Notes: generated by a model not told the origin, from the letters alone. Shown: positions 1-64,000, counted from the first letter of the stretch. The stretch: 64,000 nt of DNA from Carpediemonas membranifera BICM (GCA_019828565.1 JAHDYR010000040.1:121970-185969); one strand, 5' to 3'. Made by a program: numbers and translations.

Positions 1-1204
1 CAGGCTCGTACACGACAGGGAGGCAGAAGCTAGGTTATGTCGTGGTATCTTTGAATAGAAGCGCAACGGGCGTGCTTGATGTAGCATAAGGCATGTCTGG
101 GCTCATGGTGTATACAGGCTTCAGGGCGACGAAAGACCTAAACAGACGAGATCGTGAATTTCCGCGCAATCAAGCGGTCATTCGTAGGAATAGGGACATA
201 GCTGATATGCGTTAGTCTATATGGTGTCCAATGATGTGCTGTTAAAAGCCAAGTAGCTGGGTGGGATGAAGCGATTATGAACTGTGAAATTTCACATTTT
301 CACATTTCGCGGGATTTTTACGAAACGCGATTACTGCGATTGCGACATCTGGGAGCTAAAAAGCGGCAGATAGTCATGTAAGAAGGATCTATAACACCTC
401 CTGAAGTTAGACTGCTGATAGCTAGTCTCGTTGTCGAGCTCTGAGCTTGCACAAAAAATTGAATCTGAATTTCACGCTCAATATTGACCTAGATCGCGAA
501 AGTGAAGGTGTAAGAAAAGGCTAACTCGCCAACGAGAGCAGCTAGAGGAAAATGGTAAAGGGTTTTGCAATCTGCATCCCCTGAGGAGTTCAGTTTCACA
601 CAGAAGAGGATTTGAGAAAGCTTCCCTTTCACAACGTCTTTGGGCACCTTCGACGGCGTCGATAAAGATGAAGCATACCATTAGCCCTTATAGGCTATGA
701 TACACATCTACTGTTGGTGAAATGTTCTGCAATGTTGTCATCGACGAGATATGGTACCACATCTTTTATATCTCAAGATTGATGAAGTGCCCCATCTAGC
801 CGAGCATATCCGGGTGCTGTATGAAGGTCATATAGCACCCCAGTATGGTTGGTTAGTTGGGGCACTTCACCAATCCCGAGATCGTGTGATTCAATCAAAA
901 GAACCCAGCGACTGAGACATCGCTGAGAGCTGAAACCAAGAGAGGATGTATAAACTGTAGTACTGAGCTTGATTACAGACCAGCTTGTCATGACGACCAC
1001 TTTTCTCCAACTACATAAATGCGTTTCCCTATTTACTCACCGATGAGCAAAGTAATGCTCAACAAAGATGTAAGATATGCGTTATTCATCTATAAAGCGC
1101 CTGCTGTAGTATTTAAATCGGCTTCAGGGGTTCTACTTTCGGATATCGCCATTTTCACTTCCTCATGATTTCCTCAGGCATCGAAACCCCGTTTTTAACA
1201 GTAT

Positions 1205-2717
1205 GTAACCATCTATCGAAGGACTGTAAGGCCCGGGGCGAGGCCTCCTCCGATAAGAAACCTGCGAGGATGAACGCCGTGAAGGCTCACCATGAGGGCG
1301 AGATCATTCCCGACCCCCTCAAGCCCAGGAACAGAGTTAGAACGGTGGAACTTCGTTCGACAGTTTCATCCGCCGCTGCCTCAGTCGAGGCTCTCGCCGA
1401 CTCGGGGGCGGAGGTCAGCCTCATCAGCGAGGCCTACCTCAAGACCCTGCTGGGGGACAAAGCGGTCGAGGAGAGCGACTCCGACGTTGTAATCGAGTCT
1501 TCCAACACCACTCGCGACCGTGCCCTAAAGGCTGTGGCGCTGATCATCCGTGTCAGCAAGCCCGGCCAGTGCCACGAGGCACTGGAGGTGCAAGAAACGT
1601 TCCACGTGATGGAGCGACTCTCCGGCGACGTCATCATCTCAGACGATGTGAGCGACCGCCTCGGACTGCTAGGCAACCGCCCCGAGCTGGTTATCAACGC
1701 TCACGTCGACGCTGATGACCCAGTGGAAGCCACGGACCCATCCTTGATCTGGGCTCAGAACCCCTGGTCCCAGCCATCGGAGATCGAGAAGTTCATCTCC
1801 AAGAGCGAAAACTTCTCTCCCAGACTGCGGGACATCCTGGTCCGCCATATCGCTGTCTTCCAACCGCTCGACACGCAGCCATCCGGCGTGACCCCTATGC
1901 GAATCGACACCGTCCCCGACGCTACACCGGTTCGTCGCAGACCCTACTGGATGTCCGCATCGAGGCAGCCGACGCAGAGCTAGCCCGCCTCCAGCAGCTC
2001 GACATCATCGAGCCATCCGTCAGCGAGTGGGCAGCCGGCATCTTCTTCGTCCCACAGGGCGAGAAGCTGAGGATGGTAGTCGACTACAAGCCTCTGAACG
2101 AGGCAACTACTACCCACGCGACCCCGATAGCCTCGTGCAACGAGCTCCTCAGCACGCTGAAGGGGAAGCAGTACTTCTGCTCACTTGATCTGAAGAGTGG
2201 CTACCACCAGGTGGAGCTTCTAGCGGAGCACCGCCACCTTAGCGCCTTCATCACGCATCGCGGGCTGTATCAGTGGAAACGGGTGCCGTTCGGGCTCAAG
2301 AACGCTCCGTCCCATTTCCAATCCGCCATGCTCAGAGTCCTGGATGGCCTCGTCTTCAACGCCTGCCTGCTGTACGTAGACGACATTTTAGTCTTTGGCG
2401 AGACAAGCGAGGAGATGGAGCGCAACCTCGACGCTGTTCTCGCAAGGCTCGAGGACCACGGCCTGAAATGCGGCCTCGACAAGTGCCGTTTCGGCATGCG
2501 AGAGGTGCTATTCCTCGGGAACATCGTCTCACCGGACGGTATTTCCATCGATCCAGCTAGGATCGACGCAATCCGCAACATGAAGAGTCCCTCATCCTCC
2601 ACTGAGGTCCGTTCAGCTCTGGGACTTTTCAACTACTACAGACGGTTCATTCCGAACTATTCAGCCATTACGGCTCCCCTCAACGAGCTCACGAAGAAGG
2701 GAACGCCATTCAAATGG
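1205..2717 (+). pseudogene. Ty3/Gypsy gag-tail/protease/RT fragment, truncated at both ends, frameshift near 1975
   Basis: Zn-knuckle tail (NHLSKDCK), protease LADSGA, RT motifs LDLKSGYHQV, VPFGLKNAP, YVDD in ORFs 1165-1983 and 2073-2753; ends abruptly at the minus-strand non-LTR fragment. Confidence 0.9.
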
Positions 2718-4406
2718 CTAGAGCCAGGTGATGGGAGGGAACTTACGGCGTAGTTGGGCCAGGATCGGCATCATGGCCAGTGAGAAGGCGAGTGGAGAGA
2801 CGGGACAGCCTTGTTGGATGCCTTCGTCGGAGGAGAAGGTGCTTCCAGTGGTGGCGTGTAGGTTACCATTCTCGTACATGGTGTGGAGATAGCCAGAGGC
2901 AACAGGGGCATATTCTTCAACAACTCTGAGGAGATAGGGGCGCGAAACCGTGCCGTATGCGTTGGTGAGGTCAAAGGCAGCGATTGTTTGTCCTTTGGCG
3001 CGGAGGGCGCGCATTTTGGCGATCATGAGCTCGGCGCCACATTTCTCACCGAGGCCATATTGGTCAACGAAAATCTTGTCCTTCACCAGGCGGTCGCGGA
3101 CGGCCTTGGCAAGTATGCGGCCAGCGATGCGGCGGAGGGACTCGCCAATCGCGATGGGGCGGATGTCTGTTGCGGAATTCTTGGGCACGGGGACAAGTAT
3201 GGCGTGGGCGAGGGCGGCCGTCCAAGGCTCGCCGTTGACGATATCTTGGATTAGGGGGACCAGGGACCTAGAGAGCTTGCCGCGGGCGCGCAGCATCGTC
3301 TTGAGGTGCAGGAAGGAGAGGCCGGAGGGCCCGGGGGCTGAGTCGAAACGGGTGCGGTGGATGACTGTGCTGACGGTGCTGGCGGACACCTCAATGTGGC
3401 GCAGAGGTGTCGTCGGCGACACGCCGATGTCGGTCAGAGGATGGAGCGGGGTGGCGGGCACTGGGAGGAGGCGGGTGAAAGCGGTGTCGATTTCGTCGTC
3501 GGCAAGCGCCACGCGCATGGCAGTTAGGCACTGGAGGGCCTTAGCGTAGAATCCACGCTGGCACATGGTGAGGGCCAGCTTGGACGCCGCCACAGCGGCC
3601 GGCGTGGACGTCTTGGTGGCGGGCGGTATGTGCAGCGTTAGGGGGTACTGGAGCACTCGCTGCAGTTTCCCGCCGCGGTCCTCTCCCTCGGCAGCGTTGT
3701 AGTCGCCAAGGAGGGTGATGAACTCGTCGGCAAAGCGCACCTGTGCAGATTTGGAGGGCTTCTTTTCCCCCACCGCCAGGGCCTCCTTCGCGTTGAGGGG
3801 GCCGCAGGTAGGGGCGGGGCGGTCGGCCGGTGTGTGGTGGAGGATCGCAAGGTGCGGCACGGGGGTAGCAATGCTCGGTTGGGCTGGGGCTGGTGGCGCG
3901 GACTCGGGGCTGGGCGGTGTTGGGGCTGTAGGCAGCTGCGTGGCGATGGCCGTCTCATCAGTCTCAAAGTCCAGAGTGTCGGGGTCAAAGGCGTCGATGA
4001 TGTCCACGCGGTCGACGAATAGCTGTACGAAGACGGCATGAATCATGGGGCAAGCAGCGTCAAGGTTCTTGGCGTGCTTGGTGATGTCCGAGGTGGCATA
4101 ACTGCGGTGGAGCAGTAGGGCGAACTCTGCGATGAGCTCGCACCAGAAACGAACGGTGATTGTAGGGCCAGAGACGCAGGTGATGGATCTGAGCGTGTTG
4201 AGGTTTGTTACTGTGTAATAGAAGGACATGCAGTTGTCAATGAAGCGCTTCTTGGTCTTTGGTACTCGATGTTCGTGTTTCGAGACTACTGCGGCGATAA
4301 TCTGTCTAAGAAGGGAAAAACGTACAGCGTTCGCCTCTCCGGAGAGTCCTGGGACATCTGGTGGCCACGGAGGAGGCTCATCGGGCGTTCCTGCCCGGCT
4401 TCTCAT
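2718..4406 (-). mobile_element. CRE/SLACS-like non-LTR retrotransposon ORF (N-terminus plus RT), 3'-truncated
   Basis: SAPGPSG, IRPIAIGESLRR, DQYG, FDLTNAYGTVSR and GIQQGCPVSP motifs; stops before the YxDD motif. Confidence 0.85.
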
Positions 4407-4542
4407 ACTATGATCGAATTTACGGTGGGACGGTGGGGGAGAATCGAAGTGGAAGTCCCCGATTGATGAAGAGCAAAGAAGGAGTGCAAATAGAAGCGAA
4501 TTTACAGTCTAGTAGGCGTATGAAGCACGCGGATGATGTTGT

Positions 4543-5091
4543 TTATCGGACCGTTGAGACGTCTATCCCCCAGACTACCCCCTCGCTGTCGTTGGGTCTA
4601 GGCACTATGTCTGTCTCCTGTAACTGGGCGGGGGTGGGTGGTCCTGAGCCGGGAGGTGAAATGCTCGGGGATAGCAGCTCCGCGATCATCATCTCCTCCC
4701 TCTCGATCTGCGTTCCTGATGTCTGGTGGGCTGACGCAACGGGTCTGTCGTCGATCTCATCAATGGTGGAGAGCCTTGGGCATCCAGCCGCCCGTAGTTG
4801 CTCTAGTAGAGCCCTGCGGCGGCCTAGGGATAGCGTATGGTCACGGCCCTCTGTGTCTATACGGATTCGCGAGTCCATTCGGTGCATCAGGAATTGGACG
4901 GGATGCGGCGGTAGGTTCCTGATCAGCTGGATTGAGCTTAGTACTTGGTGTAATCTCTGCTTGAAGTCTCGGTTTGAGGGCCTCTGGATCACTGGGAAGA
5001 GCGGACTCACAGTGGCAATGAGTTCTTCGGAGACTCTCTTGGTGAAGTACAGACCTCCAAAAATCACGAGATCGAGTCGATCACTCGACAA
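4543..5091 (-). CDS. Hypothetical ORF within TE debris
   Basis: 182-aa open frame, no recognised motif. Confidence 0.25.
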   Translation of the reverse strand: MSSDRLDLVIFGGLYFTKRVSEELIATVSPLFPVIQRPSNRDFKQRLHQVLSSIQLIRNLPPHPVQFLMHRMDSRIRIDTEGRDHTLSLGRRRALLEQLRAAGCPRLSTIDEIDDRPVASAHQTSGTQIEREEMMIAELLSPSISPPGSGPPTPAQLQETDIVPRPNDSEGVVWGIDVSTVR

Positions 5092-5115
5092 GCGTGTCTA
5101 TGGATTCCAGGCATC

Positions 5116-6105
5116 TCAAAGATCACATGTATTTACTGAAGGAAGTACTTGGGTGTGACAGCGTTCGCCATGGACGTTGGCCCCAACGTGGAGTAGAGTC
5201 GCCATCCTGGTCCAGTAACGCTCTGGTTTCTCCTCCAGCAGCTCGGCGCGGTGGAACACCATCTGGGCGGACCAGAGAGAGACACTCTCCAGAATGGCCT
5301 CTCGCTGGCTCTTGGGGGTAATCATGACCGCCAGGTCGATGCGGGCCATCGCCCGGACCGAGCACCGCTTGTATGCTGCCGTGTGGGCAGCTACGGTGTC
5401 CTCGCAGTCGCCAGCCAAAAACCATTGAGCGGAAGTTTGTGCCTTCAGGGGCCACAACGGACTGGTGAACGAGCGCTCTCGTGACCTCCGGCACCTGTAC
5501 ACGGGAGAGCTGAGAAACGCCAAGCCGCTCCTTCTGTTGCCGGTTGAGCCACTTGGGGCATTGGCGGCGGGGGCGCCAGTGGAGGCAGTGGGACCGGCGG
5601 AAGCGTCGGAAAGGTCGTCGTCAGAGCTTTCGTCATCCTCGTTGACATCTTCCTCGCTCTCGGCCGCTGGGTCGAACGGGAGGCCATCCAGGGCCTCCCG
5701 CAAGCCTCTAAGAGACTTCCCCAGCGGTCTGAGGGCTTCGTCTCTATCCTCCGAGTGTGCCTCGAGGAAATTCGTCAAGTTCTCGACGTATTCCTTCGAA
5801 ATAGCCTGGGTAAGCGGTAGTTACTTTACTGCGTTCATTGTAAATGCGGCTTGGACCAACGCCGCCTCGTGGATATCGTCCACCTTAGCGCGCGGTTCGT
5901 CGTCGACGATTGCCTCCGTGAGGAGTCGGTGGGCCCGGCTTCCGACACCATCGCCTCGCCGCAGATGCGTCGGACGAGCTGATACCTTCTCAGGTACAGT
6001 GATACCTCGGCGTGCGACACCCTTGTCATCCGCCCGGTCAGCAATCGCTCGTGTCCGGTCCGGGTGGTGGGACGTACCACAAACTCGACAACGCCCATCC
6101 AGGCG
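5116..6105 (-). pseudogene. Probable gag-like fragment of a retroelement
   Basis: Acidic/Ala-rich linker; weak by-eye resemblance to the gag fragment at 9110-9624. Confidence 0.3.
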
Positions 6106-6109
6106 CGAC

Positions 6110-6480
6110 GCAGGCCCTGGTGGATCCCCTCCACAGATGGAATGACCGCACCAGTTGTCGCGAAGAGCGACCCAGACTGATGCATGGTCCGCACGTAGCC
6201 TGCGATGGCCGGGCAATACGCGTCAACCACCCTGGCGATGAACTAACGGGACATGGTCCCGTAGGCGTTCGAGAGATCCATGGCTGCGGTGACACCACCC
6301 TTGCCTCGGCAGTCACGGACCGCGTTGACGAGGGTTTCAAGCCCGCAGGCCTCCCCGATGCCGAATTGGTCCGGAAGGCACCAGTCTGCCCGAAGCCGGG
6401 CGCTCACGACCTTCGCCAGCAGCTTGCCTGCAAAGCGACGCAAGGTGTCGCCGATGGCGACAGGACGGATGTCACCGTTC
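6110..6480 (-). pseudogene. Second CRE/SLACS-like RT fragment with internal stop
   Basis: DIRPVAIGDTLRR, DQFG, MDLSNAYGTMSR*, EGIHQG; clearly paralogous to 2718-4406. Confidence 0.85.
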
Positions 6481-6799
6481 TTCTTCGGAAGGTGTTGCCG
6501 ATGAATCGTTGAGCGTCGGCCACACTGATCCCAAGCTCAACCAGATCACGCTGCGTTATAATCCCATTGAAAATCTGACCAAAAATCCGATCAACAGGAT
6601 CAGCAAGAATGTTAACCTCTTCAAAAGGAACAAGCTGTGTTACAGACCGAGCGGTATGGGCAAACATTCATTTTTTATTCGCAAGTAGCTCACAATCTTC
6701 AGTTCTTCCAAGTTTTGACCATTTTCACCAAACTCCATGGCACCCCAAGTTTCGATTTTTTCTTACAGGTCATTCCGAAAAAATCGGTGCACCCGGGGC

Positions 6800-7250
6800 G
6801 ACCCGTCTGGCCAGTCTGCCCCGGGGAACCGGACCTCCCCTCCGAGGAAGTGGCGCATTATCTCGACCAATGCGCGCATCGCGTTCGCATCCTTCTTGCG
6901 CGAGAGGATGAGCGACAGCATGTCTATGAGCTACCAGCTCTGCGCGTTGCGCAGCAGCACCTGCTATACCGGGGTCTCGTAGGCGGCCTTCCGTACCGCG
7001 ACGGTAGGCTCCTCCTCGGCCTCTCCACCTAGCGCAAGCACGAAGTCGTCGGCATCGAGGTCTTCCCCTTCCTGCCCGATGAGAACGGATAAGGCTGTGA
7101 GTAGAGTTTTGGGATTCACTCCAGTCATGGAATAATAGTTTCTCTGGTTGGAGATCACCGGTCGTTCTTGCCTGAGTGACTCCAACCGACTCCTCCTCCA
7201 GATCAATTCCGATCCTCGAGTCGCTCCGCGACTCTGCCGAATCTGGTTAT
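6800..7250 (-). pseudogene. Probable 5' end (leader plus ORF1 start) of a DIRS-like element
   Basis: Leader motif GGAGTCGGTTGGAGTCA resembles GGAGTCGGTTTCGAGTCA in the leader of the DIRS-like element near 30925; GAGTCGC-GGA-GCGACTC hairpin; ATG at 7129 followed by a frame with stops. Confidence 0.4.
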
Positions 7251-7482
7251 AACACGCCTGGAGGCGCAGAACCAGTCTCAGGTCCTCAACCGTAGTGGTG
7301 ACACGGCTGCCGTGGCATGCCGCCAGCTGCATGTTGCTGAAAAGGTTCGTTAAGAACGACTCGGCCACATCCTGAAGCGCAGTGATCGCAGCGCTCTGAA
7401 AGCGAATATCAAGACACCCACAGTCCTGTGCAATCTCCCGCACACCCCGTTGAAATGATAAACGAGGGATCAGAAGTTCAGT
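7250..7482 (-). pseudogene. Histone H3-like histone-fold fragment lacking the N-terminal tail
   Basis: TELLIPRLSFQRGVREIAQDCGCLDIRFQSAAITALQDVAESFLTNLFSNMQLAACHGSRVT aligns with H3 [43 protein letters not shown]...HAKRVT. Confidence 0.85.
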
Positions 7483-7615
7483 GCAGCATCAATATGCTCT
7501 CCCGTAGTCATTTTCTGCACCTCGGCGGCGGTGGCCGGTTTGCCCTTGGCCATTTCTTCCAAACATGTGTGCAAATCGATTCATCAACTGATTACTCCTG
7601 GGTCAGATCCAACCT

Positions 7616-8194
7616 CTACCCACACCCAATATAAGCCCTTACTGACCGGGCGTTCGGTGCACACCACCGAGGGGCCGAGGGGTTCGACGGTGAGATGCTG
7701 GGTGAGGGGGCCGGGCTCGGCTGGATATTCTCTGTTGTCTCTATTTCGTCTACGAACTCGACGAGATCGAGGTCAAAGTCATCGAGGATCTCGACGTTGT
7801 TAACGAAGATCTCGCTGAAGAAGTCGCAGATGAGCTTGCATGCGAGATCGAGGTTGTTTCTGGCGTTTGCGATGGGAGTGTCATCGAAGGAGCGTTTGAG
7901 GTGATGTGCCGCGTCGAAAATCACGTCTCTCCAAAAGCGAACGGTGATCGTCGGGCCTGATGCAGAAGTGATAGCTCTAAGAACTGGAGGCGTTGTGACT
8001 GTGGAAAAGAAGTTTCTTGCGTTCTCGAAGTGCTCCTTCCTCGTCTTGGGGATTCTGGCTTGGTTTTTAGTGATGACTTCGGCAATGAGCTGGCGTAAAA
8101 AGGTGAAACGTACCTCGTTGTGCTCACCAGATAGTCCTGAAACGTCCGGCGGCCACGGATGAGCAATCTCGGGCGTTTCCGCTCGGATTCTCAT
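7616..8194 (-). mobile_element. N-terminal fragment of a second CRE-like element copy
   Basis: Protein strongly similar to the N-terminus of 2718-4406 (WPPDV.GLSGE.N.VRF..LRQ.IA, GPTITVRFW); identical 25-nt leader/start. Confidence 0.85.
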
Positions 8195-8369
8195 ACTATG
8201 ATCGAATTTACGGGGGCAAGCGGCGAGAAGAGGGCGTGGGGGACCGAGCGCGAGAGCGCGAGGGTCCCGGCCAAAAGCGAAGAACTCGAGCTGGCGGAGC
8301 CAGCGAGGCAGCCGAAGGCTGCTGGTAGTCAGTGGCGGGTGGAGAGGAAAAGTAGGTCACGGTTTGGAG

Positions 8370-8760
8370 TCAGGAAGGGGAGTTAAGAACGGGTGAAGGG
8401 GACGGAGCCCCAGATGGCGACGTTGCCTTCCAGTGGGCTAGGGCAACGGCACGGTGGAGCGCCTTGGTGGCGTCCTCGGAGAGGCCGCACACGTGGGCAA
8501 GGGAGTCGATCCAGCAGGGGCGCGGGATCTGGGCGTGATGGGTCGGTGTGACGCTGGTGGCGCCGAGGACGGGGGAGATTGCGGGGATTACGGTCGCTGA
8601 GTAGTCTCTGTAGTGTCTTGCTTTGTCGGAGTAAGCGGAGGAACGGTGGCTGGTGATCTTGAAGTCTACTACGGTGGGCTGGTTGCCGGGCTGAGTAATA
8701 AGGAGGTCGGCGACGACGTCCGTACAGCATAGAGCGTGATGGAGGCCTGCCCGTTTTCTG
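8370..8760 (-). mobile_element. C-terminal restriction-like endonuclease region of a CRE-like element
   Basis: ADLLITQPGNQPTVVDFKIT...DKARHY fits the (P)D-x(12-14)-D...K-x3-Y RLE signature of site-specific non-LTR elements. Confidence 0.65.
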
Positions 8761-9001
8761 CAGCCTGGAGCAAATACTCCACCCAATCATCGGAGGTTAG
8801 TATGGCGTAAATGCCTCAGTGTCTTTTGGCCATGAGTTCTTCGAACTGGGGGGATGGAATTCGTTCATTGCAGGAGAGCAGCGAACAGCGCTAATCGCTT
8901 ATCAGTAGACGTACCTGGTCCGTCATCGGATGTATGGCAGGATTCGCGGCGAATCGAGCAGCTTTCCTCTGGATACCATGGCCGAATTTACTGGAGGGGG
9001 T

Positions 9002-9106
9002 TGTCCGAATGTAGACCTTCGGGTCGATATTAGTTTTATCCAATTTTGTGTCCCGGGTCAACCCCTATAAATCCACTCTCTCCTCTCATCGCTATACCGA
9101 ACGACA
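9002..9106 (+). repeat. Candidate orphan 3' LTR (105 bp)
   Basis: TGTC...GACA ends, preceded by purine tract GGAGGGGG, internal TATAAAT; no partner in the window. Confidence 0.4.
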
Positions 9107-9109
9107 CGC

Positions 9110-9679
9110 GACTCCGTGAAATTTCGAGAAACCACTCGCACAGGGGCAGGGGACGTCTTATGTGATGCGGCGATGGGGCATGAGACGCAGGGGGGCTCGG
9201 GGACGACATGGCCTGGGGTGACCGAGTCAGACGAGTCACGACTCCAGAGTCTTGAAGGGGGAAGGATTATAGGCAGCGCCCGGCCCCACGGGCCTTGCAC
9301 TGGCTGACATAGTCGGCCCAGACGGACTGATTGTCCGCCCAGATCGACCAGAACACGTGGTCGCGGATGGCTCTCACGAGGGCCGGCCTGCGGATCGCGG
9401 CACAGAGGCGGGCGGCCCAGCACTCGGTCAGACGGGACTCAGTCTCGCCCAGAACCGTGCAGGCAGCAGGCACGAAGGTGGCCTGCCAGTTGAGGTCCGT
9501 TGCCAGTTGAGCTTCTCAGGCTCCGCCTCCCGCGGGTGCAGGCTGACCACGAAGACAACGTCTGCTGTTCCAGCGCAGCAATACGAGCCGCCTCTTCTGT
9601 AGGCGATGACTGAGGGGTACTCATTGAATTCAATGTTGTCCTTGCTGGTTCCAATCGGACATCAGTCTATCGGTCAACA
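9110..9679 (-). mobile_element. 5' portion of an LTR element: 46-bp LTR candidate (9634-9679), palindromic PBS, gag start (ATG 9624)
   Basis: TGTTG...CAACA termini; palindrome CATTGAATTCAATG at 9622-9635; ORF MSTPQSSPTEEAAR follows; the LTR truncates ORF 9680-10015. Confidence 0.6.
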
Positions 9680-10015
9680 TCACGTCCCCGCAACGTTGAA
9701 GTTGAACCAGAGCGCGGGCGGGAGTACGGGTTCGTCCCGGTTGAGGTAGGTTGACACCAACTTGTCCCACGCGTCAATCTTCTCGGTCGACATGCTCTTC
9801 AGCACAGAGTTCTCATACATTTCAGGCCTCTGGATGGCAAACTGACCCTCGCTGGCGATGTGCTTGCGGTCGTTCTGGGTGACCAGAGAGCGTTGGTTGC
9901 TGGAAAACGAATAGTTGCGTGGCGCCTTAGAGTGCGCGAGGGTTGGAGGAGGTTTTGGAGCAGGTAGGTGTCTCTGTCGAGAACATGATGCGTAGATGAG
10001 CCCCGGCATCCTCAT
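9680..10015 (-). pseudogene. Gypsy gag N-terminal fragment
   Basis: LKSMSTEKIDAWDKLVSTYLNRD resembles LKLPTADAWQDHREQYYAYRSRG of the gag at 36073. Confidence 0.45.
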
Positions 10016-10388
10016 ATCTCCTCATCTCTTGCAATAAACAACCAGGTGCCGACTCGCAGACCCGAGAATCATTACCTTACAAGTGATTAAATTACATAAA
10101 ACTGAAGGAAGCACGACAGGCCCTGGCGAAGTCATTGATGAGTTGGATTGGAAAAAGCCTCTACCAGGCCCGAACAGCGAACCACAGACGCCTGCTCAGG
10201 ACCGCACCTTTTACCTGCCTCCCTGGAGGGGGTCGCGGATGGGGACGCCGATCGGCCTTCCCTGAGTGACATCCTCCCGGAGGAATGGCTGGTCTCCGCC
10301 GGCCGCTTATGATATGACATAAGTTCTTGTTTACATAAATCTCAACAGAATTCATAAATCTCCCCGAGCAATCTCTGCCATATCAGAT

Positions 10389-10805
10389 TTATCTAGCCAG
10401 TGCGTCCGTTACCTGCTGGTACAATTCCTCCAACATGCGTTGTAGTTGATTAATTCTGGTTCTGATAGGGAGCAGAGCTGCTTCCAACTCCTCATGTGTG
10501 ACAAAGACGACACGGGCATCGGCGGGGGCAGCGATGGGTTCAGCGGCACCCAAACGGTCGACCGCCTGGTGGCGGACAGGGATAGCGGCGGCACGGCGCC
10601 GTCTGGGCCTCCTCACGCCCACATCTTGGCCGGCATAGACGCCAGCCCGGGCCCGACCCTCCCGATTTTTGGACCAACGCAGCGTGAGACAAAACACGAT
10701 GTCGTCGTCGCGATTATCATCCAAGATTCTTGTCATTTCAGTTTCAGCAAATGAAATGGCATCATCCCGTGTAACGTAGAAAACTGATCTTGTATGATCG
10801 TTCAT
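10389..10805 (-). CDS. Hypothetical protein with C-terminal coiled coil
   Basis: 138-aa ORF with ATG; no family recognised. Confidence 0.35.
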   Translation of the reverse strand: MNDHTRSVFYVTRDDAISFAETEMTRILDDNRDDDIVFCLTLRWSKNREGRARAGVYAGQDVGVRRPRRRRAAAIPVRHQAVDRLGAAEPIAAPADARVVFVTHEELEAALLPIRTRINQLQRMLEELYQQVTDALAR

Positions 10806-10882
10806 TATTGTTGTTGGAGCGTGTCAAGCTACGTGTAGCATTATTCCTGTGGCGTCCTTACGATGATGGGACGGAATTCACT

Positions 10883-11615
10883 TTAATCAGTTGATGGGTC
10901 ACTGCCCTCCCTGAGCAGCTCGGGGTGAGCGGCCAAGAACTTCTTGGCGGGCGGTGTGTGCTTGACCGAATCGATCGGCTCCCAGGTCTTGTCGGCGCTG
11001 CCGATCCACTTGACTCGGAGGAAACCGGGCTTGGAGCGAAGGATGCGCTCCACGAACCACTCCTCCTGGTCCGTGGCGGCGAAGTAGGCGAGGTCGCCCT
11101 CGCTCAGGTCAGACTTGACCGGGATGAGGTGGGTCAGGTGCACCGTGCGGCGAGGGGCGTCAGCCAGGCGCGGGACGATGACCGCAGAGAATGGGTTCAC
11201 CTCAACGACCTTGAAAGGGCCGGAGTGTCCGTGTAGCTTACTCTCCGTGTGGTTCTTCCGGAGGACGTAGTCTCCGGGCTTGATGGGAACGTGCTGGGTC
11301 TCTACCCTCCCCTGTCGGGTGGACGACTGGTGCTTGACGGCCTTGCGGCAGAGTTTGGCGAGGAGGTTGTCCATGGCTGTGAGGTACTCGGCCACGGAAG
11401 TGAGTGGCGTCTCGGCGGCGTGCTCTGAGGTGTCGTCTGGGCTGTTTATCTGCCGAGACGCGGCGTGCGTGCCGAACAGGAGTTCGAACGGAGTGAATCC
11501 TGTGGCGCTGTGAGGCGTGCTATTGATAATCCAGGCGACGTATGGGAGTAGTGTCGTCGACCAGACGTCGAACGCGTTGAATGAGAGTGCCAGTGTGCGG
11601 AGGTGGCGCTTAATC
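10883..11615 (-). pseudogene. Gypsy integrase C-terminus plus chromodomain
   Basis: NSTPHSATGFTPFELLFG, GPF motif, WFVERIL...VKWIG...TWEP; PPT GGGAGGGCAG followed by TG near 10901. Confidence 0.9.
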
Positions 11616-12110
11616 TCTAACGTCCTGCTAAGGTCCCTCTAGGTTTTCTGTTATTGAATTCTTTGCGCTTGGCAAGTTGGCCTATCAGGGTGACGTGACG
11701 CCACCGGGATACGCGAGGGGTTACCCTCACTGATCCCAGGGGCTTCACCTTCCCTTGTTTGGTTGCCATGCTAGCTAGTTTGTTCTCTTCTCTTTTGTTT
11801 GTTTTTATAATGCTTGATAAGCAAGACTTATGACATACGACGTCTTTCCAACGGGGGAAGAACATTTACAAGAAACCCCTGGTTTGCTATGTAAATATTC
11901 GGGACTAACCGCCACCTGGCATTCCCTGGGTAAGTCGAACTGGCTCGCCTTACCTGACGAGCAGGTACACTGGCCTTGACCAGCGTCGGTCCTGGCGCCG
12001 TCGCTTCCAGCGCCAACTCTTCTGGCATTGTCCTTATCCCCTGTCCCCTGCACATTGCGCCAAAACCCATCACCCGAGGTGATAAATATCAGACACCTGA
12101 TGTGGTGCCA
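10997..12110 (-). repeat. 1114-bp near-identical inverted copy of 62631-63744
   Basis: Reverse complement matches 62631-63744 with about 3 substitutions seen by eye; the ORF track gives near-identical peptides. Confidence 0.95.
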
Positions 12111-12139
12111 GGCCTTGGAGGTAACTTTGATACGACGTT

Positions 12140-13260
12140 CTGCTACCGGGATATGGGGGGTCTACCCCTCAGATCCCAGGAGTATTCTGGCCTGCCAAAG
12201 TCCTTCCAGGTTCCTGCTACTGTTGGTCTCTGTTCATGGTATGCTTGCCTTGCAGGGTAACGTGACGCCTGCTGGAATTTTCGTGGTTCGAAAGTCGGGT
12301 TGTGTGCTCTCCATGCCGCCTTGTCCCTGCCTGTGCATCCTTGTTTACTCATTTTCCCTGGTTCAGCCGTATGGGGCCGCGCGGCGAAATTGCGCAATTC
12401 TGAAAGTGCATCAGCTATATCTCGCCATCGGGTTCCCTGATTTGAGTTTACGCAATGCAGCCTTGCTCATAAAGCTTCTAGAGGCGCCGGTGTCAACAAT
12501 GAAACTATATTGGTTTTCCTTTAAAACGGCGGACGTGGTCTTGGGACCTTCAGCGATCGCTGCGAGGTTTGCTTCGGCCTTCCTCCCCTCCAGCCGATGC
12601 TTCGGATGCTGGGGACAGCGGAAGGATTTGTGTCCGTACTTTTCGCAGATGGGACAAAAAGGGATCCCCAGCTTATTCTTGATGGGATCTGGGCCCGTAT
12701 GGCCCTGGGGAGGCTGTTGGGCCGGCCCCTTATGCGAGTGACTGGGCTGGCCGCCCTGGCGCTGCTAGCTCTTCCTCGTCAGATCTGTCCTGATCCGGAG
12801 ATACGGCTGATGTCATGACGACAGCGGCCTTGACTGACAGAACCAGCGGATGCCGACGCTGGCCGAACTTGAAGAAGCCCGGTGCATCCCGGTTAGGGCA
12901 ATGGGGGCGTGTGTTGCCCGTATGGCCGCAGCCGTTTATCTCGGAGACAATGTTCTCGGCAGAGATTTCGGACAAGTTCGGCAGTTTCAGACGGATAATC
13001 TCTTGAACGGATAAGAGTGGTGATCGGGTGATGCTCCATATGGAGACTTGTTAGTTGGCTGAGGAAAAATTACACGTCATCGCAAAACGAAGTGAAGACA
13101 CGACGCGAGAAGCTGGACAGAAACGGAGGCTTGATGTACGAACAAGCTGAGGGGTGCATTAAGCCTAGTATTAATACTGTGGCAACAAAAGGGGGAAAAG
13201 TGTTTACGTGCCGCAAGTTATATTGTGGCCAACGATACCAGCTATGCCAAGCCAGGCACA
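12140..13260 (-). mobile_element. Decayed 5' half of a Gypsy element: LTR (13178 to about 13260), palindromic PBS, gag, protease
   Basis: TGTG...CACA ends (alternative end 13298); palindrome AGTATTAATACT at 13167-13178; ATG 13159 (IKPPFLSSFSRRVFTSF, gag-like); degenerate Zn knuckles near 12900; FIVDTGASRSF protease near 12490. Confidence 0.75.
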
Positions 13261-13492
13261 TACAGAGTATCTCTGACCTCTGGCGAAAGACAGGCACACT
13301 TTGGAAAGAAAGAAAGATATTTATTGCGCTACTCAGTAAAAATGACTGAATTTGAGTCGATTGATGCGGAAAAAATTGAACGCAAGAAATGGCTGTAACG
13401 GCAGAGGCACGAGCACAGATTGTACGTTTATATCAAGCTAACATGAAGAAGGTTGTTATACAGAAAGTTATGGCGGGGAACGGCGTCGCCAT

Positions 13493-13625
13493 TGTCAGCG
13501 CGGCACTTCAATCAAATATTTATTTATTTGATTGATGATCCGATCCGATCCCCGGGCAGGGTCCCGAATCGTCTTTTTGTTTTGCTTGTAAAGCTTCACC
13601 CCCCGTTTCGTCTGCGAAACGAACA
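13493..13625 (+). repeat. Solo LTR (133 bp) of the family of element 41159-45981
   Basis: Reverse complement of the LTR at 41159-41287 plus a 4-nt TATT expansion; TSD CCAT on both sides. Confidence 0.95.
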
Positions 13626-13965
13626 CCATCAGTGCCAAGACCATATACCGTATTATCAGAGACCACGAGGCTAGTGTGAATGGCAGCAAGACAAGTAATG
13701 AACCGAATAAGCGTATATCTACGCGACCGCGCAACCATCGGCAGCTGGTTACCCTTGTGCGCCGTAAGATTGACCTTGACGAACCAATTCACGCCAAGAC
13801 CCTCATAGAGGAGCTGGCCACGGTCTTACATGTACATATGAGCGGTGAGACCATTCGGCGCGAGCTGAAAAACATGGGACTGTCCTATAAAGTGGGCGAC
13901 AAGCACTTCCAGGAGAGTGACGATCAACGCGTTCGCGATTACTGGGCGTACTACGCCACGTACAT

Positions 13966-16739
13966 TGTGGTGTGACTCAGGTCACAACAGGTATTATCCT
14001 GCACATTTGGTGCAGGATATGGCAGTATTCTCTCTAAAGTCTTTATTGGTTCCCTTGTGTCCAGGACTGACCACAATGATATCATTTCTTCCGGAGGAGA
14101 TGAGCTCAACGGTCCTGGCGCAGGAGAATCAATATAAGCAACATCAATTGACATTTTCACCAGAACCAATTTCTTCCGTTAGCGCAATGCAAATGTCTCC
14201 GCGGTGTCGACAGTTCAACTGAAATTCGCAAGCAACAACAAGTCTAGAGCGTTTAGTTCAACAAGACCATCAACTTCCACCAATGCACATAGCATACAAG
14301 CAAACAACAGGCCAATACCAGTAACCAAGCTTCAATAAGCTCCAATAAACGATACAGCTAGCTATCCTAGCCTCATGACATTCTTTTCATTAACCAACGG
14401 GGGGGGGGCGCTTAATTTACACAATGTTAACGAGGAAGCTAGTGTAAGTTAAACGTGAAGTCCTCTCCGCTTACCGAGGGAGAAGGAGTATACCAGTCGT
14501 AACTGGTACCGTGCCGTCGGATCCGGCGGATCCGAACCTTGCGCCATTCTGTCCGCATAAACTGCGTGACTCGCCTGACCGGCGAAACACCTTTTGCCCG
14601 GAGTGCCTGACTCTCATCTGGTTGTTCTCTTTTCCCTGCATGAAAAAAGCTTGGCAAATGCATCGACGCGAAAATCGGTCAGCATGGCCCTGCGCAGGTA
14701 CTGTCCCCGCACGGACCTCCCTGTTTTCTCATTTTTCCCTGATCGTTTGTTTTGGGGCTCGCGGCGAAATGGCGCGGTTCTAAAAATGCATCGCCATTTT
14801 CATGCCACACCGTCCCTGGATTTTGGCCGTTGTTACGCCATTGTACCCATGTTCAGTCAGCACCGGTGCGCTTTAACGTTACATGTACATTTATAACTCG
14901 TCGAAACTACGTTCGTAGTTCATCCAATCGGTCTCACCAGGAGGTTAATCCTCGGTGGAGACGGCCAGTGAGCTGTGTCGAACAACGGAGCATCTTGCAT
15001 GCTCTGAGTAGGCGCAGAGGCCAGGTAGGTTTTGTATAGCACATGAGTGTCTACAAGCCTTTGAGCTGTCGTTCGACATCTCTATTTTGCACCGCCTTGG
15101 CAGTTAGCCAGTATAGGGGTGTCGCTTACTTACATAGGGATCCCAACAACTTGATATATATCGCGATCCAGACCAGTAGGTCTGTGGACGGGTGGTAGTG
15201 GTCAGCTGAGCGTTGATCCACGGTGCGGTGAGTCTGAGGGAGTGCACGCCCGACGACAACACGGCTGTGTGTGACACCTTGGGACCGCCATCTAAGGTTC
15301 GGGTAATGGATGCTTTGCCGACGGGCTCTGCACATCTGAGCGTCCGGAAAGGCCATGTGGCAAGTACGGTTGTTACAGAGCATGTTCTGAGTCAGCTAGC
15401 GAGCATGTATGCTCCTAGCACACGAGTGTCGTTCAACACTCTTCTATTAAGCTATCAGGTCTGAGCCAGGCCGATTAACGGCGCTCGCTGACAGCGATTA
15501 GTCATGATTACACACCAGCGAGTTAGAGCTGAGCCCAGTCGGGTGCTCATCGCTGTGCTGTTGTCTTGAATGGTTGTGAGCCTAGGCCATCGTTCGATAG
15601 GTAAGCCCGACTCATTCATAAGCCTGAATACACGGCAGGCAGTCTATGATAGACTATGATGGAACATGAGCCGCAACGAGTCAGTGGGCCAGGGTTGAAA
15701 CCCGCAGTCCGACACGTCATCCCGGAGAACGGTTGTGTTCGGAGCAGTACCGTCGTTTGAATGGTATATGTCCAAATGGTGGACGGGTTAGACCGGCCCC
15801 AAGACCACAGTTGGAGGCGATGGGGTGGCCAAGCTTACGGTTAGAGGCTTGACCGATGAGACCCTGCATCGAGGACCGAGTTGTCCTATAGATGAGTGTC
15901 AGTAATAGAGTAGCCTGCTACCTTAAGCTTTTTGCTTAAGTGTGGTTGGATACGTCCCAAGAGACAGTCCCTTTTCAAAGACATACAGCGTCATGCCATA
16001 CGTGGCTATTATAGAGCCGTCAGAACAAACGCGCCTGACCAGTCTTTCGACAGGTTTGGTCGCTTCGTCTGGACCTTGAGCCCGACACGAAATGTTGCGC
16101 ATGCACAGCGCAGTCATCTGTCGCCACAAATCGAACTAGTGTGGCTTTCTCCGGCTTCACCTTTACGTGAGCGCCGGGTGGTTCTCTTCCCAAACCCCTT
16201 TGAGCGCTTCAGACAGCTCAGATTTTACTCAGCAATGACCTTTTTTCTTCCGGTTTCGGGTTTTTTCTTTAGTCTTCACCAGGTGGTTTCTCTTTCTGAT
16301 TCGATCAGTTTCTTCGCCGCCGCAGCAACTTCCCAATCATTGCCTACATGTGTTACGGCCGTCACTTAGACGACCGTGGAGGGGCAGTAACATCTACAAC
16401 CCAGCCACCACATCAGTTCCTTCATCGCAGCAAGTACATCGGACAGCTTAGAGCCGAACGGTCGGCCGTGCGGTCCACATGTGGTGTCGGAATATCTTTT
16501 TGATATCTCAAAACATTATGACATCGAGCAACGAAGGTTCCGTCACATGTCGCGTCACCAGACGCAACAGCTCACCTTACATACTTTTGTCAAGGCTCAT
16601 CTCTATCAAGATGAACCTTGGAGGGGCAGTGTGGTGTGACTCAGGTCACAACAGGTATTATCCTGCACATTTGGTGCAGGATATGGCAGTATTCTCTCTA
16701 AAGTCTTTATTGGTTCCCTTGTGTCCAGGACTGACCACA
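13966..16739 (+). mobile_element. Non-autonomous LTR retrotransposon (element A), 110-bp identical LTRs
   Basis: LTRs 13966-14075 and 16630-16739; TSD ACAT; PPT GGAGGGGCAG; palindrome AATGATATCATT at 14075-14086; interior has only faint pol relics. Confidence 0.95.
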
Positions 16740-17034
16740 ACATCAGGCCTAACCACTCCATCAAGGACATTATTTTCCTAGATGAGTCCTCGTTCGACAG
16801 TCATGTAGTTCGGGGCAAGAGCTGGCTTCCGAAGGGTCGACACGTCGTGAAGATCTCCGGCAAGACGTACGGCAAGCGTCTGTCGGTTTGCGCCCTTCTA
16901 GGTATCGAGGGCATCGTCTGCTGCACGTTCACCACTGGCACTTATAAGGCCGACGATTTCTTCTCCTCCCTCGAGAGATTCTGCGAGGTCATCAAGAACA
17001 AGAATAGAGTTCTGGTACTCGACAACGCTCAGTC

Positions 17035-18019
17035 TCTCTGCTCGACGCGCAGTCCACGGAGTGGGAGCGTTGGCTCCCCACCTTGATGTTGATTCTGAAC
17101 AGCACCCCCCGTAGTGCACTAGGGGGAGCCAGTGCCCTCCAGACCCTTTGCGGGGTCACCAACGGCCCGACCGCGGCCCACCTGGAAGGCCTGGCGGAAC
17201 GGGCGGGTGCCCCAGATGTGCTGCACAGCTGGATTGCGGAGAGAGATCACTGGAGAGAGAAAGCTCGGGCCGCGGCGGCGAAGTACGAGCGTCGCCAGGT
17301 AATATTAGCAGACCAACACCTCAGGAAGAGCACGGAGGTGGTGGAAGGCGCCTTAGTCTTTCTTTTGCCGCCGAAACGACCGGCGAAGTTGCAGCCCAGA
17401 CTTCGTGGCCCCCTGAGGATAGCACGAAGGGCGGAGCACCCGAATACTTGGATGCTGAGAGACCTTGTGACGGAGAAGGAGCTTTTGGTCCATGAGGACC
17501 GGCTCGTAGATAGCCCCAAGATGTCGGATGGAGAGGCCACGAGACTTGCAGCAAGGGATCATGACGAATACGTCGTTGAGGCGATCATGGACCATCGTAT
17601 GAACCGCAAGACGAAGAAGATGGAACTTTTGATCCGCTGGGCGGGTTTTGAAGAGGATGAGGACTCATGGGAGCCCCTTAACAGAGATAACGCAAAGCTC
17701 GAAGCGATAGACGACTATCTTCTGTCTTTAGCGGCGGAAGAGAGGAAGGAGATGGACATGGCCCTTCGTAGGGTTGATTCACGCCATTAATCTCATTGCC
17801 GAACCTTAACCTGCACGGAGATGAATCTCCGAAGATCGACCGACGATTTTTTAGAGTATGATGATATCTTGAGATCGACACTTGACCACAGGATTGGAGG
17901 GCCATGATCGGGTTTTGATTACCCGGGGCAACCACCTTAACTTCCGATGAGGGGGACGAGGGGTAGTGTCATCTATAATCATCTAATCAATTGATGAAGT
18001 CTCGACTGGTCTTTCGACA
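17035..18019 (+). pseudogene. 3' end of a Gypsy element: integrase C-terminus, chromodomain, PPT, possible 54-bp LTR (17966-18019)
   Basis: RGPL motif, YVVEAIMDHR...LIRWAGFEEDEDSWEP; PPT GAGGGGGACGAGGGTAG then TGTC...GACA (LTR end uncertain). Confidence 0.85.
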
Positions 18020-18947
18020 CCTTGGTGTCGAGGGCGGGTTTTGTCATTAAAGCTACCTTTAGCGTATTCGGCAGCGCCACAGAGCATAACCCACTGGTCG
18101 CCTCTCTCGACCAGCTCCACCCCCTCCGGCACGTTGTAGGGCCCAACCTCGTCGTGCCACGTGCCTCTCTCGCTCTCGGCCAGCTGCATGGCCCGCAGCT
18201 CATCAGCATCTATGTTGCCTTGGGTAAAAATCATCGTGTTTGTCGCTCCCTCGTTTTCGTTGACCATAACACAAAATTAGCCCCGTTCCCGTGCTGTTCA
18301 GCAGAGTGAACGACTTCCCTTGACTCGGCCCGATCCGATTGCGACCAAATCTTCTCCGACGATTGGGGTCGAACAATCATAAATTGGAGAAGTTTGTGAT
18401 TTGCTCGGGGTGAACGGCCCGTGAGGGGAGATAAAGGCAACAAGAAGTTGGTACGTTTAATGCCGCGGCAGTGCTGGGGGAGTGAATGTACACCATAAAT
18501 GGAGTTACGTAATTCGCACTGCCTTTCTCGATAGCTGGCCAAGCTTGGACGGCTGAACGTGAGGGACGAACGCAAATCACCTGCGGACGATCTTCGACAC
18601 TCCTTTGGGTCGTTCAATCGTGCATCGGATGATCCTTTAGCGCACCTGGGCGTCCCCAGGCACTGGAGATTATACTGACGGGCCAAGGAAGCGTTCGGAA
18701 AAAACTTTGTCTGTCAGTTAGTCCAATTACTGGTACTTAGGGTTTGGTTGGCGGTTTCTCGTTGGATAGCGGCGTGGAGCGTCAAATTCTTTCGCTGTTG
18801 TGCTCGGGGGCACTCTGGGCTTCGTCTGGCGTGTTCTCCGAGGGTACCGGTCGCGAGGCTTCCGTACATCAGACGGATCTGGATGTTTGGGCTCAGCAGC
18901 GCGGTTCTCTGTCCGACGCTCTACTGTCTTTGGCGCCGCGTGCTTTT

Positions 18948-21900
18948 CTAGGACGTCGGCTGATACAGTAGTTCCTGCCCCTCTCCCGGGGTCGGTCCTC
19001 GGTGGACTAGACTCGTGGTCCCGTCCTCCTGGGGTTTCCCGTGGTGAGGGCTCCTTGCGCTTCTCCTCCAGCTCCCCAGTTGGGGTGGCACCGAGTCGGG
19101 AGGGTTAGCGGGCGGATCGAGTGGATGCCTGGGTCGACGCTGTCTGCGGTACTTCGCGACTCCGGGGAGCTTAGCGAAGCCATCATTGGCGTCAATGAAC
19201 TTTGCAAAGGTGTCTCTGCCAGCAAGCTGGTCGATGTTGATCCACGTGGCCTCTGATTTGGTCATGCCAGCCCAACGTACGAGCATGCGGTAGGGCGAAC
19301 TGCCCCGTTGCTGTTCGTAGTCAAGAATCTCTTCCGGCACAGACCGGTAGAAATCTTGTGCAGCGATACTACGAGCTTGCTCTTCGGTTAGGGCTTGCAC
19401 TGGTGACCAGTACAGGGAGGAGCCGTGGCGAATGATCTTGACAGTGTCCTGGATGAGGTCTTGGAGTTCGTACCTGTCTCTGGTGAGGGTTTGGAGGACC
19501 CGACACGGGCCCCGTACTGGCAGGTCCAGACGGCCTCTGGCCCTGGGTTCTAAGGAGATGTACACATAGTCACCGGGGGCAGGCCTAGGCCCGGCGACGG
19601 GGAGATGGTCGTCTTTCCACTTGCTCCTCTCAGCCAGCGCGTCGTTGACTGTTTTCAGCAGTCTTTTCGCCCGGTCAATAGTCAGTCTGGGGTTGTTCTG
19701 ACTGCGCTTGAGGTCGGTTGTTGTGGCGAGTAGAGCTGCGTGGGCTTGGAAAGGTGAGAGGTCCCCGAGTGGAGCGGATGGGGTATCGTTGACTGCGGTC
19801 TGGGCGTCGCTCAGCACTTGTGTCCAATCCTCATCTCGCACTTCGTGTACGAGCTCTCTGAGCGCCCGGTTGACGGACCGGATCACGTTTTCCACGGCCC
19901 CGTTGGCTTCGTGGCGCAACGAAGTGGTCACGTGGTGGTCGATGCCGAGTAGTTCAAGCTCTCTTGAGAAAGCTAGTCCGAACTGGGACCCGCTATCGGT
20001 TTGGACTTGTTGGGGTAGCCCCCAGTGGCGTATGTAGCCACGTTTGAGAGCGTTCAAGGCCTCCGCTGTACTAGAGTTTTGCATTGGCTCCAGCACTGTG
20101 AAGCGAGTGGTAGGCTCTTTGATCACCAGGACGTGAGTGAATCCTTGGTGCTCGGGGAGAGGACCTAGGGTGTCCACGTGCAAGTGATGGATGGACCCGA
20201 CAGGTGCGCGGGAGTCTGGCAAGTGTCGCTGGTCGATTGGGACCGGCTCGAGCCGGGACTTGGAGCAGATTGGACACGCGAGCAGGCGCTCGGCGATGTC
20301 GTGCTTGATCCCGCTCCAGAGCGTATCGTCCTGCTTCAGCCGGCGGAACATGGCTTTGGCCTTGCGGTGATACTTGCCGTGTGCGCGGTCGAGAAGGTCC
20401 TGTTTCGCCTCTTCCGCAAGCTGATCTGGTAGGTCGGAGTCTTGGGAGGTGTGGCTGAGGCTACACAGGTACGCGGACGGGGTGATATCCACTGAGGGTC
20501 GCGGCCAATACCGTGACAGTGTGTCGGCCACAATGTTGTCGGCCCCCGGAATGTGCGTGATGGAGATGTCGAGGTCAGCAATCTCCGTGAACCAGCGACG
20601 GACCTTACGGTTGTTCGTCGCCGAGGCGAGGAAGGTGAGGTTGCGGTGGTCAGTCTCGACATCGACGTGATGTCCTTGAACGATGTCCTCGAACTTGAGG
20701 AGGCTGGCAACGACGCCATAAGCCTCTTGCTCAATTGTAGGCCAGGCAGCCATCGTGTCGTTGAACTGCTTCGAGTAGAACGCGATGGTTTGTTCCGACC
20801 CATCGTCTGCCAGCTGGAACAGCTGGGCTCCGATGCCGTGTACGGAGGCGTCTGTCCGGAGACGGAACGGCCTGTCATAATTGGGATGAGTGAGGTCCTC
20901 GGGCTCCGCGATGATGGCTTTGAGGGTCTCGAACGCTTTCTGATGGTCTCGCGTCCAGGACCACTGGGTTCCCTTGCCGAGGAGGGTGTTCAGAACCCGG
21001 GTCTGGTCTGCCATGTGTGGTAGGAATGGCCGGAGGTAGTTGACCAGGCCGAGGAATGAGCGCAGCTCACGTGGGTTCGATGGTGGTTTGATTGTAGCGA
21101 TGGCGTCGATGCGGTCCTGTGAGATGTGGACACCCGACTCGTCTACAAGAAGACCGAGGATCTTGGCGCGCTTAGTGCCGATGATAGACTTCTTGGCCTT
21201 CAGACGGAGGCGGCATTGGGCACAGCGGGTGAGGAACCGGTCGACCCGATCATAGAGTTCCTCAGGAGTTCTCCCGAGGACTACTGCATCGTCAATGAAG
21301 ACGAACAGCTCGTCACGGTCGATCGAGTCTTGGAAGACCTTGGTAACTGCCCGCTGGAAGGCGGCTGGCCCATTGCGCACTCCAAACGGAAGTCGGTTGA
21401 ACTCATAGAGTCCGTTGGGTCCCTGGAATGCTGTCAGGTGTCGGGAACTCTCGGCAACCTTCAGCTGGTGGAACCCTGACGTAAGGTCGAAGGTCGCGAA
21501 GTACTTGACCCCACGGCACTTCTCCCTCAGTTTGTCTGGCGACAACATGGGGTAGGCGTCGGCTCTCGTAACTGCATTCAGCTGGCGGTAGTCAACGCAG
21601 AAGCGCCAAGTATCGTCTGGCTTCCGGATCAGCAGAACTGGAGCTGCCCAGTCCGACGACGACGGGCGGATGATGCCCTTCTGGAGCATGTCGCGGATGC
21701 CGTCCCTAACCGCCTCAGTCATCTTTGGGTTCTTGTGGCGGTACGCTGCCCGAACTGGGATGCTGCCAGGGTTGAGGACGAACTCGAACTCGCCCAGGTC
21801 GGCGCCGCCTGGATGGGGGTCGCCGAATGTGTTCTGAGCGACGTGCCTGCCCAGGAGGTCCTCAAAGCGGCCACGTACCTCGCTAGGGAGGTCGTCGGAG

Positions 21901-23498
21901 ATGGTGGGTTGACCCTCGTCGGCGCTGATGAGGTGATTGAAGAGCCGACCGAGGTCGAGGTTGGCTACCTCCTCCTGCATAGTTGTAGGCGGGCTTGCCA
22001 GGTACTCTGGGGTCAGACCCAGGGTGGCAAGGACCCTCTGGCCAACAATGCAATCGACTGACAGTTGGTGAACCGCCAGGACGTGCACTGACAGCTTGGC
22101 ACTGGCGGGGAAGTGGTCACCCCACAGCTCCACGTCCACGACTCCGTGATGGGTAACTCGGAGCGGGTTCGCGGGGCCTGCGGTTGCGATGACCTCGTTG
22201 CCAGCGGCGGCAGGAAGGTGGAGCCGTATGGCAAGTGATGTCGGTACCAGGACGTCAATGCCTAGGGCGCCCGTGTCCAGCAGAGCATTCGTCTCGAGGC
22301 CGGAGCCAAGAAACTTGAGCTGGGCGTAGTACCCTTGGGAGGTGCCGCCTGAGCACAGACCACACAACAAGTACTGGGAGGCTTTATTGGCCTGCCCACG
22401 GCACTCGGCGTTGGTGTGGTTGGCCCAGGGGTGGATGAGGCACAGGCTGTCAGGGGCGGAGGTCCGCACGGCAGAGATGCCGAAGAGGTGGGCGGCCTCG
22501 GAGGGGTCCCTGACCATGGCGGTGATCGCCTGCGCCACTCGGGTAGCTCGGGCACAGATCTCCGTGTCCTCGATCTGAACGCCATGACGCACCCAGTGGT
22601 CCAAATCGTCCTTCAGGTTTGCCATGATCCGCGTAAACGCAGAACTGACGGGAAGGGACGAGGGGACCCTGGTTTGGCGAGTGCGTCGGCGGGTGAGGCG
22701 GAGCGGGGCCAGAGCTGTGGTGAGAGCACTCAAGGACAACGTGGAGCGACGGCTTGAAGTTGAGGAGTCTTCGCTAAACTGCACCTCCCGAGGGGCAAAA
22801 GCTGAGCGGTGCAGAGGGATGGCGGCTTCGCCCACGGAAGGATGATCCACAGAGGCTTGCGACCACTGATTGGAAATCGTGGATACGAGATAGCTGGATG
22901 CTCCTGCGCGCTGAAGCGTCTTACGCAGGATCTTTGGCGCATCCCACAGCGAGAGGGTGCTGCGGTCCAGAAGCAGGCGGAGCGTGTCCAGGCGGCCAAA
23001 TTCCGCCAGGAAGGCGCTCAGGGAAGTGGCAGAGAGCGGCTTGCCCGGTGTGATTTCCTCGGCTGCCGAGTACCAGGCTCCGCGGCTGTTAACGACCTGT
23101 CGGGTGGCGTCTCTTGCGGCAGTGGTCAGGACTTCGTTAGCTAGGCGAGCCCATTGGCAACGCCTTACCAGCTTAGTGGCCCTTTCGATCTGGGAGGATC
23201 TCAGGTCGGGGCACTCGGCGTGTAGCTGGTCGAGGAAGCTCTCGAGGTCGTCCCGCATGGGGGTCAGATGCGTGGCGCTGATCTCTGGCAACCATCCCAG
23301 CTGACGACCATTGGCGGGTGTTGGGAGGATCGTGTCGGGGGCGCCGAGGTCCGCGTCCGTGGAAATGCGATCGAGCAGGTCGACAAAGAACCGGACAAGG
23401 CTCAGCGGACTGTCGAACTCGGCTGGTTGCTGGGCGTTGGCGACGGAGGAATGGAACAGCGTGCTCAAGGAGGTTTTCTTGTTACTTTTCATGGCCAT
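18948..23498 (-). CDS. Intact gag-pol polyprotein (gag, PR, RT, RNase H, integrase, chromodomain)
   Basis: LLDTGA, LPFGVRNGP, FIDD, TDAS, HGKYH...CPIC, D-D-E core, LVRWAG...ATW; start placed at ATG 23498 because sequence further upstream belongs to the nested transposon. Confidence 0.95.
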   Translation of the reverse strand: MAMKSNKKTSLSTLFHSSVANAQQPAEFDSPLSLVRFFVDLLDRISTDADLGAPDTILPTPANGRQLGWLPEISATHLTPMRDDLESFLDQLHAECPDLRSSQIERATKLVRRCQWARLANEVLTTAARDATRQVVNSRGAWYSAAEEITPGKPLSATSLSAFLAEFGRLDTLRLLLDRSTLSLWDAPKILRKTLQRAGASSYLVSTISNQWSQASVDHPSVGEAAIPLHRSAFAPREVQFSEDSSTSSRRSTLSLSALTTALAPLRLTRRRTRQTRVPSSLPVSSAFTRIMANLKDDLDHWVRHGVQIEDTEICARATRVAQAITAMVRDPSEAAHLFGISAVRTSAPDSLCLIHPWANHTNAECRGQANKASQYLLCGLCSGGTSQGYYAQLKFLGSGLETNALLDTGALGIDVLVPTSLAIRLHLPAAAGNEVIATAGPANPLRVTHHGVVDVELWGDHFPASAKLSVHVLAVHQLSVDCIVGQRVLATLGLTPEYLASPPTTMQEEVANLDLGRLFNHLISADEGQPTISDDLPSEVRGRFEDLLGRHVAQNTFGDPHPGGADLGEFEFVLNPGSIPVRAAYRHKNPKMTEAVRDGIRDMLQKGIIRPSSSDWAAPVLLIRKPDDTWRFCVDYRQLNAVTRADAYPMLSPDKLREKCRGVKYFATFDLTSGFHQLKVAESSRHLTAFQGPNGLYEFNRLPFGVRNGPAAFQRAVTKVFQDSIDRDELFVFIDDAVVLGRTPEELYDRVDRFLTRCAQCRLRLKAKKSIIGTKRAKILGLLVDESGVHISQDRIDAIATIKPPSNPRELRSFLGLVNYLRPFLPHMADQTRVLNTLLGKGTQWSWTRDHQKAFETLKAIIAEPEDLTHPNYDRPFRLRTDASVHGIGAQLFQLADDGSEQTIAFYSKQFNDTMAAWPTIEQEAYGVVASLLKFEDIVQGHHVDVETDHRNLTFLASATNNRKVRRWFTEIADLDISITHIPGADNIVADTLSRYWPRPSVDITPSAYLCSLSHTSQDSDLPDQLAEEAKQDLLDRAHGKYHRKAKAMFRRLKQDDTLWSGIKHDIAERLLACPICSKSRLEPVPIDQRHLPDSRAPVGSIHHLHVDTLGPLPEHQGFTHVLVIKEPTTRFTVLEPMQNSSTAEALNALKRGYIRHWGLPQQVQTDSGSQFGLAFSRELELLGIDHHVTTSLRHEANGAVENVIRSVNRALRELVHEVRDEDWTQVLSDAQTAVNDTPSAPLGDLSPFQAHAALLATTTDLKRSQNNPRLTIDRAKRLLKTVNDALAERSKWKDDHLPVAGPRPAPGDYVYISLEPRARGRLDLPVRGPCRVLQTLTRDRYELQDLIQDTVKIIRHGSSLYWSPVQALTEEQARSIAAQDFYRSVPEEILDYEQQRGSSPYRMLVRWAGMTKSEATWINIDQLAGRDTFAKFIDANDGFAKLPGVAKYRRQRRPRHPLDPPANPPDSVPPQLGSWRRSARSPHHGKPQEDGTTSLVHRGPTPGEGQELLYQPTS

Positions 23499-23740
23499 AG
23501 AGAGAGTTAATCGATTAATTATTGCTCTTTCAGCGTAAAAATGAACAATTGGTTTTGATTCATTCAAAGTTCTGCTCACAAATTGAAGAGAGTGAATGGT
23601 CGTAACTGATTCAGAGAGACTGAACATAGCAACACTTCTCGGAAGTGAAATGTCTATAGCAAATTGCACGCGTAACGGGCCGTTGCCGCAATGTCATCTA
23701 TGATATCAAGGCCAATAGAGCGAAATGCTCTGGAAAGAGA

Positions 23741-24524
23741 GTGAGATCAGCTACCAAGATGAGCCCAGAAGTGACGAAGTATGTACGTGACTATGTTCTC
23801 CAGAATCCGGCTGCTCGGCTTAGCGACATAGCCACTGTCGTGCAGCTGAAGTTCGGTATTTCAGTATCGCTATCCAGCCTCTCCCAGACGATACTACACA
23901 AAGAGAAGCTTACGCTCAAGGTCGGTGGCACCAGATGGATGGAAAGGAATCCAGAGGAAGCCTGGCGTTTCCGTTCATTCTACGCAACGGAGATTGCCCC
24001 GTACTATTCCACCGATCAAGTCTTCTTCCTCGACGAGACTAGCTTCGACCCCCTTCACCTGGCGGTCAAGCGAGTGCGCGGCCCAAAAAGGCGTTAGGAC
24101 ATATGCTTGCCGCAAGGGTGGCCCGGTCGGCCAGCGTTACTCGGTGTGCGCGACTCTTGGCGTCGAAGGGATCAAGCACAGAGTCATAACGACAGGTACA
24201 TTTACTGCTGACAAGTTTCTAGACAATACCATAGAGTTGCTGGGGATGATACCGGGGTGCGTCCTCGTGATGGACAATGCCTCCATACACGCACTCAAGG
24301 GCAAGCTTGACGCCCTAATGCAACTCTATGATGTCCGCATCGTCTTCCTCCCTAAGTATTCGCCATTCTTGAACCCAATCGAGGTTGTGTTCGCGTGGAT
24401 CAAGGCGTTTGCTCACACGCACTTTAAGGACACGGGGCGTTTGCCGGCAATACTCGCCGCCTTTGATGACGTTGCCAAGAAAAACATAAGAGGTCTCTAC
24501 GAGAAGCATGGATATTCCCATTAA
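23741..24524 (+). CDS. IS630-like DDE transposase (DD35E by my count), frameshifted near 24088
   Basis: FLDETSF, VMDNASIH and LPKYSPFLNPIE motifs across two frames. Confidence 0.9.
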
Positions 24525-24530
24525 AGCTGT

Positions 24531-24980
24531 TTATTCTCTCAATTCTTGGCTGGATGCAACAGATAGAGCTGGCTGAGAAGGTTCGCTGCGCTCTGCTTCC
24601 TCCAAAGACGCAAGGAACGAGATAACGCGAGAGTACCACTCGGGCTTCACTGGGATGGAGATAAAGCCGTGCGACACTTCTCTCCGCGGTGCAGGCTGAT
24701 AGTCAGAGGATGAGGGCGTCGAGTGCGGCTTCAGGAGACCGGCGGGAGGATTAGCGACAGTGGCATGTCCTCGCATGATCTCGAATGCCCATGCGGCAAT
24801 CATCCTTCCAGGGAGAGCCCGTGCAATCTCCGAGTTCTCCACCAACGTCCTCATTCCCTGTGTTATCGCGGAGTTATCAACATTACCATCCTCAGCTGTA
24901 GATAAAACATCTTTGAATGGGCATCCAGCCCTGTTGTGGTTCTTGCAGCTGCACAGGCTACACGTTACAGTTCTCACCAT
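24531..24980 (-). CDS. Accessory ORF with N-terminal CCHC zinc knuckle inside the DNA transposon
   Basis: CSLCSCKNHNRAGC is C-x2-C-x4-H-x4-C; lies between the TIRs, convergent on the transposase. Confidence 0.65.
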   Translation of the reverse strand: MVRTVTCSLCSCKNHNRAGCPFKDVLSTAEDGNVDNSAITQGMRTLVENSEIARALPGRMIAAWAFEIMRGHATVANPPAGLLKPHSTPSSSDYQPAPRREVSHGFISIPVKPEWYSRVISFLASLEEAERSEPSQPALSVASSQELRE

Positions 24981-25182
24981 CTGTCGTCAATCAAAAAGTT
25001 CCAGGCCTAATCAAAATGATGTTCATTTTTAGAGTAAAAGAGCAATAACGTTAATGTGATTTGCTCGGGGTGAACGGCCCGTGAGGGGAGATAAAGGCAA
25101 CAAGAAGTTGGTACGTTTAATGCCGCGGCAGTGCTGGGGGAGTGAATGTACACCATAAATGGAGTTACGTAATTCGCAAGTT

Positions 25183-25807
25183 GCAGTCGTTCCAAATTGC
25201 AGACCTGATGAATGTTCACGCTGTTGCCCAGGAATGCAAGAAAATGAAGGAATTTATCGAGAGCGTGACGAATGAAGCAGACTCGCTCAAGTACATACGA
25301 GACGTGAACCCCTTTGTGGCGCAATCAGTACGTCACCTTTGAACGAGGCTTATCCAAAAACAAGACGGCCCTGGTTACTGCAGTAAGGTCACTAATAGAT
25401 GTAGAGAATGCGCTACATGGCGAAGAGTTACCGGTGAATACGTTATCAGTCGTCGGGCAGGTTCGGCCGGCGCTGGCTCACGAGTCGATGCTCCAAAGCG
25501 CGGAGTGGGTTGGCGGTTTCACACAACTGCGCCTACTGAACGTTCCTGACACGTGTATGTTGTCCGGACGACCCATGGAAGATCCTGTGCGGTCTATGTT
25601 GTGTGGACACTACTTCGACAAGCCCGCCATCACGGCCTACCTCAATATTCAAGGAGGAGAAAGAGCGTCACTGATCCGCACTCGATGTGTACCGGTGTCC
25701 CGTGGACGGCTGCGACATGCTGCTTAACCGGCATGCATTCGAGCAGATCGTCCCCGTCGACCCCCGGCTCGCCCCGACCCAGGATAACTGAGCTGCGTGC
25801 CGTCTAA
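25183..25807 (+). CDS. Nse2/Mms21-like SP-RING (SUMO ligase) gene, exon structure unresolved
   Basis: CMLSGRPMEDPVRSMLCGHYFDKPAITAYL plus YRCPVDGC in the adjacent frame; 5' end abuts the LTR of element B. Confidence 0.6.
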
Positions 25808-25961
25808 ATTACACCGGGCGATACCCTTTACTGCATACTAGTCTATATCGTCGATGTCGATGCAGCTCCCTGGCCTCGAGCACGTCTCTTAACCGACTCA
25901 ACTGCGCGGGTCGAGAAAATTCACAGAACGCGCGCAATATTGACGGCATCGTTCAACCCTG

Positions 25962-27305
25962 ATGTTCAAGGGTTTTGGCAACATCTCTCTGCAAATGAGC
26001 TCAGTAACGGATAATGGGTCCACTGAGTCCTCCCCCACCGCGAAGAAGGAGGATCCCCGTCTCCTCCTCTTCTCAGAAGAGCAGAAACCGAAAGCATCCT
26101 TTGAAGACTTGTTTGGAAACATAGCAATCGTTAAGCCACGGCTAAAGCCCGAACAACCGCCCGAAGAGCCCAAGCCCGAGCCCAGGAAAGACGACGTTGC
26201 CCCTCCTGAAGCCTCCCACCGTGGCTTTGAGATGTTCAGCAGCAAGCAAGACGGTACCAAGATAGCGTCCAACGCTGAGGTCCAGAAGAAGGTCAAGGAA
26301 CGCCGCCCGGTGTCCAAGAAGGCCAGGTCCCCGAAGGAAACCAAGGAGACCAGCCCCAAGCCCGCTGCGGTCAAGAAAGAAGCATGCAAGGCCAAGTCAG
26401 AGCCCAAGAGCCCCAGCACACCGCCACCGCCAGCCGCCAAGCCTCTCGAGGAGTCGCCCCAAGCCCGGGCCCAGGGCTATGTCGACCGGCTCACAGACAA
26501 GGCCCCGGCCACCAAGAGAAAACAGGCGGGGGACAGCCGTACGCCAGTCAAGCGGGACTACGCGAAGCCCATGATGCAGCTGCAGGCGGTGGCGGGGGTG
26601 CCCTCTGATGATGCCATCGCGAGAGGCACTAAGCGTCTGACCGCGGCGGGTGGGGTTGAGTATGCCATAAGTTGCAAGGACAAGACAGTGACCGTGGTCG
26701 ACCCGACACGCGACACAGCCAAGTCAGAGATCTGGTCGATCGGGGAGCGCCAGGAGGCACAAGTGCTGTTTTTCAACAACTACGACGCCAGCTCATGCGC
26801 TGCCCTTGAGAAGTTCCTCGACATGACCCACGCCGACCACGCTGAGACGCCGACCGACTACGTGACCCCCTTCATTCCGCCCCAGGACGGTAGCGTCACC
26901 TTCCCCCATTACGACCCTCCATCAGTGAAGTGCATATGCTCGTGGGCCTTCCACTTTGAGCTCGGCAAGATGGTTTACTGCACAGTCTGCGGCCGGGCGT
27001 GCCACCGGGAGTGCTATGAGCTGAATGCCGAGTTTGACGACAGTAGCTTCCGCTGTGTTTACTGTGACCGCAGTCTGCTCAAGTCGGGCATTTACTCTCT
27101 CGGGTTCAAGAAATACGTGGAATGTAATATCCAGACAATCGGGGCCGAGGGCGAGACTGTGTCAGAATCCATGCACGACCTGCTTCCCCTGGGGCTGAGC
27201 AGGGAGCCCGAGACGAGCGTGGAAGCCATCATTGACTCATGTCAGCACCGCTGCGACGAGGAGCTCAAGATGTTCAACAAGTACATCGAAGAGGAAGAGG
27301 ATTGA
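25962..27305 (+). CDS. PHD-finger protein
   Basis: CIC...MVYCTVCGRACHRECY...FRCVYC (C4HC3); Lys/Pro-rich N-terminus. Confidence 0.85.
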   Translation: MFKGFGNISLQMSSVTDNGSTESSPTAKKEDPRLLLFSEEQKPKASFEDLFGNIAIVKPRLKPEQPPEEPKPEPRKDDVAPPEASHRGFEMFSSKQDGTKIASNAEVQKKVKERRPVSKKARSPKETKETSPKPAAVKKEACKAKSEPKSPSTPPPPAAKPLEESPQARAQGYVDRLTDKAPATKRKQAGDSRTPVKRDYAKPMMQLQAVAGVPSDDAIARGTKRLTAAGGVEYAISCKDKTVTVVDPTRDTAKSEIWSIGERQEAQVLFFNNYDASSCAALEKFLDMTHADHAETPTDYVTPFIPPQDGSVTFPHYDPPSVKCICSWAFHFELGKMVYCTVCGRACHRECYELNAEFDDSSFRCVYCDRSLLKSGIYSLGFKKYVECNIQTIGAEGETVSESMHDLLPLGLSREPETSVEAIIDSCQHRCDEELKMFNKYIEEEED

Positions 27306-27578
27306 TGTGACGTCGAGAGGATACGCGTTTTACCGTAATGCAACCCAGGCATGTATAAACGGCTATTATTAACCGAGATGGATGATGTCCTTCGACATCT
27401 GAGCGCATAAGACAGCCGGCTTCAGGTCGGCCCATTAGTGTCACCTGTGCATACGCTTGAACCTCCTGCTCTGAACTCGCGATCCAGAAGCGCTCAGCAC
27501 CGACCAGACGAGTCTAGAGCACCCGGCCTCAGCTCTAGGGTCGTCTTTTCCTCCACATTTTTTTTGCGAGCAGACGAT

Positions 27579-28166
27579 ATGTCCACGGAGGAACAGCTTG
27601 TGAAGGACAGCTTGGAGCTGAGAGCTAAGCAGGACATGCTTAGGGAGCATAACATGCGCCTGCTTCTCCTCCTCAAGGAGAAGGAGCAGAAGATCAGGAA
27701 GCAGCAGCTCGTTATTCGCAAATACCGCAGCCGCTTCGTCCGCTGGTTTGACGATATGCAGTATGATCCGATGGAGGAGATCCCCGATGCTGAGTTAGAG
27801 GATGTCGACGCCAACTACGTCAGCGAGGACGAGGGCAAGGAGCTCCCCCGCCCCACGGGCCAAATCAAGATCAACCTCACCCGCAAGGCCGTAGAATCCG
27901 ACCCACAGGCCCCAGCCCCCGAGGCTGTGAAGCGTCCCAAGGTTGAAGAGGTCCCTGAGCCCAAGACCATCCCTGTCCCGCCCAACTTCCAGCGTCACAG
28001 CGCCAACTGGACAGCAGCCGAGGAGCAGAAGATTGTAGAGACCATAGCCAAGGGTGGGTCACTGAACTACAATGACCTCAGAGCCCAGGGGGTGAGTCAC
28101 ACAGACGAGGAGATGCAGTTGCACATGGCCTTCCTGCAGGCGGCCAGTCAGGCCCAGGCAGTGTGA
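27579..28166 (+). CDS. Coiled-coil protein with Myb/SANT-like C-terminus
   Basis: NWTAAEEQKIVETI motif; N-terminal coiled coil. Confidence 0.6.
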   Translation: MSTEEQLVKDSLELRAKQDMLREHNMRLLLLLKEKEQKIRKQQLVIRKYRSRFVRWFDDMQYDPMEEIPDAELEDVDANYVSEDEGKELPRPTGQIKINLTRKAVESDPQAPAPEAVKRPKVEEVPEPKTIPVPPNFQRHSANWTAAEEQKIVETIAKGGSLNYNDLRAQGVSHTDEEMQLHMAFLQAASQAQAV

Positions 28167-28380
28167 GAGGAATCGGGTTGTTCCGTTATATTAAACCGCT
28201 GTCGGGTCGAGACTGTTTTATTATCGTTTGATGGGCTGAACGAAGGCGGGGTCACACCTCAGCGTTGCCGGACGCCACAGACACCATAGTATCTGCAGAC
28301 GGACTGTCACCGTGCATATTGACGCCATCTCACATGAGATCAGATGCAGTTTATGCTTCAGTGTGAGAAAGAGGGCAATC

Positions 28381-28873
28381 ATGTCGATGCAAAAGACGAA
28401 TATTGAGCACTCCTTGGATTATGATAGGCAAGACATCTACGTATACCCTGTTGACAACCTGGACTACGAAGTATTGTGTGTACGCCCCGCTTTCGCTAAC
28501 TTAGGGTCGAAATGAACAAATCCGAGAAGCACACTCACATGGCCATGTTCCGCTTCTTCAAGGAAGACAGTACTATTGGCTGCATCATCCGAGAGTTTGT
28601 TACAGCCCCCCTCTCTCACCCAGTCTTCTTCTCGAGAACCCGCACATCACGTTCGCCGGCTACCGTGTCCCGCATCCCCTCCAGCCCGAGCTGCAGGTGC
28701 AGGTACAGACTGATGGCTCGATCTCCCCCGAGGACGCCATGATCGAGGCGCTTGAAGACATGGCCCAGATGTTCAACGAGAACGTCGAGAGCCAGTTCGC
28801 CGCAGCATACGACCAAAAGATGGAGGACCTGCGGAAGTCTGCAGTGACACACGTTGGCGACGTAGACATGTAA
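28381..28873 (+). CDS. RPB11: RNA polymerase II subunit RPB11, two 29-nt introns (28476-28504, 28595-28623)
   Basis: EDSTIG...FAGYRVPHPL...VQT...SP motif; splicing both GT-AG introns gives a 144-aa open frame. Confidence 0.85.
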
Positions 28874-29063
28874 ACTTATCTTATCGGGGCACATGCGTCG
28901 ATAGTCAAATCTGGACAGTCCCTTGACGCCAGCAGGACAAGTGCCAGAAGTAATGCTACCCAGCGAGGCTGTCTGCTGCTCACTCGCCTGCCTGAACCAT
29001 GCTGGCAGGGTGCTTTGACCAGCGTTGAAACAGGGCACACAAATGACGAAAGGAGCACCACGC

Positions 29064-30714
29064 ATGCTGTTGTTCCTTCTCCTCGCTTTATTCGCTGTTG
29101 TGGGTGCGGAAGTAGTCCCTGGCTCTGTCATCATGCAGAGTGGATCCCTTGTATTCCAGAACAAGGAAGACGCGAAGGCTATTGCTTCCGGTTCGTTGAT
29201 ACCACTCAGTTTCTCACACAGGCAACTTTGAAGATGTTATGAACAGCACAGGATGGTCCTACCTCCACGTCACTACGAACGGCGATTACAAGGATGGCTA
29301 TCAAGCCATCGCTGCAGGCTACCTCGAGGGCTATCTCACCGCTGACCTTCTCGAGGCGCAGTGGCACAACTACCACGACCACTTCGTCGCGGACTTCACT
29401 GACAAGCAGGTTCCCGACGCTGTGATCACATTTTTCACAGACCACTACTCCTACATGGTTCAGCAGACCCAGATGAAGTCGTACAGCGACGACTACTGGT
29501 ACCAGGTCATGCTCAGACTCAAGGAGCTGCAGGGTATGACCGACGGCTACAATGCCGCGGGCAAGAAGACGCAGCTTTCCGTCATCGACATGCTCATGAT
29601 GACTTCCGAAGGTGACTGCTACGAGATCGTCCCCGCGGTCATGCAGGCCGCTGAGAAGGACACGCGCCTGTCCATCCCCGACTTCCAGGCCTTCGACATC
29701 GAGGCCGAGCGCCACTTCCACTTCCGGACGCACTGCAGCGCCCTGATCAAGCTCTCGGGTAACGAGGTCGCCGCAGGCCACACTACATGGACCCAGATGA
29801 GTGAGATGGTTCGTGTTTACAAGTCTTTTGAGTACAACTTCTCGACAGGCAAGGCAAAGTACTCGTTCTCCTCCAAGCCCGGCATGCTGTTCAGCAAGGA
29901 CGACTACTACACCGTCGAGACCCCCGCTGGCCACAAGATGGTGGTGATGGAGACCACCAACAGCATCATGAACACGACGCTGTACCAGTTCGTCAAGCCG
30001 CAGACGCTGCTGACCTGGATGAGAGTGCCGCTCGCCATCAGGATGGCCGCGACGCCCCAGCAGTGGTTCGAGGTGTTCGAGAAGGAGAACAGCGGCACGT
30101 ACTGCAACCAGTGGATGGTGCTGGACACTACGATGATCAACGCCGACGGGACCATGCAATCTGGGTCCTTCTTTGTCGGCGAGCAGATCCCAGGATACGT
30201 CCACTACGCTGATATGACGGCCGTGCTCAACGAGCAGGGCTACTGGCCGTCCTACAACATCCCGTACTTCAAGGACATCTACACCGTCAGTGGCTACCCC
30301 AACGCCGTCGCAAAGAAGGGCGACGGCTACTCGTACACCAAGTGCCCCCGCGCCCGCCTCTTCGCCGAGCACCAGGCGACTGCCACTGGTGCCCAGGGCG
30401 TCTTCGACCTCCTCCGCTACAACGACCCCACCGACCCCGTCCAGAACGGGTCCCCAGCCGCAGCCATCGCCTCTAGATACGACCTGCTGCCCCCTACTGA
30501 CCCCCTGCACGCGGCATTCGGTGCCATTGACGCGAAGACCACGGATTCCTCGCTGTTGAGGACCAAGAGCCTCGAGACGGCCTCGCTGATCCAGTCGGGC
30601 CCAACCCACAACAACGGCCGGCCTGCCTTCAGCTGGAGCGGGTACGTAGGGCAGACGTACACACACCTGGGCATGCCCGACGCATGGAACATGACTCAGG
30701 TGCAGAGCAAGTAA
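29064..30714 (+). CDS. Phospholipase B-like (Ntn-hydrolase) precursor, 31-nt intron 29191-29221
   Basis: Signal peptide; TGWSYL, AGYLEGYLT, HCSALIK, NSGTYCNQW, YWPSYNIPY and GAIDAK motifs. Confidence 0.92.
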
Positions 30715-31384
30715 AGTATAGTTATCGCCAGGAGGTTGACCGAGTAACTGACCTCCTTAGCTGCTGGGACAGTTCGAATGAGCTCCAGTGGATCCAGGAG
30801 AAGCCACAGCTGCTGGGAGTGACGGTATATGAATAGAGTTCGGGAGTTATGTCTGATCTAATCTGACTTCACGCGAGTGCGCGGAGTCGACTCGCCGAGT
30901 CGGCGAATCAAATCAATCAGAGCGGGAGTCGGTTTCGAGTCATCCCCCGAGAACCTGTCCGTTCTAGGGCCTCCTTTTCTTTTATGTCCCAGAATCCTCA
31001 GACATCGCAGTCCTTCATGTCCGTAATATCCTCCGCGGTGCTTGGCCGCTCTTCCGTGCGCGACGCCCGACTTACCATCGCCAATGGTGGCAAGGCCCCG
31101 ACAGCCATCAAATGGGAGGACGAGCGTACTCCCCTCTACGACGAGCCGCCCAGCTGTGACTCCCAGCAGCTGTGGTTGATGCTAGACACTCTCGAGCTAC
31201 TCCGCAAGGTCCCTGACGCCAAGGGGGTCTCCTATGTCGTTAACCTCCTTGCTAGCCGCATGCGCAGGTTCGATATCGATGGGTTTGCTCTGACGGTGGA
31301 GAACCTGAGGGAGCTCTGTGAAGAGGTCGGTGCAGCAGCTGGGCTCACCTCCGACTCTCTTCACGAGATCCCGAGGAAGTATTC

Positions 31385-34300
31385 TGTGGTGCAGCCAAGA
31401 AGAAGAGGAAGTGATTTAATAAGGAGTCAACCCTCGGTGGGAAAAAGGCCTAAACTAAAATATACCAATTAAACGCACTACACTGCCCCCATGATGCAGC
31501 TCAGCATCATCCTCAAATTGTGTCAGAAGGTACCAAAATCTTCGTCGATCGGTCGGGCATATGGTCTATGGTTCGAGGCCCCATGAACTCAACTTTTTGT
31601 TGCTCGACCCTAAAGTGCGAGACTCTAGGGCTGACTCGGCCATGAACGAACGTAAGAAGGGTCCCGGGGAGGGGAAAATGAAGCGTGTCCCAAGTGATGC
31701 TTATGTGTTGGACGATTCGCACGTCGAGTGCGGGCGTCCATGGTAGCCTTGTTGCGGAGATCTAGGTGCGCGTGACGGAACGCCATGAACACGGCTCCGC
31801 GCAATTCAGGCTGATAGCGCGGGGAACGCTTGAGCAAGATGCAATGGAGAGGCTTTTGCATCGAAGGAGCCACTAGGGGCGCTGCTTGTACGTGAATCCG
31901 CAGAAATCTGCAAAACTAAGTGCTTGCATGCCTGAAACGGGAGAACGGCTGCACCATGACAGGAACGGGGTTTGATAAAGCAATTGGGCGTACAGCGCTG
32001 CTCCTCACGCAGGAATATCCATCGTTCCAGGAAGATCACCTCTTAGTGTGCGAATTATGGAGTGATCAGCTGCGGCGATAGTAGGGCTTGCGTCTAGCTG
32101 CCTTGATCAGCGCGGTTGCTTCTGGGTGCTCGTCAAGGTAAATGTCGACGGCGGCCAGCTTGTCCAGGTCACGATTGAAAATCTCGTCAGTGGACTCGGC
32201 TTCTTCGTAACCCTGCCAGGAGATTCGTAAAACAAGTCGGCCCTGGTCGTCGAGACTGTGGCCGATGATCTTATCAACGATGTACTCGCCTGCCTGGGCG
32301 GCGGCGAGCTCGGCAATTTGGTTAGCGGTCAGTGTTCCAGGCAGGAACTTGCGCAGTCGTTCTTGATGGACGAAGAATGACTTGAGGGATGAGAGGTCCT
32401 GGATTTCGTAAACGTTAGGATCAGATCCTGCCCCCACGACAAGCAAGGGGCCGCGGACTGGTGCCTGGAGCTTAGGTACATGGCCAGTTGGCGTCAGGAG
32501 GACCCAATCGTTGGGCTTGAAGCTCTGAGCGCGGTCGTTGTTATCGTAGGCTTTGATGGACGCTAGCTTGGCTTGATGCCACTGTCTAAACAGTTTGACT
32601 TGCGACTGGAGAGATTGAAGTAGAGCATTCTCCGTCTTACTGAGTTCGGTGCCAGCGTCTGGTTGCAGCGGAATGCGAGTGTCACGGCCAAATAGGAGTT
32701 AGATAGGGGTGAGACCACTGAGGCTGTAGGCGGACTCGTTGATGATCCTCATCACATGATTAAGCAGTTGGGGCCAGCGGTCGGTTGCCATACGATTGTC
32801 GTGGAGAAGCGTTCTTAGATGCCGTACAATTTCGGCGTTAGCTCGCTCGACTATACCGTTACTGGCAGGGCGGTAGGGGGTGGAATAGTGGTGTGGAATA
32901 GAGTAGGCTGCGGTCAAGAGCGCTACCAACTCGTTGCGATATTGAGACCCGTTATCCGATTGGATCTCACGTGGGCGTCCGAAATGTGCCGACCAGTCAA
33001 TGAGAGCCTCGACAGCTGAGTCAGCGTTGGTCGTACGGGCGGGATACAGTTTTGTGAACTTAGTGAAGGTGTCGACCGCTACGATGATGTACTTAAACCC
33101 CTCAGGGCTGATTGGAAGGGGCCCGAGGGTGTCAAGCTGGACCACGCCGAAGGGCTCCGTGGCCGCCGTCCGATGGTGTTGGTAAGGGGGTGGGCGGTTG
33201 GACCTCTGAAGCTGGCATGTAGGACAGTGGGTAATGAATTCGCGTACGTCCTGTACCATGCCGCGCCAGCCGCTGTATTGATCGCGGATACGGCGAACCG
33301 TCTCCTTATAGCCTAGATGGCCCTCAGTGCCGCCATGTACAGAAGAAATGATCTCTTGGCGGTCTTCTACGGACAGAGTGAGCAGACGACTGAGTGTGTC
33401 GGCACATCCGTTGTCCTTGCCGGCCACGTGGAGGACCGTGAAGTCGTAAATATCAACGGCAAGGCGCCAGCGTCGGACTTTCGGATTCGTAGACGTCGCC
33501 ATCCACACAAGGTTCCTATGGTCCGTGTGCGCTGTAAAGTGCGATGCCATTAGGTACTTGGAGAACTTGTCAATGGCACTGACTAATGCGAACATCTCCT
33601 GTTCTATCGTCGACCAGCGGCGTTGAGTCGCAGAGAGGGTCTTCGAAAAGAATTGAACAGGGAGGAATGTAGTGTCCCTCTTAACCATCAGGACGCCTCC
33701 TATACCAATGTCAGAAGCATCAGTAAAGAGGTGAAGGTCGTCGCCTGGTCTAGGGTGTGTCAGAATCGTCCCCGAGGTGAGTTGGCGTCGTAGCTCATCG
33801 AATGCGGCCTGCTGCTCGCTATTCCAGGCAAAGGGAGTGTCGGCGCGGGTAAGGGCGATGATGGGCTCTGCAATATCTGCGAAGGTCGGTATTGTGGGCC
33901 GGAAATAGTTAACCATGCCGAGCAACGTGCGGACCTCGCTAATGTTCGTCGGGGCGCGCATGGAAAGGATGGGCTCCAGACGATCGGGTGAGATGGAGCG
34001 ACCAGTTGGAGTCACGTGCCACCCGAGATAGTCAATCTCGTGGGCGGCGAGGATCGTTTTCTTCAAGTTAACGCGGACGTTGGCGTCGTCGAGACGCTCG
34101 AGCACGCTGCGAAGGTTCTTGAGGAATTCAGAACGGGTCTTACCCATGACGACGATGTCGTCGATGTACACCAGGGCGGCCGTGAACAAGTCGGCGCCCA
34201 TTACCTTTCCAGGGCACGCTGCATGTGGATAGCGGCGTTGCGTAGGCCGAATGGCATCCTGCAATAGTGGTACTTGTGGTTGTCGGCGATAAAGGCGGTG

Positions 34301-36186
34301 TACTGCCGGGATTCCGGGTCCAGTGGGACCTGGAGGAAGGCCTTCGACAGGTCGAGTGTGGCGTAGTACGCCGAGCCTTCGAGCTGATCGAGTAGGTCCT
34401 CGATAAGCGGCAGGGGATGCTCGTCTGGCTCCGTTATGTCGTTAAGACGGCGGAAGTCCAGGCACAAGCGGATGCTGTTGTCGCGTTTGACTACAGCAAC
34501 GATGGGGCTGTTGTAGGGGCTATCAGATGACTCTATTATGCCTAAGTCGAGCTGCTGGCTTGTCTGCAGGCGTATTTCATCCCTGAACTGCCAGGGAATA
34601 GCGATAAGGAGGCGTGTTAGTCGTTTTCCCCTCAGTTAGACGAATCTTGAAGGCTTCCAGGGCCGAAGGCTCACTGGACAGCGGTTCAAAGACCCTATGA
34701 TGTTCTTCGACGATTTTGGTGACCTCCTCGCGGAGGGAAGGAATCTGAACGTTGAGTTCAAGCGGCTCCTCTTCAAGCAGATTAAATTCCACCTCACTGC
34801 CTTCGTCGGGTTCTTCCGCGACAATGTCTGACCCCACGTTAAAAGTGATCAGGCCCAGCTCGAGGGAGGAGGGTAGGCCGAATATGATGTCGTAAGGTAG
34901 GTGTCGCAGGACGAGGAACTGGTCAATGACCGAGAGTTTGTGGCCAGTTCTTGAGCGGCCAAGGCTCATCTCGATGGTGCAGATGGCCTCGACGTTGACT
35001 ACCTGTCCGCTTCCCACACGGACGCGGCCTGAGTAAGGTCGCATGGGCAGCCCTAGTGTCGTCACGAGTGCGTGAGACACGAAGTTCGCCGTGGCGCCAG
35101 AATCAATCAGTGCGCTGCTGTGTGATACCTGGTTATCGTGCGGGATCTCTACCTCGATCTCGGCAGAGGCAGAAGACTTCCGTCCCGCTCGATCAGTCGC
35201 CATAACGTGTAGACAATGCTCATACTTACCACTTTTACCCGCACGCTTCTTCGCGAAGCACTGTTCTGCGGAGTGGCCTGACTTATGGCAGTACGAGCAT
35301 GTCACTGTGTTCGTAGCCTTGCCCGGGGCGCGGCTGGTCTGGTGGTTAGCCGGGGGTGCGCGCGCCTCGTCGAGGTGTCGCGTCTCGCGCTGGGTCTGCT
35401 CAATGTGGCGCGACTGCTCGAGCGCCGCCTTGAACGCGGCTTGGAGGTCGTTGCGCGGAGCAATGGTGTTGACGCGATCACGGAGACGCTCCGGTTCAAG
35501 GCCGCCGATGAACTGCCTCACCAGGCGCTTAGTCGGAGGCTTGACATCAGCGCAGTTCTCCAGCTGACGTTGGTACTGGAAGACGTAGTTCAGGGCGTTT
35601 TGGTAAGTCGAACCACGCTTCTTGCAGGTAATGCGGGTGAAGGAGTCCAAGGCGTCTTGCTTATCAAGGGGCTGGAAGATGGCGTTAATGCGACAAATGA
35701 TAGCGACGCTTGCTTGGTCGTTCTCGAGGGCTGGGATTGGAACCGGGAGCTGCTCGGGAGCTTCATCTTCGTCGTCGTCGGAGTCATCGCTTGAGGAGTC
35801 GCTGTCGGTGCCGTCGTTGTTCGCGTCACCTTGGATAAGCAGCGGTACGTCATCACCGGCGGGTGCATCGTGATCGGGAACCTCGTACTCTTCGAGGGAA
35901 GGATCCCTCAGCTTGAGGACCTCCCATACGTCACGCGCGATGAGGAGACGAATGGCCAGGGAGCCACCGCGTGAGCGATACGCGTAATACTGCTCGCGAT
36001 GGTCCTGCCAGGCGTCGGCGGTCGGGAGCTTTAAATAGGGGGCTACGAAAAGGTCGGGAACTTGGAATTGCATGGATCCAGTAATTACTGTGGTGCAGCC
36101 AAGAAGAAGAGGAAGTGATTTAATAAGGAGTCAACCCTCGGTGGGAAAAAGGCCTAAACTAAAATATACCAATTAAACGCACTACA
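31385..36186 (-). mobile_element. Chromodomain Ty3/Gypsy element C, 98-bp identical LTRs
   Basis: LTRs 31385-31482 and 36089-36186; TSD TATTC; PPT GGGGGCAG; palindrome CAGTAATTACTG at 36079-36090. Confidence 0.96.
32066..36073 (-). pseudogene. gag-pol of element C with frameshifts (about 34580, 34210) and a stop (32699)
   Basis: CSYCHKSGHSAEQC, LIDSGA, MPFGLRNA, YIDD, TDAS, HGGTEGH...CPTC, chromodomain YIVDKIIGH...ISWQGY. Confidence 0.93.
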
Positions 36187-36949
36187 TATTCCCGAATGAA
36201 GAGTAAACGCCAATCGTATTGTGTTGAGCCGAGCCGAGTTGAGTTAGGTTGTGGAGATACGCGGGCCGCGTCACGAGAACGGAAGAAGAACAGGAGAAGG
36301 CGGGGGAAAGTCTCCAGAGGACCTACGTCGGCCTCTGTTGAGCCGGTGTCAGCCCAAGACGCCGAAGTCTCCGTTGGAAACAACGTCGAGCGGCCTGGGA
36401 TGGCCTCAGTCTCCGGTGGGTCGACTACCACCGTCGAGCGCGCGCATGCTCCGACCGCGCGCCAAGCTTCCGGGTCCGCCACGAGTATGGGTCCAGTCGA
36501 GCCGGCATCAGTCTCCGCCCAGCTGGGCGTCGAGCAGCCGCGAGTCCTCGAGCCCAGCGCCGAGGCATCTCAGGATGCAGTCTCCGGGGGTCAAGCCCCC
36601 GTCGAGCCCGCCGAAGTCGCCCAGGCCCTCGCCACCGTAGAGGGTCGGGCTGCCGTGTTGGAACTGGTCCATGCGGTGATGGCGGACCGGTGGAAGGGAG
36701 CAGATCCATTGTGCGTGGAGACGCTCAAGCAGACACTGAGGGTGGCGCCTCAGGTCCCCTTCCGCCCGGGTGGCGCCTTGGACCCCGACTTCCTAGACGC
36801 CATGAACGCACCAGAGGAGGTCGTCGAGTGGGCCATGAGCGGCTACACGCCGCCGTGGGTGGCACCCCCGCCCCCATTCGATGAGGACTCTGCGGGGTAC
36901 CTCACGGAAGACATGCTGCCCAAGGCGCTCGCGGTGGCGCGCGAGCTCG

Positions 36950-38444
36950 AGGAGGCAGGGTTCACCGAGAGGGTCCCGGATGTCGAGCTAGGGGATATCG
37001 TCACTGGACGATTCCGGCTTGAGATGAAGAAGGACGGCACAATGCGTCCTATCCTCAATGCTCGACATCAGAATACCTACCTGGGCCGCAGGTGCTACTC
37101 CTACGAGCCGCTTCCGCCGCTCTTCCTCCGCGCAGGTGAGGCGGGCACATGGACCTCGAGAAAGGGTTCTTCCAAGTGCCGCTCGCCGAGGGTGAGTGCA
37201 ATCGGTTCGCCTTCCGCCTGGGTGATGACGTCTGGCGCTTCAAGGTGCTGAGCATGGGGTCTTCCACCTCTCCGGAGGCCTTCACGATGCTCACCCAGCC
37301 GGTCGTGGGTCTAGTGCGGGCCCTCGGCGTCTCCGTCGACCACCTCATCGATGACGCCGCCGCAACGGATACCCACGTGGCGATCGGCGCATTCCGTCTT
37401 GCGGGGTTCGCCGAGTCGGCCCGGAAGACCAGGCAGCCAGCCCAACAGGTCGTGTTCCGAGGGTTGGAGTGGCAGGCGGACCCGGAGCAGATGGTCAGGC
37501 TGCCGGCGGATAAGGCAGAGTACCTGGTCCAGGCACTGGAGGGATGGCTACGTCCCGGCGCTGCCCTCAGCATGCAGGAGGCTCGCACGCTGCTAGGCAA
37601 GTTGGAGTTCGCTTACTGGGCCTACCCGATGGTCCGTCTGGGCAGCCCCCATCAGACACTGCCTAGAAGCGACTGAAGCTGGTCACAGGACGCGTGCCAG
37701 GGTCCACCTCGACGAGTTTGCCAAGGCAGCGGCGGCTATGATCGTAGACGCGGCGAAGGCAAACGCCTGGCGGCGCCTAGCCGTCAGGCCGCTCGGCCTT
37801 GTCCTGGCCACAGATGCTTCGGATGGCCAACTCGGAGCGATCGATCTTGGGACTGGTATGATGGCCCAGGAGGGGGCCGACCCCGACGAGATCATCGCGG
37901 CGAAGGAGGTGCAGGCAGCCTCCATGGCGCTCGACCGTCTCGACGTCCGCCCGGGCACCAGCGTAGCGCTGTACATCGACAACACCAACGCGTATCATGC
38001 GCTGAGGAAGGGGTTCACCAAGTCGTCCCCCATCCTGAAGCGCTGCGAGGAGGTGTGGTCGATCGTCCAGCGTCTGGACCTTGACCTTCTAGTATTCTAC
38101 GTCCCGACAACGGAGAACATCGCAGACGCCGTCTCCCGGCTCCAGTACGCGGAGTGTGAGTCGGAGCGGGCGAGCGCGTTGAAGGCATGGCGCCCCGCAC
38201 AGTGCGACGTGAGGGACCTCACCACCAGGTTCTTCTCAACCCAGCAGCCGCACCTTGTCCCACTGATGGTCCCGCCCGCAGAGTGGGTGGGCCGGCCCAG
38301 GAACGAGAGCGGCGCGTCGTACTTCCAGGGGCGGTCGTCACTCGTGCGCGACATCATCATCACCGCCCACGAGTCGGGGCAGTCTGTGACAGAGGGGTCG
38401 GTGGCCCAGCTGGACGAGGTCACCGGACAGGCAGACTTGGCCGG
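36950..38444 (+). pseudogene. DIRS-type reverse transcriptase and RNase H
   Basis: MRPILN, DLEKGFFQV, MGSSTSP, LIDD, LLGKLEF; ATDAS, KE, YIDN, NIADAVSR; frameshifts near 37145 and 37650. Confidence 0.88.
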
Positions 38445-38546
38445 TGTAGTCAATATTAATATCTACCAATATCCCCGGGAGGGTCCAAACCTCTTTTTAC
38501 TTGTAAAACCTATCTCTTCCAAGACTACAGTACTAGTACTTTCCCG

Positions 38547-41500
38547 ATGGATAGAGACGGGAAGAACCAAGCACCACTACTCAAGGAAGCTACTTTCAGG
38601 GCTTTCGTGACGTTTACTACATCATTGCGTGACTTCAAGGCCAGAGGTGGCAAGGCGAAGCTCCGGAAGCTCATCAGTCCGGAGATACAGTCCTACGTAT
38701 GCCAGGTGTTAGGCTTAGAGGCCCTCGAGGACGTCCCGCTTCCTCAGGGTGATCAACAGGGCGACCAACCTTCCACAACATCACGCAAGGTCAAAGAGAG
38801 GACTATTATGCAGCGGCTCGCTGCTGCCTTGCGTCCCACCAGGAAGGAGCAATGTCTGAACCTCATCAGGCTCCGCATCGCGGCATTCACGCCACTCGAG
38901 GTTTCGAGACTGAACTCGCAGTTCAACACCTTGTTCGAGTGCCTTGACCTGGTCGAGGACGACACTATTCGTGAAGCATACTTGCGGGCGTTCGCCGTGA
39001 AGGGCCAGTCCCTTTACTTCAGACTGAAGGAGCAGACCTCGGGGCGCTCACTTGCTGAGACCCAGCAGTATGCCATGAAGACGGCGCGCGACGTAGTCGA
39101 GTCTGCGGAGTACCTCGCTCCGTTCGCTGAGGCCATTCATCCCGACCAGCCGCGCCGTCCGGCAGCTCCTGTGCCAGGCGCCCAACCCCAACGTGCGGAC
39201 AGCCGTGACCGGCGCGACCGCCCATACGACCGTCGTGACCGCCCGTATGACCGCCACCGCCAAGATCGCCCAGACAAGCGGTCCCGCGATCGGGCTCGCC
39301 CCACCAGCACCATGCCGACCTGCTACAACTGCGGGGGCAAGGGCCATTTTAGTCCCGAGTGCCGGAAGCCCAAGGTCAAGTGCGAGAAGTGCGGGCGCGA
39401 GGGCCACAAGAGAGAGTTCTGTGACCGTATAAAGGTCCAGAACTATTCTTATTTGTCTTGTTTCGCGGCGTCTAGCAAACGCAGGGCGCAGGCTCTACCG
39501 ATTGTATCCGGATCTATATACAGGACCAGCACAGAGTCGATGTTATTCGACTGTGGCGCGTCAGCAACCTTCATATCGCCGCAGGTAGCTGAGAAGTCCG
39601 GCGGAAGGATCCTGCATTGTGACCCGGTCGAGGTGACGACACCGGCTGGAGTCATCACAGTCGACCAGACTGTTCCGATCGAAGTAACCTTTGCTAAGTC
39701 AGCTCTTATCCCCCGTGGGTGCACCTTCACTACCCGTGCGTATCTTCTACCCTCAGAGTATGATTTAATCATTGGATACCCTGATATGGTCACCCTAGGG
39801 ATCCTCCCACAGATTGACGACTGCGAGGGGTCTGACACCCAAGACGCCGAGCAGGCTGAAGACGTCTCAACGGTCATTACTCCCCAGAAGCTGAGCCTAT
39901 TCACCTTGTCTGACAAGTCATCTTCCCTTCAGGACAGACTGCTCGCGCGGTTTGACGGCCTGTTCGAGGACAGAGTAGGGCGTCCGAGTAAGCTCATCCC
40001 TTACGATCTAGTCTTGTCTGATGATGAACCCGTCTTTAGCCGCGAGTTCTTCATGCCGCCGGAGAAGAAGACACTTCTCCAGGAACACCTTGACGACCTA
40101 TCCCGGCATGGCTTCATCCAGCCATCAACGTCGGCTTACTCCTCACCGGCATTCTTAGTCCCAAAGGGGAAGGACCGTACCCGGTTCGTTATCGACTTCC
40201 GTTTGGTCAACGCGAAGACTCCCCCATTCAACTACCCTATCCCGATCATAGAGGATTGCCTTGCTAGGCTTAGGGGTAATACCATCTTTGCTACGCTCGA
40301 CTGTAAGGCAGGCTACCATCAGGTGGCACTGACGGACCGTTCCCGTCCCCTGACCACTTTCGGGACCCCCCTCGGACGGTTTGAGTACACGACTATGCCC
40401 TTCGGTCTGCGTAACGCTGGCTCACATTTCCAGTGGGCCATGGAGCAGGCTTTCTCCGACCTGATCTCGGCGGGCAAGTGCCTGATTTACATCGATGACA
40501 TTATTGTCATGGGTCGGGATGAGCCTTCGTACATAAGGAACCTATGGGACGTCCTGAAACGCTGCCAAGAGTATGACCTACACTTAGGCCGCGATAAGTG
40601 TGTCTTCGCCGCGGCTGAGGTCGAGTTCCTGGGTCGACTCGTGTCCGGAGACACCGTGAGGATTGCCGAAGACCGCATTGACGACATTAAGAAGCTGAAA
40701 CTACCGACCAGCAAGCGGTCCGCACAGGCACTCGTCGGTTTCCTCAATTATTTCCGTGACTTCGTGCCCAACTTCGCGTCCCGAGCTCATCCTCTGTTGC
40801 AGGTGTCGGCTGGCAAGGCCGAACCCGGTGGGCCGGGTCAGCAAGCGGCCCTGGGCGACGTTATCGCCGAGCTCCTTAAGCGGGTCTCCCTCGTTCACTT
40901 CAAGACGGACGCGACACATGTCCTCATGACCGATGCCTCAGACGTGGGATGCGGCGCCGTATTACTACAGGACGGGCAGCCGATCGCTTTCATGTCCCAC
41001 GCATTCTCCGCGGTCCAGACTAGGTGGAGTACCACAGAGCAGGAAGCCTACGCAATCATCCTGGCAGTCCAGCGTTGGCGGAAATTCCTCTCGTGGACTC
41101 ACTTTACCATCCGTACTGATCATCGCAACCTGCTGTTCATGGCCAAGTCCATCAACCCTGTTCGTTTCGCAGACGAAACGGGGGGTGAAGCTTTACAAGC
41201 AAAACAAAAAGACGATTCGGGACCCTGCCCGGGGATCGGATCGGATCATCAATCAAATAAATATTTGATTGAAGTGCCGCGCTGACACTTCCCTCCCAGT
41301 GGTAACGACCACGAGTAACGGGCGCGGCGGCGAGGACTGGTCTATGATATTTCATCCGAAACCCATCAAATGCTATGGTTTGATTAGATAGTTGAGCGTG
41401 AAGACGAACAACTCCATTGAAGGAGGTTATTGAGCTAAAGAGCTCCTAGGTGCTGAAAATGACCTCCATTGGCCTCAATAGGCCCTCGTTGGCGAGATAC

Positions 41501-44500
41501 GAGAACTTTCACGAAAGCTTCGGATCTTCGACGGGATTCTTCCTCGCAAGCGGTCCATTAGTCTCAATTAAGCAACATCAAGCTTCTCAGACAGCAGTTT
41601 ATAGTTTAGGACGTGCTAAGGTCCCGATCAGATGGGGATCATCATCGCCAGCGGCGACGACGAGCCAGCGCCTCGAGGGGTGCCACAGCCGTCGGGTGAT
41701 CCAGTAGATAGGCGTCCAGGGCTTGCAGGCGGTAGTTCTCCTGGTTTAGCGGGATCCAGGAGTCCTCCTCGGGCTCATAACCCTTCCAGCGGACACGGAG
41801 ACGGCGACCCTTCATGTCGAGGTCCTTGACGGACTCGACCTCGAACTCACGGTCTTGGCGGGCTACGAGTGCCCGAAGTTCTGCGAGTGACTGGCCTCGG
41901 CGGCGGTGGAAAGGCCGGAGGCGCTCTGACGCGACGGTGAACTGGTCGGCGTCGTCGGTGAGGGACTGAATGATGACCGATCCCTTGACCTTCCCCTCCT
42001 GTATGACGCGGAACGGGCCGCGCCACTTCATGGCCAGCTTCATCGGCTTGATGGGGGCCAGCAGTACGAGGCTCCCGCTGGTATAAGCTCGGTAGGTCGT
42101 GGACGCAACACGGCCGAGCTTCTTGGCATGGTCGCGGGAGACAGAGTTCCTGGCTCGTGTGTAGCGCTCCTCCCGACTCTGAGTATCCTTGTGGAAGCCG
42201 TCGTGACCAAAGAGGAGGGTCAACGGGGACTGATGGGTCACGGGGTGTACTCGCGAGTTGAGTATGAGGGCCACTTGCGGGAGCATGTCGCTCCAAGCGG
42301 CTTCGTGTTCATCTACGAGCGTCCTCATGTGACGGGCGATCTCAGCATTCATGCGTTCGACCTTTCCGTTTGCTTGGGGGTGGTACGGCGTAGAGAAGCG
42401 GTGTTCGATCGTGAGGCTTCTTGTGAGCTCTTCGATTAAACTGTTCTTGTACTGCGAGCCTTGGTCCGTCTGTATGAACTCCGGCACGCCGAACGCGGCG
42501 CAGAACTTGTAGATTGCGTCGGCGGCGTCTTTTGCTGACGTAGTGTGCGTCGGGAATAGAGAAACGTGTCGAGAGAACGCGTCTACGATCACGACAACGT
42601 ACTTCTGGCCGTGTTCGTCCTGGGCAAACGGGCCCAGGGTGTCGACCTGGACGGACTGGAAGGGTATTGTCCGCAGGTCTGGGTGTTGGGGGACCGGCAA
42701 GCGCTGGCCTGGGCGGACACGCTGGCACTCGGTGCACGTTGTGAAGAAAGCTCGGGCATCCTCCCACATGCCGGGCCACTGGACGCCCGCCTTTCGCAGA
42801 CGGCGTATCATCTCGGGGGGGCCCACATGACCAACCGCGGTGTTGTGCACCTTGGTGAGCTCAGCTTGTGGGTCGATCATGACGAAGTCCTCGCCTCTCC
42901 CGTTCACGTGCACAGCGTAGACAGTGTCGACGTTGAGGTCGGGGAGGACACGAGATAGGGCGTCTGCTACCGTGTTAGCCTCGCCAGCGACATGTTCGAG
43001 AGTAAACGTGAATTCGTTCATCGTAATGCGCCAGCGAGCGATCTTCGCGTTCTGAGGGTACTTCTTCCGGATAAATACCAGGTTACGGTGATCGGTGTGG
43101 ACGTGGAGCTTGGGATGGCACTTCAGGAGCGGCGTCAACTCGGAGGAGGAGAGGGCGTGTAGGATTCCATATAACTCCTGCTCATATGTGGACCATGCCT
43201 TCTGTGTGGTCGTGAAGCTCTTGGCGAAGAATGCCACTACTTCAGCGTCCGGCGCGTCGGGTCGGCCTTGGATAAGTACACCGCCTACTCCCCTGCGTTG
43301 AGGCGTCGGTGAACAGATGCCACTCCTTCGACAGGTCGGGATAGGCCAGGGTGACCCGGGAGCGGACCTGCTCTTTAAGGCAGGTGAGGGCATGCTCGTG
43401 GCGAGCCTCCCAGGTGATGGTGACCGTCTTGCTGCGGTTCTTGGAGCCTGCCTTTGCGGGGACGCCCGCCAAGAGCTCCGACAGCGTCGCGAGGTGTTTC
43501 TGAGCTTGGGGGAGGTGTCGGGCCACATAGTTGAACTTACCCAGCACCATGCGCAGCTCCTTCAGGTTGCCAGGGCTACGGAGCTCCGTGAGAGCCTTGA
43601 TGCGGTCTTCGGTCACTCTGATGCCCTGTTTGTCCATGATGAACCCAACAGAAGTGATCTCTGAGGCACCGAGCGTGCATTTGGCGGCTCCGAGGCGGAG
43701 GCGGGCCTTCCGGAGGAGCTCGAAGACGCAGCCAAGGATCGTCATGAATTCCTTGGGAGACCTAGCATAGATGAGGACGTCGTCTAGGTATACTTCCACG
43801 CCACGGTGGAGCACGGGTGCTAGTACTGTTTGCATGATGCGTTGGAAATAGGACGGGGCACGGGTGAGGCCGAAGGGGACCCGGCGGTACTGGAAGTATC
43901 CGTCGGGTGTGACAAAGGCTGACAGCGGACGGTCTTCCTCTCGAAGTGGGGCCTGGTGATAGCCTTGCTTGAGGTCTAGCGAGGCAAACACCGTGCAGCC
44001 TGCGGCTGCGCGAAGGAACTCCCGGATGTTAGGTAGCGGGAAGTTGTCTGGCGGCGTCAGGCGGTTGATCTGCGTGTAATCAACGCACAGTCTCATGCGT
44101 CCGTCCTTCTTTCCGACCACAACAATGGGGCTGGCCCAAGGGCCTTGGCTCGGCTCGATGATGCCGGCCTGAAGGAGGCGCTCGCATTCAGCATCGACTG
44201 CGTCTCTGGCCTGCGGGGCAAGACGGCGCGGTGCAGACTGGACTAGAGGGCATCTTCCGCGATGGGGATGTGCATCGGCGGCACATTGGCGCCCTCTGGG
44301 GGAATATCGCTGAAGAGCTCGGCGTATTGATTCACGAGCTCAACTATCTCCGGGCGGAGGTCGTCGTTCGGGATCTGAATGAGCGATAGCGGGTCCTCGG
44401 TGGCTGGAGCGATGGAGAACACAGGTAGCGGGATATCGTCATCCTTGGGGTTGTCGGGCTGGGCGCTGAGCTTCAGGAATAGCTCGTCCTTACACAGGAC

Positions 44501-47458
44501 TCCCAGGCTCCGTAGCGTGTCGGTCCCAATCAGAACCTTCTGAGATTGTCCGGGAATGACGGCGGCGATGATCGTGGTGTGGACCGGGCTACCGACTAGG
44601 GTGGCAGTGAGGGAGGTCTCGATGAACTCATCCACAGATAGGGTACTGCCGAAGGCCGGGGTGGCCGTGATGGGCTCTCGGGCGACGAGTTTGGCGCTCT
44701 TGGCCTCAAGAAGCATGTGCGCGAGAGGCTCGGTGATACACGTGACGGAAGCACCGGTATCGATGATGGCGCGCATAGAAATGTCACCGATCGCGGCTTC
44801 CACGGTAAGAGGTCCCGTGGACGCGGAGGTATCACCGTCTAAGAGGAAAACCTCATGATCTTCGACCTGTTCTCCATTATCGAGGGTGTTCACCACGCGA
44901 GGGGCACTTTGGCGAGCGGTGTTGCCTCTGGCGGGGCGAAGGGATCCATTCTCTCGGTTCCATGCTCTGCGGCCTGCGCGATAATCGGGAGCCCTGAAAT
45001 TTCCAGGGGATTCGCGTGGCTGGGCGAAGGTCTGGCGTCTCTGGTCGGGATTATTCCGCGGCTGATCCTGGCGGCCCGGGTTGGGTCCGGTCAGCGGCTT
45101 GGGACGATAGGGGGTTATGGGGCCCTGACGCTGCGGCCCAGTGGGGGCATGGCCCCGACCCGCGTAGTATCCGAAGCGCTGGGCCTTCTCGCGGGCCTCG
45201 TCATCTTCGTCCGCGATCTTGAGAGTTAGCTGGATGAGGTCCTGCAGAGAGGACGGACGTTCTACACGTTGGGCATAGTCAACGGCATCTCTGAAGGCGG
45301 CGGGCCTCAAGCCCTGCGCAAAGATGCGCTGATGAGCCCGAGAGGCCGACGTGGTCTCGCTGGCGGCCGGAACGGTGGTATCGGCCGGGGGCTCTGGTTC
45401 GGTGCCGTCAGTGTTCCCGGCGAGGATGGATTCGTCCGCCTCAGGGGTAGCTGGCGGGGTGGCCATGAACTCCGCAGAGCCCAGGACATCTGTAAACGCA
45501 CGAGCATAAGCTCGGATAAGGTTGGCGCGCGACACGGCGTGGTTCGCATCCACCTGGCACTTCACGGCCTCCAGACGGAGGCGGAGGTCTTGAGGGTCTC
45601 GGGGCGCCAAGAGCTGGTTAACCCAGCGGATTACGTCGTCGTCGGACTGAGAGGCCAGCGAAACGTTGTGCTGGACCTCTAGGGCACCTTGGAGTTCAGC
45701 GTCTAGGAAGGCAGCGTATGTGGCTGCGGGGTAGAAGATTTTGAACTGGATCATCGTTCTCTTGAAGTTGGCCCAGGTCTTTGGGCTCAATTCTTGTAGT
45801 GCTAGTTTAGGAACCGGCACAGGAACGTTCTGCATCAAACTAGTATTAATACTGTTCGTTTCGCAGACGAAACGGGGGGTGAAGCTTTACAAGCAAAACA
45901 AAAAGACGATTCGGGACCCTGCCCGGGGATCGGATCGGATCATCAATCAAATAAATATTTGATTGAAGTGCCGCGCTGACAACCCCAAGGTCCGTCGATG
46001 GTACGACCAACTGGCTGACCTCGATTTTACCATACGTCACGTTCCGGGGGTTGACAACGGGGCAGCAGACGGCCTCTCTCGCGTGTTCGCTAACACTCTC
46101 GATACCCAAGTCGCGGACAAGCTGCAGAAGGCGCACCACTTTGCCGGGGCCCACTTATCCGCCTGGGCGACCAAGAACCTTCTTCGAGACTGGGGCGTGC
46201 GCGTCCGCCAGAAGGACGTGGACGACTACATCGCCAAGTGCCCAATATGCCAGTTAAGGCGTAAGCCCCCAGCCTCATCCGACGCGGGTTTGCACACCGC
46301 GGTCGAACACCCCTTCGACCGAGTGGCCATGGACACTATGTCCGCCACCCCGTGCACGGTCGACGGTACTGTGCCGGGGCGAAGAGATTGGAACATTTAC
46401 ATAAACTGCGGACGTGGATGCCTTATGACAGTACGACCTATAAGTATGTCCTCGTCGTCATAGACATGTGCTCACGTTGGACTGAGCTGATTCCGCTCCA
46501 GACTACCCGAGCGGTCGAGACGTCTAGGGCGTTCGTCAATAACTGGGTCCTCCGGTATGGCGTACCAAAGGTACTGCAGACGGATGGGGGATCCCAATTC
46601 GTCAACGCGGTCTTTAACGACCTGAGTGCCCGACTCGGGTTCACGACGAGGAAGACGACGGCTCACCACCCTCAGTCGAATGGTTTAGTTGAGCGAGCGA
46701 ATGTTTCGGTGAAGTCCATCCTGACAGCGCGTCGTTACCAGTTTAGATCCAATGATTGGGTCCACAGCTTACCGATTGCTCAGTACCTTGTTAACTCGAC
46801 CCCTCGAGTCCCTACTCGACTCTCCCCAGCCGAGATCCTGTATGGTACCGAGATGCGGGTGCCGAAGGACATCACCTTCATCGCGCCGAGCGAGACATAT
46901 ATCGTCGACCAACAGGAGGACTGGCTGTCTGAGGCCAAGGCGTACCGGCTCATGGCTGCCGAGCGTATTAAGAGCAAGCGGTTACTACAACAGTATAGGC
47001 CGGACACCCGCGCTACTGTCGCGACTCCCTACGTCCTGGTGGCTTACCCCGACAGACCTCCCGACAAATTCGCCGCCGGGCTGCGTGGCCCAATGGCGTT
47101 AGTGTCTGTGCACCAGGAGTACAACAAAGTTGTTGCATACACTGTGCGAGACCTTGAATCACTGAAGCAGTTCCGAGTCGACGCCTCCCGAGTCCTCCCA
47201 TTCGATCACGGCGACATGTCCTTGGAGCAAGTTGCTCGCTTGGCTAACACAGTGGCGGCCGAGTACGTACCGAGCAAGATCGTGAAGTCCCGGCCCGAGT
47301 CTGGTCCGGTCGAGAGTCGCGAATACCTGGTCGAGTGGCAGGGCTATGAGCCAGACGAGGCGTCGTGGGAACCATTCGAGAATGTCGATGGCTGTGACAA
47401 GTTTGAAGACTTTCTTGAGCAGAGAGGCTTACACCGTGCTGCGCACTCCAGGCAGTAA
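38547..47458 (+). CDS. gag-pol of element D, interrupted by two insertions; 38547-41158 + 45986-46369 + 46435-47458 restores one frame of 1339 aa
   Basis: Two CCHC knuckles, FDCGA, YIDD, TDAS, SINP|KVRRW junction, HHFAGAH...CPIC, DG|TTYKY junction, YLVEWQGY...SWEP chromodomain. Confidence 0.93.
41159..45981 (-). mobile_element. Chromodomain Ty3/Gypsy element E, 129-bp identical LTRs
   Basis: LTRs 41159-41287 and 45853-45981; TSD ACCC; PPT GGGAGGGAAG; palindrome AGTATTAATACT at 45842-45853. Confidence 0.96.
41642..45835 (-). pseudogene. gag-pol of element E with frameshifts near 44245 and 43290
   Basis: IIDTGA, VPFGL, YLDD, TDAS, HNTAVGH...CTEC, WRGPF, VRWKGYEPEEDSW. Confidence 0.93.
46370..46430 (+). 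repeat. 61-bp solo LTR-like insertion in the integrase of element D
   Basis: TGT...ACA termini; GTAC duplicated at 46366-46369 and 46431-46434; removal restores the integrase frame. Confidence 0.88.
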
Positions 47459-47477
47459 ACGGATTCTCAGTCAAGAT

Positions 47478-48601
47478 TTATTGATAGTCGTCATCGGATT
47501 CGTCGTCAGGACCGTTGATCCAGTCCTCAAGCCCGAAGTCCACCAGGTACTCGCGGACCACGGTGACCGCAGCAAGGGTTGAGTCCAGACCAGTGCACGT
47601 GGGGGCGGTGTAGCCCTCGTACTGCACATGTAGGATGAGGCGACGGTCAGGGCCAGCGGTCAGGATTTCATGACCTAACACATCCAGGACGTCATACTCA
47701 CGCTCAGGGTCAGAGACCTGCAGGGCCAGGCCGAGGCGTTGCGGCAGGGATGGGAGTTCGTCCATGAGGCGGAGGTTGGCTACCAGGGCGGCCCAATGGG
47801 CTTGGGTCACCGAGACGTGATCGGAGCGCTCGCCGTGGAGGAACAGACGGTAGTACTCCGGCGCGAGAGCCAGGACGACCACGCGATAGAGGGTCTGGCG
47901 AGCCATGCTGGAGCCACAGCCGAGTGCACGGCCGAGCGCTGACAGGACCTGGGGGCTGACGTACTGGTTGGAGGTACCGTCACTCTTCAGGTGGAACACG
48001 CCGGCGGAAATGGCGGCGCGGACGATGTCCGAGTCGGTCTGACCCCGGCTGCCCGAGCGCTCACGGAGGAAGCGCAAGGCGCGGTGCTCCCTCTGGAGCT
48101 GCACCAGCAGAGTGGCCGAGATGTCGAGGAGGGCGCCCGCATCCCCGCTCCAGAGCGTGCCGGTGGATAGATGGTCGAAGATGGCTTCAAGGGGCACCTC
48201 AACGAAGTTGACATACCCCGCAAGGCAATCACGCACCACAGCGGACAGCAGAGGGTCGCGGTGGGTGAAGCAACCCTGCATGGCACCGCCCGCAGGCACC
48301 CGACAGAGATCTCTGGCGGAAGTTGCCGGCACTACGATCGAGCTGTGTAAGAGGACCGGAGGTGCACAAACCGTTTCAGGGGGTTCTTCGACGCATCTCC
48401 ACAGCGCTTACGGATAGCCTTCTGTTGAAGAGCGCTCAGGGATCGGGCCTTATGACGCTGACAACGAGCGATCGTCGCTAAGGCGTTATCGAGTACCTTA
48501 CGGAAATCAGCATCGGCTAATTCGCCTGAAAGCTCGCGAATCTTATCGAGGGCGCGCGTATCCTCCATGTTTGGCCGCTTTTTCTTAGGAAAAAGCGACA
48601 T
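47478..48601 (-). CDS. Antisense accessory gene of element D: NLS-like N-terminus, C-terminal chromodomain-like region, 29-nt intron 48343-48371
   Basis: GTTTG...TACACAG intron joins ORFs 48332-48652 and 47478-48332 in frame (364 aa from ATG 48601); PKKKRP; EYDVLDVLGH...LHVQYEGY. Confidence 0.75.
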
Positions 48602-49749
48602 ATCCTGCACTTTTCCCAAATGACGAATGGAAGTGCCCATAGTGATCCCCATGACGGACTATTCACAATATTTATACCTCAGACACAGTCCACGAGACTT
48701 CTACCGTCCGTGGAGCAGTGCTTATGATGTTGGTTAACTTTCGGTACAGCGCAGAACAAAAAAGAGCCAGAATTCGCTAACGAAGCCGAATTGGGGCTTG
48801 AAAACCCCTTTTTCGGGCACTGTGTAAGAATGGGGCGGATCAGCCCAACGTACCAGAACTTTCTGTATGAGCGATGGCGAAATGCCTAAAAATGCTCGGG
48901 GCCAGAATCCCCGAGTCGAGCGCGAGCCCCAGAGTGCCCGCGAGGGGGCGGGGCTGTGGTACGTCTTTTTTATACTTATACAGGAGCTCCTGAACCCATA
49001 TCTTAATTAGCAGCGCTGCATAGATCTTTTCTGAATCTTTTAGGTATCGTCGACGAATTTTACTTTCATACCTATCCGAAGCGTAATACCTCACTGGGAG
49101 GTTGCAATGAGACGTAATTCCAGAAGTTGGTTGTCGTTGTCCCGCCGATAATTCCAATAGTGGTTCGGCATGAGCGAGCGTAATCCCAAGATCGATTGGT
49201 GGCTCTAGCCCCACGTAATGCCAGATGTTGGTCGTGGTGATGGCCGCGCGACTGCTTGGCCATGGGGGGGAAGTGTAGTCAATATTAATATCTACCAATA
49301 TCCCCGGGAGGGTCCAAACCTCTTTTTACTTGTAAAACCTATCTCTTCCAAGACTACACCGGAGAGGACAAGCTGGCCAACGCAGCGATCAGCGGTGTTC
49401 GTGACCAGTACGGGGCCGTGTCGCCGGTCATGCCCCGATGGACCGGTGCGTCCTGGGTGCTGTTCGCAGGTGGAACCGCGGATGAGGCCGTCAGGGCGTG
49501 GTTCGACCGACCCACAGGTGTTCGCCCGGCCACGTTGAAGGTGACGATCCCAGCCTCGGCGCATCTCCCTCCGTGGTGGAACCTCATGCGGGACAGCGGC
49601 ATACGCGTCCACCTCACCCTCGGCGCGGAGTCCCACACCTTGGTCCTCTCTGGAGTCACAGGAGGAGGCGGGCGAGGGTGCATCAGGTCGGCCCCGGTCG
49701 AAGAGCCAGGAGCAGCTGGCTCTGCGGCTGCAGCGAGTCGCAGGACCGG

Positions 49750-50700
49750 ATCTGTCTGCGCGGTCTGCCAGTTTCCTCGCGACGGGGCTGACGGACGCAA
49801 CGGCTCGGAAGCGCGTCAGTGCTGAGAAGGCCATAATCCGCTTCGCTGCCGAGCGTGGCTGGACGCAGGATGGCGCGGATGCCTGGGTACCGACGGTTGC
49901 CCAGCTCGTTGAGTTTGTTGTCGACTCCGCCGAGACGAAGGGGCTTCGAGGTGAGACGGTAGCCCAGTATCGTGCGAACGTGCGGGAGTTCGCGCGGTCT
50001 CGTGGAGTCGTCGTGTCGGATGAGGATCCGATCTGGCGTGCGCTGGGCCACAAGATTTCGGAACGGAAGCGGGCTGCGAGAACGGACGCGAAGACGAAAT
50101 CGCTCCAGCCAGTCACCGATGAACTCATTGTCGGTCTCGTGATGAAGGCACGTGAGCATGAGAGCTGGTCGGCGCCTTTCCGCAACGTGGCGGTCGCTTT
50201 GTTGCTCAGTTTCGTGGGCTCCCGTGCGAACGAGGCCAATATCGTCGTCCGAGAGGAAGATTTGGACGATCTATCGTCCATCTCCATTCATTTGTCGCAA
50301 CCGAAGCAAGTCGGCAGCAACGGCGTCGAATACGAGCCTTTCCAGTTCACCGAGTCACAACTCGAGTCGGATCAGGGCAAGGAACTGGTCAGATACTGCC
50401 AGGCTCGCAAGGTCAAGCAGGCGGAGTGGGACAAGAAGGGTACGGGCCGCACAGCGGACAAGCGCCTCATCCTCTTCCCCAAGGTCGACGGCAGGATCAT
50501 GCAGCGCCGATCATGGGCGAAGCTCGTCTCGGACGCAACGAAGGAGGTGCAGCCGGGCGTCACATCGCACGCCTTCAGGCGCTCGGTCGCCGACGCAGAG
50601 CACCAGCTCACGGGCAGGCTGAGCCCGGTGATGCGGCGTCTGGGTCAGTCGACCATGGAAGCCGCCCGCAGGTATATCGGTCGAAGTGGTAGTGGTGGAA
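49750..50700 (+). CDS. Tyrosine recombinase of the DIRS-like element
   Basis: GSRANE (R), TSHAFRRS (HxxR), AARRYI (Y); frame is open upstream of GTG 49980. Confidence 0.88.
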
Positions 50701-50846
50701 CATTCCCGGGAGAGCCAGAGTCGCCCAGGCCAGCCTCAGGGCTGCCGGACGGCTCGGCGCCCACCACACCACTAAACCGATCCCCTCGACTTGAGACGAT
50801 TCCGCCGACTCGGCTGAAGTCGCAGTGGGTGAAGCCGGCAACCGTT

Positions 50847-51523
50847 ATGCCTCCAAAAGGCACGAGCAAAGAAGAGAAAGTCTTTAAGATAGGCCAAATC
50901 GTTCAAGAAAGCGTTTGTATCGATATTATGCCGTTATGAAGAACGATGTCTGGAATATGAAGGAATTGGAGGCTACAATCCCGAAGAAGGTCGGAATCAG
51001 CGGAATGCAGCTGAAAGACTTCATCCAGGCGGCGTTAGACGAGGATGTGATCACAACAGAGAAGATTGGCGGTGGACGTTACTACTTTAGGTTCCCAGGA
51101 CTCGCCGTGGCGGAGACAGACAGCAAGCACGAGGCCATCATCGCCGAGGAGACAGAGCTTGGAGGACAATTGGCGGAAACCAAGACGAAACTTGAGCAAG
51201 TGCAAGCTGAACGGGTCGTGAGTGACGATCGTTCATCCAAGCTCGCAGAACTCCACGCCCTGCACGCCAGAGAGAAGGAGATCAACGCTGAGTTGAAGAA
51301 ATACGCAGCCCTTGACCCTGAGCTCCTCCACAAGAAGAGTGTGGGCCGCTCGGCCGCCCTGGACTCCGTCAACCGGTGGACGGACAACACGATGACCCTC
51401 GTCTCTGTCTGCAAGAACCAGTTCGGCATCGACGAGTCTGAGATCAAGAGGGCGATGGGCGTGACGCAGGACTTCGACTTTATTGAAGAGGGCGACCTGA
51501 AGAAGCTCGTCAAGGTGAAATGA
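50847..51523 (+). CDS. MND1: Meiotic nuclear division protein 1, 29-nt intron 50913-50941
   Basis: KELEATIPK.VGI..M..KD..Q...D.......EKIG...YY..FP, coiled coil, NRWTDN motif. Confidence 0.92.
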
Positions 51524-51784
51524 ACAACCGAGTAAACGTATGGCAGCGGATAAACTGCGAGTGTTTATACCGGAGACTATGGTTTTCGTAGTGAGGGAGC
51601 TGGACCGCGAGTGATGAGGGGGCGACTGTTGGGTTGACCCTGGCCATGTCCGGCAATGAAGCATATATCAACAGGCATATTAATTTAAAAGGTAGCATTG
51701 GACAATGCGAGGTCGGCACAACAGCCTCGAGGTCGGCAAGCATGAGAATTTCATCCTGGCATAATCTGCACCAAGAATTGACAG

Positions 51785-53041
51785 ATGTCGACGGAAACAC
51801 CAATCGCGCATTCAGGGATTCAAGACCCACTCGCCTCAGTACGGTTTAGAAATGCAGATAACGTAACCCTTATCAAAACACCTGTGGAAAGCATGGAGGA
51901 GAGCATGGACGGGATGCATGAGCCCGAGCCTCTCCAGGTCTCTCCTGAACCCGAATACAATTATCAACAGGAAGAGGTGGAAGAAATCGAGGAGGGGGAG
52001 AAGATGGAAGAGGAAGAAGAAGAGTTGGAGGAGACTCTCCGCGAGCAAGCCCGCAAAGCCGAAAAATTGCGCGATTTCCTCAATGAGCTGTGCGGCCGCC
52101 TGTACGAGATGGCGCCCAGCTCACCATACGACGTATCTGCCATTGTAGACCACCGCAACATCGTGCCCGACGAGTACTTCTCGGCCGAGCGCTCCTGGAA
52201 GATGCTCAACCCCGTCCTCGCCAACATCCGCGCCACCCTCGACGCATCCCCTGATAACGTTGAATACGGCCGGCCTGATCTGCGTGAGAGCAGGATGATC
52301 CGTGCCCCGCTGGGCGGAGCCATGGAGCGGGCCCGTCGACGGATGGCATGCAGGGGCGTCGGGGTCAGGGGCGGTTTGGTCGAGAGCACGCATGTTCCAG
52401 TATCATTCGAGATGCCTGAGCGGATCCAGAGGCCACCGAAGCCGCAGCAGTTGCAACCGCAGCCTCAGCAGCGCAAGGCAAAGATCGTGGCAAAGCAACC
52501 GAAGCCCAAACCCAAGGTCCCAAAGGCCGAAACCTGGTCAGTCCTGTTCCCGGACGACAAGGTGAAGCGCGCCAAGGCAAAGAGCAGGGCGACCCAGTCT
52601 GCCCCGGCCAAGAAGGTCCGGGCAATCATCGTCGAGCACCCCCCACGGACATCGGTCATTGATGAGATGCAGCAGACTGTCAGGAATAACACAGAGGACA
52701 CCGCAGTGGAGGCTTCTCTGACTGACATTCAGACTGACCTGCAAGACTCCGTGGCGAGTCAGGTAGCGTATCTTCAGAGTCGCGGCCACATGGGCGAATT
52801 GTCGCCGGAGAGCATCCATTCGGCAGACAACGAGTACAGCGTGAGCCGGTGTGTCGAGCCCTCGCTCCTGGGCGACCGGTCGACAATTGTCAGCCACGAG
52901 GGCGCCTCTGCGGCAATTGAGTCACTTGACCGGTCGAACCGTATCCGTGAGGTCGGTTTCCAGGCCATCCACGCCATGGATGATGTGCTCGAGCAGTACA
53001 GGCAGCTCGGTGTCATCGCAAACAGCTCGATTTCCGGATGA
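51785..53041 (+). CDS. Hypothetical protein
   Basis: 418-aa ORF with host-like codon usage and low-complexity segments. Confidence 0.7.
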   Translation: MSTETPIAHSGIQDPLASVRFRNADNVTLIKTPVESMEESMDGMHEPEPLQVSPEPEYNYQQEEVEEIEEGEKMEEEEEELEETLREQARKAEKLRDFLNELCGRLYEMAPSSPYDVSAIVDHRNIVPDEYFSAERSWKMLNPVLANIRATLDASPDNVEYGRPDLRESRMIRAPLGGAMERARRRMACRGVGVRGGLVESTHVPVSFEMPERIQRPPKPQQLQPQPQQRKAKIVAKQPKPKPKVPKAETWSVLFPDDKVKRAKAKSRATQSAPAKKVRAIIVEHPPRTSVIDEMQQTVRNNTEDTAVEASLTDIQTDLQDSVASQVAYLQSRGHMGELSPESIHSADNEYSVSRCVEPSLLGDRSTIVSHEGASAAIESLDRSNRIREVGFQAIHAMDDVLEQYRQLGVIANSSISG

Positions 53042-53092
53042 ATGTTGCCTGAGGTCTACCACGTTCTATCGCCCAGACCATAGTCGCCCAAG

Positions 53093-53449
53093 TCAGTACC
53101 CGGTCTGCCGGTCGGCTCGGAATCCACTAGATGCTAAACCGATCCCCTTCACTTTAGTCAGACCCGCGTGGAGATCCTTAAGCTCACCGCAAATCTCCTC
53201 ATGGGTTATGCCCTGGAGAATCTGGCGCATTGTGCGGTTGCTTTCCCTTTCGATGCCCAGAATGTCACACGCTAGCATCCACTCATGCAGATAGGTGGAA
53301 AAGTCCTTCGTGGGCACGTTTGATAGCGCCACGACACTCTTGATCTCTGCAAATGCGATGTCTGCCAAGCCAGGGTCGACCGGGCAGCCTGGGTTGAAGG
53401 TGATGAGCCTTTCATTTCCCCGTCCTCTCGATGTTGAATGAATCCACAC
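53093..53449 (-). CDS. Hypothetical protein, 5' end unresolved
   Basis: 118-aa frame filling the gap between two plus-strand host genes. Confidence 0.4.
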   Translation of the reverse strand: MWIHSTSRGRGNERLITFNPGCPVDPGLADIAFAEIKSVVALSNVPTKDFSTYLHEWMLACDILGIERESNRTMRQILQGITHEEICGELKDLHAGLTKVKGIGLASSGFRADRQTGY

Positions 53450-53755
53450 CGCGGGCGGGTCACGGCCCGACTGGCAGCACCGACCTGGAGCCGTTCAAGG
53501 AAGAAGTGGAAGGCCGTCAGTGTCCGGCCTCTGTAACGAATTGAGGCGAGGTGGACATCCCGCGTGACGGCCTCTTGTCTCAACTTGTTGGCTGCGGTGC
53601 GGGCCAAGGTAGGCTCGTGTGGCAGCCGCCCAAAAATAGTGATGGTATAAGGCTCGTAAACTCTCGAAGAAAGATCCGTTGTCGTGAATGTTGCGCAGCA
53701 TAAACACTTCGCAGTGAACTGTGCACTAACCTGCGAATTGAGATTTTGGTGAAAT

Positions 53756-55543
53756 ATGCCCAGCACCTCAAAGGGCATGGATCCAGAGGTTATGAAACAG
53801 CTGGGGAAAGAGGGATACACAATATCAGGCAAGATTGGCGAAGGAGCATTCGGGACGATTTGGAATGCGACAAAGAGCGGCGAAGAGGGAAAGAGATACG
53901 CTGTGAAGATTCCTACACCGGAAAAGGGTACAGAATTGCTAATAGAACACGGATTTATTGCCATGAGTTCGTGGTGTCCACACGTGATGGACTGCGAAGA
54001 CATGCTGCCGGGGCGATGGCCTACACCACCCGCCATGGTCATGCCACGAGCCGAAGGCGACCTGATGAAGTTTGAGAGGGGCCGTAGGAAACGGGGCTAC
54101 ATCTACACATGGCGTGAGCTGCAGGAGATGCTGTTTGACATGGTCATGTCATTGGCCGAGATCCATCACGCCGGGATCGTGCACCGCGACATCAAGCCAG
54201 CTAATTTCCTGGTCATGCGCCGCGACGTCTCTGCGCCCGGTCAGTCAGAATACTCGGTCGTCTTGGGAGACTTTGGCATCTCTGTCAAGGTGAATAAGGA
54301 GGAAGAACAACACACGGGCCAAGCCACCGTGGCCTTCCCGACAGCCATAGCCGGGACAGGCAAGTTCCTACCCCCTGAGACGCTGGAGCGAGGCGAGTCC
54401 GGGCAGCATGAGGTCCACCAGAAGGGCGACATCTGGGCACTTGGGATCACACTTTATCTTATGATCTATGGCAAGCACCCCTTCTGTTCTTCCGACCTGA
54501 CTAGGGAAACCGTTGCTGAGTACACAAGGACGCTGAAAGGCAAGACGCTTGAGTTCCCAGACACCATGCGGGAGTTCAAACGCGGCCGGATCAGAGTCCA
54601 CCTGGCAGGGGATGTTCTGGTCAACCCCGAGGAGATAGACGAGAACGACGAGACATACGATAGAGCTTTCCGCAAGTTCGAGGATAACCTCCGGCTGGCT
54701 AATAATTTGATCCGTTCATGCCTGAAGATGAATCATCGAGAGAGGAAATCAGCGCAAGACATCATCAAGGAGCATGTGTTCCGAGTGGGTCTATCAGACA
54801 TTGAGCACAGCAAGCGGGGCCTCGAGGACATGAATCACAGGGTGGAGAATATGAAGCCGGGGATGCTGATGCGGGGGGCGATAACTTTCTCGAGCCACTA
54901 CCATAAGAACGGCAAGTCACAGCTGACCCAGCGAGACATGAGGGCGGCAGACCTGAAGAAGTTCCTGGATGAAATCAAGTTTTGCCCTGAGACGGTGCTC
55001 AGGCTGCTACACAAGGAGAAGGCCGGGAGACGGGCGAGAGCGCTGAAGCGGGAGGAGCAGAAGACTGCGGAAGACGACATGACGACGACAGCTGAGTCGA
55101 CCCAGCTCCCTCAGGAACCAAAGCCAGCTGTCACTATTAATCCAGTGACAGAAGCACCTGCACCCGAGCCCAACCCAGCCCCGGTCCCAGCACAAGTTCG
55201 AGCACCAGCCCCGGTTCAGTGTGTCGTGCCCCGTCCGCAAATGCACATACCGAGCTCACACACCAATCTCCAATTGAATTTATCGTTCCGGAAGCGTCAG
55301 GTGCCTGTGCTGACTCAAGCCAAGGCCGACCCAGTTCTAGTCGACCCCCGCACGTCGATGACTCCAGTGCTGAGTCACGCCAAGGTCAACCTGCAGCAAG
55401 GGTTAGATGTTCAGAATACGCCTAATGTTCATAATGTGACTCGAACTGATTTTACTCGGTTGACGCCGATGAAGAGTGCCAGCCGGCCAAGGTTCTCGTT
55501 ACCACCCTCGACCAAGGTGGATCTCAGTAAATTCAAAAGCTAG
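53756..55543 (+). CDS. Ser/Thr protein kinase
   Basis: IGEGAFG, YAVK, HRDIKPAN, DFG, GT..FLPPE, DIWALG. Confidence 0.95.
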   Translation: MPSTSKGMDPEVMKQLGKEGYTISGKIGEGAFGTIWNATKSGEEGKRYAVKIPTPEKGTELLIEHGFIAMSSWCPHVMDCEDMLPGRWPTPPAMVMPRAEGDLMKFERGRRKRGYIYTWRELQEMLFDMVMSLAEIHHAGIVHRDIKPANFLVMRRDVSAPGQSEYSVVLGDFGISVKVNKEEEQHTGQATVAFPTAIAGTGKFLPPETLERGESGQHEVHQKGDIWALGITLYLMIYGKHPFCSSDLTRETVAEYTRTLKGKTLEFPDTMREFKRGRIRVHLAGDVLVNPEEIDENDETYDRAFRKFEDNLRLANNLIRSCLKMNHRERKSAQDIIKEHVFRVGLSDIEHSKRGLEDMNHRVENMKPGMLMRGAITFSSHYHKNGKSQLTQRDMRAADLKKFLDEIKFCPETVLRLLHKEKAGRRARALKREEQKTAEDDMTTTAESTQLPQEPKPAVTINPVTEAPAPEPNPAPVPAQVRAPAPVQCVVPRPQMHIPSSHTNLQLNLSFRKRQVPVLTQAKADPVLVDPRTSMTPVLSHAKVNLQQGLDVQNTPNVHNVTRTDFTRLTPMKSASRPRFSLPPSTKVDLSKFKS

Positions 55544-55742
55544 AAAAGCAGCTCTGAGCTCTGCGAACGATCGACGAGGACGTTCTTCGAGCAGGTCGAG
55601 CCAAGGTGTCAGCATGAAAATCAGGATTGGACCGATGGCATCCACGTAGAGTGTAACGAGTGATCATGCCGGGCCAGATGACCGGACCAGGTTGTATTGA
55701 GGTTGTTGGCGACTTCGGGGTGCACTTTATGACCAGCTAAAA

Positions 55743-56300
55743 ATGACGACCGCCGAAACGAGGCAAAAAGCGTCGAAGATCATCAGCTGGGTACTGAAAA
55801 TTACTGGGCCATATAGTTCATATCTTGTCAGTTTCGCTATCCTTGCGTTTGCTGTCGGGTGCCTCGTCATTGGCTCCCTTTCGTTTGATCGCGGCCAACT
55901 CCTCCAGACGTACCTATTCGAAGATCAATTCGACTGTACAGTGTTCAAATCCAGCGTTATATCGTGTGATTTCTCCGATTCCTGCGTCTACCGCCTCTTT
56001 GCCGTCGTCTTCTTCCACCCGCCCACCAACCCCGACGCCCTCTACCACGACTCCATATCCCCCACCTGGAACACTAAGTTCACGTGGCGGGCTCGGGCTG
56101 ACCGGGCTCTCGCCTCGATCACGCCCGGTACTGCGGGTCGATGCTCTGTTAACCAGGACGGCCATCCTGTAATGTGGCAGCTAGTGGGGCTGTCTGACAT
56201 CTTCTGGCCAATATCACCCTGGCATGTGGCGGGAGTGCTTGGACTTATTAGTGTCGCTGTGTACCTGGCGCTGTCTTTGTTCGTCTACTACTTCCGGTAA
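55743..56300 (+). CDS. Membrane protein with two predicted transmembrane helices
   Basis: Hydrophobic stretches near both termini with a Cys-containing loop. Confidence 0.7.
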   Translation: MTTAETRQKASKIISWVLKITGPYSSYLVSFAILAFAVGCLVIGSLSFDRGQLLQTYLFEDQFDCTVFKSSVISCDFSDSCVYRLFAVVFFHPPTNPDALYHDSISPTWNTKFTWRARADRALASITPGTAGRCSVNQDGHPVMWQLVGLSDIFWPISPWHVAGVLGLISVAVYLALSLFVYYFR

Positions 56301-56397
56301 GCGAGAAGGGGTGCTGGTTGGCATTAGACTGCGTTAGGCTGACTGACTGACTGGTAGACTGACCTGACTGCGACGGGGCTAATCAAATGATGAAGCG

Positions 56398-57264
56398 ATG
56401 GGTGTGAATAACCAGGTTTTCATCACTGAGGCGCTACAGAGCGATCCTCCCTTGCGCGTTAAGCACGAAACACTTATGAGTTTTAGGAAAGTAGCATTTG
56501 AATTCGGGAATGTTGGCTGCTGCCTCGTTTCACTTGGTGATACTCGCGTTTCGGCCACAGTGACTGCGACGATCGGTGAGCCCCTCCAAAACCAGCAAAA
56601 TGAGGGGAGAATTCTCATTTCCGTGAACGACACAGCTCGCCACGCCACTATGGCGGAGAAGTCTCTTCTCGAGAACCTCCTACAAGCCCATCTCACTCGC
56701 GTCATCACTCGGCTCAACGCGGTGAACAGAGAAGCGCTGGTGATTGCGGACAACAAGGTCTGGATCCTTCGTGTTGACGCGAAGATCCTCAACAACGACG
56801 GCAACCTCACCGACGCTTGCACACTCGCCGCTGTAGCTGCCCTCCGACACTTCCGCCTGCCCATCACAGACGTCACTCACCACGCAGACGGGTCCCAGCG
56901 GGTCAAAGTCATGCCTGCTTCGTCACACGATCCAAGGCCCCTCGACATGCCTGGGGAGCCGCTGTCGTGTTCATTCATGGTCATGCCGACCACACCGCCC
57001 ACTATAGTAGCCGACCCGACCGCGGAGGAGGAGGAGACTGCGGCCTGCTCCCCTGTCACCGTCCTCATCGACGGTGCTGGCCGCTGCTGCGGGCTAATCA
57101 AGCCAGGCGGCCCGCCCATCCCCCCAGACACCATCAGCGCGCTAGTTAAGGCGGCTGATGAGCTCACAAGGCCTCTGTGCAAACGGCTGAGCGATGAGGT
57201 GGCTGTGGACCACCAGCGTCGGAAGGCTGAGATGATCCGCGACGCTCGGATGCGGGATACATGA
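56398..57264 (+). CDS. RRP45: Exosome complex RNase PH-like subunit Rrp45
   Basis: LGDTRV, KVWILRVD..ILNNDGNLTDA..LA.VAAL.HFR.P, DPT..EE. Confidence 0.85.
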   Translation: MGVNNQVFITEALQSDPPLRVKHETLMSFRKVAFEFGNVGCCLVSLGDTRVSATVTATIGEPLQNQQNEGRILISVNDTARHATMAEKSLLENLLQAHLTRVITRLNAVNREALVIADNKVWILRVDAKILNNDGNLTDACTLAAVAALRHFRLPITDVTHHADGSQRVKVMPASSHDPRPLDMPGEPLSCSFMVMPTTPPTIVADPTAEEEETAACSPVTVLIDGAGRCCGLIKPGGPPIPPDTISALVKAADELTRPLCKRLSDEVAVDHQRRKAEMIRDARMRDT

Positions 57265-58141
57265 AGTCAGCGTATGAATACTTTCACAGTAAATACTCTG
57301 CGCGGTTTTTGATCGTTGGGATGGGACGTCCAGGCTTTGCCCGGGCGGGTTGACACGACTGTGGTGCTCAAGCTCCGTCGTGGGCACTGCACCTGCGGGG
57401 GTACGTGGGTCAGTGCCGATGACAAGATGATGGAACCATGGGAGTTGTCGAGGACGGCTGTCCGTCCCTTGGGGCAACCAGGATCAAATCCTGGGGTCGC
57501 GACAGTGTAACGTGTATGGTTTAATGAAAGCAACGAACTTCCGCAGTTTAGGGTCACAACAGCTGCCACGAGCGCTTCGCTCTCGACCAAGAGGCCATGG
57601 GCCGGGTGCCGGACCTTCGCAAGAGGGTTCCGGGATGACTTTTGGCCACCTTGCGTGCCAGTTCCCGGCCTCATTTGCCCAGAGAAAGGTCAATCACGTG
57701 GTATTTAATCGTCGTTGTCGATGCTCACAGTCGCTCGAGTCATGGCAACGAAATGCGCTGTATTTTGCCAATATGGGAGCTATAGCTTTGTAGAACGTCG
57801 AATTAGTGCAAACTATGGGATCAGTCTCTTGGTTTATGTTCGTTATTGTCTTTCGCTTCACGCACTTCTTGGAACGACTTGATCGAGCAAAAACTTCCTC
57901 AGTTACAGCTATTTGACACCAAAATACTCCTGTGCATTGAGATCTAGTCATTTTGCCTTTCTTCTTCTCTGCATATGTGCATCAAGTTCAAAACTGCCTG
58001 CCCGCAACACGCCCTTGAAATCATAATAGCGGTTCACCAGCCAATATTCCACAAACACCCTTGAGACCTCGGCCACGCTATGTCCAGTCCCCTTGCTTCC
58101 GGTAACCTTCAGATCCTTCACTAATCTTGACTTGACTCGGA

Positions 58142-59312
58142 ATGAGTCACCTGAGTGAAGTAGAATCAGGACTAGTAATGCCCAAGAGTGCTTCTTTCGA
58201 GCCCCAAAACACCGCTGATGATTTTAAGACAGTGAGATTAGCTGAATCTGCGAAAAGCCCGACCTTTGAGTCAAAACGTATAACGATCGGCGAGCAGGCG
58301 CCGAGATCAGCTATCCCACGCTCCTTCTCAACAGAAGGACTCCGTGAAACAGCTGTTAGTCCTGAATCAAAGGGCGAGATCGTCGGCTGGATCCTGTATC
58401 GCGACCATGCCCCGGTGATTGCGAGCGAAGTCGAGGAGAACCGCCAGTTTGTGGAGGAAGCGACCAAGGCGAACATCACGCTCGTTATCATGAACCCCGA
58501 CAACATCGATGTGCTCGTTGACAGCGAGAGGAACCGCAGCATTATCGTCGACGGCCAGCCGAGCCCCCTGCCCGACTTCGTCCTCCCCCGAATGGGCTCA
58601 GACACAACGTACTTCGCCTTCTCTGTCATCCGGCAGCTGGAGAAGCTCGGGGTTCCCTGCCTCAACAGCAGTGTAGGCATTGAGGCCGTCAAGGACAAGC
58701 TCTACGCCCAGCAGCTCATGGTCAAGTGGAACCTGCCCGTCCCAGACACCTTGCTTGCACGGTTCCCAGTCAACGTGGACTTTGTGGAGAAGACGTTCGG
58801 CTTTCCAGTCATTATCAAGACCCTCTCCGGCACCAGAGGCGAGGGAGTCTTCCTCGCAGACGACCGGAAGGCGTTCAAGGATTTGATGAAGCTCATCGAG
58901 ATCACCAACACCAGCGTCAACATCATTATCCAGCGGTTCATTGAAGATAGCTTTGGACGTGACCTACGAGTGTTCGTCATTGGCGGGCGAGTCGTCGCCT
59001 GCATGAAGCGTCAGGCTGCTGACGAAGACGAGTTCAAGGCAAACTTCAGCACTGGCGGCAGTGTGGAGCGCTACCCCCTTTCCTCAGAGATCGAGTGGCT
59101 GGCCCTCGAGGCTTGCCGTTGTACTGGCCTCGACATTGCAGGGGTCGACCTGCTCTTCGACAAGGGTCACTTCAAGATCTGCGAGGTCAACAGCAGCCCC
59201 GGATTCATAGGCCTCCAGCAGGCTTGCGACATTAACGTCCCCGCCGAGATTTACAAAGTTTGTTCTTGCCATCATGCTTATTCAGTATCTCCGGATCCGT
59301 TTTGGACTGTGA
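58142..59312 (+). CDS. RimK-family ATP-grasp ligase, probable 28-nt intron 59258-59285
   Basis: PDFVLPRMG, KDKL, FPVIIK..SGTRGEGV, GRDLRVFVIG, FKANFSTGG, AGVDLL, CEVNSSPG. Confidence 0.92.
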
Positions 59313-59456
59313 GTGTTCACTCCAGTAAATTATGTTTCGTGAGCAGAGCTAGCATAACTAGAACAGTGTGACCAGGGTTGGCCAAGCTGGAATGCTCATC
59401 AAATGATGGCTTCACCGACCGCGCAATAAGGGGATTCGACGAAAAGGACAGGAGAC

Positions 59457-60308
59457 ATGCGACTGTGCGTATACATTGACGGGGACTACTCATATGTCTC
59501 TGAAATTGAGCCCAATGCTACTATACGGGAGTTTACACGTGCCATTGAGCGCGAGATGAAAGCAATCTTCGGCAGCTCCGTGCCCATCTCAATCGCGGCA
59601 TTGCAAACCGCCAAGACCCGATGCGATGTGAATCCGAACTACCCAGTCTCCTCTGTTTTCAAAGAGAATGACTTTGTTTTCGTTTTGCGCGCCATGACCA
59701 TGACAGTGGACCAGCGTGTGGAGCCCATCATCCTGGAGATCCCAGAGCCCAGCATCGGCATTGGGATGTCCACCGAGCTCTCTCAGTTCGATGCCATCGC
59801 TGACCACTCTCTTCGCATTGTTGAGACCACGGCTCAGCTCACCTCGCCCCCGATCCAGCCACAGCCGCAGCCGCAGCAGATGCCCCGCCCCATCCCACAG
59901 CCTGCCCCGCCATTTACAACCCACCAGCCCTCCCACTTGTCAAACCGCCGCGACCCGTGCCAACCCCACTGCTCCCTTACCAAGTTCGGGTTCGCCGACG
60001 ACCCCTGCCCAAACTGCGGGGAGATGCGGCCATACCTTCCCATCGAGGGCCAAAACTGCACTGAACTCTGCGTAATCCGTGCTAAACACGGGACCGGCTA
60101 TGTCCGTAAGATGAAGTCACAGGGCCTGGACTTCTGTAGCATCTGTATCTCCCGGTACCGTCACAGGAAGTATGCCCACATGCAGAGGCACCAGTGCGCT
60201 GAGTGCCACAGGCCTTGGCTCATCCTCAACGAGGCCGGACTTTGCAGGACGTGCCACGTCAAGCTCGCCGGGCGGCCGAGCGCTAGGAAGAGAAAGAACT
60301 TCGGTTGA
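59457..60308 (+). CDS. Hypothetical protein with Cys/His-rich C-terminus
   Basis: Several CxxC pairs; Pro/Gln linker; basic C-terminus. Confidence 0.7.
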   Translation: MRLCVYIDGDYSYVSEIEPNATIREFTRAIEREMKAIFGSSVPISIAALQTAKTRCDVNPNYPVSSVFKENDFVFVLRAMTMTVDQRVEPIILEIPEPSIGIGMSTELSQFDAIADHSLRIVETTAQLTSPPIQPQPQPQQMPRPIPQPAPPFTTHQPSHLSNRRDPCQPHCSLTKFGFADDPCPNCGEMRPYLPIEGQNCTELCVIRAKHGTGYVRKMKSQGLDFCSICISRYRHRKYAHMQRHQCAECHRPWLILNEAGLCRTCHVKLAGRPSARKRKNFG

Positions 60309-60526
60309 GGTTATGTACTTCTACACGTCACATAAATTGATACTATCTCTGCGCGGGTTGAGTCTTGAGGATGATGGATTCGTTCAGCGAATAATTTGGA
60401 ATAATGCTATAGGATTCCATATGGCACAAAAGCTTCGGACAGGCCTATCTGTCCGATCGTTGCCATGCATGGCGTGTGATCTTCAAAGTCGAGCACTTTA
60501 GGGTTAGAGGTTTTAGGTTTGAAGGA

Positions 60527-62029
60527 ATGTCGTCTTCAGAGTCCGAATCCTACATTTCAGAGCAAGACGAGATCTTTGAAGAGCTCGAGCGTGAAGTGGA
60601 CCAAGAAGAAGAGGAGCAGCAGCGCATGGAGGCTGATGCTGAAGCCGAAGCCGCTGAAGCTGCCGCCGATGTTGAAGCGAGCACTGTAGACTTCGATCCC
60701 GAGCTTAGTGATATGAAGGCTATTCGGGAGCGCCTTGAGACGATCATATTCGTTCTTGGAAACTTCAAGGTCCGCCGCGACGAAGAGCACAGCCGCAGCG
60801 AGTACATTGATCTGCTGAAGCACGACATCGCCATCTACTACGGCTACTGCGAGTACCTCGTTGATCTTTTCCTCGATCTCTTCTCCCCCGATGAGGCGAT
60901 CGCCTTCTTTGAGGCCTCTGAGAAGCCCCGCCCTCTCACCATCCGCGTCAACACTCTCCGCACACGCCGTAAGGAGCTTGCCCACACGCTGATCAACCGC
61001 GGTGTGAACCTCGACCCCCTCGGCGCCTGGTCGAAGGTTGGCCTGCAGATTTACGATTCGGGTGTCTCCCTCGGCGCTACGCCAGAGTATCTAGCTGGCC
61101 ACTACATGATACAGGCGGCCGCATCGTTCTTGCCATGCATAGCCCTTGACCCGAAGCCCGGAGAAAAGGTCCTCGATATGTGTGCTGCCCCCGGTGGGAA
61201 GACGACGTATCTCTCGCAGCTCATGAAGAACACAGGCGTTGTCATCGCCAATGATTTCAACGAGAAGCGTATCCCCGCGCTTGTCGCTAACATCCACCGC
61301 ATGGGTGCATCCAACACCGTTGTGTGCAACAAGGATGGCAGGCAACTCGGCGAGATGACTGGCGGGTTCAACCGCGTGCTCATTGATGCGCCATGCACCG
61401 GCCTCGGCGTCATATCCCGGGATCCCTCGGTCAAGTTCGACAAGTCTGAGAAGGACATCCTCAAGTCCAGCCACGTCCAGCGCGAGCTGATGCTCACAGC
61501 CATTGACCTGGTTGATTCATCCAAGCCCGGCGCCGTCATTGTCTACTCGACCTGCTCGGTCACAGTTGAGGAGAACGAGGCAGTTGTGGACTATGCACTC
61601 GCCCGGAGAGACGTCAAGGTCGTCGAGACCGGCCTCCCCTTCGGCAGACCCGGCCTGATCCGCCACCGCCAGCGCCGTTTCCACCCCTCAATCGCCCAGA
61701 GCGTGAGGGTCTACCCCCATGCACACAACATGGACGGTTTCTACGTCTGTAAGCTTGTCAAGATCAGCAACAAGGGGTCAGCCATCATTGCGGCGGCCGA
61801 GGAGGCAAAGAAGAAGCCCCAGAAGGCTGAGAGCAAGCAGTCCCAGCCCAAGGAGCAGGAGAGGGTGCCTCTGATCCTGGCACCCCGGGTGCTCGAGGCT
61901 AAGAGAGCTGAGGCCGTCAAGGCCAAGAAGGACAAGGGTGATAAGAAGCCAAAGCGCACTGGGAAGGCCCGCGCATGGAAGGGGCGGAAGGAGCGTAAGT
62001 TCCAGGGGAAGAAGGACAAGAAGGAGTAA
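60527..62029 (+). CDS. NOP2: rRNA m5C methyltransferase Nop2/NSUN1
   Basis: GATPEYLAGHY, LDMCAAPGGKT, DAPCTG, VYSTCS...ENE, PHAHNMDGF. Confidence 0.96.
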   Translation: MSSSESESYISEQDEIFEELEREVDQEEEEQQRMEADAEAEAAEAAADVEASTVDFDPELSDMKAIRERLETIIFVLGNFKVRRDEEHSRSEYIDLLKHDIAIYYGYCEYLVDLFLDLFSPDEAIAFFEASEKPRPLTIRVNTLRTRRKELAHTLINRGVNLDPLGAWSKVGLQIYDSGVSLGATPEYLAGHYMIQAAASFLPCIALDPKPGEKVLDMCAAPGGKTTYLSQLMKNTGVVIANDFNEKRIPALVANIHRMGASNTVVCNKDGRQLGEMTGGFNRVLIDAPCTGLGVISRDPSVKFDKSEKDILKSSHVQRELMLTAIDLVDSSKPGAVIVYSTCSVTVEENEAVVDYALARRDVKVVETGLPFGRPGLIRHRQRRFHPSIAQSVRVYPHAHNMDGFYVCKLVKISNKGSAIIAAAEEAKKKPQKAESKQSQPKEQERVPLILAPRVLEAKRAEAVKAKKDKGDKKPKRTGKARAWKGRKERKFQGKKDKKE

Positions 62030-62630
62030 ACCGCGGATAATTTGGCTTTGCGCAGGCTGAGAGATGTGGGGGACCATGAAGGTGGTTGGGAGGGTGTGGT
62101 GCCGAAAACAGGATAAAAAATGAGAGGTACCGAATTCTGGAAAATGGACAGTTTAAAAGGACACGTTCTCAAGGCATCCCAGAACGATGTGGCGCATGTC
62201 TGACACAGTGTTAGCCTTGTTCCGCTTGAGAGTCTGCAGCGACTTGTTCTTGGCCCCGCGCTTTTTGACTTGCTTCGGGGAGAAGGTCTTGGAGTATGGA
62301 TAGCTGCGAGGGCTTCGAGCCGACCAGTTGTAGCCGTGCCCTGAGCCTGTGGACTGCGAACGGGTCTACGAATCCTGCCTACGAACCTATTTACGAGCCT
62401 ATAAATCACAACTCACGTTGATCACTACTGAGGGACCAACACAGTGACACTTCTTCGGGTTCCAGGACGAGAGGTTCGTGCAGTAGGGGCTCGTAGCTTT
62501 GACGCGAACCCACGAGGGGTTGGTCGGGTGGCCCACTTGCGTGCCTGTGGGCCAGCCATTGAATGCAGGTTGCCGGCGGGATATCACCGTTGGTTTAGTT
62601 ATCTTGAAAGAATGTCATGAGGCTAGGAGA

Positions 62631-63744
62631 TGGCACCACATCAGGTGTCTGATATTTATCACCTCGGGTGATGGGTTTTGGCGCAATGTGCAGGGGACAG
62701 GGGATAAGGACAATGCCAGAAGAGTTGGCGCTGGAAGCGACGGCGCCAGGACCGACGCTGGTCAAGGCCAGTGTACCTGCTCGTCAGGTAAGGCGAGCCA
62801 GTTCGACTTACCCAGGGAATGCCAGGTGGCGGTTAGTCCCGAATATTTACATAGCAAACCAGGGGTTTCTTGTAAATGTTCTTCCCCCGTTGGAAAGACG
62901 TCGTATGTCATAAGTCTTGCTTATCAAGCATTATAAAAACAAACAAAAGAGAAGAGAACAAACTAGCTAGCATGGCAACCAAACAAGGGAAGGTGAAGCC
63001 CCTGGGATCAGTGAGGGTAACCCCTCGCGTATCCCGGTGGCGTCACGTCACCCTGATAGGCCAACTTGCCAAGCGCAGAGAATTCAATAACAGAAAACCT
63101 AGAGGGACCTTAGCAGGACGTTAGAGATTAAGCGCCACCTCCGCACACTGGCACTCTCATTCAACGCGTTCGACGTCTGGTCGACGACACTACTCCCATA
63201 CGTCGCCTGGATTATCAATAGCACGCCTCACAGCGCCACAGGATTCACTCCGTTCGAACTCCTGTTCGGCACGCACGCCGCGTCTCGGCAGATACCCAGC
63301 CCAGACGACACCTCAGAGCACGCCGCCGAGACGCCACTCACTTCCGTGGCCGAGTACCTCACAGCCATGGACAACCTCCTCGCCAAACTCTGCCGCAAGG
63401 CCGTCAAGCACCAGTCGTCCACCCGACAGGGGAGGGTAGAGACCCAGCACGTTCCCATCAAGCCCGGAGACTACGTCCTCCGGAAGAACCACACGGAGAG
63501 TAAGCTACACGGACACTCCGGCCCTTTCAAGGTCGTTGAGGTGAACCCATTCTCTGCGGTCATCGTCCCGCGCCTGGCTGACGCCCCTCGCCGCACGGTG
63601 CACCTGACCCACCTCATCCCGGTCAAGTCTGACCTGAGCGAGGGCGACCTCGCCTACTTCGCCGCCACGGACCAGGAGGAGTGGTTCGTGGAGCGCATCC
63701 TTCGCTCCAAGCCCGGTTTCCTCCGAGTCAAGTGGATCGGCAGC
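62631..63744 (+). repeat. Inverted duplicate of 10997-12110 (Gypsy-derived chimera with integrase C-terminus/chromodomain)
   Basis: Direct sequence match to the reverse complement; switches to unrelated chromodomain-like sequence after 63744. Confidence 0.95.
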
Positions 63745-64000
63745 AGCACGAGACCCCTGGTGGTGGAGCTCCTATCCGAGTGGAACGGTAGGCGCCGCGT
63801 AGCAAGGTAGAAGGGCTACTGGCCAGACTTCTATGGCAACCGTACCACCCTGGACCCCAGGGTCATGGAGCAACTCCCGGTCAAACTCCACCCCGAGCTC
63901 CTGACCCTATCCCAGGCAGCCTCGCTGGTCCCGCTCCATAAGCATGACATGATGCATGGGGGCTCAGCCCAGCAGCTGAGACACCGGCTCACCCACTGCC

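Follow-up and report, generated by a model that had tools for sequence, protein, structure and literature searches.

To our knowledge, the question of how LTR retroelements prime their minus strand has only two established answers, a host tRNA (whole or half) and self-priming of the Tf1 type, and we know of no demonstration of priming by the pairing of two copies of an element's own RNA.

In Tf1, RNase H cuts an RNA:RNA duplex to yield an 11-nt self-primer (PMC7175516). Ty1/Copia elements of the GalEa group carry CHSeq1 (Conserved Hairpin Site; Donnart et al. 2017), which occupies the 9 nt after the 5' LTR and reads CTGATCAGT or CTAATTAGT behind the LTR's final A (PMC5445492). Its authors proposed CHSeq1 as a replacement for the PBS (primer-binding site) and left the mechanism unassigned (PMC5445492). 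This palindromic site of the fungal GalEa Copia elements is the closest precedent for the elements of Carpediemonas membranifera BICM that are described here. Both groups lack a tRNA site, and the 10-bp palindrome that CHSeq1 forms with the final A of the LTR has the architecture, and follows the rule, of the 10-bp class found here. GalEa elements are, however, Copia elements, with integrase before RT, while the present elements are Gypsy, with the order RT-RH-IN. Two sequences account for 85% of GalEa families, whereas about 16 palindromes of 10-16 bp occur here. In GalEa, a near-complementary CHSeq2 lies 12-41 bp downstream and forms a hairpin with CHSeq1, whereas no such repeat rises above chance in the present elements, the best downstream matches at all 24 sites being no better than those of shuffled sequences.

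Tf1/Tf2, Tj1, Sushi and Tcn1-type elements, which are chromodomain Gypsy elements, are independent of tRNA, as the present elements probably are too, and use a primer of about 11 nt that comes from their own RNA, pairs at a site adjoining U5 and is released when RNase H cuts an RNA:RNA duplex (PMC7175516, PMC4600332); the length of the duplex is comparable, 10-14 bp here. The Tf1 site, however, is no palindrome: its partner is a second sequence, which lies inside the LTR and makes up the first 11 nt of the transcript, whereas the site described here pairs only with itself. SM-Tcn1 (PMC2864245) and Tcn2-5 of Cryptococcus are further elements for which no PBS has been found. Retroviral dimer initiation sites, such as the HIV-1 DIS, are also short self-complementary sequences in the 5' leader, and they let two genomic RNAs pair, but they are 6-nt palindromes in a hairpin loop downstream of a separate tRNA PBS, whereas here the palindrome is 10-16 nt long, lies in no loop, abuts U5 and stands at the PBS position itself.

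With canonical tRNA-primed Ty3/Gypsy elements, the present elements share TG..CA LTRs, target-site duplications of 4-5 bp, a polypurine tract before the 3' LTR and the order gag-PR-RT-RH-IN. The pol order PR-RT-RNase H-integrase was found in Pfam scans. TG..CA ends with target-site duplications of 4-5 bp are present in elements A-E and in L001, L002, L008 and L012-L017, L015 being an exception to the CA ending with an LTR that ends ..AAA, and all elements have polypurine tracts of the GGGAGGGAAG, GGAGGGGCAG or GGGGGGGAAG type. They differ from the canonical elements in lacking the TGG.. tRNA site, which is present in ordinary form (TGGCG..), in place of a palindrome, in the more distantly related Gypsy elements L029 and L030 that served as outgroups, and in the exceptional shortness of their LTRs (43-129 nt) and leaders. 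A Chromo domain (Pfam), sought at the C-terminus of integrase, exceeds the cut-off in L014, is weak in L001 and was not detected in B, L002, L008 and L018, and the domain is present in most relatives from other samples; the tree of elements took in this clade alone. The first-pass annotation of this DNA, made from the sequence alone, knew of no earlier description of palindromic primer sites. For Gypsy elements and chromoviruses none was found in the literature searched, but the palindromic site of the fungal GalEa Copia elements had been reported in 2017 (PMC5445492).

Elements and palindromes of the window

The window, the whole 64,000-nt stretch of DNA analysed (GCA_019828565.1 JAHDYR010000040.1:121970-185969), contains elements A to E. 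Their LTR ends were refined by setting the 5' copies against the 3' copies and by taking account of TG..CA termini, target-site duplications of 4-5 bp and polypurine tracts. Element A, on the plus strand, has a 110-nt 5' LTR with TG..CA ends at 13966-14075, which is identical at 110/110 positions to the 3' LTR at 16630-16739, and its target-site duplication is ACAT. The first base of its palindrome, AATGATATCATT (14075-14086), is the last A of the LTR. The purine tract GGAGGGGCAG precedes the 3' LTR and no palindrome follows it. Element A is non-autonomous, 2.8 kb long, and gag-pol similarity is absent from its interior; like the non-autonomous L016-short, it has identical or near-identical LTRs and target-site duplications and retains nothing but LTRs, palindrome and purine tract.

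Element B, on the minus strand, has 124-nt LTRs, the 3' copy at 18395-18518 and the 5' copy, delimited by comparison of the two, at 25055-25178 (124/124 identical; target-site duplication AACT). Its gag-pol open frame of 1573 aa (18948-23669) contains RT, RNase H and integrase (Pfam). A Tc1/mariner-like insertion of about 1.5 kb (23522-25045), with terminal inverted repeats and a TA duplication, splits the palindrome of this element. The left part, consisting of the LTR's last A and TTAACGTTA, is located at 25046-25055 on the minus strand, and the remainder (AT) lies at 23518-23519, past the duplicated TA. The first-pass annotation had reconstructed the site, and the reconstruction is correct, since L001, an uninterrupted 98% copy of element B elsewhere in the genome, carries the perfect palindrome ATTAACGTTAAT, which reads TTAACGTTAATTAATCG behind the CA of the LTR.

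Element C, also on the minus strand, has 98-nt LTRs and the target-site duplication GAATA. Its 3' LTR is at 31385-31482, its 5' LTR, as delimited by 5'/3' comparison, at 36089-36186, and its palindrome, CAGTAATTACTG, at the verified 5' LTR end (36079-36090). Element D, on the plus strand, has an 85-nt 5' LTR at 38445-38529, identical at 85/85 positions to the 3' LTR at 49274-49358, and the target-site duplication CCGG; an ATG follows 6 nt beyond its palindrome, AGTACTAGTACT (38529-38540), and the palindrome is absent behind the 3' LTR. Nested within element D is element E, on the minus strand, which has 129-nt LTRs at 41159-41287 (3') and, by 5'/3' comparison, 45853-45981 (5'), the target-site duplication GGGT and the palindrome AGTATTAATACT at the verified 5' LTR end (45842-45853). 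A further LTR copy of the E family, 97% identical, is found at 13492-13625 on the plus strand and is not followed by a palindrome.

Two more palindromes, both on the minus strand, have less certain surroundings. At 13167-13178, AGTATTAATACT stands behind ..GCCACA at the plausible 5' end of a fragmentary element, with a weak gag-like match downstream (12763-12933, minus strand) and an LTR flank of which the genome holds a single further copy, a partial one. At 9622-9635, the 14-bp palindrome CATTGAATTCAATG stands behind ..ACAACA, a putative LTR end only, where the flank is single-copy and neither gag nor pol lies alongside. All seven palindromes are thus present where the first-pass annotation placed them. 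Its statement that they mark seven of seven identifiable 5' LTR ends holds for the five elements A-E, whose LTR ends are verified, and is overstated for the site at 13167, which is only plausible, and for that at 9622, which is unverified. The absence of the palindrome after 3' LTRs and solo LTRs, which it also claimed, is borne out. What it took to be constant, a centre 5-6 nt from the LTR end, is wrong; the constant feature is that the palindrome includes the last A of the LTR.

Distribution and regularity of the palindrome

The elements were defined from LTR pairs first and the palindromes scored afterwards. In 12/12 distinct families of this genome, a perfect palindrome of 10-16 bp takes in the final A of the 5' LTR, and such a palindrome is absent behind the 3' LTR in all 12. 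Seven contigs from other samples, which represent six families with 32-36% pol identity, all have the palindrome. Perfect palindromes of at least 10 bp number 275 in 259 kb of sampled DNA and 299 in the shuffled sequence. Chance was considered as the source of the palindromes beside the 5' LTRs and is excluded, because this background, equal in density to shuffled sequence, amounts to about 1e-3 per position, yet in 12/12 of the families ascertained by their LTRs a palindrome starts no later than the last base of the 5' LTR, against 0/12 for the 3' LTR.

Every LTR element of this clade that was found in the window and the 20 loci carries the palindrome. The remaining direct repeats there, considered as counter-examples, are not TG..CA LTR pairs (L007 6717/9394; L017 57/2605; L019 2838/7683; L011 1805/7811; window 4288/8076), and every other pol copy examined is truncated at its 5' end. 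The genome-wide statement rests on these roughly 260 kb (20 loci plus the window) and on counts of 1,300-1,700 pol candidates. The regularity noticed in the first-pass annotation is real and reaches well beyond the window. The trait marks a deep clade, rich in families, in a free-living protist and several environmental samples; a look-up in the protein Atlas yielded nothing further on this clade.

The GalEa-like rule, that the site is palindromic once the LTR's last A is counted, holds at 25/25 sites. Measured from this A, the palindromes are 10, 12 or 14 bp long, and some are longer through chance extension. There are about 16 different palindromes in all. Pairs 1-5 from the centre are complementary at 25/25 sites, with two to four pair types per position. 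Beyond the last base of the LTR, pairing falls to chance (5-9 of 25 sites). Between sister families, such as L023 and L028, the differences are changes on both sides of the palindrome. That symmetry and not sequence is conserved, as first proposed from the window, is therefore well founded, with compensatory changes at each of the five central pairs. Base pairing itself is what is selected.

The site as a probable primer site

As is established for retroviral reverse transcription, it is the position of the primer's 3' end that determines where the U5 of an LTR element has its 3' boundary. Since the palindrome lies at this boundary, it occupies the place where the minus-strand primer must sit. 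A PBS complementary to the 3' end of a tRNA (TGG..) was sought beside the 5' LTR. As the first-pass annotation had stated, none of the sites begins with TGG and canonical tRNA sites are lacking; all of the sites are palindromes. In the genome, 63 tRNA genes were located, and one tRNA gene lies within the sampled DNA. The exclusion of a tRNA primer rests on the lack of TGG, on the diversity of the sites and on the inability of a cloverleaf to hold a perfect, loop-less palindrome of 10-16 nt. The primer must also be encoded by the element, because some 16 palindromes would require as many matching host RNAs.

There is, moreover, no room for another site, since the ATG is so near the LTR. It starts 13 nt past the 53-nt LTR of the L017 family, and in most families it lies 1-31 nt after the palindrome, with the ORF starting within 1-6 nt in some. 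In some families nothing but the palindrome separates a 53-nt LTR from the ATG. No conserved stem encloses the palindrome, no separate PBS was found and no conserved TGG motif follows it.

We consider it probable that the palindrome serves these elements as the site of minus-strand priming, in the role that a PBS plays elsewhere, and that it acts by self-complementary RNA pairing and not by binding a host tRNA. Because it is located where other elements bind a host tRNA, reverse transcription would probably start there by the pairing of two copies of the element's own RNA. Two co-packaged genomic RNAs would anneal antiparallel through the palindrome, forming an RNA:RNA duplex of 10-14 bp whose edge coincides with the final base of U5. 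This duplex would then be cut endonucleolytically, at its 3' edge or right beside it, to leave a paired 3'-OH that faces the end of U5 in the partner RNA, and extension from this 3'-OH would copy U5-R to give minus-strand strong-stop DNA. The cutter, at a guess by analogy with Tf1, would be the element's own RNase H, and the exact place of the cut is likewise a guess. Since the duplex is symmetric, mutual priming is possible: both RNAs would prime on each other, and each primer would be shortened to the 10-14 nt held in the duplex as RNase H digests the R-U5 that has been copied. The plus strand would start at the polypurine tract, which is an ordinary one, and copying of the short RNA primer would regenerate the site. 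Dimer priming of this kind is consistent with all of the evidence and is the best explanation of it. More tentatively, the clade may represent a third way of initiating reverse transcription, in which RNase H nicks both strands of a symmetric PBS:PBS duplex and each RNA primes the other, so that one palindrome of 10-14 nt would serve as dimer linkage, primer and primer-binding site.

A palindromic site would carry a cost, in that the plus-strand strong-stop DNAs could anneal with each other. If the last base of the primer pairs with the A of the LTR, one ribonucleotide must stay, or the cut must lie one base inside the duplex, for the CA end to be formed. In HIV-1, one ribonucleotide is left behind.

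Other explanations and significance

Retroviral leaders dimerise their RNA through short palindromes, as has been discussed for GalEa (PMC5445492), and the homodimers predicted for the present sites are stable, at -10 to -22 kcal/mol. The palindrome might accordingly be a signal for dimerisation or packaging only, while the minus strand has a different primer, for instance some host RNA of short complementarity that has gone unrecognised. This is unlikely: the retroviral sites lie in hairpin loops downstream of a separate PBS, whereas here the palindrome abuts U5, pairing ends exactly at the last base of the LTR, and the gap between LTR and ATG holds nothing else in some families, with no conserved TGG motif behind the palindrome. 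Dimerisation and priming are compatible with each other, and it is only the claim of separate priming that sets this explanation apart.

Less probable still is that the palindrome is a symmetric site, on RNA or DNA, to which a dimeric protein binds (Gag/nucleocapsid, integrase or a host factor), perhaps for initiation that is assisted or primed by protein. Homodimeric binding proteins typically use palindromic DNA sites, and the present sites resemble restriction sites (EcoRV, ClaI, HindIII, SpeI, BclI and other cores), but about 16 sequences have symmetry alone in common and close families differ by paired changes, so that a protein that reads sequence would need a new specificity each time. 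A perfectly paired centre with a sharp outer limit is the pattern of a helix.

The first-pass annotation had also allowed for a fold-back, in which a cut in the RNA at the palindrome's 3' edge is followed by the folding of the palindrome on itself, so that it primes on its own U5. The 3'-OH would likewise land at the U5 boundary, and the longer palindromes can make stems of 5-6 bp. The four central bases, however, would form the loop of such a hairpin and be free of any need to pair, yet these two central pairs are complementary at 25/25 sites, with four pair types. The predicted hairpins reach only 0 to -2.8 kcal/mol, against the energies of the homodimers given above, and ten of seventeen do not fold. 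The pattern points to a duplex rather than a hairpin, and we give the fold-back very little credence. Classical self-priming in cis of the Tf1/Sushi type, with the 5' end of the transcript folded back onto the site, is the least credible of these explanations in spite of a possible affiliation with chromodomain Gypsy elements (Chromo over the cut-off in L014, weak in L001), among which self-priming is known or predicted for the Tf1/Sushi/Tcn1 groups (PMC6317226, PMC4600332). In a comparison that covers transcripts starting within the LTR, no LTR holds the complement, which would be a second copy, of its own palindrome, the longest matches being 4-5 nt, as in shuffled LTRs, and the duplex energies lying within the shuffled range (11 families), in agreement with the earlier remark that such self-priming is not visible here.

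Annotation tools that demand a PBS matching a tRNA will miss or down-rank elements of this kind, for which a palindrome taking in the LTR's final A is a simple diagnostic. For the GalEa observation the present elements supply a much broader and cleaner set of data, in which the palindromes are many and different and a second repeat is lacking, and the question becomes directly testable. If dimer priming is true, it would also account for the so far unexplained palindromic site of the fungal GalEa Copia elements and for the ability of fully autonomous elements to manage with LTRs of 43-54 nt and leaders of 12 nt. The clade appears to show a third design of minus-strand priming, with a covariation as clear as that of a structural RNA helix, and the extreme compactness of its members, whose LTRs can be as short as 43 nt, is relevant to the minimal cis-requirements for retrotransposition.

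LTR elements of the window

Self-comparison of the window reveals five LTR pairs, and the elements that they bound are of the Ty3/Gypsy group, since their Pfam domains run in the order aspartic protease, reverse transcriptase (RT), RNase H and integrase. The exact LTR limits are based on comparison of the 5' and 3' copies, with TG..CA ends and a matching target-site duplication required. Elements A (LTRs 13966-14075 and 16630-16739; duplication ACAT) and D (38445-38529 and 49274-49358; CCGG) lie on the plus strand, while B (18395-18518 and 25055-25178; AACT), C (31385-31482 and 36089-36186; GAATA) and E, which is nested in D (41159-41287 and 45853-45981; GGGT), lie on the minus strand. With 85-129 nt the LTRs are short; all pairs but one are 100% identical, and an ordinary polypurine tract precedes every 3' LTR.

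The first-pass annotation had placed a palindrome at the 5' LTR ends and none after 3' or solo LTRs. At the sequence level, a perfect self-complementary sequence does lie directly behind each 5' LTR of A-E, in the position of the primer binding site; nothing comparable follows any of their 3' LTRs, nor the extra E-family LTR at 13492-13625. The palindrome of B is split by a 1.5-kb Tc1/mariner-like transposon (23522-25045, with terminal inverted repeats TTGCTCTTT..AAAGAGCAA and a TA duplication) inserted in TTAA. Its earlier reconstruction was correct: an uninterrupted, 98% identical copy in another locus of the genome (L001) reads CA followed by TTAACGTTAAT. Because the LTRs of B are still 100% identical, both insertions are recent. 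Two further sites that had been counted as LTR ends, 13167-13178 and 9622-9635, are real palindromes behind ..CA but weaker as LTR ends; the flank of the first has one partial second copy in the genome, with a gag-like fragment about 230 nt downstream of the palindrome, and the flank of the second is single-copy with no adjoining gag or pol.

The related LTRs of D (38445-38529), E (45853-45981) and an element of another locus (L009b, L009 ~2241-2327) have in common a small hairpin-like motif with covarying arms, TTTTAC TT GTAAAA in D and GCTT GTA AAGC in E, which follows CCCGGG.AGGGTCC. An AT-rich palindrome lies near the 5' end of several LTRs (ATATTAATAT, AATCAATTGATT, TTACGTAA); both features may belong to the promoter or the poly(A) signal. 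A stretch of 1,114 bp is present in two inverted copies that are 99.7% identical and 50 kb apart (10997-12110 and 62631-63744), the first overlapping an integrase-like fragment (10916-11626, minus strand). An intron-free host gene of the phospholipase B family (29239-30714; Pfam PF04916, E = 5e-139) sits among the transposons.

Spread of the palindrome

The genome (24.2 Mb, 69 contigs) holds 1,300-1,700 pol candidates, and twenty 10-kb loci around pol matches were taken as a sample beyond the window. Among 12 distinct families ascertained from LTR pairs alone, blind to what follows the LTR, all 12 show a perfect 10-16 bp palindrome in which the final base of the 5' LTR takes part, and none has one after the 3' LTR. 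LTR copies common to several loci, and open frames, add more families. Perfect palindromes of at least 10 bp are not enriched overall (275 in 259 kb, against 299 in shuffled sequence), so that one would occur at the required place by chance in about 1e-3 of families. No counter-example was found in the window and the 20 loci, where the remaining direct repeats are not TG..CA LTRs and the remaining pol copies are without 5' ends. The observation is confirmed and extends beyond the window.

A protein search with the RT-RNase H-integrase region of B matches mainly chromodomain Gypsy proteins on 4-6 kb contigs of public assemblies, together with Carpediemonas membranifera and Dysnectes brevis entries. 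Eight outside contigs were taken, representing six families with 32-36% pol identity. In all seven that include the 5' end of the element, a purine tract is followed by an LTR ending in ..CA and immediately by a palindrome; the palindromes are AGTAATATTACT (L021), AATAGATATCTATT (L022), ACAATAATATTATTGT (L023), AGTGTATACACT (L024, L025 and L026), AGTATTAATACT (L027) and CAATATTAATATTG (L028). In the RT tree these families interleave with those of the present genome on branches of about 1 substitution per site, which makes the palindrome-bearing elements a deep clade. Two more distant Gypsy elements without a chromodomain, from other hosts, served as controls (L029, L030); each carries a canonical site (TGGCGCAATCAGCAGGA.. 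or TGGCGTAGTCGGCAGGA..) 1-3 bases behind the LTR, and neither has a palindrome at the LTR end. Four of the outside contigs (L021, L023, L024 and L028, all Logan contigs) are one element long with ends that repeat by 29-30 nt. A de Bruijn assembler collapses identical LTRs into a cycle, so these repeats are its expected product and no evidence of circular DNA.

The leaders are very short. The first ATG lies 1-31 nt behind the palindrome in most families. In the L017 family it is 13 nt after a 53-nt LTR, and the 4,525-bp element has one frame of 1,488 codons; a tRNA-Arg (CCG) gene (L019:2575-2648) lies about 270 bp from an insertion of this family, within a locally repeated stretch. LTRs of 51-54 nt occur in the L008, L013 and L017 families. 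Those at L002:7456-7498 (minus strand; also in L003 and L004) measure only 43 nt (TGTGGTAAAC..GAGACTACA) and belong to a Gypsy family that is fully autonomous, with an open frame of 1,551-1,580 codons, the 5-bp duplication AACTC and the palindrome AGAAGCTTCT. To our knowledge, the shortest LTRs reported so far are about 77-85 nt, longer than these 43-54 nt. Elements of the L012 family occur in tandem with common LTRs (LTR-internal-LTR-internal), both internal parts opening with an identical palindrome (L007:2717-2728 and 6660-6671). Element A (13966-16739, 2.8 kb) and a short element of L016 (L016:123-2231, 2.1 kb) have identical or near-identical LTRs and target-site duplications. Both are non-coding, without similarity to gag-pol, and retain only LTRs, palindrome and purine tract; they are probably non-autonomous and mobilised in trans.

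Anatomy of the site and rival explanations

When 25 sites are aligned on their centres, pairs 1-5 are complementary in every site, with 2-4 different pair types per position, pair 6 in 22, and pairs 7-12 in 4-9, as expected by chance. All three sites that fail at pair 6 belong to the 10-bp class, where this pair falls one base within the LTR. Without exception the palindrome takes in the last A of the LTR; counted from that A it is 10, 12 or 14 bp long, and the 14-bp class is fixed by the short element of L016 through its AGTG duplication. Since the base preceding the last A pairs at the chance rate (7/25), the selected helix ends exactly at the LTR terminus. As had been proposed, symmetry is kept rather than sequence: there are about 16 different palindromes, and changes between related families are two-sided, as between the sisters L023 and L028 (ATAAT and ATTAT against ATATT and AATAT on the two sides of the centre). 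Many families have the frame GT-core-ACT behind the A, with differing cores.

A fold-back, which the first-pass annotation had offered beside a dimer, is disfavoured, because the four bases at the centre pair in every site, a property without meaning in a loop; predicted hairpins reach 0 to -2.8 kcal/mol, against -10 to -22 kcal/mol for the homodimer. The site does not match the GalEa hairpin: no second near-copy was found within 70 nt downstream of it. A sequence-specific protein site is improbable, symmetry alone being conserved. In priming of the Tf1 type, the site would pair with the LTR; since the complement of a palindrome is a second copy of it, such a copy was sought there. It is absent from every LTR, and shuffled LTRs do equally well in longest match to the site and in duplex energy, in keeping with the earlier failure to see such priming. 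A tRNA primer is improbable, and a self-complementary primer site independent of tRNA is well supported: no site starts with TGG, about 16 sequences would demand equally many primers, and a contiguous cloverleaf stretch cannot complement a perfect loop-less palindrome of 10-16 nt unless the tRNA itself has that palindrome.

Proposed priming by paired genomic RNAs and its precedents

In retroviruses and LTR retrotransposons, the 3' end of the primer for the minus strand determines where U5 stops. Here that primer would thus have to pair with the palindrome and carry the same palindrome itself. Its source is most likely the element's own RNA, the sole plausible origin of a different matching primer in each family. 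The best available model, and the simplest, is a putative scheme of dimerization, cutting and priming. Two packaged RNAs would pair through the palindrome; cutting of the duplex at its 3' edge, or just beside it, would leave a 3'-OH facing the U5 end of the partner, and extension of this 3'-OH would give strong-stop DNA. The scheme being symmetric, both RNAs could prime. Once RNase H had digested the copied R-U5, each DNA would retain just 10-14 nt of RNA, which the plus strand would copy, regenerating the site. The A:U pair that is constant at the LTR terminus would fit a single ribonucleotide remaining on the minus strand, as happens in HIV-1, or a cut one base inside the duplex. In Tf1, the element's RNase H cuts an RNA:RNA duplex between bases 11 and 12 (PMC7175516).

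The earlier view that such a site had no precedent was incorrect. In the nearest published case, fungal Copia elements of the GalEa group have a 'Conserved Hairpin Site' of 9 nt behind the 5' LTR that is palindromic once the LTR's final A is counted; it was proposed to replace the primer binding site by a mechanism stated as unknown (PMC5445492) and has been cited for bivalve TRIMs (PMC6934838). Even though the rule of a palindrome including the final A is the same, the present elements are Gypsy rather than Copia, come from a protist and environmental eukaryotes rather than fungi, have many different palindromes of 10-16 bp, and are without a second repeat. Some chromoviruses have been reported without a recognisable primer site (PMC2864245). 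No palindromic primer site in Gypsy elements was found described in a literature search that covered few subscription journals, an absence that is not proof. Self-priming is known for the Tf1, Tj1, Sushi and Tcn1 lineages (PMC6317226, PMC7175516, PMC4600332). The present Gypsy sites vary what is known from self-priming LTR elements and from the palindromic site of GalEa; the mechanism itself stands a substantial chance of being new.
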